Origin: a virus | Lineage: Duplodnaviria; Heunggongvirae; Uroviricota; Caudoviricetes | Length of the DNA: 64,000 bases | Strand: one strand, 5' to 3' | IMG/VR virus record: IMGVR_UViG_3300021431_000077 | Coordinates: 103,062-167,061 of that record | Shown: in pieces, positions 1 to 64,000 of the stretch | How positions within the stretch are numbered: the stretch's first letter is position 1 | Layout of the letters: each line of letters opens with the position of its first letter | Notes under the pieces: generated by a model | Told to the model about the DNA's origin: nothing | Databases searched by the model: none | The model's input: only the letters and a program-made list of their open reading frames with translations | Program-made: the position numbers and the translations under genes

Positions 1-2
1 AT

Positions 3-311
3 ATGACTTATGGCTATGAACTTAATCGGTTTTATTACGAACAAACTTACAGTTTGGATGCCCTGAAGCAAATGAAAGAAGATATGATTGCTAAGCACAA
101 TCGTTATCTTTATGAAAAAGCACACCCGAAGCCGAAAATCGGGGAAACCTACAATGTCTACCTCTGCGGAAACCACGTAGATACCCTCTACCACGTCACA
201 AACATATCCTCCAACGACAAAGGAGTCTTCTTCACCATCACGAACGAGGACGGTTCGACATCCCTCAAAGAATACTGGGGCTCTGGCAACATCAATTGGA
301 CCAGAGAATAA
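3..311 (+). CDS. hypothetical protein (may be 5'-truncated by the window edge)
   Basis: ORF at window start, co-oriented run. Confidence 0.7.
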   Translation: MTYGYELNRFYYEQTYSLDALKQMKEDMIAKHNRYLYEKAHPKPKIGETYNVYLCGNHVDTLYHVTNISSNDKGVFFTITNEDGSTSLKEYWGSGNINWTRE

Positions 312-320
312 GGAGAGAAC

Positions 321-962
321 ATGAGCTATATTACAGACGTTAATCACATAGAGTGCAATACAATCCAAGATGTGTTTGACAAGTACACATCCAAGGAAGC
401 GAAGCAGGCGTATTCCTATCGCCTCTGCGATGTCACCATGAATGCACTCAGCGGCTCCGACTATGACGACTACTCCTGTGTCGAACCCACCAAGGAAGAC
501 ATTGCCAAGGTGAATCAGGAAATCAAGGCCGATATCGACGCCGATTTACGCAGGGTTGTCAACCTCATGTATGGCGAGTGCTCATCCTATGTGGCTGACA
601 TGACCCAGAAGGGTGTCATGCAGATGCTCTCCGCAACGGACCTTAGACGAATTAAGAGGCTTCTCAGCGGATTCGATGAACTCTACGATATCCACATTAA
701 ATCCGCACCTAGGGGGTTCATCCATAATATTCCAGACCGAGAGCTAGACGAGGGTAATGGACAGATAAACCACTACAACTTAATCTTCCCTATAAGCTCG
801 GACGGCGTTTTCGAGTATATTGCCCCCCTCCGAGCTGCCCTAGACAAGCTGAATTACGGAATAAAGACGGTAGTCACGGATTGCCTCATGGACACCCTAA
901 TCGAAGCGAAGACCCCCGTTAAGATAGAACCTTCCAAGAAAATCAAAAAGGAGAAAAAATGA
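321..962 (+). CDS. hypothetical protein
   Basis: 213 aa ORF, AGGAG RBS. Confidence 0.8.
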   Translation: MSYITDVNHIECNTIQDVFDKYTSKEAKQAYSYRLCDVTMNALSGSDYDDYSCVEPTKEDIAKVNQEIKADIDADLRRVVNLMYGECSSYVADMTQKGVMQMLSATDLRRIKRLLSGFDELYDIHIKSAPRGFIHNIPDRELDEGNGQINHYNLIFPISSDGVFEYIAPLRAALDKLNYGIKTVVTDCLMDTLIEAKTPVKIEPSKKIKKEKK

Positions 963-1174
963 CGGAGGAAGCACTGAAAGAAATTGAAACCATGCGTGAA
1001 AATTTAAGAAAATTATCAGGTTCTCGTGGGCTTATGGAAGTTGGAGTATTTCTTAGATATGGCAAAGGAGTCAGCGGATTGGGAACGAGAGGACTCAGCG
1101 CTTTCAAAAAAGATATGCGTAATTCTTTAAAACGGATAGAAAGATATTTACACGGGGTTACTAATGAAAGATGA
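959..1174 (+). CDS. hypothetical protein
   Basis: ATGA overlap with the upstream ORF. Confidence 0.7.
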   Translation: MTEEALKEIETMRENLRKLSGSRGLMEVGVFLRYGKGVSGLGTRGLSAFKKDMRNSLKRIERYLHGVTNER

Positions 1175-1505
1175 GATTCGAGACATCAAGAATATTGAAA
1201 AATTCGAAAAATATGGTGAAGCCCAAGTATATATCGAAAATATGCAGCTTGACATTCTTTATGAATGTTTCAAGTATTTGGAACCAAACGTAAATATCGA
1301 CGATATTGAACAATGTAACTGGCATGGCTATGAACAGGAATTTTCAATTTGTGTCCATAACCATGATTGTTGCGACTGGGACATTTATACTGTTCCTGCA
1401 AAGGTTTTCGACTACTGGATGGAAGGTGAAAAAGACAAGGCGTTGGACTTTTACAAGAAAACTGTAAAGACAGAAAAGTGGAAAGACCCACGGGAGGCGA
1501 AATAA
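1164..1505 (+). CDS. hypothetical protein
   Basis: ORF in coupled run. Confidence 0.75.
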   Translation: MKDEIRDIKNIEKFEKYGEAQVYIENMQLDILYECFKYLEPNVNIDDIEQCNWHGYEQEFSICVHNHDCCDWDIYTVPAKVFDYWMEGEKDKALDFYKKTVKTEKWKDPREAK

Positions 1506-2089
1506 TGGGCGCAAGCATGACCACCCTAAGGCAAACACTGGAATATATCCGCTCACTCGACCATGACGGATGCCAGAATGAACTGGAACAGATTAGCCAC
1601 GCCCTGTTCACGAGCAATGGCAAAGTGATTCACGACAATATAAGAAACGACAAGATTGTCAGGGAACGCTACGATGATGAAAAACGCCGTTTCACCGAAC
1701 AGATGTTCTCCTATGTCTCCAACGGGCAGATGATACCCGTGGAGCTGGTAAACAGCCTGTGCCGCTTCCTGTACCAGTCCCACAGGCACTGCTTCCCTGG
1801 CTTCATGGGGTTTAACCGAGTTAACGACCGCAAGCACATCACAAGGTGGCTCGACGACATGAAACATCCCGAGGAGGCTTGCGTACATGCCTGTTACATG
1901 ATTCGTAAGTATATCAACGGTAAAGGGGCAACCGACATAATGCTTGGCAACCTCAAGAAAGGGTTCCAGCACTACGGACGTGCCAAGGACCCGAACGAAA
2001 GGATTTGGGCGATGGTTGAAACCATGTTCAGGGCATCAATCCACGAGTATTACTGGACGATGGAAAGTAAGATGCATGACCCGTTCTAA
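1505..2089 (+). CDS. hypothetical protein
   Basis: Start reassigned to ATG 1505 (TAATG overlap, GGAGG RBS). Confidence 0.75.
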   Translation: MGASMTTLRQTLEYIRSLDHDGCQNELEQISHALFTSNGKVIHDNIRNDKIVRERYDDEKRRFTEQMFSYVSNGQMIPVELVNSLCRFLYQSHRHCFPGFMGFNRVNDRKHITRWLDDMKHPEEACVHACYMIRKYINGKGATDIMLGNLKKGFQHYGRAKDPNERIWAMVETMFRASIHEYYWTMESKMHDPF

Positions 2090-2138
2090 CGGAAGCAGGG
2101 TTTAACGAGGCTTCTACAACGAGAGGTTACATCAGTTG

Positions 2139-2426
2139 ATGCGTACTGAACAAATAACAGTTACACCGAACAAGGATGCTCCAATATATACGGCGCAGTT
2201 CCATGCTTGGCTGTATAATGAACTAAAAGAATATATCGATAAGAAGATTATATCTATATTTTACAGTTCAGCGTACGGTTGCGTAGTTACTCTGCGAGAC
2301 ACGCCATCTGAAGAATTGCGAGTTTTGGAAATGTCTCCACTAATGTCCAGGGACGATTTATTATTCAACATCAAACTATGGATTAGACTGAAAACTTCGG
2401 ATGCAGAACACCATGACCGACCGTAA
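2139..2426 (+). CDS. hypothetical protein
   Basis: ORF with GAGG RBS. Confidence 0.65.
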   Translation: MRTEQITVTPNKDAPIYTAQFHAWLYNELKEYIDKKIISIFYSSAYGCVVTLRDTPSEELRVLEMSPLMSRDDLLFNIKLWIRLKTSDAEHHDRP

Positions 2427-2463
2427 GGAATCATAGCCAGTAAAAAATACAGGAGACGCTAAT

Positions 2464-2610
2464 ATGCCAGTTATGGACAAGCTGAGACAATGTGCTGAAA
2501 AAATGGGTTATCATCTAGGCCCTATAGACCAGAAAATGGAAAAGGCTATCGACGAAGCCTTCGACGCAGTCTTTGAAGATGAAGAAAAATCGAATAAAGA
2601 ACAAAAATAA
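2464..2610 (+). CDS. small hypothetical protein (48 aa; not in ORF track)
   Basis: MPVMDKLRQC...EQK, AGGAG RBS. Confidence 0.6.
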   Translation: MPVMDKLRQCAEKMGYHLGPIDQKMEKAIDEAFDAVFEDEEKSNKEQK

Positions 2611-2628
2611 AAAATGTTTCAAAACCCC

Positions 2629-2657
2629 TTGACAGGGGGTTTTAAATTATGTATATT
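2629..2657 (+). promoter_or_regulatory. sigma70-type promoter TTGACA-N17-TATATT
   Basis: TTGACA 2629-2634, 17-bp spacer, TATATT 2652-2657, upstream of the 2695 gene run. Confidence 0.85.
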
Positions 2658-2694
2658 CTTTGTGTAAACAATGAAAACCAACAAAGGACATACC

Positions 2695-2889
2695 ATGAAA
2701 AACAGAAGATTTCCTATCGACACTGGCAAGTTCAAGTGCGTCGAACCGTATTCAGAAAACGGGGTTGAACTTGTCAAGGGGAAGACATACGAAGTGTATT
2801 CCTACGACAGCAGGTTCGTCTATATCTGGGGAATCAAGAACGCAAAGTTCTCACACATGTTCTTCTGGGAACATTTCGAAGAAGCTTAA
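2695..2889 (+). CDS. hypothetical protein
   Basis: First ORF after promoter 2629; AAGGA RBS. Confidence 0.7.
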   Translation: MKNRRFPIDTGKFKCVEPYSENGVELVKGKTYEVYSYDSRFVYIWGIKNAKFSHMFFWEHFEEA

Positions 2890-2915
2890 CCAAACATTAA
2901 ACAAGGAAACCTAAG

Positions 2916-3062
2916 ATGAACCGTAAGGAATTCGAAAAGAAGTACAAAGGCAGCAGCGATGAAATGTTCAAGGACGCCCTCTCCGTCTTCGACTCCCTCG
3001 AAAAAAAGCTGAAGGAAGAGGAAGAGTCCAGATACTACGACTCCGTCATGGGAGCAGGGTAA
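2916..3062 (+). CDS. small hypothetical protein (48 aa; not in ORF track)
   Basis: MNRKEFEKKY...MGAG, AAGGA RBS. Confidence 0.6.
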   Translation: MNRKEFEKKYKGSSDEMFKDALSVFDSLEKKLKEEEESRYYDSVMGAG

Positions 3063-3093
3063 AATCAAACTTAATCAAATTAAAGGAACTACA

Positions 3094-3675
3094 ATGAAAA
3101 ACACGGAATTTATTAACACCAAGATGATTCAGGGCCACCGTTATGCCCAACGATTCGAGACAATCACGGAAAGCATCGGCTACCAAGACGATTTGGACAG
3201 AAGCTTGACCGATTTCGCAAAGAGCCATATCGTCGTCTCGCTTACCCCGTATGTCCATGAACCCCGTGTCAATATCATCGTGGAATACCTCGCTGACTTG
3301 ACCGAGGAACGCATCAATCGGATGTGCGACGACTTCCTCCTGACGATGGCAAGCAAGGACCTGCGAGAAAAGAAGGAACCCAGGTCCAGGGAAGAAATGA
3401 GAAAGGACCCAGAGTTCATCCAGTTCAAGACATGGTGCGAAGACCTCGTATGCTGGGAAGACATGAACGGATTTACTGACAAACCACTTGTCATCGGAGG
3501 TGGAAACTCCATGCCCCCACTCCTCGCCAAACTTGCCGAAGCTCAGGATAAAGAAAATGTCGAACTCTACAAGAAGCTCTTCCCCGAATTCGCCAAGAGA
3601 CTCCATGAGGCGAAAGTGGCCTATTTAGCCAAAAAAGAGGCATTACAAACTATCGTTCTAGGCCAAAGTAACTAA
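3094..3675 (+). CDS. hypothetical protein
   Basis: 193 aa ORF, RBS. Confidence 0.8.
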   Translation: MKNTEFINTKMIQGHRYAQRFETITESIGYQDDLDRSLTDFAKSHIVVSLTPYVHEPRVNIIVEYLADLTEERINRMCDDFLLTMASKDLREKKEPRSREEMRKDPEFIQFKTWCEDLVCWEDMNGFTDKPLVIGGGNSMPPLLAKLAEAQDKENVELYKKLFPEFAKRLHEAKVAYLAKKEALQTIVLGQSN

Positions 3676-3678
3676 CCG

Positions 3679-3954
3679 ATGTCAACCCCAGAGATAATCA
3701 CTGCGCTGGCCCTAATCCTCATCTTCCTGCTCAGAATCGCCTGGGGCCAACACAAGGCGAAAGTCTGGAAAAGGGAGTACGAATCAGCCTTCGCCGAATG
3801 CAACAAGGCGTGGGTAACCTACAAGGAAGCATGTTACAGGAAAGAGAAAACCCTCGAAGAAGAACTCGACTGCGACCCAGCCGAACTCACTTGCCTAAGA
3901 GAGGATTTCCTCAGGAAGCAATCACTGTGGCTATCCCTGTGGCAAAAACAGTAA
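3679..3954 (+). CDS. hypothetical protein with N-terminal TM helix
   Basis: IITALALILIFLL hydrophobic stretch. Confidence 0.7.
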   Translation: MSTPEIITALALILIFLLRIAWGQHKAKVWKREYESAFAECNKAWVTYKEACYRKEKTLEEELDCDPAELTCLREDFLRKQSLWLSLWQKQ

Positions 3955-3982
3955 ACTTAATCCAATTAAAGGAAATGACACC

Positions 3983-4237
3983 ATGTGGACACTCATCGTA
4001 TTCACTGTTCTAGCAACGGGCCATTCTGGCGGCCTGTCCTCCACCTCGGTCCAAGGCTACACCTCCCTCAGAAGCTGCGAAAAGGCAGGGCATGAACTCG
4101 TAACGAAAGCCCCCGAGACAAGGTACTTCTACAACCAGATGGAAAGACCCCTCTTCGGAAGAGATACCACCCAGCTCTATTCAACCGCATATACCGAATT
4201 GGTCAAGTACGGCTACCAGTGCGTCGAGGTAAAGTAA
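3983..4237 (+). CDS. hypothetical secreted/membrane protein
   Basis: MWTLIVFTVLA signal-like N-terminus. Confidence 0.7.
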   Translation: MWTLIVFTVLATGHSGGLSSTSVQGYTSLRSCEKAGHELVTKAPETRYFYNQMERPLFGRDTTQLYSTAYTELVKYGYQCVEVK

Positions 4238-4238
4238 T

Positions 4239-4856
4239 ATGTTCACGAACGATGTAAACTTCTATACCGTCAAGCAGATTGACGACTTCATCGATAGACA
4301 CGCTCCCATCTACGAATGGGGCGTCGCCTCACTCGAACATACCCGTAACATACTCATCGACCGCCTAAAGACCCGTCTCGCCATCGCTAACGGCATGGGC
4401 CACTCAATCAATGGCGAAAAACGTGCCAAAGTCCTCATGGATTTGGGTTTCGCCAACTACAAGAAGGTCATCGACCTGACTATCGGCGACGGCTGGAGCA
4501 GGACCGTCCAGAATCCCCCTCAGGAAATCGAAGAAAAATTCCGCAAGTTCGCAGGCGGTTTACTCGACAAGGTTGGATATGTCACGGAAGCTAAGTTCGT
4601 CTTCTGCGACGAATCAATCGAATTCATGTTCCATACCGAAGATGACCTCGACTACTCATTCGAATACTTCTATGACACCACAGAAGAAATGATAGCCAGT
4701 GTTGGAATCCTAACCAAATCCACTTGGTCAAACGGCCAGAAAAAGCGTGAGTACCTCGCAGGTTCAATCAAGTGTTTCGACCTCGATTCCGCTCTCACAA
4801 TGGTGGAAAACAGCAAAAGTGAACTCGCCGAAAGAATAGCCATCGGCCTCGTATGA
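4239..4856 (+). CDS. hypothetical protein
   Basis: 205 aa ORF in coupled run. Confidence 0.8.
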   Translation: MFTNDVNFYTVKQIDDFIDRHAPIYEWGVASLEHTRNILIDRLKTRLAIANGMGHSINGEKRAKVLMDLGFANYKKVIDLTIGDGWSRTVQNPPQEIEEKFRKFAGGLLDKVGYVTEAKFVFCDESIEFMFHTEDDLDYSFEYFYDTTEEMIASVGILTKSTWSNGQKKREYLAGSIKCFDLDSALTMVENSKSELAERIAIGLV

Positions 4857-5074
4857 AACTCAAAGACTATATCAAAGAAGTCAGGAACCATATCCTGTGC
4901 TATGAATACTCTACCACCTCCGACCTCGCTAACCATATCGTCGAAGAGGACCGTGAGTACATAGAAGAAAACTTCAACAACCATGTACCAACCAACGATA
5001 CCGCCCATCAGGTCTGGAACCGATGGGTTTGTCCCTCAGGTATCGAACCGTTTGTAAACCAAGGAGCAACATAA
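4853..5074 (+). CDS. hypothetical protein
   Basis: ATGA overlap. Confidence 0.7.
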   Translation: MKLKDYIKEVRNHILCYEYSTTSDLANHIVEEDREYIEENFNNHVPTNDTAHQVWNRWVCPSGIEPFVNQGAT

Positions 5075-5352
5075 TGTCCCTCTCATCCATCCCGAAAGAT
5101 AAATCTGACTTCATCACAGTTGACCAGCTGATTGAAGCCCTTACCAAACTCCGTTCCGAACATAACTGTGGCAACCTCCCCGTCGCCCTAAGCCACTGGG
5201 AAGACTTCGACATGGTGGAAACCCATAAGAGCGGCGTAATAACCAGGGTATCTACCACCGACGGCCCAAGGGTCCTCTATGGAAGGTCGATGTTGGAGTC
5301 CATGGAATGCATCATGCTCGATTTTGAACTGTTCCCAGAACATAATTACTAA
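5074..5352 (+). CDS. hypothetical protein
   Basis: Start reassigned to 5074 (TAATG overlap, AGGAG RBS). Confidence 0.7.
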   Translation: MSLSSIPKDKSDFITVDQLIEALTKLRSEHNCGNLPVALSHWEDFDMVETHKSGVITRVSTTDGPRVLYGRSMLESMECIMLDFELFPEHNY

Positions 5353-5365
5353 CAGGAGATAACCC

Positions 5366-6169
5366 ATGACAGTAAAAGCTGTACTCCCCGTTGCCCCAGC
5401 ATGGGGCGAACCGCCCCTCCCTGTCAAGGGCCCACTCAACGACATCCTTGCCAAACAGCTTGTAAAGGATGTACAAAACAGAATGGAGAAAATCGTGTCC
5501 GAACCCCAAAAATCAAAAAATATTTCCATCCCAGAACAGGATATCCCCCCTGTCGATGACCTGTCCTATTCCCTAGTAAAGCTGTACTTCAAGGTCAATA
5601 CTTCCACCAATGAGGACGAAGACGACTATGACTTCTACATGCTCCAACGGGATTACTTTCCAGAACTCCTCTGGGCCTTCTCCATGACCTACATGGGCAA
5701 CCACTTCCCCAACAAGGCGGAAGACCTCCCAGAAGGCGTAAAACCCGCTCAGCACTACCTAGCCTACTCCCCCACGGAAGGCATCCTCCTCTGCGTAGGC
5801 TACTACTTCAAGAACAGCATCCTCCAACGCTCGTCGGCAGAATACTTCAAGGATGCCCTCAAAAAGATTGTCGATAACATCGACGGCCAGTTCCTCGACG
5901 GATGGGGCGAAAACGGATTCCAGTTCAAGCATAAGGATAAGTACATATCCGCACACTTCGAAAGCAAAGTCCGCTATGTCATCGCCGATGTATTCAATGT
6001 TGATTCACTCCATGTCAGATGGGATTCAATCGAAGAGATTGACAACCTCGACTGGATGCTCTCCTATAAGGCCTACTACTGGCTCTATGAACACCAGAAA
6101 TATGGTGACCAGTCCCAAACCCAACTGGATTACCTTACAAAACACAAGGGAAACTACTTCTTCGCTTAA
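5366..6169 (+). CDS. hypothetical protein
   Basis: 267 aa ORF, AGGAG RBS. Confidence 0.8.
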   Translation: MTVKAVLPVAPAWGEPPLPVKGPLNDILAKQLVKDVQNRMEKIVSEPQKSKNISIPEQDIPPVDDLSYSLVKLYFKVNTSTNEDEDDYDFYMLQRDYFPELLWAFSMTYMGNHFPNKAEDLPEGVKPAQHYLAYSPTEGILLCVGYYFKNSILQRSSAEYFKDALKKIVDNIDGQFLDGWGENGFQFKHKDKYISAHFESKVRYVIADVFNVDSLHVRWDSIEEIDNLDWMLSYKAYYWLYEHQKYGDQSQTQLDYLTKHKGNYFFA

Positions 6170-6196
6170 ACCCAAATTGCTTAGGAAGGCGTAATA

Positions 6197-6583
6197 ATGG
6201 AACTTGAACAATTATACCAGTATCTCGGCAGCTATATCCGCAATGGCTATGGCCACCTGAATGTAGCAGTCGAGAATGCGTTTGGAGAAGGTGGAGACCT
6301 TAATTCCATCAGCATTGCAAATGACGGAAAGACAATCTATCTGAAAGAGTCCCATGGCCCTCAGTTTTTTGAAGGGGGCCTCTATGAGGTAGATGCAGGC
6401 AGTTTCTTTATCGCCAAACGGGCTACAGGCGAAGAAGGCCCTGGCATTCATGTGGGTGACCCCATCCTTGAACGTGACGAAGGAAACAAGATGATGCATA
6501 CGATTGCTGGGATTCCCGATAATGCCAGGTTTACTGGAATAGTTGTACATTTCAGTATGCTGGAAAAGGAAAGAGGAACATAA
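6197..6583 (+). CDS. hypothetical protein
   Basis: ORF in run. Confidence 0.75.
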   Translation: MELEQLYQYLGSYIRNGYGHLNVAVENAFGEGGDLNSISIANDGKTIYLKESHGPQFFEGGLYEVDAGSFFIAKRATGEEGPGIHVGDPILERDEGNKMMHTIAGIPDNARFTGIVVHFSMLEKERGT

Positions 6584-6587
6584 CCCT

Positions 6588-6908
6588 ATGAATACCCTAG
6601 AACAAAGATGCATCAACTACATGAAGGCCTATAAGGCACCCAGAGAGGAATTCTTCCAACACCTCTGGGATTCAACCGTCTGCCCAAAGGATTTAGCCAA
6701 GAAAGCTCTAAACCATGCTGGCATCCCGTTTGAAGAAGTCTGGACCCTAAATGCCCGTATCGCCCATAACCCATGTACGGATAAGGATGAACTCTCCATA
6801 GACTGGCTGACAGTTGCATACTACCTAGAACAAAACCATGTCATTACCCTCAGGAATACAGCAGAGGCAAAAGACATGGTAAAACAATACCTTGATTCAA
6901 TCCCATGA
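6588..6908 (+). CDS. hypothetical protein
   Basis: Start at ATG 6588, GAGG RBS. Confidence 0.7.
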   Translation: MNTLEQRCINYMKAYKAPREEFFQHLWDSTVCPKDLAKKALNHAGIPFEEVWTLNARIAHNPCTDKDELSIDWLTVAYYLEQNHVITLRNTAEAKDMVKQYLDSIP

Positions 6909-7114
6909 AAAAACTAATCGTAAATACAATAGCCTGGATTCTCATGATAACAGACTGGGGTACACTCGGCATCTGCTTCTATCTCCTCATGACCGACCAG
7001 AAGGATTCAGCAGGCCTTCCAGCTACCATCTGTGCAGTATCGGCATTCCTCTCAATGGTATTCATGGTGGTCGATGTATGTATCATTGAAGAAGGCGGTA
7101 CTAAACCCCTATGA
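6905..7114 (+). CDS. small two-TM membrane protein
   Basis: Two hydrophobic segments; ATGA overlap. Confidence 0.7.
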   Translation: MKKLIVNTIAWILMITDWGTLGICFYLLMTDQKDSAGLPATICAVSAFLSMVFMVVDVCIIEEGGTKPL

Positions 7115-7119
7115 TAAAA

Positions 7120-7146
7120 ATCCCCTGAGTTAACCACCCAGGGGAT
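7120..7146. terminator. Hairpin between convergent genes (probable bidirectional terminator)
   Basis: ATCCCCTG...CAGGGGAT stem between the + ORF ending 7114 and the - ORF ending 7153. Confidence 0.75.
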
Positions 7147-7152
7147 TCAATG

Positions 7153-7527
7153 TCATCGCTTCAACACATTCTTCAATGCCGTGGTAAGACTCTCTATCTT
7201 CCCGAACATCTCACTTATGGCTACCATCACATTGGTAGATGTAACGGTACAATTCTCCACATAATCCCTGTCCAGCCTCCTTACTCCCCCAAAGTTGTAA
7301 TAGTTCGGGAAGTAAAAGCGGCTGCACCTAGGATTCTCCCACCCGATAGAAAGAAAGGCACTGACTTCCTTGAACTCACCCTTCTTGTTATACTCTATCG
7401 AAACACAGAGGTAACCGTACTTCATATACAGGTAGAAAACACCCTTGCATAACCCGTCCTCGATAAAACCCTGCTTCTTCAAATACTTGCGGAAAGCAAA
7501 AATTTCTCTATCAGTTGGCTTAACCAT
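7153..7527 (-). CDS. hypothetical protein
   Basis: Likely start MVKPTDRE; ends at the convergent hairpin. Confidence 0.7.
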   Translation of the reverse strand: MVKPTDREIFAFRKYLKKQGFIEDGLCKGVFYLYMKYGYLCVSIEYNKKGEFKEVSAFLSIGWENPRCSRFYFPNYYNFGGVRRLDRDYVENCTVTSTNVMVAISEMFGKIESLTTALKNVLKR

Positions 7528-7747
7528 ACAGTGCCTCCAAACATTCGTCAATGCCATCGCCACCCCCTACATAGGAACCCGCCTTACAGTCGAACATCCC
7601 CCAGTGGTCCTCCTGACGTATCAGCTTGATATGAGTATCGGGAAGGCTCACTATCCTACCCGTGCTTGAAACACTTATCTTCCCCTCGTCGAATTCAACC
7701 CCCAGGGTCTTCAAACACTCGATTACACTCTGCTTCAAATCTACCAT
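7520..7747 (-). CDS. hypothetical protein
   Basis: Directly downstream of promoter 7783-7811. Confidence 0.7.
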   Translation of the reverse strand: MVDLKQSVIECLKTLGVEFDEGKISVSSTGRIVSLPDTHIKLIRQEDHWGMFDCKAGSYVGGGDGIDECLEALYG

Positions 7748-7782
7748 TGGAAACCTCTGTTGTTTTAACTAGGTATATTACA

Positions 7783-7811
7783 AATATAACAAATCCATCC
7801 AAGTATGTCAA
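7783..7811 (-). promoter_or_regulatory. sigma70-type promoter TTGACA-N17-TATATT
   Basis: Reverse complement gives TTGACA tacttggatggatttgt TATATT upstream of ORF 7747. Confidence 0.8.
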
Positions 7812-7851
7812 GAGAGATAATAGAGAAAATTAAAAAATATTTTCCAGTTTC

Positions 7852-7874
7852 GGGGGGCAGCGAAGCTGCCCCCC
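7852..7874. other. Perfect 10-bp GC hairpin with GAA loop (contains GCGAAGC)
   Basis: GGGGGGCAGC-GAA-GCTGCCCCCC. Confidence 0.9.
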
Positions 7875-8089
7875 TGCTTGCCACAAAAATCAAAAATTAT
7901 TTTGAACATTAAGAAAATCAAAAATTTTTTGAAGGTGGTTGCAAACCCCTCTTTTAAAATTGGCCAAAAAACGCAAATTTCGCCATAGGTTATTACCCAG
8001 AACGGGATGTTTTTAGGACGTATTGGCGGCGCGGCGCTGTCATAAAATGAAAGGTTTTGGGACTGATTTAATTATGTATATATTGCGAC

Positions 8090-8560
8090 AGGGTTGAAAA
8101 AGAAGGGGTGAAACCTAACCCGTGTTCGTCTGCACAGGTTATCAACAGGTTGCCTACAGGGTTTCGACGGCGGGTTAACACCAGGTTCACACGGGGTTTT
8201 CACCACAGGTTTTCAACCAGATTTCACCCTCCTTTTCAACCCCATTTCAACCATTTATCAACAGTGATTTCAGGCGCCCGATATTTTCAACTTGGGTTAT
8301 GACGATTCGATTGAAACTGGGTTTGAACCCAGGTTAATAACCCAAGTTGAGAATAATGGATGTAAAAAGATGGTTACAACCCTGTTGATAGATTGTTGAG
8401 AAGTTGGGTGAAAACAGATGGTTGAAAGTATGTTGAAAACCTGTTGAAAACCCATGATAAAGATATCAACAAGATATCAACAGGTGTGAATAGATTGTTG
8501 AGAGGGTGGTATGGCAGCCAGCGTGCGGAGCTGGTCAGGGGTGATAACCCAGGTTGAAAA
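8090..8560. repeat. Left-boundary quasi-palindrome of degenerate CAAC/GTTG words with an inverted pair of site cores
   Basis: CAACTTGGGTTAT (8288-8300) and ATAACCCAAGTTG (8337-8349) are inverted around CTGGGTT-TG-AACCCAG (about 8318-8333); TTCAAC words lie to the left and GTTGA words to the right. Confidence 0.85.
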
Positions 8561-8644
8561 TCTATGTATGTAAAAGAAAGTAAACAGAAAGGGGGACGCC
8601 TTTGCAGGCGCCCCCTTGATGATATGAATGAATACGAAAGGTGT

Positions 8645-9547
8645 TTAAGCCACGAGTTCTTGGAACAGGGACTTGGAGATTTCCTTTGGGACAGATAGTC
8701 TATCAACCAAATCGAAGGAATCCTTGTCGGGCCGCAGGATAGCGAACTCACCCGATTCGTGGAAATAGAGCCAAGCATCCAAGTTCATGAAGAACAGGGT
8801 GCAGTAGATTTGGTTTTTGACCTTGTTGGGGTCATTGGAGACATTGAGTATTTCCATATCCTTTGCCACAGGCTCTTCATCATCCACTAGGATAACGTTC
8901 GGGGTGAAGAAGATTTTATGCCCTAGTACAGAACGGGTTTCGCCCATGGTTATGAACCTATTGGCGGGGCCAATGATTGTGTCATTGGCGTTACGTACAA
9001 GCAGGTTCCAGATATGGTTCATATTGGTGGACGAAACCACGTCTGTACACGGCTTGTAAAGGCCATGGGAGACAACCCATTTGGCGGTCATGAGAGATTT
9101 CTTAGTGAGGTTCTCTCGTGAGAGGATATGGGCGGTCAGGTTCAGGATGTCGAGCATATTGGCTACACCTACAGCGAGGTAATCGGACTTGGCTTCCGTG
9201 AGTTTCTCGGAGATATAGGCGGAATCCATATTAACCGACGAGGGGACAGTTATGTGGCCCTTATGGAACTCAACTGAATCCCGTTTGATTTCCTGGAAGA
9301 TGTTGATGTTGTCGTGGAAGCCAGTGGAAACTATGTTGGCAACCTTGTATGCATCAATGATGTTCGGGGTCTTTTGGGAAAGGAGTTGATGAACAATGCA
9401 ACATACTGCTTGCAAGTTTTGGGTAGCAGAGCGAAGGCCGCTGAGCGTGAGTTGCTCAGAGATGTAATCCATAGCATCGTTCCTGTCTTCGGCGAGCATT
9501 TTCTTGACAAGGGATTCGGGATTTGGTTTCGGTTTCTGTGTGAACAT
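8645..9547 (-). CDS. hypothetical protein (last cassette gene)
   Basis: 300 aa ORF, GGAGG RBS, terminator at about 8590-8615. Confidence 0.85.
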   Translation of the reverse strand: MFTQKPKPNPESLVKKMLAEDRNDAMDYISEQLTLSGLRSATQNLQAVCCIVHQLLSQKTPNIIDAYKVANIVSTGFHDNINIFQEIKRDSVEFHKGHITVPSSVNMDSAYISEKLTEAKSDYLAVGVANMLDILNLTAHILSRENLTKKSLMTAKWVVSHGLYKPCTDVVSSTNMNHIWNLLVRNANDTIIGPANRFITMGETRSVLGHKIFFTPNVILVDDEEPVAKDMEILNVSNDPNKVKNQIYCTLFFMNLDAWLYFHESGEFAILRPDKDSFDLVDRLSVPKEISKSLFQELVA

Positions 9548-9655
9548 TGGATTGCCTCCTGATGTTACAAATATACATAATTAAATATGGGAGCGGAGAA
9601 AAATCATAAATTTTTTTTGAGAAAAATCAAAAATTTAAAAAATAAAAATTAAAAA

Positions 9656-10000
9656 TTATTTCAGTTTGGAAACGAGGTTGACAGCAAACTTTTCGATATC
9701 CATGAATCGTCTGTTGATAGCTTCGGCTGTCCGCATGGTGATGGTAGCGGAGGTAGTGAACCTGATGTGACCCTTGGGCTTGGAGAGGTAGGCAACGGTT
9801 CGCAACGAGGTGTCGATGACGATGGCTTCACCGTTGGGTTCGAACGGTGAGAGTACAATGCGTCTGCTTCCGCCTATCTTACGGACGATGGATGAGGCCC
9901 TGTTGGCAACCTGGTCGAAGTAGGTGGTTGAGCCGTCCTGTTCCATGCGCTTTGCTGCGTCGTTGAGTTGTGCTGCGATGAATGCGGGTGTTTCGTTCAT
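9656..10000 (-). CDS. hypothetical protein
   Basis: GAGG RBS. Confidence 0.75.
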   Translation of the reverse strand: MNETPAFIAAQLNDAAKRMEQDGSTTYFDQVANRASSIVRKIGGSRRIVLSPFEPNGEAIVIDTSLRTVAYLSKPKGHIRFTTSATITMRTAEAINRRFMDIEKFAVNLVSKLK

Positions 10001-10231
10001 GATGATATCCTCGTTGTTTCAAACCTTGGTTTCGAGCGGCTGGTGCCAACCCGTGATATGAATATAGTTAATTAAAAGCAAGATGGGTAGGGGTTTGTTG
10101 TGTAAAGTTTTTGTTACAGAGAGGGTGAGCGAGTATAGGGTGGTATGCTGCCACCGGGAACGGAATCGTCGGGGTGATAACCCAAGTTGGAAATCTTTTT
10201 GGAAAAAGGGTAAAAGCCTGTAACAGGCTTA

Positions 10232-10777
10232 TTACTTCTTGGACTGGAAGTGGAGATATTCGGATTTTGAGAACTGGTTTTCCCAACGGATAGAGTAATC
10301 CTTAGGGAGAGTCTTTTCCAGGATTGAAACGACTTCCTTTCTTTTGTAGTATGAGATATCGACCATGCTGATATCGACGGCTTTTCCAACCCTGTGTTTG
10401 GACCATTGGTCATGTCTGTCGAAGGAATCATGTGCGGAGATGATAGTGGGAGTGAAGTCGGGTCCGAACTGGCTTTTGAACACCTTGATAACGTATACTA
10501 GGCCAGCTTCTAGTTGAGGAGTCAGCTCCATGACTACATAACCTTTTTGGAATGTGTTTTCCATTATGTAGTCATGGTTGGAGCCAGTTTGGACGGGGAC
10601 ATCGTAATCATCATTGGATTGAGCAGTCTTGTACTCCTCTGTAGGCTGATAGTATTCAGCGGTGTTATGTTTCTCAGGTACATAGGGGTCGAACACGAGT
10701 TTGACACCTACGATGAGCATGATGATAATCATGATGAGACCGAGAATGATTTTGATTAGGTTTACAAGGCATCCCAT
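10232..10777 (-). CDS. membrane-anchored M15-family (DD-peptidase/Hedgehog fold) Zn metallopeptidase
   Basis: N-terminal TM helix; SKHRVGKAVDI matches SxHxxGxAxD, plus a downstream HFQ third ligand. Confidence 0.7.
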   Translation of the reverse strand: MGCLVNLIKIILGLIMIIIMLIVGVKLVFDPYVPEKHNTAEYYQPTEEYKTAQSNDDYDVPVQTGSNHDYIMENTFQKGYVVMELTPQLEAGLVYVIKVFKSQFGPDFTPTIISAHDSFDRHDQWSKHRVGKAVDISMVDISYYKRKEVVSILEKTLPKDYSIRWENQFSKSEYLHFQSKK

Positions 10778-10795
10778 AATGGGCCTCCAATTGGA

Positions 10796-11131
10796 TTAGA
10801 TTTCTCGGGTGGCAGCTACTTTCCAAGCGAGGAGAGTCGGGTAGAGCTTTTTGGCCTCTTCCTTTGCTTTGGTATCGTAGAGCTTGAAGTTAGCGATGAC
10901 GAATTCGGCTTCATTGAAGTCATCCTGGGGCAACATATTGAGGGGCTTGGCCGAGCAGGTCTTGAAGGTTCCAGGGACTCGGGAAGCTTTGCAGCATTTG
11001 GCGAACCAGATGTTGTCCTTGTTGTGGCGGGATTCGTTGGTCCCTTTACAGAATGTGTTGAACTGGCTGACAGCTTGGCCGTAGGACGGTGCAAGAATGA
11101 TTCCGTTGACGACGATGATGCGCTTATCCAT
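10796..11131 (-). CDS. hypothetical protein
   Basis: GGAGG RBS. Confidence 0.75.
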   Translation of the reverse strand: MDKRIIVVNGIILAPSYGQAVSQFNTFCKGTNESRHNKDNIWFAKCCKASRVPGTFKTCSAKPLNMLPQDDFNEAEFVIANFKLYDTKAKEEAKKLYPTLLAWKVAATREI

Positions 11132-11133
11132 GA

Positions 11134-11478
11134 TTAGTCCTCCTTGAGGTTGATGTTGAGGTAGGTTGTGAACTGGGTGTTATTAACCCTGAATATGGTA
11201 GAGTGGAACGAGGAAGGAATCAGGTTATTGCATTTGAGGTCAGCAACGATGTATTCGACCATGTTGCTAATCAAATCTGTTTCGAGTGGCTGATTCTTCT
11301 TTCCCTTTCTTTTGAAAGTGATGCCGAGGGTAAGGATGGCATGGTTGACCTTGTGCTTGACCTTACCGACGGAGTAGATGTGTTCGGCGAATTTGGTTTG
11401 CAAATCGTTTCTGACGAGGAAGCAAACCTGGTCGAAATCGATAGGTTCAATCCCTGTTTTAGCCTTGTTAGTAATCAT
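11134..11478 (-). CDS. hypothetical protein
   Basis: GAGG RBS. Confidence 0.75.
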   Translation of the reverse strand: MITNKAKTGIEPIDFDQVCFLVRNDLQTKFAEHIYSVGKVKHKVNHAILTLGITFKRKGKKNQPLETDLISNMVEYIVADLKCNNLIPSSFHSTIFRVNNTQFTTYLNINLKED

Positions 11479-11497
11479 GTTAGTAGCCTCGATTGGA

Positions 11498-11749
11498 TTA
11501 GTTTAACTTGTAGACATGGGTAGCGGAGTAGGTATCGTCGCCAGTGGGTTCGCCGAACGGCATGACACGAACCTGGGTGAAGCCGTTGTTTTCCATAACG
11601 TATTTGAGGTAGAGGTGGTCATGCTTCCAGTCGCCCCAATGTACATCGACATTGACTTCGCCCTTGGGGTTGATACCATATTCGTAGTGCAGGTCATTTT
11701 CCTTGAAGACCTTAGCAACTTTCAGTTCAATTTCAATTGGGTTTGCCAT
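11498..11749 (-). CDS. hypothetical protein
   Basis: Start MANPIE with GAGGA RBS. Confidence 0.75.
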   Translation of the reverse strand: MANPIEIELKVAKVFKENDLHYEYGINPKGEVNVDVHWGDWKHDHLYLKYVMENNGFTQVRVMPFGEPTGDDTYSATHVYKLN

Positions 11750-11837
11750 TTGATTCCTCAAAAATTATTAAATTTTTTGTTTACAGAAAAAATATAGAAA
11801 ATTAAAAATAAAAGTGGCTCAGAAAAAATGTAAAAAT

Positions 11838-12212
11838 TTATTTCCAGTCCCTGATTTTGTAGTAGTTGATTGTGTTTTCGAAAGCCTCGGTGATACGGTG
11901 GTTATCTACCTTGTCGAACCCAGGCTGGCCGAGATGGTAGAGGCACAGGGCGCTGTCCCAGAGGCCATCAACGATGAGTGGGCCATAGGTCTCCCAGCAC
12001 TTGCGGTAGACAGCCAGTTCATCACCTCGTCCTGCCCAACGGCCTTCGTCGTTCAGCCATGCTTCCACCTGTGCCTTAACGTCGTCCTGCTCGAAGGTCT
12101 CAATCAGGATGCTGCCACTGCGTCTGGCAAGCTCGTCGATGAGGTCCTCGGTTGGAACCTCTCTGAGCTTGTACTGCTTGCTAGGGTCAGGGATGTAAGT
12201 ATGTCTTTTCAC
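11838..12212 (-). CDS. hypothetical protein
   Basis: GTG start, GAGG RBS, below promoter at about 12247-12275. Confidence 0.75.
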   Translation of the reverse strand: MKRHTYIPDPSKQYKLREVPTEDLIDELARRSGSILIETFEQDDVKAQVEAWLNDEGRWAGRGDELAVYRKCWETYGPLIVDGLWDSALCLYHLGQPGFDKVDNHRITEAFENTINYYKIRDWK

Positions 12213-12454
12213 TGGGTTGCCTCACTCGGTTGATTCTATGCATTTAATATACCTAATTAAAAAGTCGGTGTCAAGCGGAGTTGGCAACTTTTTGTGTAAA
12301 AAATAGTTTACAACCCTCTGATGGGGACGGCGGGCAGAAGGTCAGGGGGTGATAACCCAAGTTGGATATTTTTTGGAGAAAAAAGAAAAGGCCCCCGATG
12401 GGCTAGAAACAACGGAGTCGCCATGGCAACAAACGCCCATCGGGGGAGGAGGAA

Positions 12455-12949
12455 TTACTTATAGAGTTCGGGGAACAGTTCGAGTTGTCCGTAGTTGTTC
12501 CTCTTGTGGAGAGGGGTTTTCTTCACGGGTTTCTTCTTGGTTTTCTTCTTGGTTTTGCCAGCGAGGGTTTTCAACCTGTTGACAACTTCCTTGCGAGTAA
12601 CGCCTTTGAGGGAAGCGTTGATGGCATCGCGGTCTTCGACGGACGTTCTGCGGACTGTGACGCGAACCTTGGTGGTTTCAGTCGGTTGGTAGGTGACTGT
12701 TGAAATCTTGGGGTTCGGACGGCGGCCACGGCTGAGGTAGTATTCGGCGAACGTGGTTTTGCCGTACATGGTGTCCACTTCTACATCACGGGTCTTGATG
12801 TTGTAGCCATCTTCACGCAGGTTGAAGATGCAGGCCGAAAGGCGGGTGATGTGGAGTTTTGTGAACGCATCAAGGGAAGTGATTTTTCCGTACTTCTTGA
12901 TGTATTGCAGGACTCTGTTCTTTTGGTTGTTTCTGTGTTCGGCACTCAT
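12455..12949 (-). CDS. winged helix-turn-helix protein (HTH_39-like) with basic C-terminal tail
   Basis: QKNRVLQYIKKYGKITSLDAFTKLHITRLSACIFNLREDGYNI pattern typical of phage HTH_39. Confidence 0.8.
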   Translation of the reverse strand: MSAEHRNNQKNRVLQYIKKYGKITSLDAFTKLHITRLSACIFNLREDGYNIKTRDVEVDTMYGKTTFAEYYLSRGRRPNPKISTVTYQPTETTKVRVTVRRTSVEDRDAINASLKGVTRKEVVNRLKTLAGKTKKKTKKKPVKKTPLHKRNNYGQLELFPELYK

Positions 12950-12951
12950 GG

Positions 12952-13557
12952 TTATTTCCCCTTTTTGTCTAATTCGATTTGTTTAAGAGTTGCTTCGATG
13001 GCCTGTATTACCTTGAAGTCGCAGATAGCGAACCCGAAAGCATTTTCGTCGCGGATTTTGAATGAGCCGTCGAGATAGACTTCGATAGGGGCGACCCCTT
13101 CTTCGTCATCATTTTTGGTTCGCCAGCAGTCGATGACCCAGCACTTGTCGTAAGTGTCGAAGTAATCGTGGCGGACTTCGGAGTAGAACGGATTTCCCTC
13201 GCCTTTTGATTCCTTGTACCACTTGGACATAAGGTCAACACAATCGTTGATGAAGCGCCTTGTAGGGCAGTTTGGAGTTTCCTTGAAGTTGAGGGCTTCA
13301 AGTTTGAGCAGGGTTTCCAAATGTTTCTTGATAAACTTTTTGTCAATGCCGTGTTCAACGAGGTGTGCAACGAGGTCTTTTTTCGTGATGACCACCGTGT
13401 TGTACTTGGCTACGATAGAGGCATAGACAATATCGTCGGAGACTTTAGAGATAAAGTCCGTGATGGTCTCTTTCGAGACCTGGGGGTTTGTTTTGAGGAA
13501 AGGGTTGACTTTCGTTTTCAGAAAATCAAAAAATGTTTTTGTAACTGTGATTGCCAT
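12952..13557 (-). CDS. hypothetical protein
   Basis: 201 aa, GGAG RBS, own promoter. Confidence 0.8.
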   Translation of the reverse strand: MAITVTKTFFDFLKTKVNPFLKTNPQVSKETITDFISKVSDDIVYASIVAKYNTVVITKKDLVAHLVEHGIDKKFIKKHLETLLKLEALNFKETPNCPTRRFINDCVDLMSKWYKESKGEGNPFYSEVRHDYFDTYDKCWVIDCWRTKNDDEEGVAPIEVYLDGSFKIRDENAFGFAICDFKVIQAIEATLKQIELDKKGK

Positions 13558-13636
13558 GATTGACTCCGTTTGTTGTTTCTGATGATAATATAGATAATTA
13601 AAGTCTTTTTGTCAAGAGAAAAAATGAAAAATATTT

Positions 13637-13945
13637 TTACATAATCAGTTCAATGATGTCGTAGCGGACATCGTAATCGCCGTGGTCAACGATAAGGGAG
13701 TCACAGGATTTCATCTTCTTGATGATTTCCTTGTCATTTTTGATGCTGTGACTGGAATCTGGGAGATGAATGTCGTATCCATCCTCAGTGCTTCCGTCAT
13801 CGTTCAACTCACAGTTATCCATTAAGGAATCGATGATGCTTTGCACCGCTGCATCGTGGCTGAAATACATATAGTTGACCCCTGCTTTCTCAATGGGGCT
13901 TCCGCTGCAGTGTTCAACAACGATAAATTGTCTTTTGTTTTTCAT
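13637..13945 (-). CDS. hypothetical acidic protein
   Basis: AGGAG RBS. Confidence 0.75.
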   Translation of the reverse strand: MKNKRQFIVVEHCSGSPIEKAGVNYMYFSHDAAVQSIIDSLMDNCELNDDGSTEDGYDIHLPDSSHSIKNDKEIIKKMKSCDSLIVDHGDYDVRYDIIELIM

Positions 13946-13960
13946 ACTGCACTCCTTTTA

Positions 13961-14113
13961 TTAAAATTCCTCGTCTTCGCCATCGAGGGTGAAACTGTCG
14001 ATGAAACTGGTGATGTTAGCGACAGCACGAGCCATGCGGCTATCCTCAGTTTCCTTTGCCTTTGCTTTGGCCTTGGTGGTGGAAGATTTCGTTTTCTTCA
14101 AGGTTTTCTTCAT
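13961..14113 (-). CDS. small hypothetical protein (basic N-terminus, acidic C-terminus)
   Basis: MKKTLKKTKSS..., GGAGG RBS. Confidence 0.6.
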   Translation of the reverse strand: MKKTLKKTKSSTTKAKAKAKETEDSRMARAVANITSFIDSFTLDGEDEEF

Positions 14114-14123
14114 GGTTGCCTCC

Positions 14124-14537
14124 TTAAATGTCGAACGAGTTGATGTGGAAAACATCTTTGCGTTCATTGACGAGAACATTGCAAAGATTAACATATTCGG
14201 GAACAGTCACCATGAGCGTGATGATAGAGCCGTCAGCAAGCCCCTGTTCAAGCATGGTGAGGAACTTCTTGCTACGCCCCATGCACTTGATGACTTTGCT
14301 ATCCCACGAGTTGTTATCGTCGGTGTTGTGACGGAACTCAATCGTGATGCTGTCGGGGCCGATACCTTTCTGCGGGTTAGCGTACGAGAACGACTGCTCG
14401 ATTTCAGTCATGATTTCGCTAGCGGCTTCCTTGCGGTCTTTTGTCGGGTTCCAAAACGAGGGTGCAATCAGGTCATCATCGCAGTGGTCTGTGGTGTAAC
14501 AAACGGCCTGATAATATGTAGTCTTTTTCTTTGCCAT
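14124..14537 (-). CDS. hypothetical protein
   Basis: True start MAKKKTT after the AAGGAG RBS (the track start lies upstream of the promoter). Confidence 0.8.
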   Translation of the reverse strand: MAKKKTTYYQAVCYTTDHCDDDLIAPSFWNPTKDRKEAASEIMTEIEQSFSYANPQKGIGPDSITIEFRHNTDDNNSWDSKVIKCMGRSKKFLTMLEQGLADGSIITLMVTVPEYVNLCNVLVNERKDVFHINSFDI

Positions 14538-14564
14538 AGTGGTCTCCTTTGTTTCTATGTTATA

Positions 14565-14631
14565 AATATACCTAATTAAATATGGGTTGTCAATACCTTT
14601 TCCAACTTTTTTGTGTAAAGATTTCGTTACA
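14565..14631 (-). promoter_or_regulatory. Representative cassette promoter (TTGACA-N17-TATATT) with upstream TGTAAA-N6-GTTACA palindrome; about 40 similar promoters between 9.5 and 43.4 kb
   Basis: aatata 14565-14570, tgtcaa 14588-14593, tgtaaa-gatttc-gttaca 14614-14631. The spacer core TTTAATTA(G/T/A/C) recurs, e.g. near 12.25, 13.6, 15.8, 16.5, 17.4, 18.2, 19.3, 20.2, 22.2, 23.3, 23.9, 24.9, 25.6, 27.7, 28.8, 29.9, 31.0, 31.7, 32.6, 33.3, 34.1, 34.5, 35.4, 36.3, 36.9, 37.8, 38.4, 39.0, 39.6, 40.2, 40.8, 41.1, 41.7 and 42.3 kb. Confidence 0.9.
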
Positions 14632-14757
14632 ACCTCTGGGCGGAAACCGTGGGGACAGCTGCAGTCGAGACTAGGGTGATAACCCAAGTTGGAAATCCAG
14701 ATGTGAACGAGAAAAAGCCCCACCCATTCGGGTGAGGCTCGGAGACAAGGGAAACTG

Positions 14758-15006
14758 TTAAACGGTAAATTCTTCTATGGTGAGGTTCACTTCTTCATCC
14801 TCGGCGGTGCGGAAACTATTGCCATACATACAGCCGTCGATAGTAAAGCCGTCCGCATCATTGGGGAATGTCTCTGTCAATATGTCGAAGATGCACTTTG
14901 CTGCCTTTTGACGGGTAGTGCACACTTCTGTGATAATCTCATGTGCGTCTTCGTGAGGGTGAAAGTGAAAGCCAGAAACAACAAAAATCTTTTTCTTTTC
15001 AGCCAT
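14758..15006 (-). CDS. hypothetical protein
   Basis: GGAGG RBS, ends at terminator. Confidence 0.75.
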   Translation of the reverse strand: MAEKKKIFVVSGFHFHPHEDAHEIITEVCTTRQKAAKCIFDILTETFPNDADGFTIDGCMYGNSFRTAEDEEVNLTIEEFTV

Positions 15007-15015
15007 GTTTGCCTC

Positions 15016-15759
15016 CTAATCGTTAAGGAATCCGAGGTCATCATAGAACTCTTGGTCGAGAGAGGGTTCGGGAGCGAGTTTGAACCCGTTTGCTTCCATG
15101 ATTTCATCAGGGATATGGGCAATAGAACGAGGCGGGAAATTAGCCACGATGTAGTCAGCTTCCGTTTCCTTGCCATCAGGGTCAGGTTCATAGTCATAAC
15201 CTGTTCCATACTGTTCGAGGTCAGCCCTAATTGCTTCGGGGTCTTTTGCAAACCAATCGAGGGCGGCCTGCTTAATCTTCGGCTTAAACGCATTAAAGAG
15301 TTGCTTGTAGAACTTGTTGCTTCCCTCTTTTTCCGTGATTTCCTCTGTGTCAATGTCCACGAGGAAATCATTGAAGTAATCATATTCGTGTTGCCCATCA
15401 GCATCCTTGATGGAGATACGGATAAGATAGGTTTTAATCTTCTTGTTGCTAACTACTTCGCCATCGAGGAGGATTGCAAGTTCCTGTGCATCCTCATCAG
15501 TCGGGAGTGCGATTTCAAGGTGGAAGATTGTGGTAAAACAATCGTCGCAACATTCGTCTTCACGCTTAATCTTGATTTCGTATTTGCGACTATTCTTCGG
15601 TTCAGTTTCGTCGAACTCTTCGCACTCAGAATCCCAAGTGTAGAACTTGGAAAGAAATTCCTTGACTTCATTTCGTGCTTCATCAAAGTCGAAAAGGTCA
15701 TTGTGTTCTGTAAAGATGCCGTTGATACCGATGTATTCTTCGTCTATGTGAAAGCTCAT
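15016..15759 (-). CDS. hypothetical acidic protein
   Basis: Start MSFHIDEE after AAGGAG. Confidence 0.8.
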   Translation of the reverse strand: MSFHIDEEYIGINGIFTEHNDLFDFDEARNEVKEFLSKFYTWDSECEEFDETEPKNSRKYEIKIKREDECCDDCFTTIFHLEIALPTDEDAQELAILLDGEVVSNKKIKTYLIRISIKDADGQHEYDYFNDFLVDIDTEEITEKEGSNKFYKQLFNAFKPKIKQAALDWFAKDPEAIRADLEQYGTGYDYEPDPDGKETEADYIVANFPPRSIAHIPDEIMEANGFKLAPEPSLDQEFYDDLGFLND

Positions 15760-15835
15760 GCTTGTCTCCTTTGTTTCTATGCTATAAATATACCTAATTA
15801 AATCGGTATTGTCAAGGGATTTTTTGTAAACTTTT

Positions 15836-16090
15836 CTAAACAACTTTGTAAAGGTCGATGTAGTTGTCGCATCCATCGAGATTCTTGCGGTCGATGGACT
15901 TCTTTACATACCACTTTTGCTTTCCAACCATAACAGGGCGGCAACCCTTGATGGGAGCATAGTCAGGGTCATTGGAAGACAAAGATGCTCCTAACCCTTT
16001 CTTGAAATGCTTTACGATGCTCTTGGCATCCTTGTCCATCAGTTCCTTGATGTCTTCGGGGTCATTGTAGTAAGCGATGTGCTGAACCAT
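15836..16090 (-). CDS. hypothetical protein
   Basis: AAGGAG RBS. Confidence 0.75.
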   Translation of the reverse strand: MVQHIAYYNDPEDIKELMDKDAKSIVKHFKKGLGASLSSNDPDYAPIKGCRPVMVGKQKWYVKKSIDRKNLDGCDNYIDLYKVV

Positions 16091-16112
16091 AATGTTGTCT
16101 CCTTTGTTTCTG

Positions 16113-16436
16113 TTAATTCATGCGTTGCTCTGTGTCTGCTACATCTTCGTCGAAGTACATAGAGCCTAGCCAGCGTGCGGTTTCCCACGCATCCATTACG
16201 AACAGGTCGTATGCCCCACCGCTTGTATCGTCGGAGGGGTCAACAAAGCCGTCAAACTCAGGGATATAACGAACGGTCGTAACATGGTTTGGCCCTATGG
16301 TTACTTCCTTGGTGTAGGTTGCCGTTCTATCGCTCAGGTAGTCCATCGTTCCAGACTGGTCTTTGGCTGTGTAGTCAACCCCCATCTTGGTCAAGTAGGA
16401 TATGAGTTCATCATATTGGTTCTCTGTGGGTTCCAT
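16113..16436 (-). CDS. hypothetical protein
   Basis: Start MEPTENQ after AAGGAG. Confidence 0.75.
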   Translation of the reverse strand: MEPTENQYDELISYLTKMGVDYTAKDQSGTMDYLSDRTATYTKEVTIGPNHVTTVRYIPEFDGFVDPSDDTSGGAYDLFVMDAWETARWLGSMYFDEDVADTEQRMN

Positions 16437-16655
16437 GAGAGGCTCCTTTGTTTCTATGATATAAATATACATAATTAAATTAGTTTCGTCAATAGGGTTT
16501 CCAACATTTTTGTGTAAAGATTTCGTTACACCCTCTGGGCGGAAACCGTCGGGGACAGCTGCAGTCGAGGATAGGGTGATAACCCAAGTTGGAAATCCAG
16601 AGGTAAACAAGAAAAAGCCCCACCCATTCGGGTGAGGCTCGGAGACAAGGGAAAC

Positions 16656-17336
16656 TTACTTCTTAAAGAAATCGGCAGGGACGGTATGCTTCACGATGTC
16701 GAACTCTACACAATCGTCGGCATCGTTATAGGCGGAGATACAGTAGCCCTTCATGCAGTCCTTTGATGTCACCTTTTCATTTTCGAGATTTTCCTGTTCG
16801 ATGTAGTCGTTTACTTCGCTGGCAATGAACTTTGCTGCCTTCTGCTTTTTCTTGAACACATCCGTGTAGCGGTTGTTGTTGATTTCACCGCCTATACGAG
16901 CGTAGGCGACGACGGTAAAGAATGTGATGTTCTTGGCCTTGGTGGTCTTGGGCTTCTTTGGAGCATAGTCAGCCAAGTGTTCAAGGAACTCTTCAAGGTT
17001 GTCCATATCGTCGGCAGAGGGCATAGAGAACTCCATCTGGAACTCCTTGCCCATCTTGTCACCATCAGCCTTTTCTCCTTTTCTACCACCGAGGCGTTCA
17101 ACGAGGGTTACACCATCGGTGCCTGCATAGTAGTTGAAATGGTGCTTACGCTTGTTGCAAGTGAGGGTGACTTCACAGAAGATGTATTCGTCACCTTCCA
17201 CATCGTTCACACGCAATTCTTCAATTTCACAGGTTGTGCCTTTTGGTGCGTGCTTCTTAACAAAGCGCTTGAACCATGTTTCATTAGAACGGCATTCCCT
17301 GATGATAACCAATGTAAGGTTCTTTGTATCAAGCAT
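16656..17336 (-). CDS. hypothetical two-domain protein
   Basis: AAGGAG RBS, own promoter. Confidence 0.8.
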   Translation of the reverse strand: MLDTKNLTLVIIRECRSNETWFKRFVKKHAPKGTTCEIEELRVNDVEGDEYIFCEVTLTCNKRKHHFNYYAGTDGVTLVERLGGRKGEKADGDKMGKEFQMEFSMPSADDMDNLEEFLEHLADYAPKKPKTTKAKNITFFTVVAYARIGGEINNNRYTDVFKKKQKAAKFIASEVNDYIEQENLENEKVTSKDCMKGYCISAYNDADDCVEFDIVKHTVPADFFKK

Positions 17337-17410
17337 TTTTGTCTCCTTTGTTATGCCTATAATATACCTAATTAAAAGATGGTTGTCAAGTGATTTTTTG
17401 TAAAGTTTTT

Positions 17411-17548
17411 TTAAACCTTTTGGGCAACAACGAGTTCGCCATCCTTGATTACAAGCATGGGTGCGGAAAAGTTGGTTTGAACCTTGGTTTCAACCGAGTT
17501 GCTTTCCGCATAGTCGTCACGGAACCAATAAGAATGCCATTTGAGCAT
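17411..17548 (-). CDS. small hypothetical protein (45 aa; not in ORF track)
   Basis: MLKWHSYWFRDDY...AQKV, AAGGAG RBS. Confidence 0.65.
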   Translation of the reverse strand: MLKWHSYWFRDDYAESNSVETKVQTNFSAPMLVIKDGELVVAQKV

Positions 17549-17580
17549 AATATCTCCTTTTTGAAAAAATTAAATTTATT

Positions 17581-17946
17581 TTAGAGTTCGGCGAGTTCCT
17601 TAACTTTCTCGCAAATTTCTGTGGTGTCGAGGTTGCAGGATTTCATATGGATGTCATTGGTCGTGGTTCGTGTAATTGTAACAGCGCACGCACTGCCATT
17701 ATTCATGAACACGAATTTGAACGACCATCTTCCGTGTGCAGGGATGTTTTCAAGGATGTATGCGATTGTAACGGACAAGGTGTCGTCGAGGCGTACAGCG
17801 TTGGAGAAAACCTTTCTTGGGTAAACTCCCTGTGGGGTAACTTTTCCGAGAGAAGCGAATCCGTAAAGTGCGAGGTCTTCAACCGCTCTTGATGTTGCAT
17901 CGAATGCTTTTTTAATGTCTTTGGTTACGTTGATTTTTGCAGGCAT
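17581..17946 (-). CDS. hypothetical protein
   Basis: Start MPAKINV after GGAG. Confidence 0.75.
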   Translation of the reverse strand: MPAKINVTKDIKKAFDATSRAVEDLALYGFASLGKVTPQGVYPRKVFSNAVRLDDTLSVTIAYILENIPAHGRWSFKFVFMNNGSACAVTITRTTTNDIHMKSCNLDTTEICEKVKELAEL

Positions 17947-17950
17947 GGTT

Positions 17951-18187
17951 TTATCTCCCTTGCTTGATAAGTTCCTGGTTTTCGAGGTAAAGGCGTTCAA
18001 GGGCCGCATTGTATTTGGCTTCATTTTCCGCCTCAATTTGCTCTCTTTGTTGAACCCTTGCAGGGTCAGGATTCTTGTTTGTCGCAATGTAAAGCAACAC
18101 TACTGCAAGCACTATCATTATAAGCAAGATGACCTGCGAAATGAAGTGTGTGATGCTCTCCAAGAGGTTGCCAATGAACGTGAACAT
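17951..18187 (-). CDS. small membrane protein
   Basis: TM segment VILLIMIVLAVVLLYIA. Confidence 0.75.
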   Translation of the reverse strand: MFTFIGNLLESITHFISQVILLIMIVLAVVLLYIATNKNPDPARVQQREQIEAENEAKYNAALERLYLENQELIKQGR

Positions 18188-18417
18188 GGTTGACTCCTTT
18201 GTTTCTATGTTCTAAATATACATAATTAAAAGGGAGTTGTCAATAGGGTTTAACAACTTTTTGTGTAAACATTTCGTTACCAACTGGGCGGAAACCCGAG
18301 AAGAACTGGCAGCCCCAGAACAGGGGTGATAACCCAAGTTGGAAATCTGGTTGCAAACCCGTAGAAAGCCCCACCCTTTCGGGTGAGGCTTGATGGAATA
18401 ACATTATGAAAGAAAAC

Positions 18418-18855
18418 TTACTTGTTCGGGTTTGCTTCGCCGAACTTGTGAAGGAAGTGATTTGACTTGCGAGAACATGGGTAGGGGGTACGCTTTCCAT
18501 TCCTGTCTTGCAAGAAGCACTTTACTGGAACATTTACCCATTCCGAGGTGTTTGGCTCGTTATTGACAACATCGTAAAAGCACGCACCCATCGCATTTTT
18601 AGCCGTGCCGAACACGGAAGAATCCATAAGGTTCAAGTCGAACATATGACCGTCAACCTTTCCGCTGTGCCATGTATCTTCGAGGTCGGGATAACCGCCT
18701 ATACCATTTGAGATTTTAGGGTTCCACTTGATAGTTGGTTTACCTGGACGGACGATTTCATATAAGTAGTTGTCTTTGCGAAAACGGGTCTTGATAAGAT
18801 GCAACTCCGCCCCTTTGAAATAATCCGCATACCACGGCTTTGTGTTATTTGCCAT
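18418..18855 (-). CDS. hypothetical protein
   Basis: RBS, ends at terminator. Confidence 0.8.
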   Translation of the reverse strand: MANNTKPWYADYFKGAELHLIKTRFRKDNYLYEIVRPGKPTIKWNPKISNGIGGYPDLEDTWHSGKVDGHMFDLNLMDSSVFGTAKNAMGACFYDVVNNEPNTSEWVNVPVKCFLQDRNGKRTPYPCSRKSNHFLHKFGEANPNK

Positions 18856-18869
18856 AGGTTTCCCCCTTG

Positions 18870-19283
18870 TTATAAAGTGTTAATCTTTTCGATTCCGTTG
18901 GAAATAGCCAAGTCAAGGCTAACCATCTTTGATGCAAGTGTTTCAGTAACCTTTGCAACAGTTTTCAGGTAAGCCTTGCGTTTCTTTACGGTGTCCAGTT
19001 CGTCAATCGGCACATCTTCTTTAATGACAAGGATGCCTTTGTCGTCGTAACTGCTCCAAACGAAAATGAGAACTTCCAAGCGAGAACCCTTGCGGACTTC
19101 CCTGATGCGGGCTTCGGCTTCGCTACCATTATTGTTTACCGTATAAAGGATGCGGCGGTCACGTTCATGTTCGCAAATGTGTTCGCTCTTGTCAATGAGC
19201 GAAATGTTCCATTCGGTGCTTACCCCAGTTCCTTTCGTGGTGTCGCCACCGAAGATAGAAAGTGCATGATGTTCTTTTGCCAT
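18870..19283 (-). CDS. hypothetical protein
   Basis: AAGGAG RBS, own promoter. Confidence 0.8.
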   Translation of the reverse strand: MAKEHHALSIFGGDTTKGTGVSTEWNISLIDKSEHICEHERDRRILYTVNNNGSEAEARIREVRKGSRLEVLIFVWSSYDDKGILVIKEDVPIDELDTVKKRKAYLKTVAKVTETLASKMVSLDLAISNGIEKINTL

Positions 19284-19381
19284 AGTTGTCTCCTTTGTTT
19301 CTATGCTATAAATATACCTAATTAAATTGGTGTTGTCAAGAGATTTTTTGTAAAAGTTTGGTTACGAGAGTTGAGACTACT

Positions 19382-20128
19382 TTAATCTAAAATATCTTGA
19401 ATGGTAGGGGTTTTGGAGAGGGAATGATTACCCTTGCGCCATTCGTCCATATCAATCGTGGTTACTCCGATAACCTTTCGTTCGCTGTAAATATGGTAAA
19501 CCCGATTGTTGACAAGAACCATGAACCATTGGTTAGCCTTGTGGTAAACGGCTCCCTTATATTCATTCGGCAGGGAATTAAATTCTTTTTTATTGAAAAT
19601 ACCGTACAAGCGTATAGGCATACTTACAGGGCATTTGCTACAGTCGATATGGTCGTTCGATTCGCCTGGGCAAGCATCACATCCAGCACTAATGAAGCCA
19701 CAATGACTGCAAACACATTGACCGAACTGAGAGCTAAACGAGGTGTCACACGACGGGCAAACATCGCTGAAACCGTCCTCGTGTACAGAAGCAAACTCGA
19801 TTGGTTTAACCAAGGCCACAATTACATTCACGGTGTAGGTGTCGCCTTTGTAGGTGCATTCCCATTCGCCGAGGTAATCGTCGCTTGCTGGCGTTCCTGC
19901 CACTTCGGAGAGCGCTCCGTATTCGTCAGGCTTAAAGAGGACGGCTTCTGTCCATGCGCCCTCATCTTCGTCCTGCGATGCAACGCACTTCACATCCATA
20001 ACCATCCCATCATCGAAAACGGCGGTGCGGGTGAGTTGTCCGTATTCAGGACGGGTCTTGTTGTCAAGAGCATCCTTGATTTCCTTGTATTCTTTTTTGG
20101 TTAGTGTGATTGTTGCGGTGTGCTTCAT
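19382..20128 (-). CDS. hypothetical protein with Cys-rich (Zn-binding) module
   Basis: CPSC...CSHC...CDAC...CSKC. Confidence 0.8.
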   Translation of the reverse strand: MKHTATITLTKKEYKEIKDALDNKTRPEYGQLTRTAVFDDGMVMDVKCVASQDEDEGAWTEAVLFKPDEYGALSEVAGTPASDDYLGEWECTYKGDTYTVNVIVALVKPIEFASVHEDGFSDVCPSCDTSFSSQFGQCVCSHCGFISAGCDACPGESNDHIDCSKCPVSMPIRLYGIFNKKEFNSLPNEYKGAVYHKANQWFMVLVNNRVYHIYSERKVIGVTTIDMDEWRKGNHSLSKTPTIQDILD

Positions 20129-20327
20129 AAGTGTCTCCTATTTATACCCTAAATATACATAATTAAATTGTTTTAGTCAATAGGGTTTCCAACATTTTTG
20201 TGTAAATTTTCATATACAAACTTCTGGTGGAAACTGTGGGGACGACGGGCCCCCAGTCAAGGGGTGATAACCCAAGTTGGAAATCAAAAAATAAAAAATA
20301 AAAATGCCCCCAATGAGGGGGCGCCTG

Positions 20328-21038
20328 TTAATGGGAACTGCAATAGATTACCTTAACATTTGGGCGGTAACACTTTTTGCATTTTTCACAGGTGATTTTA
20401 TGGTTGAGTTTGGTTCCAACATAAGCCCTGCAATAGTCTGTAGCGTCTATGTAGGTTTCGCCGTCATCATAGACGAAAGCGTGAACATTCGGGTAATTGG
20501 CTACCCTTAAATATTCGTTTACCCCATGCTCATGCCAAATTGAGAAATTGATATGGAAATTATTGGGGAGCGGGTTATTCTCAATAAATTCCACAGCAAG
20601 ATTAAATTGCTTTGTGTACAGGTAGAGAGTGAAATTTGGGTGAAGGGCCGCAAGCAAAGACCACATTTCCAACTCTTGCATATTTTCAATGTCGCCACTC
20701 TGATTTATGCGGACTACATTGAAACGACGGGTAACGGACAGTTGACGGTTCAGGTCTTGGAACACCTTGTCAGGACAGGTGCGAAGCCCTATTGCATTGA
20801 CAGCGTGCCCATACATGGCGGTCTTTGGGTATCTGTTGTAGGACTTGTTTACATAGCACTCTCTTGTGCAGAACTTGCTATTGCGACAAGTGCCACGCAC
20901 CCGCTTATTGAGACGAGGGATATAAAGCAACTCATCGCCTTTAAGGGTAGACCAACTGGCAACACCGTCGCCCAACTTGATATTTTTACCGATGTTGAAA
21001 TGATAAGTGTATTTGTGAGGGTTGAATTTTTTGCTCAT
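20328..21038 (-). CDS. phage GP88-like protein
   Basis: TCRNSKFCTRECY, VRINQSGD and LYLYTK motifs resemble the Gene product 88 family. Confidence 0.7.
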   Translation of the reverse strand: MSKKFNPHKYTYHFNIGKNIKLGDGVASWSTLKGDELLYIPRLNKRVRGTCRNSKFCTRECYVNKSYNRYPKTAMYGHAVNAIGLRTCPDKVFQDLNRQLSVTRRFNVVRINQSGDIENMQELEMWSLLAALHPNFTLYLYTKQFNLAVEFIENNPLPNNFHINFSIWHEHGVNEYLRVANYPNVHAFVYDDGETYIDATDYCRAYVGTKLNHKITCEKCKKCYRPNVKVIYCSSH

Positions 21039-21243
21039 AATAACTCCGTTGTTATTACTTAAAATATAGATAATTAAAATAGATTAGTCAATAGAAAACC
21101 CAAAGTTTTTGGGTTAATTTTTGTAAACATTATTTTATCAAATCGACTCCGCCTGCGGCGAAGCTGGAAAAGGGTGATAACCCAAGTTGGAAATATAAAA
21201 TAAAAAATTTTTTAACCCCTCTTTCGAGGGGTTTGGAAGTAGG

Positions 21244-21672
21244 TTAGTCAATGCAGACTTGGAACCAGGTGTCCGTGTGTTCTATACTGCACATATACAC
21301 TCGGGGTCTGAACTTCCGTGGGAGTTGTTCATGAACACGCTCGAAGAACTGCGACCGAGAAGCTGCGAAATGGGCATAAACATCAAATTCTTTTTTCGTA
21401 TTCATGTCAGTAATGGTGATTTTCTTGAAATCTGCCCAACCACGCTTTTTCATGTGGTGCTGAACATAGACGACAAAATTACAAATACTTTTTACAAGCT
21501 GATGCCTAGCCTTGCTCAAAGTGGATTTTTCATCCTTGTAGTAATCAGGGAGTTTAACACCAGAGTTGCCCGAAGTGTGGAACTCCGTGCGGAACATCTT
21601 GTGGTCGAATGTTTCCCCGATTGTTACACGGGTCTTGTAGTAGCCATCTTCAATGGAAAGTTTGTCATACAT
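21244..21672 (-). CDS. hypothetical protein
   Basis: Coupled to the upstream ORF. Confidence 0.75.
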   Translation of the reverse strand: MYDKLSIEDGYYKTRVTIGETFDHKMFRTEFHTSGNSGVKLPDYYKDEKSTLSKARHQLVKSICNFVVYVQHHMKKRGWADFKKITITDMNTKKEFDVYAHFAASRSQFFERVHEQLPRKFRPRVYMCSIEHTDTWFQVCID

Positions 21673-21675
21673 GGC

Positions 21676-22101
21676 TTACCGCCTTGCTTGCATTTTTTCT
21701 GTGTATTGGATTCCAGCGGACGAAAGCAATTTCTTTGCATTGCTGTATTCGTCTTCGCTCATAGAACCGTCAAAATCCCAGTCCTTTACATACCCTGCAC
21801 TTTGAAGCACCATCAGAACCGCCTTTACAGCCGCATCGTAAGGTTCACGGTCAGTCTTGCAGAACTCTTTGCTGTCATCGGTCAGGTCGATGTAGAAGTC
21901 TTCTCCGCTGTCTTCCTTATTGACATTGAAGTGAATGAGAGTGGGGCTAACGGTAGGGGCTTTGTCTTTGTCGAAGAAGCCCTTAACTACCTTTTCTCCA
22001 CTCTGTTGTTCATAGGTGGCAAGGATTTTATTCACCTGTCCGATGATAGCAGGCGAGATTCTTTTTTTGTTGCTTTTAGTCCAATAATTTGTGTAGCCCA
22101 T
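21676..22101 (-). CDS. conserved phage hypothetical protein (MGYTxYW type)
   Basis: MGYTNYW N-terminus and FCKTDREPYDAAV motif. Confidence 0.75.
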   Translation of the reverse strand: MGYTNYWTKSNKKRISPAIIGQVNKILATYEQQSGEKVVKGFFDKDKAPTVSPTLIHFNVNKEDSGEDFYIDLTDDSKEFCKTDREPYDAAVKAVLMVLQSAGYVKDWDFDGSMSEDEYSNAKKLLSSAGIQYTEKMQARR

Positions 22102-22289
22102 ATTTGACTCCGTTGTTAATGTTTGTTGTTTCTATGTATATAATATACTTAATTAAAATGGGTTTGTCAATAGGTTTTAATAAAATTTTTGTAAAGAATT
22201 AGATACAAACTGGGGTTTAAACCCTGTCGTCATACCCCTGTTGAGACGACGCCGCTACGGGCATGGGGTGATAACCCAAGTTGGAAATC

Positions 22290-22330
22290 AAAAAATAAAA
22301 AATAAAAATCCCCCTCTTTCGAGGGGGCAG
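22290..22330 (-). terminator. Representative intrinsic terminator of array cassettes (GNRA-loop hairpin plus U tract)
   Basis: Minus strand cccccucGAAAgagggggauuuuuauuuuuu. Related hairpins (cccctctttcgagggg, cccctcttgcgagggg, gcccccaatgagggggc, gccccacccattcgggtgaggc) lie just right of nearly every 18-bp site. Confidence 0.9.
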
Positions 22331-22333
22331 GAG

Positions 22334-23218
22334 TCAGGCGATTTTTTGAGGCTTAGGGTAAACCTTGTCAATGAGTTCCATAAACACCGTGTAGATGGTT
22401 TCATCAGGCAAGCCGTTGAGTGCATTTCGCAGATATTGGAGTTTGGAAATGGCGTATTCTCTCTTTTCCTTGATTTCCTGTTTTTTCTTTTCGGCTTCAC
22501 GGAAATACTTTCTTGCGTAAGCACGACCAAATTTTACAAATTCTTTGCGGTCATCTTCGGTCATCAATGTTGCCGAGGCATTGATTTCCTCCATGTTCTT
22601 TTTGGCGGTCGGCACAATATCGTTCAAGAAACGCTCTTTGTGAGCCGCCCCCCACGGCTTATCTTCCCAATAAGGGTCAGGTTCATACCACTTGCGTTCA
22701 TCGTTGCCAATATCGTGGTCGGCAAAGTTCTCTACACTACGAACGCTCGGGAGGGGGTGTTTCTTGCTGTGATACTCATTATCCACAAAGGCATACTTGA
22801 TAATAGCCTTGTTTTCACCGAACTTTTGGTCGGGGTCATCAAGGGTAATGTCAAGGTAGATAAAGCCGTGGTTTTCGGCTTGGTCGAAAATGTCCGATTT
22901 AGCCGTGTCCCAACCCTGCATAATATCATCTACCGTATAGGGAATGAGGTCTGTAGTATCTACAAAGTCTTTCATATCGAAGTTGATAGAAAGATACCGC
23001 TTGAACCTATCCATTTGGTCTTTGTTGATAGCATATCCGCCATGACTACCGCTAATCTCGCTATCCACAAAGGCGATAGCAGAACGCAGACGGCTAATCA
23101 TGCGTTCACCATAGCACCACTGGTAATAAAGCCCAAAGAATGCCTGATGTTTATAGAACTTGTCGCTTGTTTTTTCTTTTGCCCGAACTCGGACAAAAAA
23201 GTTGCTTCTTTCACCCAT
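22334..23218 (-). CDS. conserved phage hypothetical protein
   Basis: 294 aa, single-gene cassette; LYYQWCYGERMISR motif. Confidence 0.8.
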   Translation of the reverse strand: MGERSNFFVRVRAKEKTSDKFYKHQAFFGLYYQWCYGERMISRLRSAIAFVDSEISGSHGGYAINKDQMDRFKRYLSINFDMKDFVDTTDLIPYTVDDIMQGWDTAKSDIFDQAENHGFIYLDITLDDPDQKFGENKAIIKYAFVDNEYHSKKHPLPSVRSVENFADHDIGNDERKWYEPDPYWEDKPWGAAHKERFLNDIVPTAKKNMEEINASATLMTEDDRKEFVKFGRAYARKYFREAEKKKQEIKEKREYAISKLQYLRNALNGLPDETIYTVFMELIDKVYPKPQKIA

Positions 23219-23442
23219 AATTGTCTCCGTTGTTAAGGTTTCTATGTCTATAATATACCTAATTAAAATGGTTTTGTCAATAGGTTTTAACAGATATTTG
23301 TGTAAACATTTAGATACAAGTCTTCGATACCAACCAGCCTCCGCCTGCGGGCGAAGGGGAAAAGGGTGATAACCAAAGTTGAAAATCTGGTTAACCCAAA
23401 GTTAAAACCCCCTCTTGCGAGGGGGGTACATAATCATTAGAT

Positions 23443-23817
23443 TCAAGCTTGATTTTCTTTTTTATATTCCGCAATCTTCTTTACGAACCTGATAGCATTT
23501 CGCTTGCTCTTGAAGAACAAGTCGGTAAGGCACTTGATGTCGTCCTCGTCATACTCGGCAGGATAGCAACGCAGGAACATACCCCTTTGCCCAGCAACGG
23601 AAACGGCTAAGTCCATGAACGCATACTCGGGAACATCTAGGGTAGACGCAGTGTCCTCGGTACACAGGCATTCGCATCCATTAAGGGTGAAACAGACAGT
23701 CCATCCAGTCTTCCACTTGCAGGTATCTTTTGCAAGAGACTCCTCTACAACCCCGACAGGACACTTGCCGTGCCCGCTATCAATATCCATAATGTATATA
23801 GGCTTTTGATTACGCAT
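23443..23817 (-). CDS. hypothetical protein
   Basis: Single-gene cassette. Confidence 0.8.
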   Translation of the reverse strand: MRNQKPIYIMDIDSGHGKCPVGVVEESLAKDTCKWKTGWTVCFTLNGCECLCTEDTASTLDVPEYAFMDLAVSVAGQRGMFLRCYPAEYDEDDIKCLTDLFFKSKRNAIRFVKKIAEYKKENQA

Positions 23818-24084
23818 TGGTTAAACTCCTTTCGTTGTTTCTATGTATATAATATACCTAATTAAAATGGTTTTGTCAATAGGGTTTTAACAGATTTTGT
23901 GTAAAGAATTAGATACAAACAAGGGTTTAAACCCTGGGTGGGCAGCGGCAGAAGGTCAGGGGGTGATAACCCAAGTTGAAAATCAAAAATAAAAAATAAA
24001 AAATGCCGTGAGGAAAGTGTGTTGTGGCTAGGCTGTGTGATGGCCTATTTTTCCTCACGGCAGGGGGCAGGGAGACCCCCGATT

Positions 24085-24513
24085 TTACAAGTGCATTAAC
24101 CTTTGTTTCACCAATGCGAGGTCAACGGATGCCAAAGCCACCTTGAACATACGTTCTTTGACAAGGCTAGGGCAAGGCTCGTCAGTAAGGATGCTTACAT
24201 CACGGATTGTGTCCTGATGCAGAACTTTCTTTTTGCCCTTATGTTCAAGGACGATTTTCCAAACGATGCCGTCTTTGGACTGGGTAAAACGTGTATCATA
24301 ATGGATATAGTCCAATGAGTTCATGCAGGGAGTGATGCTTATGGTGAAGCCGCAACTGATAGGCTTTGCGAACCCTCCGCTATATCCCATAGCCATATAG
24401 CCGACATCAAAGCAAACGCCAAGTGTCTTAATATCGCACTTTTCATCAACGTGTTTTTGCCATTCGTTGATTAACGCCTTTATAGCAAGGATGTTAGGTT
24501 TTCTGAAAATCAT
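24085..24513 (-). CDS. hypothetical protein
   Basis: Cassette gene 2. Confidence 0.75.
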   Translation of the reverse strand: MIFRKPNILAIKALINEWQKHVDEKCDIKTLGVCFDVGYMAMGYSGGFAKPISCGFTISITPCMNSLDYIHYDTRFTQSKDGIVWKIVLEHKGKKKVLHQDTIRDVSILTDEPCPSLVKERMFKVALASVDLALVKQRLMHL

Positions 24514-24527
24514 TTTTTACCCCCTTA

Positions 24528-24875
24528 TTAGAACCAACTGATTCTCACGTTGTTGTAATGTTCGGGAGTTTCTTTGAGCCACGAACGGAACAGTTCAACC
24601 ACGTAGTCCTTTGGGTAGTCCTTGGGTTTGACACCCCATTCCTTGCACTTGCGGTTATACTCCCGCTTCGTCATATTGGCAAGGGTTTCAGTCATGGCTT
24701 TGAACTGTTCTTTGTTGAACTCCCAAATGGCTTCCTCGGAATGGTATTCCCCACCAGTGTAGGAGTCTTCGATATATTCATCGGCAAGGCTTTCAAGCAA
24801 GTCCTGACCCCACGCCAGACCCTCGCTCCCATACAGGATTTCATACCTCGTGATAACGTGTGCTCTTGTAGACAT
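24528..24875 (-). CDS. hypothetical protein
   Basis: Cassette gene 1, GGAG RBS. Confidence 0.8.
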   Translation of the reverse strand: MSTRAHVITRYEILYGSEGLAWGQDLLESLADEYIEDSYTGGEYHSEEAIWEFNKEQFKAMTETLANMTKREYNRKCKEWGVKPKDYPKDYVVELFRSWLKETPEHYNNVRISWF

Positions 24876-25103
24876 ACTGCTTTCTCCGTTGTTTTGTTGT
24901 TTCTATGTATATAATATACCTAATTAAAATTGGTTTGTCAATAGATTTAATAAAAAATTTTTGTAAACTTTTTGATACAGACTGTGCGGAAACCGTGGGG
25001 ACGGCGGGATGAAGGCGCAGGGGTGATAACCCAAGTTGGAAATCTTTTGGTGAACATAGGAAAAGCCCCACCCATTCGGGTGAGGCTTGGAGACAAGGGA
25101 AAC

Positions 25104-25562
25104 TTATCCGTAGCAGGAGAAACGCTGGTCTTTGTCAATGTTTCCGTATTTCTTTTGGAACTCTAAGGCTTTCTTTGTGAGTTTCTTCGGAACCCAAACA
25201 TCGCTGTAATTGATTTCCCAATACCATTCGCCACTGTCGAGGTCATCATAGCAGTCGCCGTCGCCAGTGAAGTAAATTAAATTGACGGTCATTCTTGTCT
25301 TTTCCTTAAAGGCTTCCTTGACCTTATCGTAGGCTTCACGAACCTTGACCCAATTTTCATCTTCCGTGTCGAAGTCACAGCAGCCATCGTTGAAGCCATC
25401 GCCTCCGTCATTGAGGGCATCGCTCATTTCTGCGGCTCCCTCGTCTTCTGCAAAGTTGTCAAACTTTTTCTTGAAAGCGTTGAACAACTTTGCTCCAACC
25501 ACTTTCTTGACGATTTTTTCTTCCACAATTTGGTGGTAAGATTCGATGTTTCCCATTGACAT
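25104..25562 (-). CDS. hypothetical acidic protein
   Basis: Single-gene cassette. Confidence 0.8.
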   Translation of the reverse strand: MSMGNIESYHQIVEEKIVKKVVGAKLFNAFKKKFDNFAEDEGAAEMSDALNDGGDGFNDGCCDFDTEDENWVKVREAYDKVKEAFKEKTRMTVNLIYFTGDGDCYDDLDSGEWYWEINYSDVWVPKKLTKKALEFQKKYGNIDKDQRFSCYG

Positions 25563-25811
25563 AGTAAACTCCTTTGTTAATGCTTGTTGTTTCTATGTAT
25601 ATAATATACCTAATTAAATTGGTTTTGTCAATGGGTTATAAACACTTTTTGTGTAAACATTTCTAAACACGGTAATCCCCAGGGAATCCTGACGCTTCTC
25701 CCGGTTCCAACAGCAGAAGGGTGATAACCCAAGTTGAATATCAGGGGGAAAACAAGAGAAAACCCCCCAAATGGGGGGCATCCCAGGTGTAACCCAGGTT
25801 TAAACCCAGGA

Positions 25812-26735
25812 TTATGCCACCTTTACGGCCTTGATGTGGTCAATGATGTGGATAACATTGTTCATCGGCTTGAAACAGGTGTTCATGAACTGCGAGTCAT
25901 CGTAGCGACCCTTACGGATGCTAGTGTGGGTGATGTAGTCTGTGTAAGCGTTGACGAGTCCCCAAGCGTTGCCCTTATGGTTTTGGTTGTCGTCCGCGTC
26001 AAGCATCTTGACGAAAGCGCTCTTCTGACTTGCAAGCACCAACTTGGCACGTTCATCCGCATTAGAGGGCATCGGGAACAACATATTGACAGCGAGTTCC
26101 AAATCGCTCTTTGCCATCTTGATGCTACTGAACTGCTTTGCCATTTCGTTGAGTTTGCCCATATACTGAGCAACGCCCTGCAAGATATACTTTGCTTCTT
26201 CCATGCGTTCATTAACCCTTGCGGAGTGGCGAATGTTGATGGTGTTTTCAACGTTCTTGAAAGCAAAATTAAATTGATTCTGACAGATAACACGGAGCGG
26301 AGTAATCGCTGCGGACAACTGATACTTTCCGTTGAAAGAATTACGGAAAATAACGTAGGGCTTGAACGTGTCGCCCAAAACATCAACTTCGGGGAGTTCT
26401 GCAATAAGGTAAATCATGCCCGTGTGGGTCATGCCACCCTTGACGAACTTCAAGCCGTCGCTGATGTAGTCCACGAATGCGAAGCCATCACGGTTCTGTA
26501 CCACCTCGTACTTCTCACCAACGACCCCGAGGATATGCTTGTGACCCTTTTCGTCGAGATAGGTGTTAGCAACCATATCATCCACTTTGGTCTTGTCAGC
26601 GAGCCAGAGCGTTTCCTTTGTTACTTCGTAATTGAGCTTTGCCTTTGTGAGAGCATCATCTACCGCTGTGGTATCAAGTGTGGTGCCGATGCTTGCCCAA
26701 GAAGCAATGCGAGGGAGGGTAATAATGTCAGCCAT
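25812..26735 (-). CDS. DUF932 family protein (phage/plasmid-like, TIGR03299 type)
   Basis: LGVVGEKYEVVQNRDGF, FRNSFNG, TPLRVICQNQF, IRHS and WGLVNAYTDY motifs. Confidence 0.9.
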   Translation of the reverse strand: MADIITLPRIASWASIGTTLDTTAVDDALTKAKLNYEVTKETLWLADKTKVDDMVANTYLDEKGHKHILGVVGEKYEVVQNRDGFAFVDYISDGLKFVKGGMTHTGMIYLIAELPEVDVLGDTFKPYVIFRNSFNGKYQLSAAITPLRVICQNQFNFAFKNVENTINIRHSARVNERMEEAKYILQGVAQYMGKLNEMAKQFSSIKMAKSDLELAVNMLFPMPSNADERAKLVLASQKSAFVKMLDADDNQNHKGNAWGLVNAYTDYITHTSIRKGRYDDSQFMNTCFKPMNNVIHIIDHIKAVKVA

Positions 26736-26934
26736 AATGGACTCCTTTGTTTGTGTGATTTGTTTCAATTACATAATTAAATATAGGTAATTGGATTTGG
26801 TTTGTCAAGGGGTAAACCGAATTTATTTTAACTTTTTTCCAACCCCAGCGTCGTCCTGCGGCGAAGGCGGAAAGGGTGATAACCCAAGTTGGAAATCTGG
26901 TGGAAACAAAGTTAAAACCCCTTTCGGGGCTTTG

Positions 26935-27192
26935 TTAAATCTCCACGGTAATATCGTCATAGTCGGCAAGCTTGCTCACCTCTTCTACCAATTCATCAGG
27001 GAGTTCATCATTGTCTTGAATCCACGGAATAGGTATGTAGCTATCTCCGCCGCCAAGCTTGACCTCTCCTGCTTTATACTTGTTTTCAATGCAGGATGAA
27101 TCACCTTTTGCAACCGCTTTGAGTTCATCTTCGGTCAGTTCAACTTCCGCATAAAGGCGAAAGCCAATTTTGTATTTCTTTTCTTTTGCCAT
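26935..27192 (-). CDS. hypothetical protein
   Basis: Cassette gene 2. Confidence 0.75.
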   Translation of the reverse strand: MAKEKKYKIGFRLYAEVELTEDELKAVAKGDSSCIENKYKAGEVKLGGGDSYIPIPWIQDNDELPDELVEEVSKLADYDDITVEI

Positions 27193-27203
27193 GGTATACC
27201 CCC

Positions 27204-27644
27204 TTATTTCATCAATTTTTTCTTAATGTTTTCAAGCGTTTTATCCATCAGCTTATTTAACTCCGCTTTGGTAATGACGGAATACGAAGTTTTAGGCTGA
27301 ACATAGCATGAATCGTCTTCCATAGGGCGGATGCACGGTTCGTCCACGTTGAGGCAAACACGTGCGTATTCAATACAGAAGCAAGTCTTGTACTCCTTGC
27401 TCCACGTGATACGGCGGACAATGCCGTAGGTGGTTACACGCCTGTTCAAGTCAATGATGTCGTTGTGGAAAACCAACACCTTGCCGTCCAACTTCTTGTG
27501 GATGATGTTCAAAATTCGTGTATGGTTTTCGTCCATAAGGTTTTCATTCCAGATAAGACCCGAACCGCCTGCGTAGCCGTAATTGTGATATACGCTAAGT
27601 TCTTTAATCAACTTATCGTCAAACAGTTTTACTGTCCTTGCCAT
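27204..27644 (-). CDS. hypothetical protein
   Basis: Cassette gene 1. Confidence 0.8.
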   Translation of the reverse strand: MARTVKLFDDKLIKELSVYHNYGYAGGSGLIWNENLMDENHTRILNIIHKKLDGKVLVFHNDIIDLNRRVTTYGIVRRITWSKEYKTCFCIEYARVCLNVDEPCIRPMEDDSCYVQPKTSYSVITKAELNKLMDKTLENIKKKLMK

Positions 27645-27851
27645 ATTAGACTCCTTGTTGTTTCTATATTAAATATACCTAATTAAATTCAGTTTGTCAA
27701 GCTTTTTTTAAAAAAATTTTTTTGAGTCGAGGACAAACCTGGTTTCTCCTGGTTCCAACAGCAGAAGGGTGATAACCCAAGTTGAAAACAAAAATAAAAA
27801 ATAAAAAATAACCCCCTCTTTCGAGGGGGCAGGAGTCAGCACAGAGCCAAA

Positions 27852-28349
27852 CTATTCGTGTTTTTGCACTTTGAGGATAACCCATTCTTCCTTGCTGTCT
27901 TTCGTGGCAGGGATAATTCCGATTGCTTTTTCTTTCGCTTTCGTTTCCGCTTCCTTTTCGCTTGCAGCAATGATTTCCATTTGCAGGGCGGCACCAGAGA
28001 GTTCTTGATGAGTCAATTCCACTTCAAACTTGACACTTGCATTTTCAGTTTCATACTGGTACTTTTCAAGCACGCAGTTCTCTATATGTTCACGCAATGC
28101 CCTGGTGATAGGGAACACCGAGGAACGGAAGTCTTCGCCTTTGTACAACGGGTTAGGCGGATAGCCGACAAACATACCGTTCACACCGTCCATAATGCGT
28201 AAACCGCTGATTTGAAGTTGGTTATTAAGAACCACGTTTGCAATCCCCAGCATATTTCCAATCTTCTGATTGAAAGGGAACACCTGAACCGCTGTTACGG
28301 AAAGACATTCAAAGTCCTTTTCTTCTGTTGCTTTCTTTTTTGTAGCCAT
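27852..28349 (-). CDS. spoVG: SpoVG family nucleic-acid-binding protein with C-terminal extension
   Basis: VTAVQVFP...IANVVLNNQLQISGLRIMDGVNGMFVGYP...FPITRALREHIENCVLEKY. Confidence 0.9.
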   Translation of the reverse strand: MATKKKATEEKDFECLSVTAVQVFPFNQKIGNMLGIANVVLNNQLQISGLRIMDGVNGMFVGYPPNPLYKGEDFRSSVFPITRALREHIENCVLEKYQYETENASVKFEVELTHQELSGAALQMEIIAASEKEAETKAKEKAIGIIPATKDSKEEWVILKVQKHE

Positions 28350-28359
28350 AATTGTCTCC

Positions 28360-28749
28360 TTATGAGTTTGCCTGATTATCTGCCAATTCTTCCATATCCT
28401 GAATAATGGTTAAGGCAAGAGCAAAAATCTTTACGATAGGGCGAACCTTTGTTGCCACCACATACTTCATCGCATCTGCGTTGAGAGCGAGGTTGCGGAT
28501 AACCACCTGAACGGCAGGCTCTTTCTTCTTGTGCTTTACCCACATAGGTGCAAGGCAAAGCGAGAACCCCCTAGTCTTGAACTGAAACACGGTGCCGATT
28601 TTCTTCTTGTTGATTTTGGTCTTGACAAGGCTCCCATCACAGCACATTTCAAGCCCGATTTCGGGGCAGGTCTCACTTACATTCTTGAACGCTTTACGAA
28701 CGTCGTGGACTTCGTGAGTGTTGAAGCAGTCTCTTTCATAATAGGTCAT
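28360..28749 (-). CDS. hypothetical protein
   Basis: Cassette gene 1. Confidence 0.75.
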   Translation of the reverse strand: MTYYERDCFNTHEVHDVRKAFKNVSETCPEIGLEMCCDGSLVKTKINKKKIGTVFQFKTRGFSLCLAPMWVKHKKKEPAVQVVIRNLALNADAMKYVVATKVRPIVKIFALALTIIQDMEELADNQANS

Positions 28750-28970
28750 TGGTTTACCTCGTTTTTATACCTATAATATACCTAATTAAATTAGTTTTGT
28801 CAAGGGGTTTTAACCGATTTTGTGTAAAGAATTAGATACAAACTTGGGTTAAACCCTGTCGTCAGAACCCTGTTTGGGACGACTCCTTCCAGGAAAGGGG
28901 TGATACCCCAAGTTGAATATCGGGTTGAAACCTGTTAAAACCCCACCAGTTCAGGTGGGGCAAGTCTAAA

Positions 28971-29390
28971 TTATAACCATTGAGCATTTAATCCAGCAGA
29001 CTTGATTTCCTCAATGGCTCTGTTAATGGTATCATACCGTTCTCTGATATTACACTCAATCTTCTTATTAGTAGAAACCACCAACTTTATTGTTTTGTCC
29101 TTGTTGCGACCCAACCCACTAACGGCAAATGTGTATGGTGCATTTGGGTAGTGAGAACCGTCATAGCCAACGTGGCTAATATACAGGTTTTTCTTCTTGA
29201 TGATAGCCTTTATAGTTTCATACTGGGTTGACAACTCGGTATCAACCGTCATTCTTGAAAGAATGTCTTGAACCCATGATGACAACCCATACACCATTTG
29301 GATATACTCCATTTTTGCTACAAGCTCTTGCGGCACACTAAATGAGTATGTTTTGGCAATTCTATCTCTGCCTTTCGGTGGTCTTCCCAT
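28971..29390 (-). CDS. putative ribbon-helix-helix DNA-binding protein
   Basis: MGRPPK then TYSFSVPQELVAKME...LSSWVQDIL (beta-alpha-alpha pattern). Confidence 0.5.
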   Translation of the reverse strand: MGRPPKGRDRIAKTYSFSVPQELVAKMEYIQMVYGLSSWVQDILSRMTVDTELSTQYETIKAIIKKKNLYISHVGYDGSHYPNAPYTFAVSGLGRNKDKTIKLVVSTNKKIECNIRERYDTINRAIEEIKSAGLNAQWL

Positions 29391-29566
29391 AGATTTACCC
29401 CATTGGTTGATTTCTATAATTTAAGCAATTTTATGTTAATCGTCTTTTCTAATGAAATATACCCTGCGGATTCGTTTGCACTCTGGGCACCAAGCCCTAG
29501 TCCAAGTTCGGCAGGAAATATCTAGCGGAAAATGGTGGTGGCAAACACCGCAACGGAAGATAGGCA

Positions 29567-29872
29567 TCACTTCACCTCGTTGAACTTGTTAAGCACCACC
29601 GCTTCGATGTAGGAACGCACGTCATCTCTCGACGGAGCAACAATGCTTCGTGTATCATCGCCATGAAAGAACGGGTCACTCGGATAAGCCACGAACATAC
29701 CATTCGGGCCGTCCATGATACGCAAGTTACGGATAACAATGGCATCGTTAATCGTAATCACTGCCATGCCCTTTGTGTACATCATCTTTGATGTTTCCTT
29801 GAAAGGGAACACCCTCACTTGTGTTACCTTGATACCGCAATTCGGTTCAATCTCTTGATACTGTTCAGCCAT
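29567..29872 (-). CDS. spoVG: SpoVG family nucleic-acid-binding protein
   Basis: KVTQVRVFP...AVITINDAIVIRNLRIMDGPNGMFVAYPS...VRSYIEAVVLNKF. Confidence 0.9.
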   Translation of the reverse strand: MAEQYQEIEPNCGIKVTQVRVFPFKETSKMMYTKGMAVITINDAIVIRNLRIMDGPNGMFVAYPSDPFFHGDDTRSIVAPSRDDVRSYIEAVVLNKFNEVK

Positions 29873-30063
29873 GTTTAACCTCTCTTGTTTGTTGTTTCTA
29901 TGCTATAAATATAGTTAATTAAATCCGATTTGTCAATAGGTAAAATAAAAAAATTTATCGACAGCATATCGCCTCTTCCTGCTGGCGAAGGCGGAAAGGG
30001 TGATAACCCAAGTTGAAAATCAAAAAGGAAAAAATAAAAATGCCCCCAATGAGGGGGCGAGGC

Positions 30064-30915
30064 TTATTCTTTGGTGAGCAAGTTCTGTTCAGGAGTAATC
30101 ATATTCTTTTCATCCAATGAACTATAATCGCTTACATCGCCAAACACAATACCATCTCTTTGTTCTTCGGTCAGGTATTCTTCGCTGTCAGCGTTCAGGC
30201 GTTCATCGTAGTCCACAAGACCTGTGGCGTGGTTCGGGAAATACCCATCGTCTATGTCAGCGTTGAGCAATCCCAAGCGGTCAAGCATATTGTAGGCTTC
30301 GTCAACATCAATTTCAGATTTGTATTTTTCTTGCCAACCGTTTTCCTTATTGTAGGTATAAATACCATAGTATTCCGTAACCTGTTCTTCTCCCCATTCG
30401 CAACGGAATTCAATGTCGGGATAAAGTTCGCAAATCTTTTTCATCAACCCATTGGCAGGAGAGTAAGCACAATCGGTAGTAAACTCAATTTCACCAGTGC
30501 TGTCCAAATTGGAGTGCAAGTCTTCTTTTGTGTCAATGACTTCGCCATACTCGTTATTGAAAGCGGTGTGGCAAAAACCCCATTTTGAACCCCATACCTG
30601 AACGCAGAACGAATACCAATCGTCATAGCCGTAGTCTTTGATGCATTGCTCCCTTTGCTTGCGTTCGGCTTCCTCGTCATAGTTCGGGTTGTCCTTCATA
30701 TCATCTTTGGTCTGCACGTATTTAGCCATATTAGACAACTTCTGAATACCCTCGGGAATAGGGATAATGCTTTCGCTATTCAAGTCCAAAATGCTATCGT
30801 GCCAATTCCTCTTGTCAAGCACAATAACGTGCTTGTCAATGAAAGTGTGGAGTTGCTTTTTCGCTTCGTCAGTCTTTGCGGTAAGCGTGATAATGTTGTT
30901 GTTCCAATTAGGCAT
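30064..30915 (-). CDS. YubB/DUF1281-like ferredoxin-fold protein
   Basis: MPNWNNN N-terminus, WYSFCVQVWGSKW and FTTDCAYSP motifs. Confidence 0.8.
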   Translation of the reverse strand: MPNWNNNIITLTAKTDEAKKQLHTFIDKHVIVLDKRNWHDSILDLNSESIIPIPEGIQKLSNMAKYVQTKDDMKDNPNYDEEAERKQREQCIKDYGYDDWYSFCVQVWGSKWGFCHTAFNNEYGEVIDTKEDLHSNLDSTGEIEFTTDCAYSPANGLMKKICELYPDIEFRCEWGEEQVTEYYGIYTYNKENGWQEKYKSEIDVDEAYNMLDRLGLLNADIDDGYFPNHATGLVDYDERLNADSEEYLTEEQRDGIVFGDVSDYSSLDEKNMITPEQNLLTKE

Positions 30916-31123
30916 AAGCCATTCTCCGTTGTTTATGTTTCTATGCTATAAATATAGATAATTAAATCTAGTTTGTCAATAGGTTTTAATAAAAAATTTC
31001 TACTGCCAATCCTGTCGTCATACCCCTGTTGGGACTGCTGGTTCACGGGGACAGGGTGATAACCCATGTTGAACCCCAATATTAAAAAAATTAAAACCCC
31101 TCTTGCGAGGGGCGGTTTTGTTC

Positions 31124-31417
31124 TTATTTCAGGCAATTCGCATATTCGGCAGGGATATTCTCGGAAACCCATACACGGCAAAGTGCGTCAGCATAATGCT
31201 CTGCGTAATGTTCGGTCAGTTGGTCATAATCAATGAACTCAGACCAATTATATTTGGGAACACGGATTTTAAGGCTATCACCGCTACTAAAATTGCTTAC
31301 GCCAACGTTAATAACCACTTCTACATTGCCCAAATCGGCAAAGGGAAGTTTGTTAAGAACTTTCTTTTTAAGGCTGTTAAGAAAATCAACAGGTTCTAAT
31401 CTCGGTTCGTTACTCAT
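31124..31417 (-). CDS. hypothetical protein
   Basis: Start MSNEPRL after GGAGG. Confidence 0.7.
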   Translation of the reverse strand: MSNEPRLEPVDFLNSLKKKVLNKLPFADLGNVEVVINVGVSNFSSGDSLKIRVPKYNWSEFIDYDQLTEHYAEHYADALCRVWVSENIPAEYANCLK

Positions 31418-31431
31418 AGTTATACCTCCGT

Positions 31432-31701
31432 TCAGTCGTCTATCAAGTCCACAATGTCCTTTACCGAGAGCCATTCGTGGTGAACATAGCACCCAGCTTC
31501 GTCATCGAGGTCGCCATACTTTTCTTCAATCTTGTCTTTCAACTCATCAGTGTCAATCTCGCCATCGGAGTCGCACTGGTCAATCAAATCGACAATGTTC
31601 TTGACGGAAAGCCATTCGCTATTTCCTGCATAGCAACCGCATTCATCGTCAAGGCTACCATACGTTTCTTCAATTTTGTTTTTGAGCTTTTGTGTGTCCA
31701 T
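31432..31701 (-). CDS. hypothetical protein made of two tandem repeats of about 45 aa
   Basis: DTQKLKNKIEETYGSLDDECGCY...EWLSVKNIVDLID / DTDELKDKIEEKYGDLDDEAGCY..EWLSVKDIVDLID. Confidence 0.85.
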   Translation of the reverse strand: MDTQKLKNKIEETYGSLDDECGCYAGNSEWLSVKNIVDLIDQCDSDGEIDTDELKDKIEEKYGDLDDEAGCYVHHEWLSVKDIVDLIDD

Positions 31702-31924
31702 AGTTTACCTCGTTTGTTTCTTGTTTCTATGCTATAAATATACCTAATTAAATTGGGTTTGTCAATAGGGGTTATCAACTTTTTGTGTAAACTTTTGTAA
31801 ACCGATGTCCAGTCGAGGGCGGAAGCAGAGCTCCTCGACTCCAGGACATCGCAGGGTGATAACCCAAGTTGGATATTCAGCCCTGTAAAAAAGAAATGCC
31901 CCTTTCGGGGCGGTTATTAAAAAA

Positions 31925-32164
31925 TTATTTTTTGACTTCGACATCGCAGGGTTTTACCGCAAGAATAAGACCGCCCTCGCCACTATATTTTGGCAACTCA
32001 TTGCCGCTATCATAGACTTTCCCATTCATACTTCTCTGAACCATATAGCAACCATCGTAGGAAAACAGATATACAAATTCCGTTCCGACAACAAATTGCC
32101 TGCCAATGCCGTAGCACTTGATGTAATTCTTTGCTACAAGAACAGTTCCTTTTTTCAAAGCCAT
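31925..32164 (-). CDS. hypothetical protein
   Basis: Start MALKKG. Confidence 0.7.
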   Translation of the reverse strand: MALKKGTVLVAKNYIKCYGIGRQFVVGTEFVYLFSYDGCYMVQRSMNGKVYDSGNELPKYSGEGGLILAVKPCDVEVKK

Positions 32165-32177
32165 AGTTAAACCCCCT

Positions 32178-32564
32178 TTACAGAAGTCCGTCAAGATAGT
32201 CTCGGCACAACTTACGCATATTATTCTTTGCGGTCATATCGCCCTTGACACGCAGATAATCAAACACAGGCATTTGCGAGTTGAACTCAACTTCGGCTCC
32301 GACTTTTCCCCTCGGTGAACCACCCTTGTCCGCAGGTGCTTTTGTAGCAACCACGTTAAGAATAGTCATATAAGGGTTATGCTTATCAACACACTCTACC
32401 CTAAATTCATCACCAGCAATCCACTTGTGGAAGTCTCCGTGGTCTTGCTTGTATTTTTCGCCAATGACTATGGTATCGCCCTCTTTGACTTTCGCCATAG
32501 ATTCTTTGCAAGCATTGAAGATAATCTTCGTTGCTTTTTCTACAAATTCTGTTTCTTTGCACAT
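32178..32564 (-). CDS. hypothetical protein
   Basis: GAGG RBS, own promoter. Confidence 0.8.
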   Translation of the reverse strand: MCKETEFVEKATKIIFNACKESMAKVKEGDTIVIGEKYKQDHGDFHKWIAGDEFRVECVDKHNPYMTILNVVATKAPADKGGSPRGKVGAEVEFNSQMPVFDYLRVKGDMTAKNNMRKLCRDYLDGLL

Positions 32565-32786
32565 TGTTATACCTCGTTTGTTTCTATGTATATAATATAC
32601 CTAATTAAATTCAGTTAGTCAAGGGTCTAGGCTTATTTTTTATGTAAAGTTTCGTAAACAAGGTGAATGAAACCGTAGGCTCGACGCCGCTACGGGCATG
32701 GGGTGATAACCCAAGTTGAATATCAGGGGGGAATCAGAAGAAAACCCCCTCTTTCGAGGGGGCTTGATGAGGTATTCAGGCAATCT

Positions 32787-33050
32787 TTAAATGACCCTTA
32801 CACACCATTCGTTTGTGTTGTCAATCTTGTTTAATCGGCTAGCCCTTTCCTCGGCTGCCGCCTGCGTATTCCACGAACTATCAAAGTTCGCACTCCAAGA
32901 CGAACCCTTACGAACCATAAACCCATGAGGATAACCATCGGGCGGTTGTATCACGTTTCCGTCAATCGTTGCACCCACTTGATAGCCTAGTACAACTCCG
33001 TCTTTCACAACAGAGTTGCAAGCCAAATAGATAGAGCTTTCCATACTCAT
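32787..33050 (-). CDS. hypothetical protein
   Basis: Cassette gene 2. Confidence 0.75.
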   Translation of the reverse strand: MSMESSIYLACNSVVKDGVVLGYQVGATIDGNVIQPPDGYPHGFMVRKGSSWSANFDSSWNTQAAAEERASRLNKIDNTNEWCVRVI

Positions 33051-33059
33051 AGTAAACCC

Positions 33060-33287
33060 CTAGACGGTAGTTGTGCAGTCCTTGAACGCCCTAATATCGC
33101 TATCTACAAGGTAGGTATCAACATAAGCGTTATCACTATCGGCTTCATCTTCAAAGCAGTCTGCCTTGCTTGCTCGGCTGACTACCTCTTCATCGGACAG
33201 GTCATCTTTGCTACGCACCATAAAGGAATAGCCGTGAGACCTAGACATTACATCTACTTTGTAATAGTAGTATTCGCCACTTTTCAT
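33060..33287 (-). CDS. hypothetical protein
   Basis: Cassette gene 1. Confidence 0.75.
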   Translation of the reverse strand: MKSGEYYYYKVDVMSRSHGYSFMVRSKDDLSDEEVVSRASKADCFEDEADSDNAYVDTYLVDSDIRAFKDCTTTV

Positions 33288-33492
33288 AATTACCTCGTTG
33301 TTTGTTGTTTCTATACTAAATATAGTTAATTAAATTCAATTTGTCAATAATAAAAATAAATTTTTTTTCTCACGGCGGAGGACTCGTGCTTCTCCTGGTT
33401 CCAACAGCAGAAGGGTGATAACCCAAGTTGGATATCGGGGCGAACACGAGAGAAAACCCCCCGCCTTTCGGCAGGGGGCTTCGGACGAGGTA

Positions 33493-34023
33493 TTAGAAAA
33501 GGTAATTTTTTCCGCCCATTGGGTAGTTGCGAGAAAAGCAGGGTTGGAACAATTGTTTAGCCAAGCCCGAGGGGTCATATTGGTATTCTTCTTCGTGCTT
33601 TTCAAGCCATGCTTGCCCACGCTTATTGATAATTTTTATATCAGCATGGTTGGTTCCGTCATGGTGGTAGCCATTGATATGCATCCCATCCTTGTCTTGC
33701 CAAATCTTGATGTTGTCGCAGGAACTGAACAGACCGAGCAGGTCATCCACGTTCTTCAAGACCTTGCCGCCATAGCGTTGACCATTCCAAAGGTCATCAT
33801 AACCCCAAGCCACCATAGGGAACAACTTGCAATACTTCATGTTGCCCTTAAAGTCATCGTGTTCAAGTTGCAGGGTATCATTGACATAGTTCCAATAGTC
33901 TTGCGAACCCTCTTCTTCGGGTTCTCTTTCATTGGCTTCGCAGTTCTCTTTGTATTCTTCGTAGGAAACATCTCGGTTGGTTTCAAGGGCAACCCATTCG
34001 GTAATCTTTTCTTTCTTACTCAT
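33493..34023 (-). CDS. conserved phage hypothetical protein
   Basis: Start MSKKEKIT; LWNG..GG and HHDGTN motifs. Confidence 0.8.
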   Translation of the reverse strand: MSKKEKITEWVALETNRDVSYEEYKENCEANEREPEEEGSQDYWNYVNDTLQLEHDDFKGNMKYCKLFPMVAWGYDDLWNGQRYGGKVLKNVDDLLGLFSSCDNIKIWQDKDGMHINGYHHDGTNHADIKIINKRGQAWLEKHEEEYQYDPSGLAKQLFQPCFSRNYPMGGKNYLF

Positions 34024-34237
34024 AGTGCTTACTCCGTTGTTGTTTGTATCTATAATATACCTAATTAAATTCAGTTTGTCAAGGGTTAGCAACAAATTTT
34101 ATGTAAAGATTTCTAAACACGGTGAATGAAACCGTAGGCTCGACGACGCTACGGGCATGGGGTGATAACCCAAGTTGAATATCGGGAGGGGGCGTAAAGA
34201 AAACCCCTCTTGCGAGGGGGCGAGGTTCAGCGTTGCT

Positions 34238-34495
34238 CTACACCAAGTCCTTATTCACTTCAACGCAGTGTATCTCAAAGGTCAATGTATAGCTTACACT
34301 GTCTTCAATATAGCACGACCATTCGCTCTTTTCTTTTTCGTCAAATTCACCAATGTCTTCGTGTTCAGCAACACTTTCCCACGCAGAACGTATGGCTTTT
34401 TTGCAGTCATCAAACGAACCTGCCGCAATCACCGACACAGTAGAGCCGTCGCAATCTTCGGCACGCAGTTTAGTTGCAACATAGATTTTCTTCAT
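34238..34495 (-). CDS. hypothetical acidic protein
   Basis: Single-gene cassette. Confidence 0.8.
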   Translation of the reverse strand: MKKIYVATKLRAEDCDGSTVSVIAAGSFDDCKKAIRSAWESVAEHEDIGEFDEKEKSEWSCYIEDSVSYTLTFEIHCVEVNKDLV

Positions 34496-34706
34496 AGTTT
34501 ACCTCGTTGTTTCTATATATAATATACATAATTAAATCCATTTTGTCAATAGGGGATAGCAACTTTTTTCTGTCTGGAAGACACCGTGAATGGAATCTGG
34601 GGATTCGAGGATTCTGGTAACAGGGTGATAACCCAAGTTGAATATCGGGCTTGCCAGAAAGAAAGCCCCCTCTTGCGAGGGGACTTAGGAGTTGTATGAC
34701 ACAAAA

Positions 34707-34994
34707 TTACAAGTAAATATCAGTGATGTAAAAGTCGTTGCAATCTTCTTGTTCAAACAGACCAATCAAATCTCTGATACTATAACAATAATAAAAAATA
34801 TCCTCATCGTCATCGGGCAAGTTGTCTTCGCTATAATCACCCTCAATGGCAATGGTCTGTGTTAATTCGCTGTCATCGTCCGTGAAATGAACATTGACCT
34901 CAACACGGGTTAAACCTTGTTCTTCAACTTGTTTAATTTTTTCCTTTATTTCATCGGAAAGCTTATCATAAGTTTCTTGCGTTGCGTCTATCAT
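34707..34994 (-). CDS. hypothetical acidic protein
   Basis: Start MIDATQE overlapping the upstream stop. Confidence 0.7.
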   Translation of the reverse strand: MIDATQETYDKLSDEIKEKIKQVEEQGLTRVEVNVHFTDDDSELTQTIAIEGDYSEDNLPDDDEDIFYYCYSIRDLIGLFEQEDCNDFYITDIYL

Positions 34995-35392
34995 ATTAAA
35001 TACCTCACTTCTTCGGTATCGTAATTTACAACCGTTGAGACAATCCCAATGCCCGACCAAACACGCCACCACTTATGGCAGTTAGGACATTCCCTATCCT
35101 CTTCGCTAATGGTGACTTTCTTGCCCTCGGTGCGTTCGCCTGTCACCTTATCGTACTGGGGTATCGTGTAGTCAAAGTTGCGGGCGGCGAACTCCAACGA
35201 ATCATCGGTAGCTCCGCAGAACGGACACTTGCAGGCTTCTTGGTGAGACTTCAAGGCTAATGCGTGCATGACAATCTGCTTGCCAGCACAAAAGCCGTTT
35301 ACTCGGACTTCCCACCGCCCTTTGTAGAACTTGTTTCGTCTCTTGTCAAAGGACTTGTTTACCTCTTGCGAGGTGTAAGGTAGATGTGACAT
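34991..35392 (-). CDS. hypothetical Zn-ribbon protein
   Basis: CPFC...CPNC. Confidence 0.8.
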   Translation of the reverse strand: MSHLPYTSQEVNKSFDKRRNKFYKGRWEVRVNGFCAGKQIVMHALALKSHQEACKCPFCGATDDSLEFAARNFDYTIPQYDKVTGERTEGKKVTISEEDRECPNCHKWWRVWSGIGIVSTVVNYDTEEVRYLI

Positions 35393-35610
35393 ATTTACTT
35401 CTCCGTTGTGTTGTTTTCGTTGTATTATAAATATACCTAATTAAATTCAGTTTGTCAAGCCCTAAACAGAAAAAACTGGAAAGCTCGTGATTCTCCTGGT
35501 TCCAGCGGCAGAGGGGTGATAACCCAAGTTGAAAATATGGTGGCACACGAGAAGAAACCCCCACCCATTCGGGCAGGGGCATTCAACGAGGTAGGAGGTA
35601 AGCTTGTTCG

Positions 35611-35874
35611 TCAGCTCGGTTCGTCAGCGAGGAACCATTCACCGCAGAAGTCGCCCTCTTCGTTGAGCTTGTCAACAAGATTGTCTGCATCCTCACGGCT
35701 TAAATCCACCTTGAAGTTGATTTGTGCAGGGGAACCATCCACCCACTGTTCATTGGCGGCAATTCCTACAACATGTTGTTCAAGGTGCTTTCTAATCATT
35801 ATGCAAAGATAATTGGCAAAGCCATTCGCATTATCCTTGATTCCATTCTTGACGTTCAAAAAGATTTCTGTCAT
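35611..35874 (-). CDS. hypothetical protein
   Basis: Cassette gene 2. Confidence 0.75.
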   Translation of the reverse strand: MTEIFLNVKNGIKDNANGFANYLCIMIRKHLEQHVVGIAANEQWVDGSPAQINFKVDLSREDADNLVDKLNEEGDFCGEWFLADEPS

Positions 35875-35884
35875 ACGATACCCC

Positions 35885-36298
35885 TTATAGTTTCTCTTTC
35901 TTGGTTACAAAAGTAGCAATAGGTTCAGACTCTTTCTTGCTTCCTTTTACATAGATAAAACACTTGCCAACCGTATATCTCTTGGTGTAATCCTCGCACC
36001 ATTTCAATGCTTCGGCAAGTGAATCAAAGCTATCGGTTTCGTGAAACTCACCGTTTTCATATCTGATACAGAACTCGCATAGGAAAGCCAATCCGTCAAG
36101 TTGGATGAGCCGACCACCGACAAGAAGAAACTCCTTGCCACAATGCCCATTCGCAGGGTCGCACAAGTAGTCTAGTTTCTCTATGGGGTAATCCTTGCCT
36201 AGTGTTTTCTTGGTAAGTTCCCATTGGCTTTCATCAAAGGTAAGTTGTGCGGTCTTCGTTTTGAAAGGGGCAATTACTGTTATTCGTCCAAAGTTCAT
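35885..36298 (-). CDS. hypothetical protein
   Basis: Start MNFGRIT after GGAGG. Confidence 0.75.
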   Translation of the reverse strand: MNFGRITVIAPFKTKTAQLTFDESQWELTKKTLGKDYPIEKLDYLCDPANGHCGKEFLLVGGRLIQLDGLAFLCEFCIRYENGEFHETDSFDSLAEALKWCEDYTKRYTVGKCFIYVKGSKKESEPIATFVTKKEKL

Positions 36299-36544
36299 TT
36301 TAACCTCCGCTGTTCTATATATAATATAGCTAATTAAATTCAGTTTGTCAATAGCCAACATAAAAAAATTTACTGGAAATGAGATGACCCGACGAGATGA
36401 CCCCTCGACGCTGCTCCAGTGTAGGGGTGATAACCCAAGTTGAATATCGGGGAGGGAATCGAAGAAAACCCTCGTCGTTCGACGAGGGCTGTAATGCGGA
36501 AAGTGTAGGGGTGTTTGAGTCTTGGTTAATACCGCATTACCTTT

Positions 36545-36877
36545 CTAAACTCCGTGTTCCTTCGTAAGATAGAACATATCCCACGAACAATTACGCATAG
36601 CCTTCATCTGCTTGCGAGTTGCGGTGTCCTTCCAAAGCACTTTGTGTTCATTCCCGAACATAATGTAGAGAACGGTCTGGGCGAGTATTCGTGAGACCAC
36701 AATATCTGTGAAGTCTCCGTTAAGAAGTTCGGGGTGCTTTTCAAGGCACTCCTTAATCGCACCCCTTACCTTATTCATGTGGATAGAATCCTTGACGAAA
36801 TCAGTCGCATTATCCACAATGGACTTACGATTGAACTCTGTTAAAGACTTCTTGCTAATCTTGATTGCTTTTGCCAT
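36545..36877 (-). CDS. hypothetical protein
   Basis: Single-gene cassette. Confidence 0.8.
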   Translation of the reverse strand: MAKAIKISKKSLTEFNRKSIVDNATDFVKDSIHMNKVRGAIKECLEKHPELLNGDFTDIVVSRILAQTVLYIMFGNEHKVLWKDTATRKQMKAMRNCSWDMFYLTKEHGV

Positions 36878-37130
36878 AGTGATACCTCGTTTGTTTCTAT
36901 ATAATATAGTTAATTAAAATAGGTTTGTCAAGGGGGTGTATCAATTTTTTGTTGGAAAAATCTACTGCCAACCCTGTCGTCAAGACCCCTGTTGGGACTG
37001 CTGGTCCCCAGTGGAGGGGTGATAACCCAAGTTGAAAACCCAGCAGGAACAAAAAAGAACACCGCCGTTCGGCGGTGGGAGCAGTTAGGTGAAAGTTTAG
37101 GGGTGTTAAGTTTGTTTCCTAACCGCTCTT

Positions 37131-37748
37131 TTAAACGAATTTGTTAAAGAATGCTTTGACATTTTCAATTCCCGCCTTAACGGATTCAAGATACTTGTCA
37201 AACAATACTTCACTAATCATATACAAATGACCAATTTTATCCCAATGCCTTTTATGCTTTCCCTTGAACCCGCAGGTTTCCACGTCAGAACTTCTGAACA
37301 AGATAATATGGCTGTTGCTTACCTTACAGAATGTAAGCCATATATATCCCTCGCAGGAATAATAACCACCCTTGACATTACGGAAAGCAGGAATGACAAT
37401 CGGATTTTTGCCATAGCAAAAAGTATTCAATTCCTTATCCCACTTTGCCTTTGAACGCAGGAACAAGTCCTTATGAACAATAGCATAGGTAATATAACTC
37501 TTGCCGTTTCCACTTTCCCATAATGCCTTATACTCAACATTGACTATTTGATAGTCATTGCCAAATGATTCCCGAATAGTCTTGTCAAGTGCAAGCAATT
37601 CATTTGCGGTGAACTCCGTTTCAATCAGTTCATCACCCTTTTTTTGCTCAAAGGACATAGGGATTTGCCTTGCCTGTGCGTGTTCAATAGAGTAGTGAGA
37701 CTTAATGTAGGATTCTCTTTGGCGAGAGTATTTAATGATATGTGCCAT
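37131..37748 (-). CDS. hypothetical protein
   Basis: Single-gene cassette. Confidence 0.8.
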   Translation of the reverse strand: MAHIIKYSRQRESYIKSHYSIEHAQARQIPMSFEQKKGDELIETEFTANELLALDKTIRESFGNDYQIVNVEYKALWESGNGKSYITYAIVHKDLFLRSKAKWDKELNTFCYGKNPIVIPAFRNVKGGYYSCEGYIWLTFCKVSNSHIILFRSSDVETCGFKGKHKRHWDKIGHLYMISEVLFDKYLESVKAGIENVKAFFNKFV

Positions 37749-37973
37749 GTTATTACCTCGTTGTTTGTATCTATAATATAGATAATTAAATCTGTTTTGT
37801 CAAGTATCTAATTAAATTATTTTCATAATCCGCACGGATTATTCCCCTGAACCCTGACGACCGACGGAAGCTCCAGTCAGGACTAGGGTGATAACCCAAG
37901 TTGAATATCGGGTGGAAACAAAGTTTAACCCCCTCTTGCGAGGGGGCTTTGTCGTCAGGAGTAAAGCGACGGA

Positions 37974-38327
37974 TTACGAATTGAAATCTGCAAGATAGCA
38001 GGAAATTACTTTCGCCATTTTGCGAGCAGGGAGAACTGGAATGTCCGAAGCCACCCCCTTGATTGTCAAGGTGGCATATTCCTTGCCATGGTTGTCAATG
38101 CCGTAGGTAATGCTTGCATCGCTGTGAGACCATTTGGTATCAGTCTTGTGCGAGTTGTTTGGCTTGAAAATGGTCTCAACGCACTTGGGAATTACATCGC
38201 TCTTCTGTTTCAAGCGAGTTCCATACTTGAACTCAAATACGAGGTAGCAAAGAACTTCCCTCATGTGGTTGGAGAAATCCTTGAACTTCTTTTGCGTGGT
38301 GGTGTCCATTGTCTTGTATCTAGGCAT
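37974..38327 (-). CDS. hypothetical protein
   Basis: Single-gene cassette. Confidence 0.8.
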   Translation of the reverse strand: MPRYKTMDTTTQKKFKDFSNHMREVLCYLVFEFKYGTRLKQKSDVIPKCVETIFKPNNSHKTDTKWSHSDASITYGIDNHGKEYATLTIKGVASDIPVLPARKMAKVISCYLADFNS

Positions 38328-38567
38328 TGTGTTGCTCCGTTGTTAGGTTGTTTGTTGTTTCTATGTTCCTAATATACATAATTAAATTTAATTTGTCAAG
38401 TATTTTTTGTAACATTTTATCAACATTCTATACCCGAACCCCGAGCGTCAGCGTCAGAGCAGCCCGCGTGCGAAGGCGGAAAGGGTGATAACCCATGTTG
38501 AATATCGGGGCAGAGCGTAAAAAATGCCCCCGTAAAGGGGGCGGCACTTCATCAGGGAGGTAAAAAC

Positions 38568-38930
38568 TTAATCCCACCAATCAGGCTTAGGGTCAGACGA
38601 TTTTTCAAGCGCTTCGCTCAACTTCATTCCGACAGGGATACTAATGTCTCGTTCAACGGCAGGGCAACCGAATTGTCTCAGTTTGGAGAGTTCAGAGAGG
38701 TCAATATCGCCATACTCGCTGAAATCTGGGTTTGCGTTGTTCACCACATAGCCGTAAGCAAGGTTTTCGTTATCCTCGTAGCCTTCAAGGATATACCACG
38801 TCAATGCGTGGGTGAAAGGGCAGAACAGACGGCAGGCGACCTTTGCTTCGCCTTTCAATCCGTCTTGCGAACCGCTAGGGTGTTTCTTCAAGAACTTCTT
38901 GACTTGTGCAGTGATAAGTTTCTGTGCCAT
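38568..38930 (-). CDS. DUF2958 family protein
   Basis: LITAQVKK...LFCPFTHALTWYILEG...YGYV...EYGDIDLSEL...VERD matches the DUF2958 pattern. Confidence 0.8.
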   Translation of the reverse strand: MAQKLITAQVKKFLKKHPSGSQDGLKGEAKVACRLFCPFTHALTWYILEGYEDNENLAYGYVVNNANPDFSEYGDIDLSELSKLRQFGCPAVERDISIPVGMKLSEALEKSSDPKPDWWD

Positions 38931-39133
38931 TTTATTACCTCGTTGTTTGTTTATGTATATAATATAGTTAATTAAATTAGGCTTGTCAATAGGGTTTCAA
39001 ACATTTTTGTGTAAACATTTCGTTACAACCCGAATGAAACCGTCGGGGACAGCTGCAGTCGAGGCTGGGGTGATAACCCAAGTTGAATATCGGGGCGACG
39101 AAAAAAGAAATCCCCTCTTGCGAGGGGCGGTGG

Positions 39134-39367
39134 TTAGTCTTCGTTAATGTAGCACTTTGAATCTTGAACGGCTCCGCAGTGAACGCATTGCTGAATGTAT
39201 TGATGCCCTATTACTCTGTCGCCTCTTGTTATAGTATAGTCCTTGACCGTTTTCCATTGGTGCCTGCATTGATTGGACATCTTCTTGATTGTAATGATGA
39301 TTGCTCCAACGATAGCGGAAACCCCACATACGCCCAATGAGACGATGAAGATTGTTAAGGGGAGCAT
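39134..39367 (-). CDS. small membrane protein with C-terminal CxxC
   Basis: TM segment then CRHQW...CVHC. Confidence 0.7.
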   Translation of the reverse strand: MLPLTIFIVSLGVCGVSAIVGAIIITIKKMSNQCRHQWKTVKDYTITRGDRVIGHQYIQQCVHCGAVQDSKCYINED

Positions 39368-39368
39368 A

Positions 39369-39560
39369 TTATACCCCCTCTGCCATAAACTTACGGAACA
39401 ATTCCATGCGATAGTCTTCCCGCTTTTGGCGTGAGATAAACCCACCCTCTACACGGAACTTGTCCACCCACCGCTCTGCACCTTCCATTACATCACCCCT
39501 TGGGTGCTTCTTTAATTCCTCAATATCTTTGGGAGTCAGTTTAACATTGATGAAAGCCAT
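39369..39560 (-). CDS. hypothetical protein
   Basis: GAGG RBS, own promoter. Confidence 0.75.
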   Translation of the reverse strand: MAFINVKLTPKDIEELKKHPRGDVMEGAERWVDKFRVEGGFISRQKREDYRMELFRKFMAEGV

Positions 39561-39761
39561 ATTATTACCTCGCTGTTTCTATATATAATATAGTTAATTA
39601 AATCTAGTTTGTCAAGCCATTTGAGAACTTTTTTGCCTGTCGTCAGACCCCTGTCGGAATCCTGGTTCGCCAGTGTAGGGGTGATAACCCAAGTTGAACG
39701 GACGACAGACGAAAAAAGAAACCCCCTCTTGCGAGGGGGCACGGAGCAGGACACAAATTTC

Positions 39762-39953
39762 TTATGCGGCTTTTTTCTTTTCCTTTTCCTTATAGCAGGC
39801 GGCACAAATCCAACCGCTTGCTATCTCTTTGTAGTAGGTCTTCTTGCCACAGCCTTGACAGCGGTGCTTCCTATCCCAAGCCTTTTGGTCAAAGTCCTTA
39901 CTGCGTTCAAACGAAGGCTCATCCACAACCTTTGGTATATCTATCCTATCCAT
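39762..39953 (-). CDS. small Zn-ribbon protein
   Basis: CQGC...CAAC. Confidence 0.65.
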   Translation of the reverse strand: MDRIDIPKVVDEPSFERSKDFDQKAWDRKHRCQGCGKKTYYKEIASGWICAACYKEKEKKKAA

Positions 39954-39963
39954 TGCTCACCCC

Positions 39964-40146
39964 CTATTCAAACGAGCCACATTCGCTCATCAAATTGGTA
40001 ATCAAGTGTGCTTGATAAGGGAAGTGATACCCACCCACCGCAACACTCTTGTCGCCAATAAAGGCACAGAGAACACCGCATTCCTTTTTCAGTTCAAGTC
40101 GGCTATCTACCTTCTTGCACTCAGCCACAAATTCGTTCAAACCCAT
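39964..40146 (-). CDS. hypothetical protein
   Basis: Cassette gene 1. Confidence 0.7.
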   Translation of the reverse strand: MGLNEFVAECKKVDSRLELKKECGVLCAFIGDKSVAVGGYHFPYQAHLITNLMSECGSFE

Positions 40147-40357
40147 TTTTACCTACCTTTTTAAGTGAGTTCTATATAATATATAGTAAATTAAATCCGT
40201 TTTGTCAAGTGGTCTAATAAAAAAATTGGCAGCAGACCATTCAGAGGAGACGGCGGGCGAGCTGGGAAAGGGTGATAACCTAAGTTGAATATCGGGCGGG
40301 GCGACAAAAAGAGGGTTGCAACCGAGTTGCAACCCTCCACAACGGAAGTAAGTAAAC

Positions 40358-40735
40358 TTATCTGATTTTAGGAATACTATTTTCCAAATCGCTAATGGAA
40401 CTATAATTGTTTGTACCACCATGACTATCCTTGATGCTAGTCGCAGTGCGGAGCAACACGCCACGCATCGGCCCACTTGCGTTCACATCAATGGTCATGC
40501 CACGGAAGTCACCATAGTTGTAATAGACAATCTGTCCATCGGCACGCTGAATGTAGCCGTAAACATAGTAGTGACCTGTCCTTTGGAGCAGAACCTTTGC
40601 ACCAATCTTCTTGCATACCCTTTTCATAAGGTTGTGGAAAGAGAGTGCTAGACTCATTCCCATAGAGCCACGGGGCATCGTAGTTCCGCTTTCGTTAAAG
40701 AAAACACCTTGCCATTTGCGTTTGAAAGTCTGCAT
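40358..40735 (-). CDS. hypothetical protein
   Basis: Single-gene cassette, GAGG RBS. Confidence 0.75.
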   Translation of the reverse strand: MQTFKRKWQGVFFNESGTTMPRGSMGMSLALSFHNLMKRVCKKIGAKVLLQRTGHYYVYGYIQRADGQIVYYNYGDFRGMTIDVNASGPMRGVLLRTATSIKDSHGGTNNYSSISDLENSIPKIR

Positions 40736-40967
40736 TGTTTTAACCTCGTCTTGATACCTTTAATATACCTAATTAAAAGCATCTTGTCAAGCCCTACCCA
40801 TCATTTTCTTTGTAAACTTTCGCTTACATATCCCGCCGACCCACCCAGCGGCAGCCCCCAGCCTCCGCCGGGCAGCCAGCAGGTAAGGGTGATAACCCAG
40901 GTTGAACATCCGCGTGTTGCCAACAGAAAGGGTCGCAACCGCTGGTCGCAACCCTGGTGAGAGCAGG

Positions 40968-41108
40968 CTACTTCGCACCTACGTGAACTAACAGACCTTC
41001 CCACAAGAAGTAGAAGACCATGAAGTAGGCTGCGAGCACTCCAAGTCCTTCGCCTATGCTTACGAGAACACCTTTATCCTCTCTCTTTTCCTTGACCTTG
41101 ATACCCAT
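40968..41108 (-). CDS. 46-aa membrane micro-protein (not in ORF track)
   Basis: MGIKVKEKREDKGVLVSIGEGLGVLAAYFMVFYFLWEGLLVHVGAK; GGAGG RBS; sole ORF of its cassette. Confidence 0.75.
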   Translation of the reverse strand: MGIKVKEKREDKGVLVSIGEGLGVLAAYFMVFYFLWEGLLVHVGAK

Positions 41109-41366
41109 TTGAAACCTCCGTTGTTGTTCTATATATAATATACACAATTAAAACTACAATGTCAATAGGTTATTAACAATTCTGTGTAAACATTCGGTTA
41201 CAAACCGCCGCCCCAACATCGTTTCCAATCCTGACGATGACCCGACTCCTGATGACCGTCGAATCTCCAGTCAGGACTAGGGTGATAACCCAAGTTGAAT
41301 ATCGGGGTGGGGTCAGGAAAAAACCCATAGGGTTATACCCTATGGGCTAGCAACCGATGACCTAGA

Positions 41367-41495
41367 CTACTTCCCCAAACACTGGAACATAGCCGTATGA
41401 CCGAACGCCAACGGAACCAAGTCCTTGAAGCAGCCTATCGCAGTCGGCTCGTATTCGCCTTTCTCGTTCTTCAAGTAGAGCATATACTTCTTCAT
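41367..41495 (-). CDS. 42-aa micro-protein
   Basis: MKKYMLYLKNEKGEYEP...; ATGA overlap. Confidence 0.65.
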   Translation of the reverse strand: MKKYMLYLKNEKGEYEPTAIGCFKDLVPLAFGHTAMFQCLGK

Positions 41496-41605
41496 TTCGC
41501 TACCGCCTTTACCAAGTAGATTAAACCGATGATTGCATAGAGGAACCAAATAGGTGGAAACAGAACACCGAGAACCACCAATACGATGAGGACTATCAGT
41601 TTCAT
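41492..41605 (-). CDS. 37-aa membrane micro-protein (not in ORF track)
   Basis: MKLIVLIVLVVLGVLFPPIWFLYAIIGLIYLVKAVAK; ATGA overlaps at both ends. Confidence 0.7.
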   Translation of the reverse strand: MKLIVLIVLVVLGVLFPPIWFLYAIIGLIYLVKAVAK

Positions 41606-41685
41606 TTCCTGCTCCCCTTGTAAATGCGTAAGCCCATCTTTATTGCAGTGAGTTTGTCTTTCGTTGTAGGTTTCTTCTGTGCCAT
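41602..41685 (-). CDS. 27-aa basic micro-peptide, KMGLxIY family copy 1
   Basis: MAQKKPTTKDKLTAIKMGLRIYKGSRK; GAGG RBS directly after promoter. Confidence 0.8.
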   Translation of the reverse strand: MAQKKPTTKDKLTAIKMGLRIYKGSRK

Positions 41686-41867
41686 ATTATACCTCGTTGT
41701 TTGTATCTATAATATAGTTAATTAAATCTCGTTTGTCAAGGGGGACAGCGAATTTTTTATCGAAAGCCGCACGCTTCCCTCTGGGACTAGGGTGATAACC
41801 CAAGTTGAATATCGGAGGGAAAACAAAAGATTGGCGGTCTCTTTCGAAACCGCCTTGATAAAGTCCG

Positions 41868-42257
41868 TTAGGAAAATGCCACTTCAATAACCTTTTCCTT
41901 GATGACAGCCAATGCGTCAGTCAGCAGGGGCATACTGAACTCGTGCCTATCCTTGTCTATGCAGGTTATCTCGTTCGTGTAGGTATTAACCCTAACCATA
42001 TACTTCAACGGCTTTCTGCGAGGGTTCGCAACTACACCGAACATCATAGTGAACGCAAAGTCGCCATTGTGTTCTGGTATAGGTTCAAACCCTCGTGCCG
42101 TCATACGATGAAGACCGAATATCTCACGGCATAAATTCTCTTGGTCATACATATCACGAATTGTATCAGCCAACTCGTTCAACTTCGCCACAACATTATC
42201 CATAATATCTATGTTAGCAACGTTAGCGATGAACTCTTTTTGCTTTCTCTGTGCCAT
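41868..42257 (-). CDS. hypothetical protein
   Basis: Single-gene cassette. Confidence 0.8.
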   Translation of the reverse strand: MAQRKQKEFIANVANIDIMDNVVAKLNELADTIRDMYDQENLCREIFGLHRMTARGFEPIPEHNGDFAFTMMFGVVANPRRKPLKYMVRVNTYTNEITCIDKDRHEFSMPLLTDALAVIKEKVIEVAFS

Positions 42258-42467
42258 AAGTTACTCCTTTGTTTCACTTAAAATATACATAATTAAATCC
42301 GTTTTGTCAAGGATTTAATCAACTTTATTTATACCTTTTACTATGGGGTGGTATCACGCCCGCAGCTCCAGTCAGGACTAGGGTGATAACCTAAGTTGAA
42401 AAACATAAAAGAAAAAATAAAAAAGGTTTAACCCTACGGGTTAAACCCTTGTTTTTATCGGAGTTAA

Positions 42468-42890
42468 TTAAAGCTTAACCTTGAAGTGGACAAGGGACTT
42501 GTAAACAACATCTACAAGCTCGTCCTGCAAAGCCTTCGCAGCAAGCCCACGTTGCTTCTCGGTGTTGCGGTTCACCTCGGCTATGGTGGCGTTGAACCCC
42601 CCGAACATCAGACAGCGATAGCCCGTAGGCACAAGCTCCACGGGAGTGACGTTGAGGTAGTAGCTGGACGGGTAACTGTGACCGTCATAGAAACTGCGAC
42701 CCGCCTTGCGGTAGCCCACGCTCAGACGGAGGGCGTTGCAATCGTCCGACCCACTGCCCGTCTCAACCTTCTGCATAGGGAACGGGATGCTAATATCCCT
42801 GCCAAACTTGACTTCAATGCCTGCACAAAGCTCCTGCACCTTCTTATACATTTCGCTTTCAGTATCTACTTCTATACCTTTGAGAATCAT
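42468..42890 (-). CDS. hypothetical protein
   Basis: Single-gene cassette with atypical upstream element. Confidence 0.8.
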   Translation of the reverse strand: MILKGIEVDTESEMYKKVQELCAGIEVKFGRDISIPFPMQKVETGSGSDDCNALRLSVGYRKAGRSFYDGHSYPSSYYLNVTPVELVPTGYRCLMFGGFNATIAEVNRNTEKQRGLAAKALQDELVDVVYKSLVHFKVKL

Positions 42891-43061
42891 TTTACAACTC
42901 CGTTGTTTTCCCTAAGGCAACATCGCCTCGGGACACCCCTTAATATAGGGTGGTATCTCGCCCCCTGTTCAAACTGTTTCAGGGTGATAACCCAGGTTGA
43001 ACATCGGCGGGAACCAATTTAAAAGGGGACCTTTACAGGTCCCCTTCGTTCAAATCGTTTG

Positions 43062-43247
43062 CTAGACCCTTTCAATCTTGTCTTCGTCAGCATGGACGCG
43101 AACCCCGCCCCAACTTCCTTCAAGTTGCCCCAAATCGTCTATGCTTTCTATCACGCCCACCCGCCCGTTATAATGCGGTTCGCCCGCCATTTCAACAATA
43201 CGGATTTTATCACCGACTTTAAAACCTTTTGTATCGTGTTTCTGCAT
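43062..43247 (-). CDS. DUF4314 family protein
   Basis: VGDKIRIVEM..EP....GVIESIDDLGQLEGSW pattern. Confidence 0.75.
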   Translation of the reverse strand: MQKHDTKGFKVGDKIRIVEMAGEPHYNGRVGVIESIDDLGQLEGSWGGVRVHADEDKIERV

Positions 43248-43254
43248 CTTGTTT

Positions 43255-43335
43255 TTACCCGTTTTTCTTATAGATGTTAAGACCCATTTTCTTAGCGGTA
43301 ATTTTCCAAATCTGTTTTGGTTGTTTCTGTGCCAT
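43255..43335 (-). CDS. 26-aa basic micro-peptide, KMGLxIY family copy 2
   Basis: MAQKQPKQIWKITAKKMGLNIYKKNG. Confidence 0.8.
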   Translation of the reverse strand: MAQKQPKQIWKITAKKMGLNIYKKNG

Positions 43336-43552
43336 AATTTTATGCCCTTTTTAGAGTTGAGTTTTTCAGTTTAAAGTGTTCCCTAAGAAACACTACATAT
43401 AATATAGATAATTAAACACGAAAGTGTATATATTGTTTAGCATTTTCTTGTAAACTTTCGTTTACAAAAGGAAGAAAACATCGTTCTGATTCCGACAGCT
43501 TCAGCACAGTTTAGGGTGATAACCCAAGTTAAAAATCGTGGCGGGCAAAAAA

Positions 43553-43762
43553 GAAAAAGGGAGCCTTTCGGCTCCCCCTTTCTCGGAGTTGTTTTTTCTT
43601 TCTTTATTTCCTGCGGGAATAAATCTTCAATCCCATCTTGATTGCAGAAATCTTATCGGAAGTTGTAGGTTTACGAGCCATTGTTTTAATCCTCTTTTGT
43701 TTTATTGTTTGTTTTGTTTGTTAAAAGAAAAGGAAAAAGGGGAGCCTTTCGGCTCCCGATTT
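43553..43762 (-). terminator. Two near-identical terminators (gggagcctttcggctccc) flanking a micro-ORF
   Basis: Hairpins at about 43559-43577 and 43741-43758, each with an A-tract on the + strand. Confidence 0.8.
43604..43681 (-). CDS. 25-aa basic micro-peptide, KMGLxIY family copy 3
   Basis: MARKPTTSDKISAIKMGLKIYSRRK; AGAGGA RBS; between duplicated terminators. Confidence 0.8.
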   Translation of the reverse strand: MARKPTTSDKISAIKMGLKIYSRRK

Positions 43763-43763
43763 C

Positions 43764-45050
43764 CTAGAATTCAGGTTCTTCATCAATCTTGGACTTTGTG
43801 GAAGTTTTCTTTTCCATTCCGTCCAATTTTGTTGCAACCCAACGGAATTCTGCTTTGGATTCCAATTTCTCACGAATGAGAGAAGTTTTCAGAACCATAA
43901 AGAGTTCTTTTTTGGAACCCATAATCGGACTTCCGTCTGCGTGTTTCGTTCCCGTAGGATATTGTTTATCCATGTATTGTTCCAAAGAAGAAAGTTCAGC
44001 GGAAGAAATAACATTTTCATTGCAACGAGAGCGGAATCCCAAAGTTGTAGAAATTGCGTTCACTCCGATGAGAGCCTCCGAGAAATTTTTCGGAATTGCG
44101 GTTCCGTTCAAATATTCCTCACCGCTCGGAATGTCAAAGTTTTCCACCAAAGAGATGAACATCTTTGCAAGTCCGTCCGAGTCAAAGAAGTGAATTTCCA
44201 CAATTTTCTTGGCGAGCCTGTCAAAATGCTTGTTATCATAGCATCCGAACGAGAGAGCCAACATCAAATTTTCGTAGGTTCTACCGCAAGAATGATGACC
44301 GAGGGCTTCGTCGGAAAGTTTCAAATCTTTCAAATGCTTTTTAGAGAACATTTTCCAAAACATTGAAATATTCGGATTTTCATTGACCGCACGCAACACG
44401 CTTGCATCTTCGTAAATCAATTCCAACGGAAAATATCTTCCGCAAGAGCCGAGCATTGCAGGGGAAATTTCAGAAGTTTGCCCCATGAATCCCTCTCTAT
44501 CGCACCCGTTGAAAGCAATAAAGAAATTCACGTCATTATGAAGATGGAAAACTTTGACAATTTTTGTCAAAGCCACCGTCAAAAATGTTCCTTGAACCCT
44601 AGGATTTGCGGCAGAAAATTCATCCAAAAGAACGACCGCCGCATGAGCCTCGGGAAGACCTGTTTTTTCGTCCGTCCAAATGCGGTAGCCCTTAGTATCG
44701 TCGGTGGTCGGCACCTTTGCGTTCGTTGCAGGGTCTACACGATAGAACGGGAGCCAGTTCGGAATCTCGTCCTCACCCGCAAGGTCAAACGAGCCGTCCT
44801 TATTCTTATGCCCCTTGTAAGAGAAGCCGACAATTTCACTCCCGTTCACCCATTGGTTGATAGCAACCGTGATGAACGGCAACTTCCAATCCGTTGCGAG
44901 AGAGCGAACCACCGAGGTTTTACCCATGCCCGGTGCACCCTCCAAGCCGTAAGAGATGATAGTGTGCAAGATGGTCTTATCGTCCACCACCTTGCGGTTC
45001 ACGTTTGCGAGTTCCTTGAACTCCGTTGCAGTAACCTTGATTGATTCCAT
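43764..45050 (-). CDS. AAA+ ATPase (MoxR/dynein-related)
   Basis: Walker A GAPGMGKT, Walker B VVLLDEF, AFN sensor region. Confidence 0.85.
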   Translation of the reverse strand: MESIKVTATEFKELANVNRKVVDDKTILHTIISYGLEGAPGMGKTSVVRSLATDWKLPFITVAINQWVNGSEIVGFSYKGHKNKDGSFDLAGEDEIPNWLPFYRVDPATNAKVPTTDDTKGYRIWTDEKTGLPEAHAAVVLLDEFSAANPRVQGTFLTVALTKIVKVFHLHNDVNFFIAFNGCDREGFMGQTSEISPAMLGSCGRYFPLELIYEDASVLRAVNENPNISMFWKMFSKKHLKDLKLSDEALGHHSCGRTYENLMLALSFGCYDNKHFDRLAKKIVEIHFFDSDGLAKMFISLVENFDIPSGEEYLNGTAIPKNFSEALIGVNAISTTLGFRSRCNENVISSAELSSLEQYMDKQYPTGTKHADGSPIMGSKKELFMVLKTSLIREKLESKAEFRWVATKLDGMEKKTSTKSKIDEEPEF

Positions 45051-45249
45051 GTTAGTAACTCCGATTTAACCCTAAGGCTTCATTGCCTTGGGACACCCGT
45101 TAATATAGGGTGGTATCGAGGCATCGGGCCGTAGGGTGATAACCCAGGTTGAACGTGACGGGGTATATTTAGGGGGTGGCGCGTATAGGGTATTAGCCTA
45201 GGCTAATTTGATATTTGATAAGCGCGGTACTTTTTATTTTTTAAAAGAA

Positions 45250-45370
45250 CAGGGTTTCCAAGCAGGGGTTTCCAAGCAGGGGTTTCCAAGCAGGGGTTTC
45301 CAACCCAGCTTTCAAACAGGGGTTTCCAACCTGGGTTTCCAAGCAGGGGTTTCCAACCATGGTTTCCACC
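45250..45370. repeat. Tandem array of about 9 copies of a 13-14-bp unit CAGG(G)GTTTCCAA(G/C)
   Basis: Directly visible: cagggtttccaag caggggtttccaag caggggtttccaag caggggtttccaac ... ctgggtttccaag caggggtttccaac catggtttccacc. Confidence 0.95.
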
Positions 45371-45656
45371 CAGGGTATCGGGACAGGAATCGGGACACGG
45401 TGTCTCGAACCAAGGTTCACACACGGGAATCGGGACAGCAGGCGCCCGCTGCCAACGATGTTTCAACTTGAAACACACAGGATATCAACAGGTTATCAAC
45501 ACCCTTTCAAAAAATCAAAATCCAAAACTGGGGGCAGAAAAATAGAAAAAAATATTTAAAGCCCCTGTCATACCCTTTGAAAAATTTTTGGTAGGGGGGT
45601 ATATACAGTGGGCTTAAAAAATTTTTTGGGGGTGGGGGGTGTTTTACACTAAAGAG

Positions 45657-45684
45657 ATAACCGTATCGAATTCGACACGGTTAT
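45657..45684. terminator. 28-bp near-perfect palindrome downstream of ssb
   Basis: ATAACCGTATCGAATTCGACACGGTTAT (26 of 28 positions self-complementary). Confidence 0.6.
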
Positions 45685-45718
45685 AAAAGTAAATTGAATT
45701 GAGTTTGAAAACAGGGGT

Positions 45719-46282
45719 TTAGAACGGGAGGTCATCATCCTCTGGTGGAGGAGGGGTTTGGGCCTGGGGTTGTTCCTGAGTTTGGTACATTGCGCTGATG
45801 GGGGTTTGGTAATAGGGGGGTTGAACGGGTTGTGCATCCGTCTGGAACGGGGGTTCCCCACCCGTCGGAAAAGACGGTTGCGCATCTGTCTGGAAAGACG
45901 GTTGTTCAGCCGACGGGAAAGCGGGTTCGGCAGGCTGTTGGTTAAACTGTCTATTACCGAGGAGTTGGAACGTTTCGATTACAACGTCAGTTGCGTAGCG
46001 TTTTTGGCCATTCTGGTCATTCCACGAGCGGTAGGAGAGGGTTCCTTCGATGAAGAGGGGCATGCCCTTGTGGACACCGAGGGATTCGATGACATCTGCG
46101 GTTTTTCCCCATGCGACGAGGTTATGCCAGTCGGTTTGTTCCTTCTGTTCGCCATTTGAGTCTCTGTATCTTCTTGTGGTTGCAAGGGAGAGGGTGGCAC
46201 GTTTGCGGCCCGTTTGGGTGACAGCGAATTCGGGGTCTTTGCCTGTATTTCCTATGAGGAGGACTTTGTTGAGGTAAGCCAT
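45719..46282 (-). CDS. ssb: single-stranded DNA-binding protein
   Basis: LNKVLLIGNTGKDPE...TDWHNLVAWGKTA...FIEGTL; C-terminal DDDLPF. Confidence 0.97.
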   Translation of the reverse strand: MAYLNKVLLIGNTGKDPEFAVTQTGRKRATLSLATTRRYRDSNGEQKEQTDWHNLVAWGKTADVIESLGVHKGMPLFIEGTLSYRSWNDQNGQKRYATDVVIETFQLLGNRQFNQQPAEPAFPSAEQPSFQTDAQPSFPTGGEPPFQTDAQPVQPPYYQTPISAMYQTQEQPQAQTPPPPEDDDLPF

Positions 46283-46364
46283 ATTTTGTTATTCCTTTTG
46301 TTGTTGATGTTTTTGGTTGCAATGGAGGTTTTCACGGCATTTGAAGCAGATGTGGCGTTTGGGG

Positions 46365-46724
46365 TCAACGAGGGTTGTATAGGCACCAGTCGCCAGCAGG
46401 TCCATACGGTTTATTCTGGAAAGACGCCGTAGGCATATGAGACTGCAAGTGCTCGTATCGCCAGATGAGATTTCTGTCTTCCAGTATGATTGTGTCCACA
46501 TTCCCACAGAAGGACAGGGTGATGCACTTGTCAGGGTCATTGACAGCTACCCATGCGTCTTCCCTGAATTGCTTCGATGTAGTGTCGAATATTGCGACAA
46601 AGCAATGCCCACGATAGTCTACGAAGTCGCCGACGAAGTAGAATCGTCGGTCGCCAAATGTGTGTATTTCGTGCAGCTTGGAATGTACCATTTTTGACCT
46701 CGTTTTGGAAGCACCGTTAACCAT
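46365..46724 (-). CDS. hypothetical protein
   Basis: ORF in coupled run. Confidence 0.7.
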   Translation of the reverse strand: MVNGASKTRSKMVHSKLHEIHTFGDRRFYFVGDFVDYRGHCFVAIFDTTSKQFREDAWVAVNDPDKCITLSFCGNVDTIILEDRNLIWRYEHLQSHMPTASFQNKPYGPAGDWCLYNPR

Positions 46725-47046
46725 TCTTGATGCGGTTTACGGCATATTCGACATATCGGGAGATTTCCTCTGGTGTAGCCGAGTCGGTATCGGCTATTAT
46801 GAGGGGAGGGGTTGTTTTGGAGAACAGGGGCACATCACGTTTCCAGAGGGGTTTGTCGTTGAGTTCGTTACCGAGGAGGCCTAGGATATACTTCGGGGTA
46901 CGTTCGATGACTGGGACAAGGTTATCGAAGCTATTTTCGTCAGGGTAGAAGCCGAAGCGGGTACAATCCGTGTTTCCATCTCTGTTGGCAATCATGGAGA
47001 GGTGGTGCTTGCTTCGGCACAGGGTTTCGAACTCTGTTTCGTTCAT
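46717..47046 (-). CDS. hypothetical protein
   Basis: Likely start MNETEFE (GAGG RBS). Confidence 0.7.
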   Translation of the reverse strand: MNETEFETLCRSKHHLSMIANRDGNTDCTRFGFYPDENSFDNLVPVIERTPKYILGLLGNELNDKPLWKRDVPLFSKTTPPLIIADTDSATPEEISRYVEYAVNRIKNG

Positions 47047-47050
47047 GGGT

Positions 47051-47293
47051 TTAGTCCTCTGTTGGTTCATCCAGGAGGTGTTTATCCTCGTCCTTGTCGA
47101 GTTCTTCTTGGAGTTCCTTTTCGTCCCAGATTTCGTCATAGTTTGGGCAGTCTGGGATGCAGACGTACTTATCCTGCCAGTCTTCTGGTTCTGGACATTC
47201 ATCCATTTCAGTAAGGCGTTTGTGGCAAGATTTGCAGACAGCACAGGAGAGGGGGCAATCGACGAATACGCCGTCTTGGCAGATATCAACCAT
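47051..47293 (-). CDS. Cys-rich acidic small protein
   Basis: Multiple Cys pairs; AAGGA RBS. Confidence 0.7.
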   Translation of the reverse strand: MVDICQDGVFVDCPLSCAVCKSCHKRLTEMDECPEPEDWQDKYVCIPDCPNYDEIWDEKELQEELDKDEDKHLLDEPTED

Positions 47294-47307
47294 GGTTTGC
47301 TTCCTTT

Positions 47308-47784
47308 TTAGTTATCTTTGGCGATGCCGTAGGTTGTCCTGAGGGCAGCAAGCTGTGTTGCCGTCTGTTTATAGACCTTGACCATGTCGAGGGCGTAGAG
47401 GATATGGTTTGCGATTCCCTTCAGTGTCTCGATTGGGGCCCATGACGAGTCTTCGGTGTGGAAGTAATCGAGGGGTTCCCAATTCGGTTTTACGTCCATT
47501 TCTCCGTCTTCGTTGCGGTGGATACCGAAGTGCATGATGAGCACTGTCCCGTAGAAGTCGTCACGGGCTTCGTTGTAGTGCATGCAGAAATCGATTCGCA
47601 GGTCATCGAAATCGGTCGATACATGACCTTCGACGGTAATCGGGTTTCGCACGTTCAGTCTTACGGACTTGTTTTCGACGGTAAATCGTGACTTGTCGCA
47701 GACCAGCGGGGCGAGAAGGTCGATTACGTCACCTTTGGCGTTGTCAGCGTCGAGGATAGCCTGTTTTTGTGCAGAATTGTTCAT
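47308..47784 (-). CDS. hypothetical protein
   Basis: Start MNNSAQK; promoter at about 47831-47859. Confidence 0.75.
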   Translation of the reverse strand: MNNSAQKQAILDADNAKGDVIDLLAPLVCDKSRFTVENKSVRLNVRNPITVEGHVSTDFDDLRIDFCMHYNEARDDFYGTVLIMHFGIHRNEDGEMDVKPNWEPLDYFHTEDSSWAPIETLKGIANHILYALDMVKVYKQTATQLAALRTTYGIAKDN

Positions 47785-47855
47785 TGGGATTTCCTTTTTG
47801 TATATGTGGTTTGTATTTGTTTGCATGAACAATATAGATAATTATTTTCTGGCTG

Positions 47856-48533
47856 TCAAGGGGTTTTCTTACCTTTTCTGAAAGATGTTGCCTTCAGGGG
47901 TTCATCCTTGGCAAGGAATTTGAGTGCGAAAGCGAGTCCTTGTGGTTTTGACGTTGGGATGACCTTGACGGTATTTGCGTCGTAGAGCTGGGGTTCAACG
48001 AGTCTGACTGGAGGGCCGAAGTATTTATCAGGGTGTTTGAGGTAGTCTTGGAAACGGGCTTCTGATTTCGCTTTGAGTTCGGCGTATTCTTCCCTACGGA
48101 CTTTATCCCAGTATTGGTAGTTGAAGTTGCGTTGTTCGACTGGCCTTCCATAGAAGTAGTTAACGAGGTCTCTAACCCAGTATTCGACAGCGGCACATTT
48201 TCCGTCCACGTCTCTGTCTGGGGGGATTTCGAACTTAATCCGCTTGTTGATTTTATTGGATATATTTTTGAAGCCTCCGATAGAATCTAGGATTTCGTCC
48301 CCGTTGCGGAGGTTTCTTGTGGCATTTATGACGAACGAGAAGTATCTTCCGTCCTTTTCGATTTTATACAGGTCGGAGTGCGGTCTGGCGTCCATGACCA
48401 GTTCGTCTGCCGACAATTCCCCTTGATTGGTGGTTTTGAACCCGTTTTCTTCGAGGCGTTTGAAGAGGAGTTCGAACGGGGTTTCCTTCCATCCGTTCGG
48501 GAACTCGTTCTTGACCATTGTAAATTCGCTCAT
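47856..48533 (-). CDS. hypothetical protein
   Basis: 225 aa ORF. Confidence 0.8.
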   Translation of the reverse strand: MSEFTMVKNEFPNGWKETPFELLFKRLEENGFKTTNQGELSADELVMDARPHSDLYKIEKDGRYFSFVINATRNLRNGDEILDSIGGFKNISNKINKRIKFEIPPDRDVDGKCAAVEYWVRDLVNYFYGRPVEQRNFNYQYWDKVRREEYAELKAKSEARFQDYLKHPDKYFGPPVRLVEPQLYDANTVKVIPTSKPQGLAFALKFLAKDEPLKATSFRKGKKTP

Positions 48534-48644
48534 TTTTTATCCATGGGTTTAGTTAGATACTTGTCGATTTCATCCCGCAGTTTCTTGTATGCGAGTATTG
48601 CATGCAGTTCTTTCAGTGGCACTGTTTTAGACATAGTTTGTCAC

Positions 48645-49211
48645 CTACTTAGTCATCTTGGGCAAATCGAAGGTGACATTGAGTTTCTTGTTGCAGTGGG
48701 AGCAGTAGACGGAGAATGCGGGGAAGTTGCAGAGGGTTGGGACGTTTTTTTTGAACTCGTTGACTGTTCCGCATTCGCATTTCCACTGCACCTGATATTC
48801 GTCTGGTGCGAAGCAATGGGAGATGAGTTTCCAGCAGACTTCTGGTGCAACTGGATTTGATTTAGGCTTAGGTTTTGGTGGAATAGCGAGTTCCGCATCG
48901 AAGCAGTCCTTGGGTGCTTCAACCACGCCGCAAACTGCTGAGTCGAACTTCTGGGGGATGTCAACGGATTTCCAGTACTTGATTTGGGCCCCGTTGCAAC
49001 TATGGAAGTTGCCTGCTGGGACATCGTAGCAGAGGACATCGCCTTCTTTGCTTTCCGTCCAGGTAAGTGACTTGGCTGGTTTCATCTTGGCTACGATGAC
49101 TGCGGGTCTGAGTTTTTCTGGGTTCTGCCTGTCTTCGAGCAGGGCGAAGATTTCCTGATTCAATGGTATTTCAGTGTTGGAAACGTCGTTCCATCCGTGC
49201 AGTTCAATCAT
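48645..49211 (-). CDS. hypothetical protein with C-terminal Zn ribbon
   Basis: CECG...CSHC; start MIELHG after GGAGG. Confidence 0.75.
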   Translation of the reverse strand: MIELHGWNDVSNTEIPLNQEIFALLEDRQNPEKLRPAVIVAKMKPAKSLTWTESKEGDVLCYDVPAGNFHSCNGAQIKYWKSVDIPQKFDSAVCGVVEAPKDCFDAELAIPPKPKPKSNPVAPEVCWKLISHCFAPDEYQVQWKCECGTVNEFKKNVPTLCNFPAFSVYCSHCNKKLNVTFDLPKMTK

Positions 49212-49222
49212 TGGTTTTCCTC

Positions 49223-49561
49223 CTAGGAGATGCAATTTTTGAGTGATTGTTGTTCAATATCGTCGAACAGGTCTCCCGTGCTGGGGAGTTTACCGTTGGC
49301 ATCGTCGATATAGCGTTCGACGAGTTTCTTGAACTCTTCGTTTCCGCCATAAATCCACATTGTACGATAGTTGAACTGGGTAATGAACTTATGGGTTCTA
49401 TCGGTGTAGAAGGCCATGTTGTGGAGGCCAAGCATTCCGAATTCCTTTTCCTTGTAGAAGACATGAACATCGGAGAAGACTGGCTTGTCGGCATTGTCGT
49501 AAGTGAAGGTGCAGCCTTTGGATTCGAGGTATTTGTGGGCGTCGGAGTATTCCATGTTCAT
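49223..49561 (-). CDS. hypothetical protein
   Basis: Below promoter at about 49579-49607. Confidence 0.75.
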   Translation of the reverse strand: MNMEYSDAHKYLESKGCTFTYDNADKPVFSDVHVFYKEKEFGMLGLHNMAFYTDRTHKFITQFNYRTMWIYGGNEEFKKLVERYIDDANGKLPSTGDLFDDIEQQSLKNCIS

Positions 49562-49603
49562 AACCTTAGGTTTTAACAAATATAACGAAACAACCCCATG
49601 TTG

Positions 49604-49765
49604 TCAAGGGGTTTGTGGTAACTCTTTCTTGCAGTTGGGTTCTCCGCCCTTGCTGTCTGGAATCCAGGTGCATTTCTGGCTTTCGACAATGTCCTTGAAC
49701 CAAGTGGGGAGTTCTTTCGGCAATTCCTCCCCGTCGAGCAATCCTTTTATTTTGACCCGTTCCAT
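49604..49765 (-). CDS. 53-aa hypothetical protein (not in ORF track)
   Basis: MERVKIKGLLDGEELPKELPTWF...; GAGGA RBS. Confidence 0.6.
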   Translation of the reverse strand: MERVKIKGLLDGEELPKELPTWFKDIVESQKCTWIPDSKGGEPNCKKELPQTP

Positions 49766-49776
49766 TGAATCCTCGC

Positions 49777-50454
49777 TTATAGCTGTATAAGCTCATTGGT
49801 CTCGCGTTCTTTTTCTGCAGCTTTTACGAGGGCTTCCATGTTGTCGATATACTGTCTGACGAGGGACGGGTTAAGTTTGCCTCCCGACTGACGCATGCAT
49901 TGCCCGACGAGTTCGTGCTTTGCCTTGTCGTCACCGTTCTGGGCCCTGTGCAGGAGGTCTGGAAACTTGTTGATGATATCGAGGACAGCAATCGGGTCGG
50001 GCATGCACTGGCGGAGACCGATGTTCTTGATGACATCCTCTGGGGTTCCACCCTGTTCGAAGATGATTTCTGCAACCTTCTTTCCAATCTTGGCGTTGAT
50101 AACATTGTCCTTAATCATGTCGAAGACATGGAGGACGTTCTGAATCTTCTCATTTTCCATCGGGTTTCTCATGTTTTTACTCATTTGTTCTATCCATGCC
50201 CATGTCTTACTCAGCAGGCAGCCGTGCATATTTCGTGGATTGAATTCAGTTATGTGATAAATTTCGAAACATTTATCGGCGAGCTTGGCTATCTTCTGGT
50301 AAACCTCTTCCGCAGTAAACTCCGTGCATAGGAGCCACATGGGTTCAATAGGGTGTTGCCAGTCACCGAGCTTCTTGATTGTGTGCAGAAATTCCGTCCA
50401 GTCATCTGGACTTACGTTTGAAGGCTGGCTGTATGTGACAGATACGAAATTCAT
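49777..50454 (-). CDS. fusion: small ferredoxin-like (Cas2/'SinR-family'-like) domain plus GatB/YqeY C-terminal domain
   Basis: C-terminus INAKIGKKVAEIIFEQGGTPEDVI.NIGLRQ...LVGQCMRQSGGKLNPSLV matches GatB_Yqey; N-terminus aligns with ORF 62595-62888. Confidence 0.75.
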   Translation of the reverse strand: MNFVSVTYSQPSNVSPDDWTEFLHTIKKLGDWQHPIEPMWLLCTEFTAEEVYQKIAKLADKCFEIYHITEFNPRNMHGCLLSKTWAWIEQMSKNMRNPMENEKIQNVLHVFDMIKDNVINAKIGKKVAEIIFEQGGTPEDVIKNIGLRQCMPDPIAVLDIINKFPDLLHRAQNGDDKAKHELVGQCMRQSGGKLNPSLVRQYIDNMEALVKAAEKERETNELIQL

Positions 50455-50744
50455 CGCCCCTCCTCTGGGTAAATGTATTCTGGTTTAATCTTGCTGGTTT
50501 TCTCTACGAGTTCGCAATGTTCTTCGTACAGCTTGATGTATTTTCTTGCATCCTCCTCGGAGTAGAACCCGATGCGGTTAGCAAGGCAAAATGCGTCATA
50601 GGTTTCATGCTCGATGTAAACATCAAGTTCCTGATACTCGCTTAAAAAAGCGGGTTCCCACCAGCGGAAGAACAGGAATTTGACCCTCTTGTAGGGAGCG
50701 AAAATTTTCTTTCCGTTATTATACAAGACTTTTATACGCCACAT
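50451..50744 (-). CDS. hypothetical protein
   Basis: Coupled ORF. Confidence 0.75.
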   Translation of the reverse strand: MWRIKVLYNNGKKIFAPYKRVKFLFFRWWEPAFLSEYQELDVYIEHETYDAFCLANRIGFYSEEDARKYIKLYEEHCELVEKTSKIKPEYIYPEEGR

Positions 50745-50747
50745 AGG

Positions 50748-51005
50748 TTAAACTCCTTTCCAGTCGGCTTTGTCGAGGAGCCAGTCGGAGAATGTGATGA
50801 CTGGATTCATAAGATACTTGTGCTCAGTTGATGACCATGGCCTGACGATGCGGTAGAGCATGAATGCTGGCATCAGTGCGAGCTTGGCGAGGTAGTAGAT
50901 ACCGAGAGCGAGCAGGCTGATTAGGGCCGCTGCGATGACGAAGGGGAGTGCAATGATTGATATGAACAGCACTACAACCCAGTGGATTCGTTGTTTGATA
51001 GTCAT
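50748..51005 (-). CDS. membrane protein
   Basis: Long hydrophobic N-terminal half. Confidence 0.75.
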   Translation of the reverse strand: MTIKQRIHWVVVLFISIIALPFVIAAALISLLALGIYYLAKLALMPAFMLYRIVRPWSSTEHKYLMNPVITFSDWLLDKADWKGV

Positions 51006-51008
51006 AAT

Positions 51009-51428
51009 TTACCACGGTTCATGATATACAAGGTCAAGGATTTGCGTCATTTGGTGGTCAAAGTAGTTTTTTAACACGGTGAGACACTGAATTGCACTAT
51101 CAACGGTGATGGCCACTGTGCCATCGCTGTTGACTGACGCTTTCACTTTCTTGAACCAGTCTGGCGAGTCCAGCTTCATCTGAGCGGCCTTTATCCGTGT
51201 GTTACGGACAAAGGTTGCAAAATGCAGACCAAAAACTGCATCGTGTAAATCGTCAACCGAAGATTCGAGAATCATGTCTTTACTGCGGGTTACCCAGTCG
51301 TCTGCATCGAGGTTTGCTTCCTTGCGTTTTTCATCCACGGCCTCACGGGTGAGATAACCTTCATTGACCATCTCTGTTGCATACCGTTCGATTTCGTCGA
51401 GATATTCCTTCGTTATTTTATCTGCCAT
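51009..51428 (-). CDS. hypothetical protein
   Basis: ORF in run. Confidence 0.75.
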   Translation of the reverse strand: MADKITKEYLDEIERYATEMVNEGYLTREAVDEKRKEANLDADDWVTRSKDMILESSVDDLHDAVFGLHFATFVRNTRIKAAQMKLDSPDWFKKVKASVNSDGTVAITVDSAIQCLTVLKNYFDHQMTQILDLVYHEPW

Positions 51429-51430
51429 AA

Positions 51431-51772
51431 TTATCTACCATACCTGCGAGACAACCATTGTTTATCCATCTTATTCCTAGATTTAAGCTTTATGCTTTCT
51501 GGTAATTGCTCAACCAATCTTCGCCTGCTTTCCTGATAACATTCTAGCGCCCATAATTGTCGTGCATAAATTCCTGTCAGTGTAAACAGGCGTATTTCTT
51601 TATACAAGCCAGGGAGTACACGGGTATAATAATACACACTATGGTCTTTATTCGAGTACACCGCAGTGGAACTTCGCCCTTCCCATCCATTGAAGAACCC
51701 CAATGTATAGTATGCCAGTTCAAACGCCTCCTCTTCGGTGAGACATAAGTTTGCTAGTTTACATTTCTTCAT
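51431..51772 (-). CDS. hypothetical protein
   Basis: Below promoter at about 51825-51852. Confidence 0.7.
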   Translation of the reverse strand: MKKCKLANLCLTEEEAFELAYYTLGFFNGWEGRSSTAVYSNKDHSVYYYTRVLPGLYKEIRLFTLTGIYARQLWALECYQESRRRLVEQLPESIKLKSRNKMDKQWLSRRYGR

Positions 51773-51831
51773 GGCAATGATTTATCCGAATAAGTCTTTG
51801 TTGCGGTGTTCTAGGTACGGAATAAATATAG

Positions 51832-52056
51832 TTAATTTTTCTGTTTCGTCAAGTCCCTTCCGCACATAGGGCAAAATTTTATGCCACGGATGGTGCAGAT
51901 ATTAACGGTCTGGTCGTCCGTCGTCTGGATTTCAATATCGTTAAAGTGTACTATCGCCTCGTATGGAAAGCAGCTCATTGGTGCATTGAGGACAACGCCA
52001 CCTGGGTGTTCGCAGTAGAAGCACGGTTGCTTCTTTTTTTCTTCTTCGTTTTTCAT
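51832..52056 (-). CDS. small Zn-finger protein
   Basis: PCFYC...KFCPMCGRDL; likely start MKNEEEK. Confidence 0.7.
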   Translation of the reverse strand: MKNEEEKKKQPCFYCEHPGGVVLNAPMSCFPYEAIVHFNDIEIQTTDDQTVNICTIRGIKFCPMCGRDLTKQKN

Positions 52057-52556
52057 TTGCGATTCCTTTTGCAATCGGGGTATAGGAACCTGAGAGCCTT
52101 GTAGATGCCATCTGGTGCTGACATCCCAGGTATCGGCCCATGACAGTCGAACAGTGCTGGAAACCTGCGGCGGTCCATAGGCATGCGTTCTTTGGGATGC
52201 TTCTTCCGCCATTCCGCTTCTTCCCGTTCCCATTCTTCGAGAGCCTTCTTGCGTTCTTCTTCCCACTTCTTGGCTTCGATGGCACGCTTGGCATCTTCCT
52301 CTGCCCAACGCTTACGGTCTGCAGCGATGTCGTGAATCTTCTTCAACGGGATTCCGTTGGAAAGGATTTCCTTGATGACATAGTTGTCGGGACCGTATTC
52401 CTCGTTATTGAGGCGGCAGATTTCTAGGTCGTAGTCTTCCTTGCTGCGGAAGTAGCCACAGAACCATTGCTTACCGTTCGGGTAGACACGGTAGAGTTCA
52501 AAACAGCGTTCGGAGCCTTGGAGTTTAGCTCCTGTATAGTCAATCATTTTTCTCAT
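52053..52556 (-). CDS. hypothetical protein
   Basis: ATGA overlaps. Confidence 0.75.
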   Translation of the reverse strand: MRKMIDYTGAKLQGSERCFELYRVYPNGKQWFCGYFRSKEDYDLEICRLNNEEYGPDNYVIKEILSNGIPLKKIHDIAADRKRWAEEDAKRAIEAKKWEEERKKALEEWEREEAEWRKKHPKERMPMDRRRFPALFDCHGPIPGMSAPDGIYKALRFLYPDCKRNRK

Positions 52557-52981
52557 TTCAGTTTCTCCGCAAGTTTACGGTAATTCTCTTCGAGGTTTCC
52601 CCAGAATGCAATCCATTCTTTATAGGATTTATGTGCGATGCGTTTGAACGGGTTCGTACGGGTTCTATCGCCATTTTCGGAACAGTAATGCAGGCGAGCG
52701 GTACGGAAATACACATGCCACAGGAATTTGTTTTCCTTCGCTCTTTCCGCTTTTTCAAGGCACAGCGCACGGCGGAGCAGCTTGATTTCCATCGCCTGCT
52801 TTCTGGCGAGCTGCAACCAGTTTTCACGGGCCTTGTCGGTATTGAGTGCATCTTCCTTCAAGTTGGCAAACTCGATTTCTTTTGCTTCGAGTTTCGCTTT
52901 CAGCTCGGCATTCTCGATGCGGAGCTTTTCGTCAGTCTGATTGTTGTTTGAACTGATGTGAAATCGTCTTCCACCTCTCAT
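52553..52981 (-). CDS. hypothetical coiled-coil protein
   Basis: Likely start MRGGRRF (GGAG RBS). Confidence 0.7.
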   Translation of the reverse strand: MRGGRRFHISSNNNQTDEKLRIENAELKAKLEAKEIEFANLKEDALNTDKARENWLQLARKQAMEIKLLRRALCLEKAERAKENKFLWHVYFRTARLHYCSENGDRTRTNPFKRIAHKSYKEWIAFWGNLEENYRKLAEKLK

Positions 52982-53985
52982 GTTTTCTCCTTTTCGTTTT
53001 CGGCAAGCTTCTTGATGTAGTCGAGCATGAACGGGGTGTGCTTTTCGACAAGTTTGCACAGTTCGTCAAATTCGATGACATGCAATTCAGTCAACCCCTG
53101 TTCTATCGTGCTCATCCTAGACAGGTATAAAGAAGACTCTTCGTTGAAGTATGGGTGAAACCCATAGTCAATATGAAGTGTACGCCCAGTCAGGTAAACC
53201 GACTTATCACCATATCCTGTAAGCGTGAGTCCGTCAATCCGCATATATTTACAGTTATTGACATCTTCATCATCCCAGAATACATACTTTCCGCCAAGCG
53301 CCCCAATGATAGCGTTGCGTAGTTGTTTTTCAATGCTTCCGTTCTCTTTGATGATTTTTCTAAGCAGATGTGCCTTACCCTTGGTGCAACGACGAATCAT
53401 GTCGAGCAGCTCTGTATTTTTATCATGTAGCTTCTCGGCAATTTTCGACATTTCCCTGTAGGTTTCAATGTCTGCCTTATAATGAAGGGAATCCATGTAA
53501 AGACCGATTGATTTCGCCACATTTTCGCAAAGTGATTCGTCGGAGTTAATCGTCGGATATTTTCTTAGTTCATTGACCAAGGTGGCAATAGCATTTTGCT
53601 CTTCATGGGATTTCCTACTTATTGCCGCTATCTCGTCAATATGGTTTAACACAACTTCACAGAAAAACTCTTCGCAAAAAGCCATACTGTCTTGCCAATA
53701 TTTGCTTCCGCAGGTTTCCTCTGCCTTCTTTCTTGCAGCCTCCACTTCATCCTTCCATCGAAGACCTGCATCAGGATTTGTCCACCTTTCAGTCAAGGTG
53801 GTTACACGGAGGAATGCAATGAAAAAGTTGATGAAATAGCCTGTACGGTCGCTATAATATCCTAGAATACGCTTTAACCCGTCAAGGGTGTAATCCCACT
53901 CTGGAGGTGGCATGTATGTCATTCCAGACTTAGGTTCTTTTGCGTAAAGCTCTCTTGCTTCTTTCAGAAATTGTTTTGCATCCAT
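52978..53985 (-). CDS. hypothetical protein
   Basis: 335 aa ORF. Confidence 0.8.
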   Translation of the reverse strand: MDAKQFLKEARELYAKEPKSGMTYMPPPEWDYTLDGLKRILGYYSDRTGYFINFFIAFLRVTTLTERWTNPDAGLRWKDEVEAARKKAEETCGSKYWQDSMAFCEEFFCEVVLNHIDEIAAISRKSHEEQNAIATLVNELRKYPTINSDESLCENVAKSIGLYMDSLHYKADIETYREMSKIAEKLHDKNTELLDMIRRCTKGKAHLLRKIIKENGSIEKQLRNAIIGALGGKYVFWDDEDVNNCKYMRIDGLTLTGYGDKSVYLTGRTLHIDYGFHPYFNEESSLYLSRMSTIEQGLTELHVIEFDELCKLVEKHTPFMLDYIKKLAENEKEKT

Positions 53986-53986
53986 A

Positions 53987-54235
53987 CTACTTCTCTTTGT
54001 TTTCCTGCTGCATGTCGTGCAGGGATTTTACGTGGTAGCTGATAGTGTCCTTGCTCAAGTCGGGGAAATAACCAGTTTCCTCGTAGAGTTCGTCAGAAAC
54101 CCATTTGCACTCTCGGCATTGAATCCTTATGCTGAAAATGCCGTAGTCAACCCTTTCCCCGAAACACTCGAATTTGATATCGTTCTTGCATTGAGGGCAG
54201 ACGATGTAGTTACGCGGTTTCATGTCGAACTGCAT
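53987..54235 (-). CDS. Zn-ribbon protein
   Basis: CPQC...CREC. Confidence 0.75.
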   Translation of the reverse strand: MQFDMKPRNYIVCPQCKNDIKFECFGERVDYGIFSIRIQCRECKWVSDELYEETGYFPDLSKDTISYHVKSLHDMQQENKEK

Positions 54236-54244
54236 AGGAACTCC

Positions 54245-54751
54245 TTACTTAGTTTTTACATGGTTCTTTACGGCGTTCACGATACGGATTACATCCTTGT
54301 CAGTAACCGATTCCCACCTTACCTGATAGGACAGGTCATCAAGCGTACCGTTCTCACACGGGGCGACACCCAGCATCGTAGCAAGACCCTTACCATTGAT
54401 AAAGAAAACTGAGTTCTGAATGGCACCCTGCAAATTGAAGGTGTCCTTCGGGAATTTCGAACCGATGTATTTCACGAACTTGACGAAGCTCCAGCGAGGG
54501 ATATCCATATACCGTCTATCGGCTTCGTGCCAAAAACTGTCACCATACAAACGAACCTTGTACTGATTGAGTTCAAGTTCGGCAAGCGGCCTGTCTTCCG
54601 CTTCTGGTCTATAGTCAAACGAATGAATGCGACGGTTGGAATCGGTCGTGTCGAGGACTTCACCCTTGCCCTGTGCAACCCACATGGCGAGTTCCCAATG
54701 AGTCGGGATATTGCTTGTAATCTCTTCTGTTTTAACGTTCTTTTTTACCAT
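54245..54751 (-). CDS. hypothetical protein
   Basis: ORF in run. Confidence 0.75.
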   Translation of the reverse strand: MVKKNVKTEEITSNIPTHWELAMWVAQGKGEVLDTTDSNRRIHSFDYRPEAEDRPLAELELNQYKVRLYGDSFWHEADRRYMDIPRWSFVKFVKYIGSKFPKDTFNLQGAIQNSVFFINGKGLATMLGVAPCENGTLDDLSYQVRWESVTDKDVIRIVNAVKNHVKTK

Positions 54752-55023
54752 GTTAAACCCTCTGGATAAGCGTCATCAAACCCGACATAGAATTTGCCTT
54801 TATAACCCTGTTTGATGGCTTTGTTGATGAAATCGATTGCTTGCTGTTCCGTATGGAAAATCGGGTCATATATGCTTTTGCTGTATATTTCGGCATGTCC
54901 CATGGCGGTATCAGCCGTCATGAGGATATATTGGGACCATCTGAGAAATCCCTTCTTCCACTGGGGAACCCAGCGACCGTGTATTTTCTTGACACGGTGT
55001 GTCTTGTCGATGTAGGTGGCCAT
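54745..55023 (-). CDS. hypothetical protein
   Basis: AAGGA RBS. Confidence 0.75.
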   Translation of the reverse strand: MATYIDKTHRVKKIHGRWVPQWKKGFLRWSQYILMTADTAMGHAEIYSKSIYDPIFHTEQQAIDFINKAIKQGYKGKFYVGFDDAYPEGLTW

Positions 55024-55032
55024 AGTTATCCT

Positions 55033-55728
55033 TTAATCGGTCCAGTTATAAAAGTCCCGTTCCGCATTATGGTCATATCCGCAGTGCATGCAGCGGTAGT
55101 TTCCATCTTCGGTCTTTTTGAATTCTCCGAGCCCACACCATGGGCAATCAGTCGGTTCGTAGTATTCCTTACACGGATTCTTTGGTTTCCTAATGTCCTT
55201 GCTTTTTAAACGGTAGTCGGTCTCCTCCCTGACAACTCGGGTCCATACCCTGTTTTCTCCAAAATGCAAGTACAGTTCTTCCTTTGACATCCGTCTCGCC
55301 TGACACTTGAGCAAGGGATACAATTTCTTTTCCTCTTCCGTATATGTTTCGGTAAGCCACGGAGCTCCGTCTGTGTTGAGATACCTGTTTTCCTTGTCCT
55401 CGTAGGCGGCGAACACCTCATCAAATTTAAAGTATGGGCATTCCCCCTTTGCCAGTTTTTCCAACTGTTCTTTAAGCCAGTTGACTTCGGCCACGGATGC
55501 ACCCTTCGGGCATATATCGTCGATGATGTCGGCGGTATCTCGCCAAGTCTTCGGCGGCTCAAAATACGGGGGTGGATAACCTGATATTGTATCGACCCTG
55601 AGAAGTTCTTCGAGTTTGTCCTTGACGTTTTCATCGAGGTTGGAATCCCCGATGATATCAAGCGCTTCCTCAACATTGCTATAATACTCGTCCCAGTTGA
55701 TTGGGCAAATCGACATTTCACCTACCAT
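55033..55728 (-). CDS. hypothetical protein with C-terminal Zn ribbon
   Basis: CPWC...CMHC. Confidence 0.8.
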   Translation of the reverse strand: MVGEMSICPINWDEYYSNVEEALDIIGDSNLDENVKDKLEELLRVDTISGYPPPYFEPPKTWRDTADIIDDICPKGASVAEVNWLKEQLEKLAKGECPYFKFDEVFAAYEDKENRYLNTDGAPWLTETYTEEEKKLYPLLKCQARRMSKEELYLHFGENRVWTRVVREETDYRLKSKDIRKPKNPCKEYYEPTDCPWCGLGEFKKTEDGNYRCMHCGYDHNAERDFYNWTD

Positions 55729-55730
55729 AG

Positions 55731-55994
55731 TTAAACAATCTCCGATTTGATGTTTTTATCGTAGCACCATTTCCATTTGCTGCAGCTGTTCAGGTAGCGA
55801 GGCACCCTGTTGTGGTAGAAATGATATCCATCCTTGATAGTCTCTTCCGTGTTGTTAGTGTTTGGCATAAGTGTCGTATGGTCCGCTTCGAGGAAACCGC
55901 CGTTAGGGGGCGTGACATAAATCCAAACATTCCTGTCAGGAAGAGCATCAGCAAATGTCCTCCAAGTGATATTAATTGTTTCAAACTTTATCAT
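55731..55994 (-). CDS. hypothetical protein
   Basis: Likely start MIKFETI. Confidence 0.7.
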   Translation of the reverse strand: MIKFETINITWRTFADALPDRNVWIYVTPPNGGFLEADHTTLMPNTNNTEETIKDGYHFYHNRVPRYLNSCSKWKWCYDKNIKSEIV

Positions 55995-56700
55995 TTTCAA
56001 CCTTGTCTTTGTCACCGAACGCCCGTTTTGCTGTATCAAACAGATTCTTTAGCCCATTGCGGTTGTTGTCGATAATTTCCTTGCGTTCTTTCAACCATTC
56101 AAGAGCATCGTCAGGTTCGACAATATAAAGCATTTGAATCTGAGTACCATCAGCGGACATAGGGATTTTGCCAGAGTTAACCTGCTGCTCGACAAGATTA
56201 GCTACGGTAGAAATTCCATTGCTTTCATTAGGCCATACGCCAAAGCCATATTGTTTGGGCTTCTCGTCTGAAACCAGATTCAAATCTATGTAATCGCCTG
56301 TCGCCATTACAGCAGTGTTATAGAACCCACCAAGTTTGACATCGTTCACTAATACTAATCCACGAACAAACTTGTTGTCTCCTGTGACAAATTTGCCACG
56401 CAGCATTTTATACACAACGTCGCAGACATGTTGAACCTTGCTCTCGTAGTTCTTACCAGCTTCGGCTTCTTGCTTACTGAACTCTTCGCATTTCTCGTCA
56501 ATATGCGTCTTTGCATTAGCGAATGATTCTTCATTGCCAGGAAATTTCTTTTCCAAGTCATAGATTGAATACTTGAGATTGCGATACATCTTGGCTTCAT
56601 CGGACTGAACCATTTTCTTTGCAGTCTGGTTGACATCAATGAGTGCGTCGATAAGTTCTTTCGTGTAGCAGAAAGGGGTGCATTTTATGTTATTTAGCAT
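55981..56700 (-). CDS. hypothetical protein
   Basis: Likely start MLNNIKC (GAGGA RBS). Confidence 0.75.
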   Translation of the reverse strand: MLNNIKCTPFCYTKELIDALIDVNQTAKKMVQSDEAKMYRNLKYSIYDLEKKFPGNEESFANAKTHIDEKCEEFSKQEAEAGKNYESKVQHVCDVVYKMLRGKFVTGDNKFVRGLVLVNDVKLGGFYNTAVMATGDYIDLNLVSDEKPKQYGFGVWPNESNGISTVANLVEQQVNSGKIPMSADGTQIQMLYIVEPDDALEWLKERKEIIDNNRNGLKNLFDTAKRAFGDKDKVENDKV

Positions 56701-56702
56701 AG

Positions 56703-57101
56703 TTATCCTCTGTATGTTGCGGGCAATGTGCCGTTTCTTTTTGCCCATTCAATCTTTTCCTTGCATCCGTATTCGCAGTGGCAACGGCAGTCATCACATG
56801 GGCAATCAGAAAGAGCTTCAAAGCGGTACTTCTGCTTGATGTTCGGATATTTCTTGTGGTCAACCTCGCTCAGGAACATCGAGAGAGGGCGGGCACAGAA
56901 AGTAGGCTTTCCGTAAAGAGCCTTGTACACAACAAGAAGTTCCTTTGTCTCAGTATGCTCGGCGAGCCCGATAATCTGATACAGGTACATGTTCGGACTC
57001 TTTTCGAGTTCATTCTTGGTTAGTGTTTCACGCTTGAAGTGCTTGACTATAGCACCTGCAATGAATCCACGCTTCGATGCAACACTTAAATCATAAATCA
57101 T
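56703..57101 (-). CDS. DUF1653 family protein
   Basis: KHFK...[24 protein letters not shown]...[22 protein letters not shown]. Confidence 0.92.
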
Positions 57102-57498
57102 TTTTCGCCTCAGTATCGTTGTCCTTGGGGGTTCTTCTAGGTTTGATTAACAGGATGAGATGGTTTGGTTCAAACGGGTCTTTGTCCGTATAAAGAGCGT
57201 ATCGCCTGTACTTGGACGGAGAAGTGTTCAGGTGAAGTTCCTGCATTGTCGGCTCACCGTTCTCGTCTACGATATTGTACACTGAAGAAATCGCACCAGC
57301 CTGTCCCTTACATGCTTCACGCCTGCTTCCAAGGTCGATATGCAGGCCAGTCTGTTCGTAGAGGTATCTGGCGAACTCGACATCGGTCAACTTTATCCTT
57401 CGATAACCGTACTCGCCTGTATAGTTTGAAACCATGTAATCAAGGCAATGCTTCTCATAACCAGGCATTCCAAGCTTTAATGTTACGACTATGGACAT
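57091..57498 (-). CDS. hypothetical protein
   Basis: Likely start MSIVVTL. Confidence 0.7.
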
Positions 57499-57508
57499 AC
57501 TTCCTCGT

Positions 57509-58417
57509 TTAAATCTCGATGATGAAGTCTTCGTGGTTCGTCGGTTTGGAACCACGTGTTTCTTTGCCGTCTTTGATAATCATGGTGTCGGCATAGGCCC
57601 TATGCTCGCCAGGATATCCGTTCGGGTTGCAAAGAATCGTTATCGTCTTTCCGTTCGGATTGACATAGGTGCAAATCTTCCTGTCGTGAACATGGCCGCA
57701 AACCCAGATGGCATCGTGGTCGAACATGTCGAGGAACTTCTTTCCCTCGAAGTAGAAGTAGGTATTCAGTGGGCTGAGCCTGTATTCGAAATTGATGCCG
57801 ACCTCGATTGGAGCGAAGTGGGTCATCATGATTTTAGGCTGCTTCGCTACGAGTTCGGTCATCATCTTGTCGTAGTGTTCCCAGATTTTATCGGGATTCT
57901 GCTTGAAGTATCTCCAATGCTCGCCGTCGAACCATTCACGCTTCCAAATGACCTTCTTGCTGTGTCCGTAAGCATACGGTTCGACATTGAAGTCGCACAT
58001 GCCCATGCAGCCTGCTACGTTGTCCATCATCCTTCCTTCGAGTAGATGGACATTTCCCAACGTGTTGCAGAACTTCTGTATTGCGGCAATCTTTTCTTCC
58101 GACGTTTTGAACTGTAGGTTAGACTTTGACGGAGTACCGCCACGAACGAGGATGTCGTGGTTTCCGAAGCACATATAGACTTCCTTGTACTTGTTGGAAA
58201 GCCACTTCACCGCCCTTGTGTAGGTAAGCCAGTCATTGGCAACATCGCCTGCGACAACGATTGCGTCAGTCTCGGGATAATCGCAAGAATGCCAGAGGTA
58301 TTCCATCGTATTGAAAACGACATCTTCCTTCACTTCGTCGCCACGAAGTTTTGAAGGCTTGTTCGCATACGAGAACCAAGTGTCTGGATGAAGGTCGGAT
58401 AGGATAAACGCTTGCAT
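57509..58417 (-). CDS. calcineurin-like metallophosphoesterase
   Basis: SDLH, AGD, GNHD, THF and CGHVH motifs. Confidence 0.92.
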   Translation of the reverse strand: MQAFILSDLHPDTWFSYANKPSKLRGDEVKEDVVFNTMEYLWHSCDYPETDAIVVAGDVANDWLTYTRAVKWLSNKYKEVYMCFGNHDILVRGGTPSKSNLQFKTSEEKIAAIQKFCNTLGNVHLLEGRMMDNVAGCMGMCDFNVEPYAYGHSKKVIWKREWFDGEHWRYFKQNPDKIWEHYDKMMTELVAKQPKIMMTHFAPIEVGINFEYRLSPLNTYFYFEGKKFLDMFDHDAIWVCGHVHDRKICTYVNPNGKTITILCNPNGYPGEHRAYADTMIIKDGKETRGSKPTNHEDFIIEI

Positions 58418-58420
58418 AGA

Positions 58421-58708
58421 TTATTTTCCTTTGAGACGGTCTTTCCAGTAGTCACGGGGATTGATTGCCAACTCGCTGTCGGCAACCACGGACAATTCCT
58501 GCTTGCATGTAGGGCATTCCGTCTTGACAACGTATGTATGGCGGTTCCAGAGGCTGGAATCACCCTTTACGGATTCATAAAAGCGGATGTGACGCATGTC
58601 CTGAATGAATGCACAGTGGCAATTCCCGCAACGGAAAGTGATGCCACGACGCTTGCCGAACACGTCTTCGATTTCTTCTGTGGATTTGAGTTCTTTGTAG
58701 TTTTCCAT
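58421..58708 (-). CDS. Zn-ribbon protein
   Basis: CGNC...CPTC; promoter at about 58716-58744. Confidence 0.75.
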   Translation of the reverse strand: MENYKELKSTEEIEDVFGKRRGITFRCGNCHCAFIQDMRHIRFYESVKGDSSLWNRHTYVVKTECPTCKQELSVVADSELAINPRDYWKDRLKGK

Positions 58709-58783
58709 AGACTAAAATATAGTCTATTTAATGCGGTTTGTCAAGAGCATTCTCTTCATTTTCGCATTTATAAGGACGCAATC

Positions 58784-59002
58784 CTACTCATGCAAACATT
58801 TACTTTTACATTCGGGACAAGAAAACGAGAACTCACCTGTAAGTTCCGTTTCACAGAATTTCTGTGACACAACAAACTCACAGCCGCATTTACACTTGAA
58901 CGCCAACTTATTGCCTGATTTCAGCACGGTGACATCACTTTTTTGCCCATAGTCCCTCATAAAGGGGTTTGGAACACCTTTTTTATCCCGTTTGAAAATC
59001 AT
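58784..59002 (-). CDS. Zn-ribbon protein
   Basis: CKCGC...CPEC. Confidence 0.7.
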   Translation of the reverse strand: MIFKRDKKGVPNPFMRDYGQKSDVTVLKSGNKLAFKCKCGCEFVVSQKFCETELTGEFSFSCPECKSKCLHE

Positions 59003-59163
59003 TTTTCATCCTCTTGGTTCAGAACATTTTTCAACGTGTCGGCAAGATTGGTGGCGGCAAGCGCTTCGATAGAGGGAGTTTCCTTCTCCTCTTTCATGTG
59101 CTTTTCCAACCCAGCCTTGTCGTGGCCGAAATCGGCCTTGCAGAATGGACAGCGGAAACCCAT
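58999..59163 (-). CDS. 54-aa Zn-finger-like protein (not in ORF track)
   Basis: MGFRCPFCKADFGHDKAGLEKH...; GAGGA RBS, ATGA overlap. Confidence 0.65.
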   Translation of the reverse strand: MGFRCPFCKADFGHDKAGLEKHMKEEKETPSIEALAATNLADTLKNVLNQEDEK

Positions 59164-59166
59164 AAT

Positions 59167-59430
59167 TTAATCCTCTTCGTAGTAGACAGGTTCTAACCCT
59201 TGGTCATAAGCCATGCTGTTGACAGCAGACTTGAACTGTCTTCTTGAAAATTTTAACAACGCCTTTTCAATCGCAAGCCGTTCTTCAAGGTCTGCGATAT
59301 TTACCAAGTGTTCGCACATCCTCTGATTGTATGCGCCTATTGACTTGGGGCGCATTTCGTCAAAGAACCGTTCCTCGGCTTCAAGGGCATTGTATATCTG
59401 GTTTTCAAACCGATTCATCAAAATTCCCAT
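59167..59430 (-). CDS. hypothetical protein
   Basis: ORF in run. Confidence 0.7.
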   Translation of the reverse strand: MGILMNRFENQIYNALEAEERFFDEMRPKSIGAYNQRMCEHLVNIADLEERLAIEKALLKFSRRQFKSAVNSMAYDQGLEPVYYEED

Positions 59431-59735
59431 TTAGACCGACAATACACATGGTATGGCTTCAATGTCATCGAAGCTTCATGGCTTTTATGGAATGTAGACT
59501 TGCCACCTTGGGTAAGATACATGTTCTGACAATGCCATGTGACAACCTTTGCTGTCCAGCCAGTATTGTAATAGCAGGCGCCATCCTTGGTCATCAGGTC
59601 AGATGCCTTTCGATGGAAGTGCATCAGGGTATCTTTCGTTGCAGGATTCCAGATAACCAATTCCTTGCAGTGGTCATCCTTGGCATACGCACTGCACAGG
59701 GAAATAACTAGAATAAATGCTATAATCAGACGCAT
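59418..59735 (-). CDS. secreted hypothetical protein
   Basis: Signal peptide MRLIIAFILVISLCSAYA. Confidence 0.75.
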   Translation of the reverse strand: MRLIIAFILVISLCSAYAKDDHCKELVIWNPATKDTLMHFHRKASDLMTKDGACYYNTGWTAKVVTWHCQNMYLTQGGKSTFHKSHEASMTLKPYHVYCRSKWEF

Positions 59736-59738
59736 GGG

Positions 59739-60221
59739 TTAACCCTCTTTATCTCTTTGCTTATTATTTGTTCTCCACTTAATCTCGCCATAGCGGAGCA
59801 TATCAGCCTTGTCCATCAGCCGTTCGGCAATTTTAGAAACATCTATTGCAAAGACATCGTCGGTGACTTGGTCAATCAACTCCCAGATATCGTCCGAATG
59901 TGCATAGAACTTCGAGTTTACAAGGTTAGTGATTTCCTTGATGACATCGGCCTTGTGACGGTCAACATAGGTGTACTTCTTCAACAGATGACGGAAACGC
60001 CACTTGAATCTGGTAGATGTAGAACACTGGTCCGCAGTGTACACATCGGCCACCGTCTTCATGTGTTCATCAACATACAGCTTGGCGACAAGCCTCTGAT
60101 TGAAGTAGCACTTGATGTGGAATTCCATTTCATTGGCCATAGCACTCTTGAATTCACAAGCATCGTTAAAGAGCTTGTTGCAATAACGCTTAAAGTATGT
60201 CTGAGTAATCATCGTTGCCAC
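59739..60221 (-). CDS. hypothetical protein
   Basis: ORF in run (GTG start). Confidence 0.7.
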   Translation of the reverse strand: MATMITQTYFKRYCNKLFNDACEFKSAMANEMEFHIKCYFNQRLVAKLYVDEHMKTVADVYTADQCSTSTRFKWRFRHLLKKYTYVDRHKADVIKEITNLVNSKFYAHSDDIWELIDQVTDDVFAIDVSKIAERLMDKADMLRYGEIKWRTNNKQRDKEG

Positions 60222-61070
60222 CTATGCATTTACAACTTCGGGAGGAATAATCGGCTGCACACTGCATATTTGCATGCCAGCAGTTGACCACAGGTTTACT
60301 TCACAGTCGGCAAGGACGCAGTCACACGGGGCTACCACAGATTCGAGACTGTATGTGCTTGTCTGGTTGAGAATATCGAACACGACTTCACCTTTCTTAA
60401 TGGTATCTCCAGGTGCGAACCTGTGCTTGACGAGTCCTTGGTAGTGGGCATGAAGGTTAATCATGTTGTACTGGGCAGGGAGCGTTCCACCAGCCGATGA
60501 CAGGAAGTCTGACCTAGGCGTACCATCAAGTGCCTGCAAAAGTTTCAAAACGAATTCAGTTTGCTTTTCAATGACATCTTTGAAGCCTGGGGCAAACGCC
60601 ATTCCACCAAGTTCCACAGTAAACCCGATGTTGCCGCTGTACACGGCATAGCGTTTGATGGTGTCCGTTTCCGATTCGCAGAGCATGTAATGCAGGCCGT
60701 TCTTGATTGCAAACCTGATGTATGATGCAGCGAACTTGTTGTTAGATACAAGTATTGCATTATCACATGCAGGGGAGTTATGCACATCCACTACGGCATG
60801 TGCCCAAGAATTGATTCTAAGCTTGATAGTTCGTACCATGTCATCCATTGAGTATTCAGAATGGATACCAAACGCCCTATTGAAGTCACGAGTGGGTTCC
60901 TTGGGGTTCGGCATCTCACGGACATTCTCGTTTAAGCCAGGGATGTTTAGTATCTGGTACTCGACTTCCGATTGGTGGTTAGTATTCTTAAACTTGTGCA
61001 ATGCATGCGAAGTGGCATAGACGGCAGCCTGTTCGTTGCCGTGGGTTCCTGAAATAAGGAAGATGTTCAT
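60222..61070 (-). CDS. succinylglutamate desuccinylase/aspartoacylase (M14-like) family protein
   Basis: SGTHGNE, DFNRAF, VDVHN, FTVELG motifs; C-terminal biotinyl/lipoyl-like PGD.IKKGE. Confidence 0.85.
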   Translation of the reverse strand: MNIFLISGTHGNEQAAVYATSHALHKFKNTNHQSEVEYQILNIPGLNENVREMPNPKEPTRDFNRAFGIHSEYSMDDMVRTIKLRINSWAHAVVDVHNSPACDNAILVSNNKFAASYIRFAIKNGLHYMLCESETDTIKRYAVYSGNIGFTVELGGMAFAPGFKDVIEKQTEFVLKLLQALDGTPRSDFLSSAGGTLPAQYNMINLHAHYQGLVKHRFAPGDTIKKGEVVFDILNQTSTYSLESVVAPCDCVLADCEVNLWSTAGMQICSVQPIIPPEVVNA

Positions 61071-61071
61071 T

Positions 61072-61500
61072 TTAACCTGCCTTTACGATTTTGGTTATCT
61101 TTTCGATAATATAAGCGTGGTCGTCACTGAGTTTGAACGTGTCTAGGATATCCTGCTTCACCGTCAATTCACCGACAAAGAGGCGATACAGTTCATAGGC
61201 GACACGGTAACGGCTCTTCTGTTTAAGAACGCCCCTTTTGTCCTTTTTAATAGCGTCCTTCATGACACGCTTCAACTCACGGGCAAGCTGCTTCTTGTCG
61301 CTGCCTTGCATCAGGCGGGCAGCCATTTCGTACTGATTACAAGAAACTAGCTTTCCGAAATCGCCAATAATCCTGTACTTCGGTCTCGAAACTATCTTGC
61401 TAAGAACTGCAAAGATTGCTGCGAGAAGGAAGAGTACGCAGAAGATGATGAACATGGTATCGTCATAAGGGCCGTTTGCTACGACAACATATTGAGTCAT
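61072..61500 (-). CDS. membrane-anchored hypothetical protein
   Basis: N-terminal TM helix. Confidence 0.75.
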   Translation of the reverse strand: MTQYVVVANGPYDDTMFIIFCVLFLLAAIFAVLSKIVSRPKYRIIGDFGKLVSCNQYEMAARLMQGSDKKQLARELKRVMKDAIKKDKRGVLKQKSRYRVAYELYRLFVGELTVKQDILDTFKLSDDHAYIIEKITKIVKAG

Positions 61501-61521
61501 TTTGGATTCTCCTTAAATGAA

Positions 61522-61992
61522 TTAGTCTAACGGAAGGCTGTCAACCTTGAATTCCTTGCATGTCTTGTTAAACGCAGTATTGAGCAGCCATGCAGTCATC
61601 TGTCGTACGCCGTGGGCACGAAGCCTCAACGGAATGCGCCCAGATATGATGTATTTTTCAAGCAGATGCATCATGTTTTTGAGAATGTCGATTTTGAACT
61701 CGGGCTTATAGTGAACCCATCTTGGGGAATTCATTGCGACGAGCCACAGCTTGACTGTCGCCCTACGAAGAATGCCACGCACATCGCTAGGCTTCCTTCT
61801 AACAAGCACACGGTCAATCATCTTGAGATAGTGATTGTAGGCACTATCAGGGTCGTGGCATACCCATTTTTCACGCTCGGTTCCATCCAGTGCAATGTAC
61901 TTTCTGAGGAAAATACTCTTGTTGGGCCACTTCTGGTAGTGGATTCCGTGCATTTTAAGGTCACGGTAGTAGAATTTTAGAACCCTATTCAT
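61522..61992 (-). CDS. hypothetical protein
   Basis: ORF in run. Confidence 0.75.
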   Translation of the reverse strand: MNRVLKFYYRDLKMHGIHYQKWPNKSIFLRKYIALDGTEREKWVCHDPDSAYNHYLKMIDRVLVRRKPSDVRGILRRATVKLWLVAMNSPRWVHYKPEFKIDILKNMMHLLEKYIISGRIPLRLRAHGVRQMTAWLLNTAFNKTCKEFKVDSLPLD

Positions 61993-62385
61993 TTAGACAT
62001 CCTTGTTTTTCAATGAATTGAACATCTTCGTCATATCGACTCCCCTTGCAAGATTAATCACTGCACTCTTGTAGGGACAATCCTTGATAAGGTCATGGGA
62101 AACCAGCAGGTTGATACACTTTTCCAGCTTTTCTTTGGCGGCAACGGCAGCATGTCGAGAATCACGAAGTTCCTTTCTCTTCGTTCTGTAAAAGTCACTC
62201 ATCGATGACCATTTTTTACGTTCTTCAAGAACCTGATTGGACAAGTCCTCGATGATTTTTTCTACGAGGTCGGCAGGGTAGAAATCGACATACTTATGGC
62301 TATATCCACCATGTTCGTCCATGTAAAACGTACGCTTGCTGCCTTTAAGCCTGTTCATCGCTAGTGTCTTTACTGGCATATTCAA
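61993..62385 (-). CDS. hypothetical protein
   Basis: ORF in run. Confidence 0.75.
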   Translation of the reverse strand: MNMPVKTLAMNRLKGSKRTFYMDEHGGYSHKYVDFYPADLVEKIIEDLSNQVLEERKKWSSMSDFYRTKRKELRDSRHAAVAAKEKLEKCINLLVSHDLIKDCPYKSAVINLARGVDMTKMFNSLKNKDV

Positions 62386-62391
62386 CCATCC

Positions 62392-62598
62392 TTATACGAC
62401 CGTTACGGGAATGATGTTCTCTTCACCGCAGTGGGAGCACCAGAGGTGTCCACCCTCGCGGTCATATGTTTTCGCTGTAAAGCGGCCCTTGTTATACTTT
62501 CCGCACTTTCCGCAAATGTATTCAAACTTCGGTGAAATGCCGATTAACATGGTAGGGCTCCAATTCCATGCGCTAAACTTAGTGCATTTTACACTCAT
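62392..62598 (-). CDS. Zn-ribbon protein
   Basis: CGKC...CSHC. Confidence 0.7.
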   Translation of the reverse strand: MSVKCTKFSAWNWSPTMLIGISPKFEYICGKCGKYNKGRFTAKTYDREGGHLWCSHCGEENIIPVTVV

Positions 62599-62888
62599 GA
62601 CTGCGACTCCTGTTTAGGGGTTTCGTTTTTCAGCCAGAGCCAGAATTGGTTGGCTGCCCAACCTTCGACACATTCTGGCTTTATTTCGGTGACAATGAAC
62701 CCTTCGAAAGTACCTGGTTCATACAGGTCATGGAAAATCTCTTCGACAGATTTCTCGCTCTTGACAAACCAGACGGTTTCGATTGGATGATGCCAGTCGT
62801 ATTCCTTCTTGATTTTGCGGAGGAATCGAAGCCACTTCTCGATGTCGGTCTCTGTCTTGATTCCGTATGATACTGAAAATATACGCAT
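62595..62888 (-). CDS. small ferredoxin-like (Cas2/'SinR-family'-like) protein
   Basis: IFSVSY...IKKEYDWHHPIETVWFVKSEKSVEEIFHDL...GW...FWLWL; below promoter at about 62895-62923. Confidence 0.65.
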   Translation of the reverse strand: MRIFSVSYGIKTETDIEKWLRFLRKIKKEYDWHHPIETVWFVKSEKSVEEIFHDLYEPGTFEGFIVTEIKPECVEGWAANQFWLWLKNETPKQESQS

Positions 62889-62923
62889 GTCAAAAATATA
62901 GCAATTAAATTGTTAATTGTCAA

Positions 62924-63076
62924 TTACGGACACCACCACGGGGTAGCGCAACCTTCCTTTTCCTCGGGAGGAGTCCAGTACGGGTTTTCCTCGCCAGAGC
63001 CTGCGAGCAACGGAGCTTCGTTCTCGTAGGAGATGGTCTGCATTTCGGGTTTAGTGTATTCTTTCTTCTTTTTCAT
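62924..63076 (-). CDS. 50-aa RiPP-precursor-like peptide (not in ORF track)
   Basis: MKKKKEYTKPEMQTISYENEAPLLAGSGEENPYWTPPEEKEGCATPWWCP; ATGA overlap with the upstream ORF. Confidence 0.75.
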   Translation of the reverse strand: MKKKKEYTKPEMQTISYENEAPLLAGSGEENPYWTPPEEKEGCATPWWCP

Positions 63077-63312
63077 TGGTTAACTCCATTTGGTTTGTAA
63101 TCCCATTCCACGACCTTATCTTCTTCATAGATATGGCCGAAAGCGTTTTCAAATCCCTTTGGGAAACGCATCTTGGTGATGTGGACATCCTTGATGCGAC
63201 CGCTCGGGTAATACTCGTTTACTGCCCAGCATTCTTCGCCACTGCGTTCAATCCAGTGGGTTGCAATGTCATGTTCATCGACTTCAAGTTCTTCGAAAGT
63301 GTGCTTTGCCAT
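63073..63312 (-). CDS. hypothetical protein
   Basis: AAGGA RBS. Confidence 0.75.
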   Translation of the reverse strand: MAKHTFEELEVDEHDIATHWIERSGEECWAVNEYYPSGRIKDVHITKMRFPKGFENAFGHIYEEDKVVEWDYKPNGVNQ

Positions 63313-63358
63313 TTTTAATCCTTTTTGTCACAAAATGTGTATAGTTTTTGTGACAAAA

Positions 63359-63610
63359 TCATTTGATTCCTTTGAACATTTTGTCGTTTTCCAGCTTCAT
63401 GCGGCGTTCATTCTCTCCCTTGGCCTTCATGGCTGCACCCACACTCAGGAGAAGCACACACAGGATGAGCAAGATTTCGGTTGACGAAGCAACATACCCG
63501 AAGATTTCGACAAGATATTTGACCAGCAATCCAACGAGGTCAAGAGCGACGGCACAGCATACTGCAATGCCAAGCCCACCGAAGAAATACTTTAAGAACA
63601 GCTTAATCAT
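63359..63610 (-). CDS. two-TM membrane protein
   Basis: Two hydrophobic helices. Confidence 0.75.
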   Translation of the reverse strand: MIKLFLKYFFGGLGIAVCCAVALDLVGLLVKYLVEIFGYVASSTEILLILCVLLLSVGAAMKAKGENERRMKLENDKMFKGIK

Positions 63611-63918
63611 CCGATTACCTCGAATACCATCTTCTTGAAGGTTTCCCAGTTTGCATCAAGCTGGTCGTAGATGTCGATTTTACGTTCGGTTTTCGTATCG
63701 GGCCAACCCGTCACGATTACCTCGTATTCGCACTTAGCCCAGAAATAATACTGGCACTTGCGGCGAAGCTCCATTTCAATCAGTTCTTCTGGAGTATACT
63801 TCATGCGGTTCTTATTTTCGTCCCAGACCATCTTGCTGACAAGTTTAAGGTACTTGGCATCATCCTTGCCGTAGGCGCCATCAAGGTTCTTTTTGAGCTT
63901 TTTAAGCTCTTTCAACAA
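63607..63918 (-). CDS. conserved phage hypothetical protein
   Basis: YYFWAKCEYEVIV..WP...ERKIDIYDQL motif. Confidence 0.75.
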   Translation of the reverse strand: MLKELKKLKKNLDGAYGKDDAKYLKLVSKMVWDENKNRMKYTPEELIEMELRRKCQYYFWAKCEYEVIVTGWPDTKTERKIDIYDQLDANWETFKKMVFEVIG

Positions 63919-64000
63919 TGCTTCAACTTGTCCGAATTCAAAGATGTTTTCGAACGTGATTCCATGGCCAAACTGGTTGTAGATGACCTTAAATACAGGT

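Follow-up and report, generated by a model that had tools for sequence, protein, structure and literature searches.

A putative protein-binding boundary site repeated at the junctions of an early-gene array in ~420-kb gut and rumen phages

An 18-bp sequence, GGGTGATAACCCAAGTTG, is part of a terminator-site-promoter module that is repeated about 40 times along a one-directional early-gene array in a clade of ~420-kb gut and rumen phages. The site is asymmetric and stands at every unit boundary in one orientation relative to transcription. From its geometry and conservation we infer that it is most likely a putative protein-binding boundary mark for transcription rather than a dedicated gene-shuffling site. 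More specifically, and tentatively, the site may be the fixed centre of each punctuation module, a stretch of double-stranded DNA recognised by a sequence-specific protein that the clade itself most likely encodes.

Distribution and conservation of the site

The motif search of the window (the whole 64,000-nucleotide stretch analysed) yielded 38 copies with at most one mismatch, 27 of them exact, on the plus strand between 8539 and 45151, where 0.02 matches are expected by chance. A further copy with two mismatches extends the series to 39, all in the same orientation, between 8332 and 45151 (Table 1). A scan of the whole virus record (174,804 bp; relatives are complete at ~420 kb) placed all 39 copies inside the window and found no 18-mer on the opposite strand. 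The 38 same-orientation copies reported in the sequence-only reading, and their absence outside 8.3-45.2 kb, are thereby borne out with one copy added, as is their intergenic placement, the sole overlap being with a dubious 66-aa TTG ORF that straddles one junction.

Relatives were found with the AAA+ ATPase of unit 1 as query. Two complete ~420-kb genomes carry 40 and 46 copies, each set within a single ~40-kb region, and none elsewhere, so that the confinement also holds in the scan of relatives that had been proposed as a check. Among 185,579 bacterial species genomes, no multi-copy occurrence was found except in mis-binned phage contigs; the 18-mer is therefore not a host regulon site. Relatives with only 49-59% identity in the first array protein (AAA) have the identical 18-mer. 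Sixteen of its 18 positions are ~100% identical in orthologous and non-orthologous junction pairs alike, while the flanks in the same pairs are 25-60% identical. Most of the variation falls at positions 5 and 7, and the variants are homogenised by lineage and array position (mostly A5 and/or A7 in G002, mostly T5/G7 in G000). In a sister clade (AAA 35-38% identical), a diverged site, [GC]AAC[CT]C[AG]GTCCATCACCC, occupies the equivalent position in 18 junctions.

Table 1. Features of the array in window coordinates; site copies were located by motif search and are numbered in the direction of transcription
Feature	Position	Strand	Remarks
Whole array	8332..45151	-	39 site copies delimiting ~38 transcription units
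Site copy 1	45134..45151	-	
Site copy 2	43514..43531	-	
Site copy 3	42982..42999	-	
Site copy 4	42381..42398	-	
Site copy 5	41790..41807	-	
Site copy 6	41280..41297	-	
Site copy 7	40887..40904	-	
Site copy 8	40270..40287	-	
Site copy 9	39679..39696	-	
Site copy 10	39068..39085	-	
Site copy 11	38483..38500	-	
Site copy 12	37886..37903	-	
Site copy 13	37017..37034	-	
Site copy 14	36425..36442	-	
Site copy 15	35514..35531	-	
Site copy 16	34623..34640	-	
Site copy 17	34160..34177	-	
Site copy 18	33413..33430	-	
Site copy 19	32701..32718	-	example junction
Site copy 20	31854..31871	-	
Site copy 21	31054..31071	-	
Site copy 22	29998..30015	-	
Site copy 23	28898..28915	-	
Site copy 24	27767..27784	-	
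Site copy 25	26874..26891	-	
Site copy 26	25719..25736	-	
Site copy 27	25021..25038	-	
Site copy 28	23961..23978	-	
Site copy 29	23364..23381	-	
Site copy 30	22266..22283	-	
Site copy 31	21172..21189	-	
Site copy 32	20262..20279	-	
Site copy 33	18324..18341	-	
Site copy 34	16574..16591	-	
Site copy 35	14674..14691	-	
Site copy 36	12347..12364	-	
Site copy 37	10172..10189	-	
Site copy 38	8539..8556	-	last full copy, ahead of iteron region
Site copy 39	8332..8349	-	degenerate (2 mismatches), within iteron region
Inverted site copy	8288..8305	+	degenerate (3 mismatches); retains usual GATATT 5' flank
Iteron-rich dyad region	8090..8500		array end, convergent with plus-strand genes
Intrinsic terminator hairpin, example	32742..32765	-	3' end 23-25 nt before site copy 19
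Class A promoter TTGACT-N17-TATATT, example	32594..32622	-	belongs to the unit that follows copy 19
Class B promoter-like core CCACCCTATATTAA, unit 1	45100..45113	-	no -35; array-only
Class B promoter-like core, unit 3	42940..42953	-	27 nt after site copy 3
MoxR/CbbQ-like AAA+ ATPase gene, unit 1	43764..45050	-	most conserved array gene
61-aa protein gene, unit 2	43062..43247	-	65-67% identical in sister clade
140-aa protein gene, unit 3	42468..42890	-	conserved in both clades; confident structure model
DUF2958 gene	38568..38930	-	family assignment
DUF1281_C (Api92-like) gene	30064..30915	-	family assignment
SpoVG-like gene	29567..29872	-	candidate nucleic-acid binder; family also in sister array
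Second SpoVG-like gene	27852..28349	-	family assignment
DUF932 gene	25812..26735	-	family assignment
Winged-helix (HTH_39) gene	12455..12949	-	conserved in arrays of G001 and G002

Junctions, promoters and the end of the array

Read in the direction of transcription, a junction opens with a GC hairpin, in many cases capped by a GNRA loop, and a T tract behind it. The site comes next, then a spacer with ~65% GC over its first ~30 nt, a promoter, a strong Shine-Dalgarno sequence and one to five genes; a TGTAA-N-TTACA palindrome is present in about one-third of the junctions (74/207). This order is that given by the sequence-only reading, which nevertheless has to be corrected in three respects. 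The spacer between site and promoter, put at 25-60 bp, measures 37-116 nt from the site to the -35 element; the units, said to hold one to three genes, reach five in the distal part of the array, with internal promoters that lack a site; and the promoter TTGACA-N17-TATATT, although found in typical units, gives way in units 1 and 3 to another, promoter-like element, ACCACCCTATATTAAGGG.

After trimming, the end of the GC hairpin is 24-27 nt upstream of the site in 60% of 195 junctions (mode 25; 25 ± 1 nt), and those shorter values that were checked by eye, such as that of site copy 12, arise where A-T pairs lengthen the stem of a core hairpin located at ~25 nt. The linker between hairpin and site varies in sequence and keeps its length, whereas the distance from the site to the -35 element has no helical periodicity: the site tracks the terminators and is unphased to the ordinary sigma-70-type promoter. 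Some observations count against a role at terminators: copy 1, directly preceded by the SSB operon, has no terminator upstream, nor do the tandem 'empty' (gene-less) sites, 93-115 bp apart, of G002, L057 and L061, and terminators outside the array, for example the plus-strand hairpin at 7849-7876, do without the site. In the sister clade the hairpin lies 22-24 nt from the site in 10 of 14 junctions (23 nt), where the terminator link and the promoter link are inseparable because the whole junction is rigid.

Two classes of promoter occur. Class A (TTGACA-N17-TATATT) scores 11/12 in 20 junctions between 26 and 45.5 kb, and 20 further class A promoters, of which 16 lie beyond the array and 4 within multi-gene units, have neither terminator nor site. 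The class B promoter-like element, which lacks a -35 element and is restricted to the array, starts 27-29 nt (or 18-19 nt) past the site in 20 junctions of this clade and 28-32 nt past it in 11 of 18 sister-clade junctions. The tight phasing to the upstream hairpin, and to this second promoter type, points to a role of the site in transcription. The earlier placement of a DNA element in the gap between terminator and promoter is supported. No RNA or single-stranded DNA structure signal was found in the spacers (mean z = -0.37); by eye, G7-to-A site variants retain C18, so that compensatory change is absent from the GGGT/ACCC mini-palindrome.

The site could instead be read by the transcription machinery itself, either as a promoter, or a piece of one, used by a phage polymerase or sigma factor that has escaped recognition, or as a nut-, ops- or Q-like loader for late read-through of the 38 terminators. 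Its orientation is that of transcription, and an incoming polymerase would meet copy 1 first, since no terminator precedes this copy and it directly follows the SSB operon. Its right half, ATCACCC, is similar to the CCACCC box in class B promoters, two sigma-like genes are present in relatives, and the spacing between site and class B promoter is constant in the sister clade. We consider such a signal unlikely, however, as neither a T7-like polymerase (in a search run without a positive control) nor a beta' polymerase gene was detected, no -10-like element follows the site, and the site occupies a gap expected to stay untranscribed. Spacers and mini-palindrome behave as stated above, the motif occurs nowhere else in the complete genomes, unlike middle or late promoters, and a loader would not need the 25-nt spacing from the previous hairpin.

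The array ends in a dyad with TTTCAAC-type repeats on one arm and GTTGAAA-type repeats on the other, plus CTGTTGATAACC. The inverted site copy in this region faces site copy 39 across a 16-bp palindrome (8316-8331). In G000, G001, G002 and G005 this conserved region immediately follows the last site; degenerate copies of the site occur in it, and it shares with the site the words GGTTATCA and TTCAAC. All sites point towards this origin- or terminus-like dyad and might be replication-linked, binding an iteron-type protein and giving Ter/KOPS-like polar signals to replication forks or translocases where transcription is heavy. This is very unlikely, because the copies lie on one side of the dyad only, the words in common are short, the search beside the iteron region turned up no initiator gene, and both the placement of one site per terminator and the 25-nt phasing are properties of transcription units.

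Gene turnover and recombination

The array consists mostly of small ORFan early genes in ~38-39 units. No fold match was found for the model of the 140-aa unit 3 protein. Judged solely by their location in the array, this protein, the two SpoVG-like proteins and the winged-helix protein are candidate binders of the site.

Gene content differs strongly between relatives, in agreement with the suggestion that the genes are interchangeable: 65 of 124 gene families occur in just one of three full arrays. Backbone gene order is collinear in all relatives, and three other assemblies of the strain are 100% identical, making four identical assemblies altogether. When 191 homology-block ends were located, 27 (~14%) fell at the site, ~40 at a promoter, ~24 at a terminator or gene end and 65 elsewhere, some of them inside genes; nine stop exactly on the site edge at +17 and six at -6. 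Inside units, genes are also exchanged, with the break at the start codon or RBS, and genes relocate from one unit to another. Exchanged patches at least 90% identical occur within arrays otherwise ~75% identical, and of the ~24 ends of patches exchanged recently, three map to +17 to +20.

The sequence-only reading had favoured a cassette-shuffling system, in which a dedicated recombinase would cut and join the 18-mer and cassettes would be excised, inserted and reordered like those of integrons or pdif modules. An asymmetric, invariant, single-orientation sequence on every unit boundary would suit such an enzyme, as would the focus of variation at two positions, the blocks and recent patches that stop at the site edge, the tandem gene-less sites and the many families confined to one array. 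However, no tyrosine recombinase or Y1 HUH transposase was found in four records (G000-G003, two of them the complete ~420-kb relatives), no serine recombinase was found in either complete relative, and the single, non-conserved serine recombinase of G003 lies ~80 kb from the array. The small share of block ends at the site, the replacements within units, the movement of genes between units, the collinear backbone and the identical assemblies also argue against it, and it leaves both the 25-nt hairpin phasing and the 28-31-nt class B phasing unexplained. Site-specific shuffling by a dedicated recombinase is thus not supported, and we regard it as the least probable reading. The alternative offered alongside it, the binding site of a phage protein, fits the data best.

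Exchange might also need no reader protein, the shared 18-24-mer serving general recombination within and among co-infecting relatives while gene conversion homogenises the copies. The variants homogenised by lineage and position, the presence of a RecA/UvsX-like gene in relatives, the recent exchange indicated by the patches, some of which end at the site, and the fit of the junctions to the published description of PeSL cassettes (PMC2839356, PMC4122927) are all consistent with this. It is nevertheless improbable as the whole explanation: 16 invariant positions are unnecessary for recombination, yet are kept across 49-59% protein identity, and a sharp 18-bp island is unneeded while adjacent bases drift. 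Selection for evolvability is weak, and this reading does not account for copies that all face one way with respect to transcription, for the fixed hairpin distance or for the ordered change of central bases in the sister clade.

Known systems and the proposed role of the site

The promoter-early stem-loop (PeSL) cassettes of T4-type phages (Arbiol et al. 2010, PMC2839356; Comeau et al. 2014, PMC4122927) resemble the array in that small ORFan genes of a hyperplastic region are separated by a repeated composite of stem-loop terminator and strong sigma-70-type early promoter, in the indels and replacements between relatives that end in these motifs, and in relying on general phage recombination genes, with no dedicated recombinase. 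The array differs in its invariant 18-bp element 25 nt after the hairpins, in its second, array-only promoter class, in forming one ~37-40-kb unidirectional block where PeSL regions are scattered, and in residing in a ~420-kb gut/rumen megaphage. Integron arrays (attC/attI, IntI) likewise hold tandem, same-orientation, small and mostly unknown genes with a repeated boundary site; however, the phage array has no integrase, its units have their own promoter and terminator, as had been claimed, most of its breakpoints lie off the site, its genes are not tied to any one site, and its site is an invariant 18-bp duplex whereas attC is a variable imperfect palindrome folded as single-stranded DNA. 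The XerC/D pdif modules of Acinetobacter plasmids are also bounded by a short conserved site, but use 28-bp 11-6-11 sites in alternating orientation and host Xer, whereas the array site is asymmetric, in one orientation, phased to terminators and without resemblance to dif.

The host-takeover modules of large virulent phages (the SPO1 terminal-redundancy module, the T5 pre-early region and the Twort-like terminal-repeat genes) are likewise clusters of many small early genes that share one orientation and of which all or nearly all have a strong host-type promoter and a terminator, but we know of no invariant inter-unit 18-mer there. In eukaryotes, the TTF-I Sal box and T0 site of rDNA and the Reb1 site are roadblock terminator or boundary sites. 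Like the array site, they are asymmetric ~18-bp sequences at a fixed short distance past a T-rich release element, orientation dependent and located between the end of a unit and the next promoter, which the bound protein can also aid. Those sites act on eukaryotic polymerases through known proteins, whereas the binder and effect proposed here follow from geometry and conservation; to our knowledge, no bacterial or phage equivalent has been described.

A protein bound at the site could act as a polar roadblock to RNA polymerase. By textbook footprint geometry, a polymerase halted there would place its active site where the U tract ends, ~10-12 nt beyond the hairpin. The roadblock would tighten each terminator and protect the following promoter against read-through and against polymerases that slide on once termination has occurred. 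DNA-bound roadblocks halt both elongating polymerase and polymerase sliding after termination (PMC11364550). At class B junctions, the bound protein would lie around -58 relative to the predicted start, where a class I activator or UP element would sit, and it may recruit polymerase. The junction is PeSL-like, with a new predicted protein-recognition element that probably serves as a terminator roadblock or insulator and/or an activator site. As a by-product, the 18-24 bp of perfect identity at junctions, together with the conserved promoters and terminators, would offer spots for RecA/UvsX-type recombination, through which genes may be swapped, lost and gained as in the PeSL cassettes of T4-type phages.

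Distribution and conservation of the 18-bp site

The site GGGTGATAACCCAAGTTG occurs in the window in 38 copies with no more than one mismatch, 27 of them exact, while only 0.02 matches to the motif are expected in shuffles of the window. The parent virus record (174,804 bp, CheckV completeness 42%), of which the window represents bases 103062-167061, contains 39 forward copies, and all of them fall within 8332-45151 of the window. The array genes are encoded by the minus strand and every site copy is intergenic. The picture given by the sequence-only reading, of a repeated intergenic site with a single orientation confined to one region, thus holds for the whole record. Within IMG/VR the exact 18-mer was found in a few related contigs only. 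Two of these assembled as complete circles, 419 and 422 kb long, with end overlaps of 107 and 110 bp. These complete relatives carry 40 and 46 copies, respectively, in a single orientation and in one 38-40-kb region each; scanning of the complete genomes revealed no motif outside the array. When the MoxR-like AAA+ ATPase encoded first in the array was used as query, about 30 relatives at 49-59% identity were identified, and the same 18-mer is present in all four of their contigs examined, with variation at positions 5 and 7 only.

Among 185,579 bacterial species genomes, the motif was found in multiple copies only on phage contigs binned in two MAGs, a sheep-reticulum 'Bacteroidaceae' MAG (contigs of 101 and 317 kb) and a human-gut 'Alistipes' MAG, and single matches were fewer than expected by chance. 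Since the bacterial multi-copy matches are confined to binned phage contigs, the site is a property of the phage clade rather than of a host regulon. Whole megaphage genomes of the clade are found inside such MAGs (see table). The TTGACA/TATATT promoters and strong Shine-Dalgarno sequences are unusual for Bacteroidota genes, and the binning may therefore mislead on the host. In the remainder of the genome only scattered genes were identified, encoding Ro/TROVE, NAD ligase, RtcB, a Cas3-like helicase and similar proteins, with a RecA/UvsX-like protein in relatives. No match was obtained when 12-kb and 18-kb pieces of the window were compared with 50,697 phage records by megablast, in the locus search with the AAA protein as a single query (the alignment-based version returned three known relatives only), or in Rfam at gathering thresholds for the whole window. 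In the full-text literature, the 18-mer and its 11-nt cores matched only unrelated primer-like strings.

At 16 of the site's 18 positions the information content over 156 junctions is 1.7-2.0 bits, and the adjoining bases carry almost none. Pairs of junctions, orthologous or not, are about 100% identical within the 18-mer and 35-60% identical one base beyond it. Judged from these alignments, the 18-mer is a sharply bounded sequence under purifying selection, which fits recognition by a protein. In the array of G002, one of the related records, A5 site variants (ATG/ATA) occupy the first half in transcription order and T5 variants (TTA/TTG) the distal end. In all arrays unit size rises toward the iteron-rich end, from about 0.5 kb to more than 2 kb. 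By-eye comparison revealed no fit of the site to the DnaA box, IHF core, dif, parS, ECF -35/-10 spacing or T7-type promoters.

Junction layout and the two promoter classes

In the direction of transcription a junction comprises a stop codon, a GC hairpin and its T tract, CAACTTGGGTTATCACCC, a spacer with about 65% GC over its initial 30 nt or so, an AT-rich stretch, a promoter, and a strong RBS followed by one to five genes. About one-third of the junctions contain a TGTAA-N-TTACA palindrome in the AT-rich stretch. The same order of elements had been proposed from the sequence alone, though with one to three genes per unit and a narrower spacing; the site and the -35 element are 37-116 nt apart. 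Their spacing displays no helical periodicity relative to the class A promoters, TTGACA-N17-TATATT, of the typical junction (R = 0.23 at 10.5 bp, n = 34, p about 0.17). On the terminator side, the GC stem, with A-T pairs trimmed, ends 24-27 nt upstream of the site (mode 25) in 60% of 195 junctions, and the shorter distances checked by eye (e.g. at site copy 12) represent extended stems on a core hairpin at about 25 nt. This 25-nt linker is constant in length and variable in sequence. The spacer after the site contains no conserved hairpin (mean z of -0.37 versus shuffles).

Sixteen promoters of class A type (TTGACA..TTTAATTA..TATATT) are located outside the array and four within multi-gene units. 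All 20 lack a terminator and also lack the site, which indicates that the site goes with terminators and not with class A promoters. The palindrome is found at promoters beyond the array as well and thus belongs to the promoter. Among 207 junctions of the window's clade, 162 are class A, in which a GC hairpin and T tract precede TTGACA-N16-18-TATAWT, 16 are class B, four contain both and 25 neither; the site is perfectly kept in all of these groups. A rival explanation is that the site is itself a transcribed or promoter signal. Recognition by a phage polymerase is opposed by the absence of the motif outside the array and by the lack of matches to PF00940 and PF04997, the PF00940 search having been run without a positive control.

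Units 1 and 3 contain no TTGACA; the promoter-like class B element ACCACCCTATATTAAGGG is located 19 and 27 nt past the site, respectively, and is confined to the array, also in a complete relative. A conserved 5' hairpin (GTCCCRAGGC...GCCWWGGG) follows this element. Class B is the dominant promoter type of the sister clade, which was reached through a distant AAA homologue (35-38% identical) in a profile search of 1.8 billion proteins. The contig of this homologue (L083) holds a similarly built array with 18 co-oriented copies of a diverged site, [GC]AAC[CT]C[AG]GTCCATCACCC; the two clades agree in the outer bases of the site (AAC ... ATCACCC) and differ in its centre. In the sister clade the hairpin lies 22-24 nt upstream of the site (mode 23 nt), a class B promoter begins 28-32 nt downstream of it in 11 of the 18 junctions, and a TTGACA promoter is present in only two of 18. 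Placed by the -10-like TATATA, the site would be centred at about -58 relative to the predicted start. In the sister array, a stretch of 77/99-bp tandem repeats rich in CTATTGCAAGGGTCTGTAT separates the AAA gene from the unit that follows.

Features of the array and related loci (window coordinates unless a record, contig or locus is named)
Feature	Location	Remark
Site copies, one mismatch at most	8539-45151	plus strand
Further site copy, two mismatches	8332	
Inverted site copy, three mismatches	8288	
Class B element, no -35	45100-45113 and 42940-42953; also G002 array units 1, 7, 9, 11	
Tandem empty sites	G002 array units 2-6 (L040/L041); L057 12028-12133; L061 2470-2697	always directly after unit 2
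Convergent dyad region	8090-8500	centre 8316-8331
Promoter-like TTTAATTATGTATATATT	about 8066-8085	directed into the dyad region
Unit 2	43000-43514	leader of about 130 nt, then 61-aa gene
Unit-3 protein gene	42468-42890	minus strand; 140 aa
Sister-clade tandem repeats	L083 3946-4390	about 450 bp
Sister-clade pentapeptide-repeat genes	L083 11093-13753	three tandem paralogues, 297-300 aa, one per unit
Whole clade megaphage genomes	L062-L077 (JAFXNA010000009.1, JAFXNA010000004.1, CAAGBL010000026.1)	inside MAGs labelled Bacteroidaceae / Alistipes

Gene content and exchange between relatives

Only nine Pfam families were matched by 58 array proteins (seven without three overlapping AAA models). Several families that typify early or leading regions are represented, namely DUF932, DUF2958, DUF1281_C and SpoVG, with pentapeptide proteins in the sister clade, and the early units probably hold host-takeover and anti-defence genes. 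The tandem pentapeptide-repeat proteins of the sister array are possible DNA mimics. The 61-aa gene of unit 2 shares 65-67% identity with its sister-clade counterpart and is thus much more strongly conserved than the AAA gene, at 35-38%. Apart from an SSB and a GatB/YqeY domain, the genes flanking the array gave weak Pfam matches.

The three full arrays comprise 124 gene families, of which 35 are common to all, 24 are shared by two arrays and 65 are confined to a single one. Apart from some translocations and duplications the backbone is collinear, and a gene may occupy one unit in one phage and another unit in the next. Arrays otherwise about 75% identical contain patches with identity of 90% or more, which points to recent exchange. 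Three other assemblies of the strain are 100% identical across 1.7-8.9 kb of the array, and no structural variants were found: an exact-protein look-up of a mid-array gene matched only contigs identical to the window. Tandem 'empty' sites, spaced by 93-115 bp without an intervening gene, terminator or promoter, are also observed.

Breakpoints were counted as BLAST block ends in five arrays, which share ancestry, so that inherited breakpoints are counted more than once among the 191 homology-block ends. Of these, 27 fall at site edges, about 40 in the promoter region and about 24 in the terminator or gene end (together about 91), while 65 are inside units; the ends of recently exchanged patches have a similar pattern. 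In one worked example, a gene was replaced from its start codon to the next RBS, with the site and promoter intact. The variable gene content is as expected from the proposal of cassette shuffling between relatives, but the collinear backbone and the position of most breakpoints away from the site are not.

The tyrosine recombinase family PF00589 and the Y1 transposase family PF01797 had no match in the four records searched (G000-G003), two complete genomes among them, the PF00589 control being positive in 14 of 14 genomes. The serine recombinase family PF00239 is absent from both complete genomes and was matched only in G003, one of the four records, far from the array. The search for a tyrosine or serine recombinase thus yielded none in either complete relative, although a RecA/UvsX-like protein is encoded in relatives. 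Site-specific recombination at the 18-mer is therefore not supported, given the few block ends at the site and the absence of a conserved recombinase or transposase. A dedicated shuffling system, as proposed by the sequence-only reading, is likewise not supported in view of the spread breakpoints and the swapping of genes inside units. A rival that invokes no dedicated enzyme is that the site acts as a pure homology adaptor.

In T4-type phages, the PeSL motifs are composite terminator-promoter elements serving general recombination (PMC2839356, PMC4122927). Variable content, spread breakpoints and a RecA/UvsX-like protein without a conserved recombinase match this picture and not an integron-like system. 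Here too a stem-loop terminator directly precedes a strong sigma-70-like early promoter in most junctions (162/207), the motifs lie on either side of ORFans in a hyperplastic region variable among close relatives, and nearly half of the indel or replacement end-points of the array (about 91/191) map into the motifs. Integrons differ in several respects. The array lacks an adjoining IntI-type tyrosine recombinase; almost all units carry a promoter and a terminator of their own, whereas integron cassettes are promoterless and share a common Pc; and attC is an imperfect palindrome folded as single-stranded DNA, whereas the 18-mer contains only a 4-bp mini-palindrome and the array spacers are no more structured than shuffles. 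By eye, the mini-palindrome shows no compensatory change, since A7 variants keep C18. Unlike pdif modules, with 28-bp XerC-6-XerD sites in alternating orientation, the array has 18-bp islands in one orientation, and in contrast to REP/IS200-like and serine-recombinase repeat systems its genomes contain no conserved cognate recombinase or transposase. The site is accordingly unlike attC or pdif, as had been claimed from the sequence. In its architecture the array is a PeSL-like variant; the invariant, terminator-phased 18-mer is new.

Proposed role of the site and its candidate binders

The best-supported reading, raised as an alternative by the sequence-only reading, is that the site is bound by a phage protein, as suggested by its sharp 18-bp conservation and its phasing to the terminator. 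We think that this protein is clade-specific and that the site may mark unit boundaries for transcription. The geometry would suit a roadblock: if a protein on the 18-mer halted RNA polymerase, the active site of the enzyme would be positioned about 14 bp short of the 18-mer, some 11 nt beyond the hairpin and at the end of the U tract, as judged from established knowledge of the polymerase footprint. In both clades the site is co-oriented with transcription and lies at a fixed short distance downstream of a T-rich release element (modes of 25 nt in the window's clade and 23 nt in its sister). Proteins bound to DNA are known to arrest polymerase during elongation and also polymerase that slides on once termination has occurred (PMC11364550). 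At class B junctions the bound protein would be positioned like class I activators or UP elements.

Candidate binders, chosen by location only, are two SpoVG-like proteins, a winged-helix protein and the unit-3 protein. The SpoVG-like family is also present in the sister array, and the unit-3 protein is conserved in both clades. Its model (pLDDT 91) consists of a helix, five strands and two C-terminal helices, with no convincing match in the PDB (best Foldseek E = 0.03, best VIA Z = 4.3). The AAA protein gave weak MoxR/CbbQ-type matches to solved structures and no hint of DNA binding; Pfam matched only DUF2958 among 10 core-unit proteins.

A convergent intergenic region with the structure of a large dyad closes the array. 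Its arms contain TTTCAAC-type repeats versus GTTGAAA-type repeats, plus several CTGTTGATAACC copies, and at its centre two degenerate site copies face each other over a 16-bp perfect palindrome. The region is conserved in three further records (G001, G002 and G005) and could represent an origin, a terminus or a centromere-like region. A replication-linked polar site is a further rival explanation for the 18-mer.

A more specific version of the protein-binding reading is tentative and rather unlikely to hold in full. The 18-mer and its putative binder would form a phage-encoded, protein-assisted terminator or insulator, a bacterial-world counterpart of Reb1/TTF-I roadblock termination, which would also act as an upstream element of special promoters and provide a standard clade-wide junction to plug in and exchange early anti-host genes.

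Transcription in bacteria and phages is generally held to end at intrinsic and Rho-dependent terminators. Should the site bind a protein with a terminator-tightening or promoter-insulating effect, it would represent a novel type of bacterial or phage transcription boundary element and a compact, ready-made insulator part for synthetic biology. A repeated boundary site is by itself no evidence of a dedicated shuffling system. The array carries the PeSL concept of modular gene exchange over to an apparently unrelated megaphage group, and offers a handle on the organisation and regulation of about 40 independent early units in very large phages.

Follow-up and report, generated by a model that had tools for sequence, protein, structure and literature searches.

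A polar array of small-gene cassettes in a megaphage: conserved zonation and lineage-specific junction variants in its dense right zone

Introduction

The closest known system to the locus described here is the promoter-terminator cassette of T4-type phages, the promoter-early stem-loop (PeSL) cassette, which occurs in the hyperplastic regions of their genomes (Arbiol et al. 2010, PMC2839356; Comeau et al. 2014, PMC4122927). In the PeSL motif, which flanks small ORFans, a stem-loop terminator and an AT-rich stretch are combined with a strong early promoter of the sigma70 type. Relatives differ by insertions, deletions and replacements whose borders lie at the motif, exchange has been attributed to homologous recombination between motifs, and circular cassette DNAs arise by recombination of neighbouring ones (PMC2839356, PMC4122927).

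Our locus resembles PeSL regions in that its junctions carry a predicted sigma70-like promoter (37 in the array) with a stem-loop terminator upstream in the same intergenic motif (the hairpin adjoins 33 of 39 sites), flank ORFans and bound indels, though some swaps fall inside units. PeSL motifs form scattered clusters in T4-type phages, whereas the array comprises ~40 contiguous, unidirectional junctions over 37 kb of a ~420-kb rumen/gut megaphage. Its junctions add a near-invariant 20-bp site that keeps a phase of 22-27 nt to the terminator, and in many cases a palindromic operator. The array is divided into conserved zones, shows concerted evolution restricted to one of them and has an iteron field at one end.

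With integrons the array shares a unidirectional row of unrelated small genes with a recurring site between them, the gain, loss and permutation of cassettes among relatives, and a GTTG(R)A in the site that resembles the attC core GTTRRRY. In attC sites, which are imperfect palindromes built from RYYYAAC (inverse core) and GTTRRRY (core), it is the structure and not the sequence that is conserved; the phage site is conserved in sequence. Integron cassettes are mostly promoterless and served by a common Pc, while nearly every array unit has its own promoter and terminator. Unlike in integrons, where the newest cassettes are attI-proximal, turnover in the array is not concentrated at one end; genes are also swapped within units, off the sites, and two complete genomes lack a tyrosine recombinase. 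From the leader polarity of CRISPR arrays the locus differs in being conserved at both ends and free of degenerate sites.

The intergenic spacers of rDNA, with their Sal-box/TTF-I terminator sites, exemplify concerted evolution of repeats in tandem gene arrays, whereby repeats are more alike within a genome than they are to the orthologous repeats of relatives. The array likewise has a conserved, many times repeated site of ~18 bp just downstream of each transcription unit, and, in its right zone, junctions that are closer within a genome than to their orthologues. Its cargo genes, however, are all different, homogenisation affects junctions only and in the dense zone only, and the site-binding protein is putative. 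Here, we describe the polarity of this array, conserved among relatives, together with a uniform cassette turnover and lineage-specific junction variants restricted to one zone.

Results

Layout of the array

The window is the whole 64,000-nt stretch analysed, and the genome to which it belongs is termed W; the comparison set comprised three related megaphage genomes and ~35 metagenome fragments carrying the array. A search of W with GGGGTGATAACCCAAGTTG, allowing up to three mismatches, returned 39 sites between 8331 and 45151, all on the plus strand, against 0.02 in a shuffled-sequence control; in the 174.8-kb contig, the same search found no further copy outside the array. The genes lie on the minus strand, in ~38 small units over 37 kb joined by the almost invariant 20-bp site.

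8332..45151, sites on plus strand: whole array, 39 copies of GGGTGATAACCYAWGTTGRA in a single orientation
Site starts 1-13, plus strand: 8332, 8539, 10172, 12347, 14674, 16574, 18324, 20262, 21172, 22266, 23364, 23961, 25021
Site starts 14-26, plus strand: 25719, 26874, 27767, 28898, 29998, 31054, 31854, 32701, 33413, 34160, 34623, 35514, 36425
Site starts 27-39, plus strand: 37017, 37886, 38483, 39068, 39679, 40270, 40887, 41280, 41790, 42381, 42982, 43514, 45134
8539..20279, minus strand: left zone, six double units of 1.6-2.3 kb, tail mostly GAAAT
20262..32718, minus strand: middle zone, 13 single-promoter units of 0.6-1.15 kb, mixed tails
32701..43531, minus strand: right zone, 17 dense units, mostly 0.5-0.9 kb

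The initial annotation of this DNA had described a polar array, and its measurements were recovered exactly: site spacings are 1633, 2175, 2327, 1900, 1750 and 1938 in the six left units, 463-1155 after the left zone, and 592, 869, 597, 585, 611, 591, 617, 393, 510, 591, 601 and 532 at the right end. The polarity is significant (spacing versus position, Spearman rho -0.69, p 2e-6), and unit size changes as a step plus a gradient. The tails also behave as described: GAAAT follows 9 of the 13 copies between 10172 and 26874 but none beyond that point (Fisher, left versus right, p 0.0012), and AATATC follows 12 copies between 25719 and 41790 but none further left (p 0.0057). Similarity is correlated with rank distance both for site plus tail (Mantel r 0.31, p 0.0005) and for promoter plus 5'UTR (r 0.37, p 0.0005).

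Each of the six left units (8539 to 20262) holds exactly two promoters, one terminator and one site, with 2-5 genes (mean 3.1); every unit further right has one promoter or none and 1.2-1.6 genes. Right-zone units mostly carry one small gene apiece, and 10 of the 19 copies there have the AATATC tail.

Architecture of the junctions

A junction spans ~190 bp and reads, on the minus strand, as an intrinsic terminator, the 20-bp site, a variable GC-rich segment, an optional palindromic operator, a promoter matching the sigma70 consensus and a Shine-Dalgarno sequence.

24913..25090, minus strand: example junction, with terminator hairpin and T run at ~25064-25087, a 25-nt spacer, the site at 25021-25038, a GC-rich variable segment, a TGTAAAC..GATACA operator-like repeat and TTGACA-17-TATATT at 24913-24941

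A consensus scan supports the promoters and terminators of the array: the window holds 42 TTGACA-17-TATATT matches in all, 20 minus-strand matches (11 of 12) lie within 26-45.5 kb alone, and the hairpins beside the sites are GC-rich and followed by a T run on the minus strand. Over 131 junctions the site keeps a distance of 22-27 nt from the terminator hairpin (sd 2.7), and its distance to the -35 element varies with an sd of 11.8. In 395 unique junctions from relatives the site core is constant except at positions 12 and 14, an invariance that is partly ascertainment, as the loci were fetched with the site as probe. Operator presence, the -35 flank (A/C before TTGACA), Shine-Dalgarno type and the codon bias of the cargo all vary along the array.

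The only dyad in the site is GGGTGA/TAACCC, with one mismatch and no spacer, and its AAGTTGRA part has no inverted partner. A tyrosine-recombinase core, with two inverted arms around a 6-8 bp centre, was considered for the site and rejected, given this spacerless dyad, the variation at positions 12 and 14, and the lack of a tyrosine recombinase in G000-G003. Folding of the GC-rich segment is weakly supported (mean z about -0.9, both strands), and a TTTCCAAC motif near the -35 element is complementary to GTTGGAAA in some left junctions, inconsistently. Invariance, partial dyad symmetry and fixed phasing to the terminator suggest that the site is most likely a protein-binding DNA element acting with the terminator as a roadblock or insulator.

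The array is probably the early-gene region of a ~420-kb phage, a reading in which timing and promoter activity are predicted; the putative host is indicated by two MAG bins that link the phage to Bacteroidales. Neither TTGACA/TATAAT promoters nor strong Shine-Dalgarno sequences are typical of Bacteroidales, which counts against this reading.

Cargo and anchors

Most cargo genes have no Pfam or PHROG function, and a megablast search gave no match among phage records. There is one paralogous pair among ~66 cassette genes, so similarity is confined to the junctions.

8645..9547, minus strand: left-most array gene, 300 aa, no known family
12455..12949, minus strand: winged-helix protein (HTH_39), 78-94% identity in relatives
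43764..45050, minus strand: AAA-type ATPase gene, 428 aa, between the last two sites

The ATPase gene is the right anchor of the array, conserved in every relative, and the 300-aa gene is the left anchor, conserved in G001, G002, G005 and several metagenome loci. The winged-helix protein is a candidate reader of the operator or the site.

Internal promoters of the left units

9571..9598, minus strand: weak internal promoter between genes 8645-9547 and 9656-10000; -10 and spacer, no TTGACA
13587..13615, minus strand: internal promoter, TTGACA-17-TATATT, without site or terminator upstream
15787..15815, minus strand: internal promoter with TGTAAAC half-operator, without site or terminator
17361..17389, minus strand: internal promoter of gene 16656-17336
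19311..19339, minus strand: internal promoter, operator near-complete, without site or terminator

A second promoter had been reported in each long left unit and is indeed present, in full TTGACA-17-TATATT form at 13588, 15788, 17362 and 19312 and as a -10/spacer part at 9571 and 11792, where the -35 is weak or absent. At 15788, 17362 and 19312 a TGTAAA comes next without site or terminator, again as reported. The proposal that the left units are fused holds for at least one junction: in G002, in G005 and in three metagenome loci, L080 and L102 included, a site comes after the orthologous promoter of the 16656-17336 gene, and W, lacking this site, is therefore the derived, fused state. It does not extend to the first three double units, which are conserved in all relatives and hence not recent fusions; the 9571..9598 motif is found at the same place in all of them, and a promoter at the place of 13587..13615 also in G001, G002 and G005. 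G001 lacks both the promoter at 15787..15815 and its gene (15016-15759). The six left double units are mostly ancestral, with at least one derived fusion.

Polarity is shared by relatives and turnover is uniform

All relatives have the same array, with collinear gene order, a single site orientation and long units at the left and short ones at the right, so the polarity is ancestral. Spacing declines with position in G001 (rho -0.79), G002 (-0.81) and G003 (-0.65), and junction similarity follows position in W, G001 and G002 (Mantel p 0.0005 in each), the correlation that the initial annotation had asked for.

That annotation had explained the polarity by directional growth, in which cassettes are gained on the right, in the manner of an integron attI or a CRISPR leader, and then age, lose their sites and fuse leftward, and it expected variable cassettes at the right and conserved ones at the left. 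Units at the right end are indeed smaller and more densely packed than the others and have the most homogeneous junctions, a derived fusion is present at one junction on the left, and the strong bias of left-zone cargo to C-ending codons can be read as longer residence. Between near-identical strains, recent differences affect ~5 of 40 genes in mid-right fragments versus 0 of 13 at the left, which is not significant. Turnover, however, is uniform along the array: adjacency breakage by thirds is 0.53, 0.61 and 0.43 (rho -0.05, p 0.69; ~38 related arrays), and gene conservation against position gives rho -0.15, 0.00 and -0.10 in three genomes. The right-most run, some dozen cassettes from gene 36545 to 43764, is the most syntenic part of the array over all relatives. 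No eroded sites were found (39 copies at up to three mismatches, none at four), and right-end copies deviate more from the consensus than left-end copies. The right-zone codon usage equals the genome average, so this zone is not foreign-looking. None of G000-G003, of which two are complete, encodes tyrosine recombinase PF00589 (control search matched 14 of 14 genomes), and a serine recombinase occurs in one genome only, far from the array.

Equal turnover, anchored ends and the lack of eroding sites thus lend no support to growth at the right with leftward erosion on the pattern of integron or CRISPR-leader polarity; the polarity is already present in all relatives, and we regard directional growth as highly improbable. 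Instead, the polarity is probably an old, inherited zonation common to all relatives and not a record of growth. Relatives differ by whole-unit indels and by some gene swaps inside units, away from sites; between near-identical strains, the indels are bounded by repeated junction segments, namely site plus terminator, the 5'UTR, or sequence just past the terminator.

Right-zone junctions carry lineage-specific variants

The suggestion that units are homogenised at the right end found support. In W, AATATC occurs in 10 of 19 right versus 2 of 20 left copies; in G001, a T prefix occurs in 11 of 20 versus 0 of 21 and AACATC in 7 of 20 versus 0 of 21; in G002, CCTATG occurs in 14 of 24 versus 0 of 22. 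Each of these variants has zero or one occurrence in the other genomes. They are common to non-orthologous neighbours within one genome, and orthologous junctions carry different variants in different genomes. Right-zone junctions differ at 6.82 positions from non-orthologous junctions of the same genome, at 7.12 from orthologous ones in other genomes and at 8.01 at baseline (genome effect, p 0.0005). Orthologues differ at 4.9-5.1 positions and paralogues at 6.8-6.9 in the other two zones, left and middle, the middle-zone junctions being closer to orthologues in other genomes than to their neighbours. Homogenisation is partial, since some variants are inherited by position across lineages, such as the CCATG before the gene at 38568 (ten sources).

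Uniformity of this kind could also be kept by selection and not by recombination, if the zones were regulatory or temporal classes whose tail after GTTG and double-unit layout were read by different, hypothetical factors or set different strengths; each zone would then co-evolve with its reader. Such functional zonation fits a zone boundary whose syntenic position, close to the gene at 33493 and its orthologues, is shared by W, G001 and G002, and the shifts of operator, -35 flank, Shine-Dalgarno type and codon bias along the array; the complete genomes encode two sigma70-family proteins, which makes a temporal cascade plausible. Yet the tail does not track operator presence, the zones of G002 differ in the core (CCTATG) and not the tail, so that no zone-specific signal is constant across lineages, and a weaker genome effect is present in the left zone too. 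We consider this explanation unlikely.

An iteron field at the left end

8080..8540, no strand assigned: non-coding iteron field at the left end of the array
8288..8305, minus strand: near-copy of the site with four mismatches inside the field, the sole one in reverse orientation

The field consists of 6-8 copies of TTTCAAC, then 7-9 of GTTGAAA (11-12 bp period), then two of AGATATCAACA, and the iteron is identical to the 3' half of the site. G001, G002 and G005 have a field of the same layout, which occurs once per complete genome. Were the field an origin of replication, or a unique cis site of another kind, unit size, composition and the type of junction might follow the distance from it, a variant of the earlier idea that site density is tuned to distance from a genome end. 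The uniqueness, periodicity and conservation of the field and its match to the site are compatible with a gradient of this sort, as are a local minimum of cumulative GC skew at 7997, a promoter-like motif at ~8045-8081 aimed rightward into the field, and a GC3 skew of the cargo that climbs along the array (rho 0.77, p 2e-9; likewise in G001 and G002). The compositional signal is, however, a C-over-T preference at fourfold sites that returns past the opposite end of the array, at 45-52 kb; it is therefore non-monotonic with distance and resembles codon usage more than replication bias. An initiator or ParB-type protein was looked for and none was found. A gradient set by distance from an origin thus seems rather improbable.

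Discussion

The whole of the observations is best explained, with somewhat better than even confidence, by an ancestral zonation combined with local exchange among standardised junctions of the right zone. The left zone consists of multi-gene, two-promoter units with strongly codon-biased cargo, whose junctions evolve as ordinary orthologous DNA. The right zone consists of single small ORFan cassettes, one per 0.5-0.6 kb, whose close-packed and highly similar junctions may swap sequence from one to the next, either through gene conversion over short ranges or through unequal homologous recombination. In this way each lineage would fix its own variant at many non-orthologous junctions, hence the position-dependent tails. 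We infer gene conversion as the cause of the lineage-specific right-zone variants; an alternative is selection by a protein that reads the site and co-evolves with it, which could likewise carry one variant to many junctions.

We further propose, as a speculation of low probability, that one phage protein docks on both the array site and the iteron field, forming a roadblock that isolates ~40 tandem units as a phage counterpart of the rDNA terminator/fork barrier. Docked at a fixed 22-27 nt after the hairpin, it would render ~40 strong tandem units fully independent, and the docked site might also be a polar barrier to forks or to read-through from the iteron field. To our knowledge, no virus has been described that combines a docking site, iterons and a fork-barrier-like array with a concertedly evolving right zone. 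A PeSL-type cassette is elaborated here by an invariant, terminator-phased site and a genome-unique iteron field; if the docking proposal is true, the array would represent the phage counterpart of the rDNA terminator/fork-barrier design, with a dense right zone evolving in concert.

Organisation of the array

The virus studied here (W) carries its array on a 174.8-kb viral contig with a CheckV completeness of 42%, of which the window covers bases 103062-167061. The site sequence GGGGTGATAACCCAAGTTG occurs in 39 copies at ≤3 mismatches between 8331 and 45151, on the + strand throughout and against a chance expectation of 0.02, and no copy lies in the rest of the contig; the genes of the array region are on the - strand. 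Neighbouring gene units are separated by a composite junction.

Parts of the junction, in the direction of transcription
Part 1: stop codon; GC-rich hairpin and T run; spacer of ~25 nt; CAACTTGGGTTATCACCC
Part 2: variable GC-rich segment, 40-60 nt; TGTAAAC...GTTTACA inverted repeat in many junctions; AT-rich stretch
Part 3: TTGACA-17-TATATT, its spacer with the conserved TTTAATTA; short leader; strong Shine-Dalgarno sequence; ATG

Some junctions hold a second palindrome, GGGTTTAAACCC, in their variable segment about 50 nt from the site (at 22207, 23917-23923 and 28840), which resembles the dyad half of the site. Rfam returned no match at E ≤0.1 within 7-47 kb, where tRNA-like genes were also lacking. 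Structured RNA or ssDNA was set aside for the GC-rich segment, whose folding signal is weak (mean z only about -0.9 on either strand, with strong folds in a few junctions); a coding role for the site was likewise dismissed on inspection, the - strand being open in three frames but junction lengths varying out of frame. The cargo includes a single paralogous pair, formed by two SpoVG-domain genes, and structure and family searches with the wHTH protein and the small genes beside the left end of the array yielded nothing informative.

Named cargo genes (- strand)
12455: wHTH protein, HTH_39
20328: GP88
25812: DUF932
27852-28349: SpoVG domain
29567-29872: SpoVG domain
30064: DUF1281_C
38568: DUF2958
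43062: DUF4314

Polarity of the array

The initial annotation described an array whose unit size and site tail (the bases after GTTG) change from one end to the other, and our site positions, spacings and tails agree with it to the base. Of the 13 copies between 10172 and 26874, 9 have GAAAT after GTTG, a tail that all later copies lack (Fisher p 0.0012); AATATC first appears at 25719 and is carried by 12 copies as far as 41790 (Fisher p 0.0057), and spacing shrinks along the array (rho -0.69, p 2e-6). Junction similarity over prefix, site and tail (31 nt) rises with proximity (Mantel r 0.31, p 0.0005), and the promoter with its 5' leader independently carries the same position signal (Mantel r 0.37, p 0.0005). 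The internal promoters reported for the long left units are present, with full hexamers at 13588, 15788, 17362 and 19312 and the -10/spacer part alone at 9571 and 11792. More precisely, the change in size is a step plus a gradient: the six units of 8539-20262 have exactly two promoters each and a mean of 3.1 genes, and those after 20262 have at most one promoter each and 1.2-1.6 genes. Between 13588 and 20153 CTTGACA in internal promoters alternates strictly with ATTGACA in site-adjacent ones; CTTGACA prevails in the right zone (32701-43531).

A third gradient is compositional. Measured on the coding strand, cargo GC3 skew climbs from -0.37 at 8.5-21 kb to -0.09 at 32-43.6 kb (rho 0.77 within the array, p 2e-9), and the contig median of -0.08 lies near the right-zone value, so that it is the left zone that is unusual and the right zone that resembles the rest of the genome. 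The same gradient is present in two related genomes, G001 and G002. Fourfold sites show it as C in excess over T, and this excess recurs at 45-52 kb and in + strand genes on the left side of the array; because it is also found outside the array, we read the gradient as the codon usage of particular gene sets, and replication skew is weakened as its cause by the return of the C excess at 45-52 kb. Irrespective of coding strand, fourfold-degenerate sites are 41-48% C at window positions -3000 to 21000 and 45000-52000, and 24-31% C elsewhere in the contig; these C-rich gene sets form a strong local codon-usage class.

The polarity is shared by relatives

Relatives were found by an exact 18-mer search of IMG/VR, which returned G001 (419 kb), G002 (422 kb) and G003 (279 kb) together with fragments; an ATPase-gene search for further relatives gave the same three viral contigs and nothing more, and megablast against phage records gave no match. 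Metagenome contigs contained at least 120 array-bearing stretches, mostly from rumen samples. In each relative genome the sites, 40-46 in number, form a single unidirectional array 38-40 kb long. Once array pieces had been oriented and joined, all of the relatives' arrays showed the gradient from long units on the left to short ones on the right (rho -0.79, -0.81 and -0.65), as well as the junction position signal. Since orthologous proteins across these genomes are 45-98% identical and the same gradient and signal occur in all arrays, the polarity predates the divergence of the genomes.

The completeness call of G001 and G002 rests on "direct terminal repeats" of 107 and 110 bp at their contig ends (loci L031/L032 and L033/L034), which fall in a junction repeat of the array. 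Circular closure nonetheless looks right, because the joined sequence is collinear with both G003 and W; junction repeats could mimic terminal repeats in other assemblies. Arrays were also found in a sheep-reticulum MAG labelled Bacteroidaceae (L168, L172, L174, L177 and L182; JAFXNA0100000xx), in two contigs of 101 and 317 kb that together equal the phage size, and in a human-gut MAG labelled Alistipes (L179 and L181; CAAGBL010000026.1). This binning hints at a Bacteroidales host, an odd match for the consensus TTGACA/TATATT promoters and the strong Shine-Dalgarno sequences, which suggest a host that relies on sigma70 and on Shine-Dalgarno sequences.

Turnover does not follow the polarity

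It had been proposed that units are added at the right end and erode or fuse towards the left, so that variable cassettes should cluster at the right and conserved, fused ones at the left. With W, G001 or G002 taken as reference, the count of other genomes that carry a gene's homologue is independent of position (rho -0.15, 0.00 and -0.10, respectively). Among about 35 independent metagenome loci and three genomes, the broken fraction of gene adjacencies is 0.53 in the left third, 0.61 in the middle third and 0.43 in the right third (rho -0.05, p 0.69). Every genome and fragment keeps a collinear gene order between the first gene (8645) and the ATPase gene (43764), conserved anchor genes stand at both array ends, and the far right (36545-43764) is the most syntenic stretch of all. 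Sites do not decay leftwards either: 39 copies have ≤3 mismatches and none has 4, left copies are nearer the consensus than right ones, and no eroded relics above chance were found at the internal promoters. Tyrosine recombinases are absent from the four genomes (two of them complete), and the only serine recombinase among them, in G003, is distant from the array. Turnover is thus equal along the array, and by the criterion proposed with it the model of growth and erosion fails.

Exchange also takes place within units. W and G001 differ by within-unit gene swaps, including six genes in three units that are arranged (A,B)(C,D)(E,F) in W (26935-29872) and (A,D)(C,E)(B,F) in G001 (array coordinates 24221-27200), a reshuffle from which we conclude that genes are exchanged inside units at site-less gene boundaries.

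Of the fusion of left units, one instance stands: in G002, in the related genome G005 and in the metagenome loci L080 and L102 a site follows the promoter of the gene at 16656, and the site-less junction of W is therefore a derived fusion. Fusion does not explain the left zone as a whole. The first three double units are old, their internal promoters being kept in G001, G002 and G005. G001 lacks both the internal promoter at 15788 and the gene that goes with it (15016-15759), which fits the gain or loss of a promoter-plus-gene module.

Right-zone junctions evolve in concert

The suggestion that junctions are homogenised at the right end fared better. Orthologous right-zone junctions differ between genomes in a concerted way, and each variant occurs at most once in other genomes.

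Variants of orthologous right-zone junctions
W: A/G prefix, CCCAAGTTG, AATATC
G001 and G003: T prefix, AACATC
G002: CCTATGTTG

Junctions with the variant, right zone and left zone
W, AATATC: 10/19 and 2/20
G001, T prefix: 11/20 and 0/21
G001, AACATC: 7/20 and 0/21
G002, CCTATG: 14/24 and 0/22

In the right zone, junctions at different positions of the same genome differ at 6.82 of 31 positions and are closer than orthologous junctions between genomes (7.12; baseline 8.01; genome effect p 0.0005). Left- and middle-zone junctions show the reverse: orthologues, at 4.9-5.1 differing positions, are clearly closer than same-genome neighbours, at 6.8-6.9. These figures and the lineage variants indicate that the right zone evolves in concert within each lineage and the left zone vertically. 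Homogenisation is partial, since some variants keep their position across many lineages, and the similarity is a property of the junctions, as the cargo genes are mutually unrelated apart from the one paralogous pair.

Neighbouring junctions may exchange by short-range gene conversion or unequal homologous recombination, which would be more frequent where repeats lie 0.5-0.6 kb apart. Comparison of W with the 98%-identical strain L068 revealed three supporting indels, whose bounds are a duplicated 62-bp site-plus-terminator segment, the 5' leader and the point just after a terminator. Recombination at any place in the junction would predict such bounds; a crossover fixed in the 18-mer would not.

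The invariant site

When junctions from every source are pooled (395 unique), positions 12 and 14 are the only variable ones in the core GGGTGATAACCYAWGTTGRA, an invariance that is partly ascertainment, the site itself having been the fetching probe. It contains a near-perfect dyad, GGGTGA/TAACCC. Its distance to the base of the terminator hairpin is 22-27 nt (sd 2.7, 131 junctions), that to the -35 is loose (sd 11.8), and sites without promoters occur. From the conserved core, the dyad, the fixed terminator phasing and the occurrence without promoters or genes we infer a protein-binding DNA element that would work with the terminator. An RNA polymerase halted by a site-bound protein would, by roadblock spacing, have its active centre in the T run. 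The site could instead be a recombination site, or a promoter for an unidentified polymerase; a search for T7-type RNA polymerase (PF00940) had no match, but the control search also matched nowhere.

In G002 (array coordinates 41966-42393, L033) five sites form a gene-free row, with similar rows of five or six in loci L114 and L115. These site-only mini-arrays lie between orthologues of the genes at 42468 and 43062, with related GC-rich segments, and neither genes nor promoters nor terminators, in the 93-115 bp from one site to the next.

An iteron field at the left end

The array has a real head in the form of an iteron field, which is laid out in the same way ahead of the first site in G001, G002 and G005.

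Features at the left end
8045-8081, + strand: array-type promoter-like motif TTTAATTATGTATAT
8080-8540: iteron field, non-coding, 450 bp

The field consists of 6-8 TTTCAAC copies, then 7-9 GTTGAAA copies at an 11-12 bp period and two copies of AGATATCAACA. The array site has the iteron as its 3' half, and its only reverse-orientation near-copy lies in the field. The tandem pattern is essentially unique within the two complete genomes, and cumulative GC skew has a local minimum at 7997, adjoining the field. The field may represent an origin or a unique cis site of another kind; no causal tie between it and the array polarity emerged. A ParB/KorB-type loader (PF02195) was not found. The promoter-like motif, conserved in G001 and G002, aims rightward into the field, against the array genes.

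Discussion

The polarity first noted in W is confirmed as an observation, and its interpretation is supported in part. The array is not an integron, as it fails on recombinase, promoterless cassettes and end-biased turnover. The closest known system is the PeSL cassette of T4-type phages, in which a terminator, an AT-rich stretch and an early promoter flank ORFans and mediate their shuffling by homologous recombination (PMC2839356, PMC4122927). The array shares these features and adds an invariant terminator-phased site, operators, a single unidirectional row of 37 kb, conserved zones, zone-restricted concerted evolution and an iteron field.

Two testable questions are now separated, namely the identity of the protein reading the invariant site and a possible insulator role of the terminator-phased site, the first being the more valuable lead. 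The standardised junction, with terminator, site, operator, consensus promoter and Shine-Dalgarno sequence, could serve as a source of natural insulated expression parts. Conserved zonation with local concerted evolution removes the tempting analogy with integrons and CRISPR arrays. This array of putative early genes takes up about one tenth of a megaphage genome and is common in rumen metagenomes, and it offers a concrete case in which regulatory junctions homogenise while their cargo diverges.

Follow-up and report, generated by a model that had tools for sequence, protein, structure and literature searches.

Short stretches of sequence are exchanged between the junctions that separate the gene cassettes of a huge rumen phage, and the evidence for this exchange is direct. 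The process is probably homology-driven, short-patch ectopic gene conversion among junction modules resembling the PeSL (promoter-early stem-loop) cassettes, with an invariant site in each junction acting as a selected protein-binding element and as the main homology anchor. The window, i.e., the whole stretch of 64,000 nt that was analysed, is derived from a fragment of an uncultivated rumen phage of roughly 420 kb. Its relatives include complete genomes of 419–422 kb, and more than 119 rumen contigs carry the site. No matching phage record was retrieved in the DNA-level comparison.

The window contains 38 copies of GGGTGATAACCCAAGTTGRA, all in the same orientation. When the 18-mer of the site was searched allowing up to three mismatches, 40 matches were obtained (0.02 expected), of which 38 were full, same-oriented copies spanning 8539–45134; no copy was found outside this span in the rest of the 174.8-kb record. 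Each copy is flanked by the predicted terminator of one minus-strand cassette and by the GC-rich spacer, palindrome, and predicted sigma70-type promoter of the next. Within the site, GGGT and ACCC form a short inverted repeat, and the word GTTGRAW recalls the attC core. Which variant of the site a junction carries depends on lineage and region rather than on locus. No Rfam model was matched, whether at the gathering threshold or with E ≤ 1, and no tRNA fold was found. The array, its borders, and the site copies are as follows.

8539–45153, minus strand: array of 38 junctions between minus-strand gene cassettes
8137–8262, plus strand: left border, 10-nt words resembling the site (GGTTWTCAMC), oriented against the array sites
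8432–8452, minus strand: left border, GGTTWTCAMC-type words in array orientation
45253–45370, plus strand: right border, eight tandem GGTTTCCAAS words with a period of 13–14 nt, opposite orientation
8539–8558, plus strand: site copy
10172–10191, plus strand: site copy
12347–12366, plus strand: site copy
14674–14693, plus strand: site copy
16574–16593, plus strand: site copy
18324–18343, plus strand: site copy
20262–20281, plus strand: site copy
21172–21191, plus strand: site copy
22266–22285, plus strand: site copy
23364–23383, plus strand: site copy
23961–23980, plus strand: site copy
25021–25040, plus strand: site copy
25719–25738, plus strand: site copy
26874–26893, plus strand: site copy
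27767–27786, plus strand: site copy
28898–28917, plus strand: site copy
29998–30017, plus strand: site copy
31054–31073, plus strand: site copy
31854–31873, plus strand: site copy
32701–32720, plus strand: site copy, extra cassette here in one relative
33413–33432, plus strand: site copy
34160–34179, plus strand: site copy
34623–34642, plus strand: site copy
35514–35533, plus strand: site copy
36425–36444, plus strand: site copy
37017–37036, plus strand: site copy, flanks replaced in two relatives
37886–37905, plus strand: site copy
38483–38502, plus strand: site copy
39068–39087, plus strand: site copy
39679–39698, plus strand: site copy
40270–40289, plus strand: site copy
40887–40906, plus strand: site copy
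41280–41299, plus strand: site copy
41790–41809, plus strand: site copy
42381–42400, plus strand: site copy
42982–43001, plus strand: site copy
43514–43533, plus strand: site copy
45134–45153, plus strand: site copy, last of the array

On the gene (minus) strand, each junction module of about 200 nt comprises an intrinsic terminator, the invariant 20-nt site, the GC-rich spacer, the palindrome, and the sigma70-type promoter, in this order. The terminator was predicted from a CCCC...GGGG hairpin with a T-run behind it (gene strand); counted from the first position of the site, this hairpin begins at a constant +45 (155 junctions). Promoters were predicted from 35 matches to TTGACW-N16-18-TAWAWT that the array contains on its gene strand. 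The terminator lies about 100–150 nt from the −35 box, with the site and spacer in between. The spacers are balanced in G and C and show some hairpin potential; the folding of the junctions was barely better than that of shuffled sequence (z of −0.4 to −1.2), and the complementarity of the left and right arms around the site was slight (5.81 vs 5.29) and, at 37017, absent in a 98%-identical relative. Weakly conserved positions were observed to the left of the site (C at −8, G at −6/−5, and A at −2/−1). One junction serves as an example.

14717–14738, minus strand: GC hairpin of the predicted terminator
14614–14631, minus strand: palindrome TGTAAA-N8-WACA upstream of the promoter
14565–14593, minus strand: predicted promoter TTGACA-N17-TATATT

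The spacers form mosaic families. An earlier note on this DNA had described families A–G, and a motif search found every one of them where it had been placed.

14651–14669, plus strand: spacer family A
16551–16569, plus strand: spacer family A
39045–39063, plus strand: spacer family A
22248–22265, plus strand: spacer family B
32683–32700, plus strand: spacer family B
34142–34159, plus strand: spacer family B
25697–25717, plus strand: spacer family C
27745–27765, plus strand: spacer family C
33391–33411, plus strand: spacer family C
35492–35512, plus strand: spacer family C
37871–37885, plus strand: spacer family D
41265–41279, plus strand: spacer family D
42366–42380, plus strand: spacer family D
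26861–26873, plus strand: spacer family E
29985–29997, plus strand: spacer family E
38470–38482, plus strand: spacer family E
21158–21171, plus strand: spacer family E variant
about 23351: spacer family E variant
12333–12346, plus strand: spacer family F
23947–23960, plus strand: spacer family F
22223–22241, plus strand: distal spacer module G
28855–28873, plus strand: distal spacer module G
31011–31029, plus strand: distal spacer module G
36973–36992, plus strand: distal spacer module G
39636–39654, plus strand: distal spacer module G
14714–14756, minus strand: shared terminator/3'UTR half
16614–16656, minus strand: shared terminator/3'UTR half
25062–25104, minus strand: same terminator half with another site-proximal spacer

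The junctions at 14674 and 16574 were near-identical along about 190 nt, as had been described, and the proposed recurrence of their terminator half was confirmed as 43 nt found again at 25062–25104 next to a different site-proximal spacer. All 703 junction pairs were compared in a site-anchored manner with an offset control. Twenty-seven pairs shared a stretch directly to the left of the site, and the offset control never reached such scores. The right flank was also common in only two of the 27, and the Mantel correlation across the site was r = 0.06 (p = 0.09) compared with r = 0.13–0.24 (p ≤ 0.003) within the left half, in agreement with the earlier proposal that left and right halves assort independently. 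Identical stretches of 19–24 nt occur with differing neighbours on both sides, which is a reticulate pattern. Junction sharing was three times commoner within a genome (1.66%) than between genomes (0.54%), and the sharing partners were up to 24 kb apart.

The 70 cassette ORFs form only two paralogous families; thus, the cassettes sharing spacers hold genes that are almost all unrelated, as had been claimed. Just 10 Pfam families were assigned among 62 array ORFs, and no nuclease or recombinase family was found among these 62 proteins. Among the cargo are families characteristic of plasmid leading regions, and the array looks like an early, host-takeover or anti-defence gene store of this 420-kb rumen phage family.

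Replacement of junction sequence was observed in related phages. Flanking promoters and genes were kept at 90–100% identity, while 12–60 nt to the left and 4–35 nt to the right of the site were swapped wholesale, with sharp patch borders inside 97–100% identical flanks at orthologous junctions. At these junctions, the proximal 30 nt were 0.65 identical (null of about 0.56) compared with 0.81–0.84 for the promoter block, and the low proximal identity persisted in 37 pairs with both neighbour genes conserved. Among 120 junctions, the site-proximal 24 nt had their best match at a non-orthologous junction in 72 and at the orthologous one in 16, and the site-proximal spacer tracks neither adjacent gene. 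For recent events, rumen contigs of 96.5–99.2% identity were used. The mismatch rate was 7.8% at −10 to −1 and 9.0% at +20 to +29, compared with 1.8% overall and 0.9% at site positions 1–10. Of the multi-difference patches, 19/55 fell within the 8.7% of sequence around sites (p of about 1e-7), although these counts are not all independent because some relatives overlap (L081/L126 and L108/L075).

Single events illustrate both scales of exchange. At 37017, −12 to −1, +18 to +30, and site position 19 were replaced jointly in two 98%-identical relatives; the tract spans the site, a junction of the 29998 type is donor-like, and a CTGCTGG microhomology lies at the edge. At 32701, a 98%-identical relative carries an extra cassette of 505 nt lying between direct repeats of about 48 nt, which comprise the site and the next 28 nt. 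Cassette gains, losses, and rearrangements were found relative to genomes G001, G002, G003, and G005 and also in near-identical contigs.

These data bear on the view that no exchange takes place and that the families are diverged tandem duplicates of whole junctions or products of convergence on a functional motif. The pair 14674/16574 resembles a whole-junction duplicate, and the weakly conserved positions left of the site would suit convergence; however, identical stretches joined to different neighbours on both sides, wholesale patch replacement within nearly identical flanks, and the rarity of pairs with both halves in common make this view very improbable. It is contradicted by the patch replacement in relatives and the non-orthologous best matches.

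The earlier note had inferred recombination or gene conversion with crossovers at or near the site. The replaced patches and the differences piled at the site edges support this. Breakpoints also occur elsewhere: shared stretches end 12–27 nt left of the site, high-identity alignments end at the site, at stop codons, and in the promoter/ATG region, and breakpoints 12–27 nt to the left and at ORF ends are about as frequent as at the site. Given these other breakpoints, some tracts located off the site, and no evident site-specific enzyme, 'at or near the site' holds and 'at the site only' fails.

Under the conversion reading, the junction modules would serve as insulators of about 38 gene cassettes of early type, most of them orphan, and the general recombination system of the phage would repeatedly copy short tracts from junction to junction, because some 40 module copies have identity blocks in common. 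The blocks would be the site foremost, then the promoter block, the terminator A-run and hairpin start, and spacer microhomologies. Tracts of 10–60 nt would begin in or beside the site and stop at the next homology patch, overwriting the weakly constrained spacer and the site–terminator stretch and thereby yielding mosaic families. Entire cassettes or ORFs would be gained, lost, or replaced through larger exchanges between these blocks. A RecA/UvsX-type conversion is the process we infer, and a RecA/UvsX-like ORF is present in the complete relatives. Selection would keep the site constant as a putative protein-binding element built from two direct 10-nt words, and biased conversion may have made the spacers GC-rich as a by-product. 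Some observations sit less well with this reading. Not every replaced tract touches the site: four pairs kept the proximal and replaced the distal part, and two pairs showed the reverse. The single orientation, the extreme invariance of the site, and the two-sided abutting patches also fit a nicking or cutting enzyme. The far-end homology of many tracts is only 4–7 nt, which is short for the classical RecA-type process.

A dedicated nicking or recombination enzyme targeting the site, with breaks repaired from other junctions, would amount to integron-like shuffling of cassettes that each supply a promoter and a terminator. In its favour, the core does not vary, has one orientation, and is limited to the array, the newest differences adjoin both site edges, clean cassette switch points were found within the site, and the site holds the two motifs described above. 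This explanation is nevertheless unlikely, as neither tyrosine nor serine recombinases were found in two complete relatives, PF00589 was not found in G000–G003 (two complete) while all control genomes matched, the 62 array proteins lack the relevant families, the breakpoints are as widely placed as noted, some replaced tracts lie away from the site, and the spacers, unlike attC, travel with neither neighbour gene. It is similarly doubtful that huge phages possess a strand-specific nicking or recombination activity which targets the site and deliberately seeds conversion and cassette exchange; if true, this would be a recombinase-family-independent, integron-like diversification of early, probably anti-defence, genes.

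Replication template switching (copy choice) at hairpin-prone GC-rich spacers or microhomologies, in place of strand invasion, would account for tract ends at microhomologies of 4–7 nt, very short tracts of 10–40 nt, and the balance of G and C and some hairpin potential in the spacers. We regard it as an improbable source of the patches, since folding is only slightly above that of shuffled sequence and sharing partners can be 24 kb apart; its sequence outcome is indistinguishable from that of conversion.

Concerted evolution by ectopic conversion is known from bacterial rRNA operons and REP/BIME-type intergenic repeats. The array behaves alike in that copies within a genome are closer than orthologues, tracts are short, and mosaics arise, but its unit is a viral regulatory junction whose flanks are diversified while the core is fixed. 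It offers a clear example, in the regulatory DNA of a virus, of concerted evolution and of conversion in short patches, and with more than 119 site-bearing contigs at hand, the population genetics of conversion tracts and GC bias is directly feasible. An analogy, and no more, is offered by the operator sets of global regulators (for example, KorB and the OB sites of IncP plasmids) and by iteron arrays, in which a short sequence likewise stands before many transcription units, with related words in tandem at region borders; in the array, the spacing of the site is constant relative to the upstream terminator and not relative to the promoter.

Integrons (IntI, attI, and attC) share with the array small, unrelated cassettes in one direction, a recurring site with a GTTRRRY-like word, cassette content varying between relatives, and breaks in the site. 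An IntI-type tyrosine recombinase is absent from G000–G003, however, and integron cassettes are mostly promoterless and rely on a common promoter, whereas each array junction has its own predicted promoter and terminator. The attC site is a folding, structure-conserved imperfect palindrome (R''-L''/L'-R') that travels with its cassette gene, whereas the array has a fixed duplex-type 20-mer of weak fold and a spacer that follows neither neighbour.

The closest likeness is to the PeSL cassettes of T4-type phages (Arbiol et al. 2010, PMC2839356; Comeau et al. 2014, PMC4122927). Both have repeated terminator/sigma70-promoter modules before orphan genes in a hyperplastic region, relatives that differ by module-bounded gene insertion, deletion, or replacement, and crossovers at several module points (PMC2839356), including between −10 and ATG; for both, the proposed cause is general homologous recombination acting on short stretches of homology. 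Each array module carries a predicted sigma70-like early promoter and a predicted GC-rich terminator stem-loop. The PeSL stem-loop, of which five subclasses exist, lies within or on the promoter boxes or immediately next to them (PMC2839356), whereas the array terminator lies about 100–150 nt off the −35 box, split from the promoter by the invariant 20-nt site and the hypervariable GC-rich spacer. The PeSL cassettes are known from T4-type phages, and the array from a rumen phage of about 420 kb. New relative to PeSL are the conversion of 10–60 nt patches round an invariant site, uncoupled from both adjacent genes, and the concerted evolution of site variants. The array represents, at a finer grain, a variant of the gene shuffling via promoters and terminators that is known from T4-type phages. 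It gives a nucleotide-level view of the modularity of such a gene store, in which about 40 junctions with a constant core and fast-turning flanks are homogenised and reshuffled and whole genes are exchanged at the same seams as junction patches, and it extends the PeSL idea from T4-type to huge phages.

The record holding the window (its bases 103062-167061) is a 174.8-kb IMG/VR entry with an estimated completeness of 42%. The 18-mer GGGTGATAACCCAAGTTG occurred 40 times at ≤3 mismatches (0.02 expected), and 38 full copies of the site, an essentially invariant sequence of 20 nt, were located in the same orientation between 8539 and 45134, with no further full copies elsewhere in the whole record. 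All credible ORFs between the sites were on the minus strand (gene strand). On this strand, the junctions (regions around one site, named by its start) followed the order of stop codon, GC-rich hairpin with a T-run, site, spacer, often a palindrome, A-rich stretch, promoter, ribosome-binding site, and ATG. The palindrome TGTAAA-N8-WACA was found 22 times in the array and eight times in the rest of the genome, and the promoter consensus TTGACA-N17-TATAWT had 35 matches in the array.

The exact site was retrieved from IMG/VR in two complete genomes (419 and 422 kb; G001 and G002), a 279-kb fragment (G003), and smaller pieces. Metagenome contigs of the rumen type that carry it numbered more than 119 among the matches listed, and a megablast search of a phage collection gave no match. 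The related arrays were broadly syntenic, with cassettes gained, lost, and rearranged. In G001 and G002 (loci L030-L035), the start and end of the record, overlapping by 107-110 nt, fell inside the array, which probably reflects an assembly broken within repeats rather than a genuine terminus.

A position profile was built from 155 junctions of five related arrays, with offsets counted in nt to the left (-) or right (+) of the site start. Site positions 1-11, 13, 15-18, and 20 were essentially invariant, and the start of the terminator hairpin was fixed at +45. The GC-rich spacer next to the site was about 25-60 nt long, with a GC maximum of 62-69% at -30 to -11 (44.6% for the array overall). 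This sharp peak was present at every site and coincided exactly with the highest turnover; GC-biased conversion is a possible cause. A Rho-utilisation (C-rich) backup terminator was rejected because G and C were balanced in the spacer.

Two junctions without a sigma70-type promoter (42940-42981 and 45090-45133) carried a GGGACACCC-TTAATATAGGGTGGTATC word behind a small hairpin. These were its only two occurrences in the 175-kb record, although weaker copies lay to the left of sites 8539, 10172, and 42381, and it was kept in relatives as TTAATATAGGGGGGGATAC. The word may represent a different promoter class. A promoter of a T7-like phage RNA polymerase was tentatively rejected: no PF00940 match was obtained, yet the control matched nowhere either.

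On the gene strand, the site consisted of two direct 10-nt words, GRTWWTCAAC and GGTTATCACC, spaced 13 nt. The word family to which they belong, GGTTWTCAMC, had 50 matches in the genome, compared with 0.9 in the shuffled-genome control, and word clusters, oriented opposite to the array sites, were present at both array ends, the right-hand one adjoining a gene for an AAA+ protein:

8137-8262, plus strand: word cluster (GGTTWTCAMC family)
8432-8452, minus strand: word cluster (GGTTWTCAMC family)
43764-45050, minus strand: AAA+ protein of 428 aa at the right end of the array, conserved in all relatives
45253-45370, plus strand: GGTTTCCAAS repeated in tandem, eight words at a period of 13-14 nt

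The word family and the site point to a DNA-binding protein as their putative ligand, and the iteron-like boundary clusters may be a binding array of the regulator or origin type. The AlphaFold model of the AAA+ protein (pLDDT 84) best matched the MoxR-class ATPases NorQ and CbbQ, with McrB weaker; a replication initiator acting on iterons was rejected, as the predicted fold is of the MoxR/NorQ/CbbQ type and not of the DnaA/Orc type. An alignment search of IMG/VR with this protein recovered only three already known relatives.

All seven spacer motif families that the earlier note had described were found at the positions where it had placed them. All 703 pairs of junctions were compared in anchored form against an offset control; 27 pairs shared a stretch that abuts the site on the left, with scores never reached by the control. 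Junctions 14674 and 16574 aligned almost perfectly over about 190 nt, and their 43-nt terminator half recurred at 25062-25104 next to a different site-proximal spacer, as had been noticed. The claim that left and right halves assort independently held as well, since only two of the 27 left-sharing pairs also shared the right flank (Fisher p=0.15), as did the claim that sharing cassettes carry unrelated genes, with only two paralogous families among 70 ORFs.

In 68 junction pairs with an orthologous left gene, the promoter block was 0.81-0.84 identical, whereas the site-proximal 30 nt were only 0.60-0.68 identical, compared with 0.52-0.58 in unrelated junctions. The same contrast was observed for 37 pairs with both neighbouring genes conserved. 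Among 120 junctions for which an orthologue existed elsewhere, 72 were closer in their proximal 24 nt (by at least four positions) to a non-orthologous junction and 16 to the orthologue; 40 junctions agreed with a non-orthologous one at 20 or more of the 24 positions. Alignments showed sharp patch borders within flanks 97-100% identical, for example, at 12347, 25021, and 25719 compared with G001. Proximal segments were shared by 1.66% of non-orthologous pairs within genomes vs 0.54% between genomes, and no spacer 15-mer occurred outside the array, which rejected an origin of the spacers elsewhere in the genome. The variable site positions (12, 14, 19, and 21) followed lineage and region, and orthologous junctions agreed at them no better than random pairs; the site variants thus show concerted evolution.

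Recent events were examined in contigs 96.5-99.2% identical to the window, covering about 53.7 kb of array. The mismatch rate was 1.8% overall, 0.9% at site positions 1-10, 7.8% at -10 to -1, 9.0% at +20 to +29, and 5.1% at +30 to +39. The differences were multi-base patches, 19 of 55 lying between -40 and +45, a zone that accounts for 8.7% of the aligned sequence (p about 1e-7), although the 55 patches are not all independent because some relatives overlap. Left patches covered -14 to 0, and right patches ran from site position 18 to between +25 and +39. At junction 37017, -12 to -1, site position 19, and +18 to +30 were replaced together in two relatives; the new left patch, CGAAGGCGGAAA, extends the CTGCTGG common to 37017 and junction 29998, a microhomology at the tract edge. 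Junction 14674 carried, in one relative, a patch of the family F type in place of family A (both shared stretches left of the site). At junction 32701, one relative had an extra 505-nt cassette with an 89-aa ORF between direct repeats of some 48 nt, each comprising the site and 28 nt. Internal ends of the high-identity alignments clustered at the site (0 and +19 to +23), on the stop-codon side (+61 to +82), and on the promoter/ATG side (-125 to -160).

Similarity matrices of adjacent 25-nt segments in the window were correlated to the left of the site (r=0.24, p=0.0005; r=0.13, p=0.003), but no correlation was seen between its two sides (r=0.06, p=0.09). Linkage among non-orthologous pairs was low throughout: of those with the proximal segment in common, 11-24% also had the next-left segment in common and 4-5% the right one. 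The crossovers proposed at or near the site were upheld, though not as confined to the site: the missing correlation across the site and the recent changes at its edges favour them, but some replaced tracts made no contact with the site, which does not support conversion always starting there, and site-abutting shared stretches ended mostly 12-27 nt to its left. On the right side, such stretches ended at +20 to +31 or +40 to +43 past the 3' end of the site. Among resolvable cases, cassette-adjacency switch points fell inside the site, taken to include the next four bases (typically AATC), in 4/8 from the left and 10/14 from the right, the latter count being an overestimate, since the left spacer is variable in any case.

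Crossovers and tract ends lay in identity blocks, with variable blocks assorting between them, which is the pattern expected if some 40 diverged repeats exchange sequence through homology. In the promoter-early stem-loop cassettes (PeSLs) of T4-type phages, crossovers were mapped to the stretch between the -10 element and the ATG, to the loop, or next to the AT-rich region (PMC2839356). Since the tract ends lie in identity blocks in the same way, the mosaic is read, with moderate confidence, as short-patch ectopic gene conversion, for which the site would be the longest and most constant homology anchor. Template switching, a variant giving the same sequence outcome, is considered improbable. 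If exchange were seeded by targeted nicking or cutting at the site, the position of the newest patches against both site edges would be accounted for, but this appears unlikely, as the array proteins included no member of a nuclease or recombinase family, no tyrosine recombinase was found in the four records searched, of which two are complete, and no serine recombinase in the complete relatives. Only the 279-kb relative, and neither of the complete genomes, carried a resolvase-domain ORF (G003:C1:97131-97547, E 6e-23), which is thus probably an inserted element. The complete relatives encode a RecA/UvsX-like ORF.

A structured RNA or tRNA-like element over spacer and site was rejected, as no Rfam or ARAGORN match was obtained; fold z-scores across this region were only -0.4 to -1.2. 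Short arms of 6-8 nt on the two sides of the site were complementary to each other in some junctions:

16529-16535 and 16598-16604: complementary arms
36996-37002 and 37042-37048: complementary arms
39637-39644 and 39702-39709: complementary arms
junctions 33413 and 35514: complementary arms CTCGTG/CACGAG

This complementarity was barely above that of shuffled partners (5.81 vs 5.29), and the pairing at 37017 was lost in a 98%-identical relative.

The array cargo consisted mostly of orphan genes, with just 10 Pfam families among 62 ORFs, including SpoVG (twice), DUF932, GP88, HTH_39, DUF1281_C (Api92-like), DUF2958, DUF4314, and AAA. Several Pfam families of the cassette ORFs (8645-43247, minus strand) are typical of plasmid leading regions. 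The following genes lie right of the array, and the phosphoesterase is possibly Mre11/gp47-like:

45719-46282, minus strand: SSB
49777-50454, minus strand: GatB/YqeY-domain protein
57509-58417, minus strand: calcineurin-like phosphoesterase
60222-61070, minus strand: AstE/AspA-like protein

None of the defining features of an integron that could be tested was found in the junctions, and an integron was rejected, as the complete relatives have no integrase or resolvase. For PeSLs, we did not find described an invariant site, hypervariable GC-rich flanks following neither neighbouring gene, or concerted evolution. Judged by their sequence, the junctions would work like PeSLs and share most of the features that define them, but their stem-loop is placed differently with respect to the promoter.
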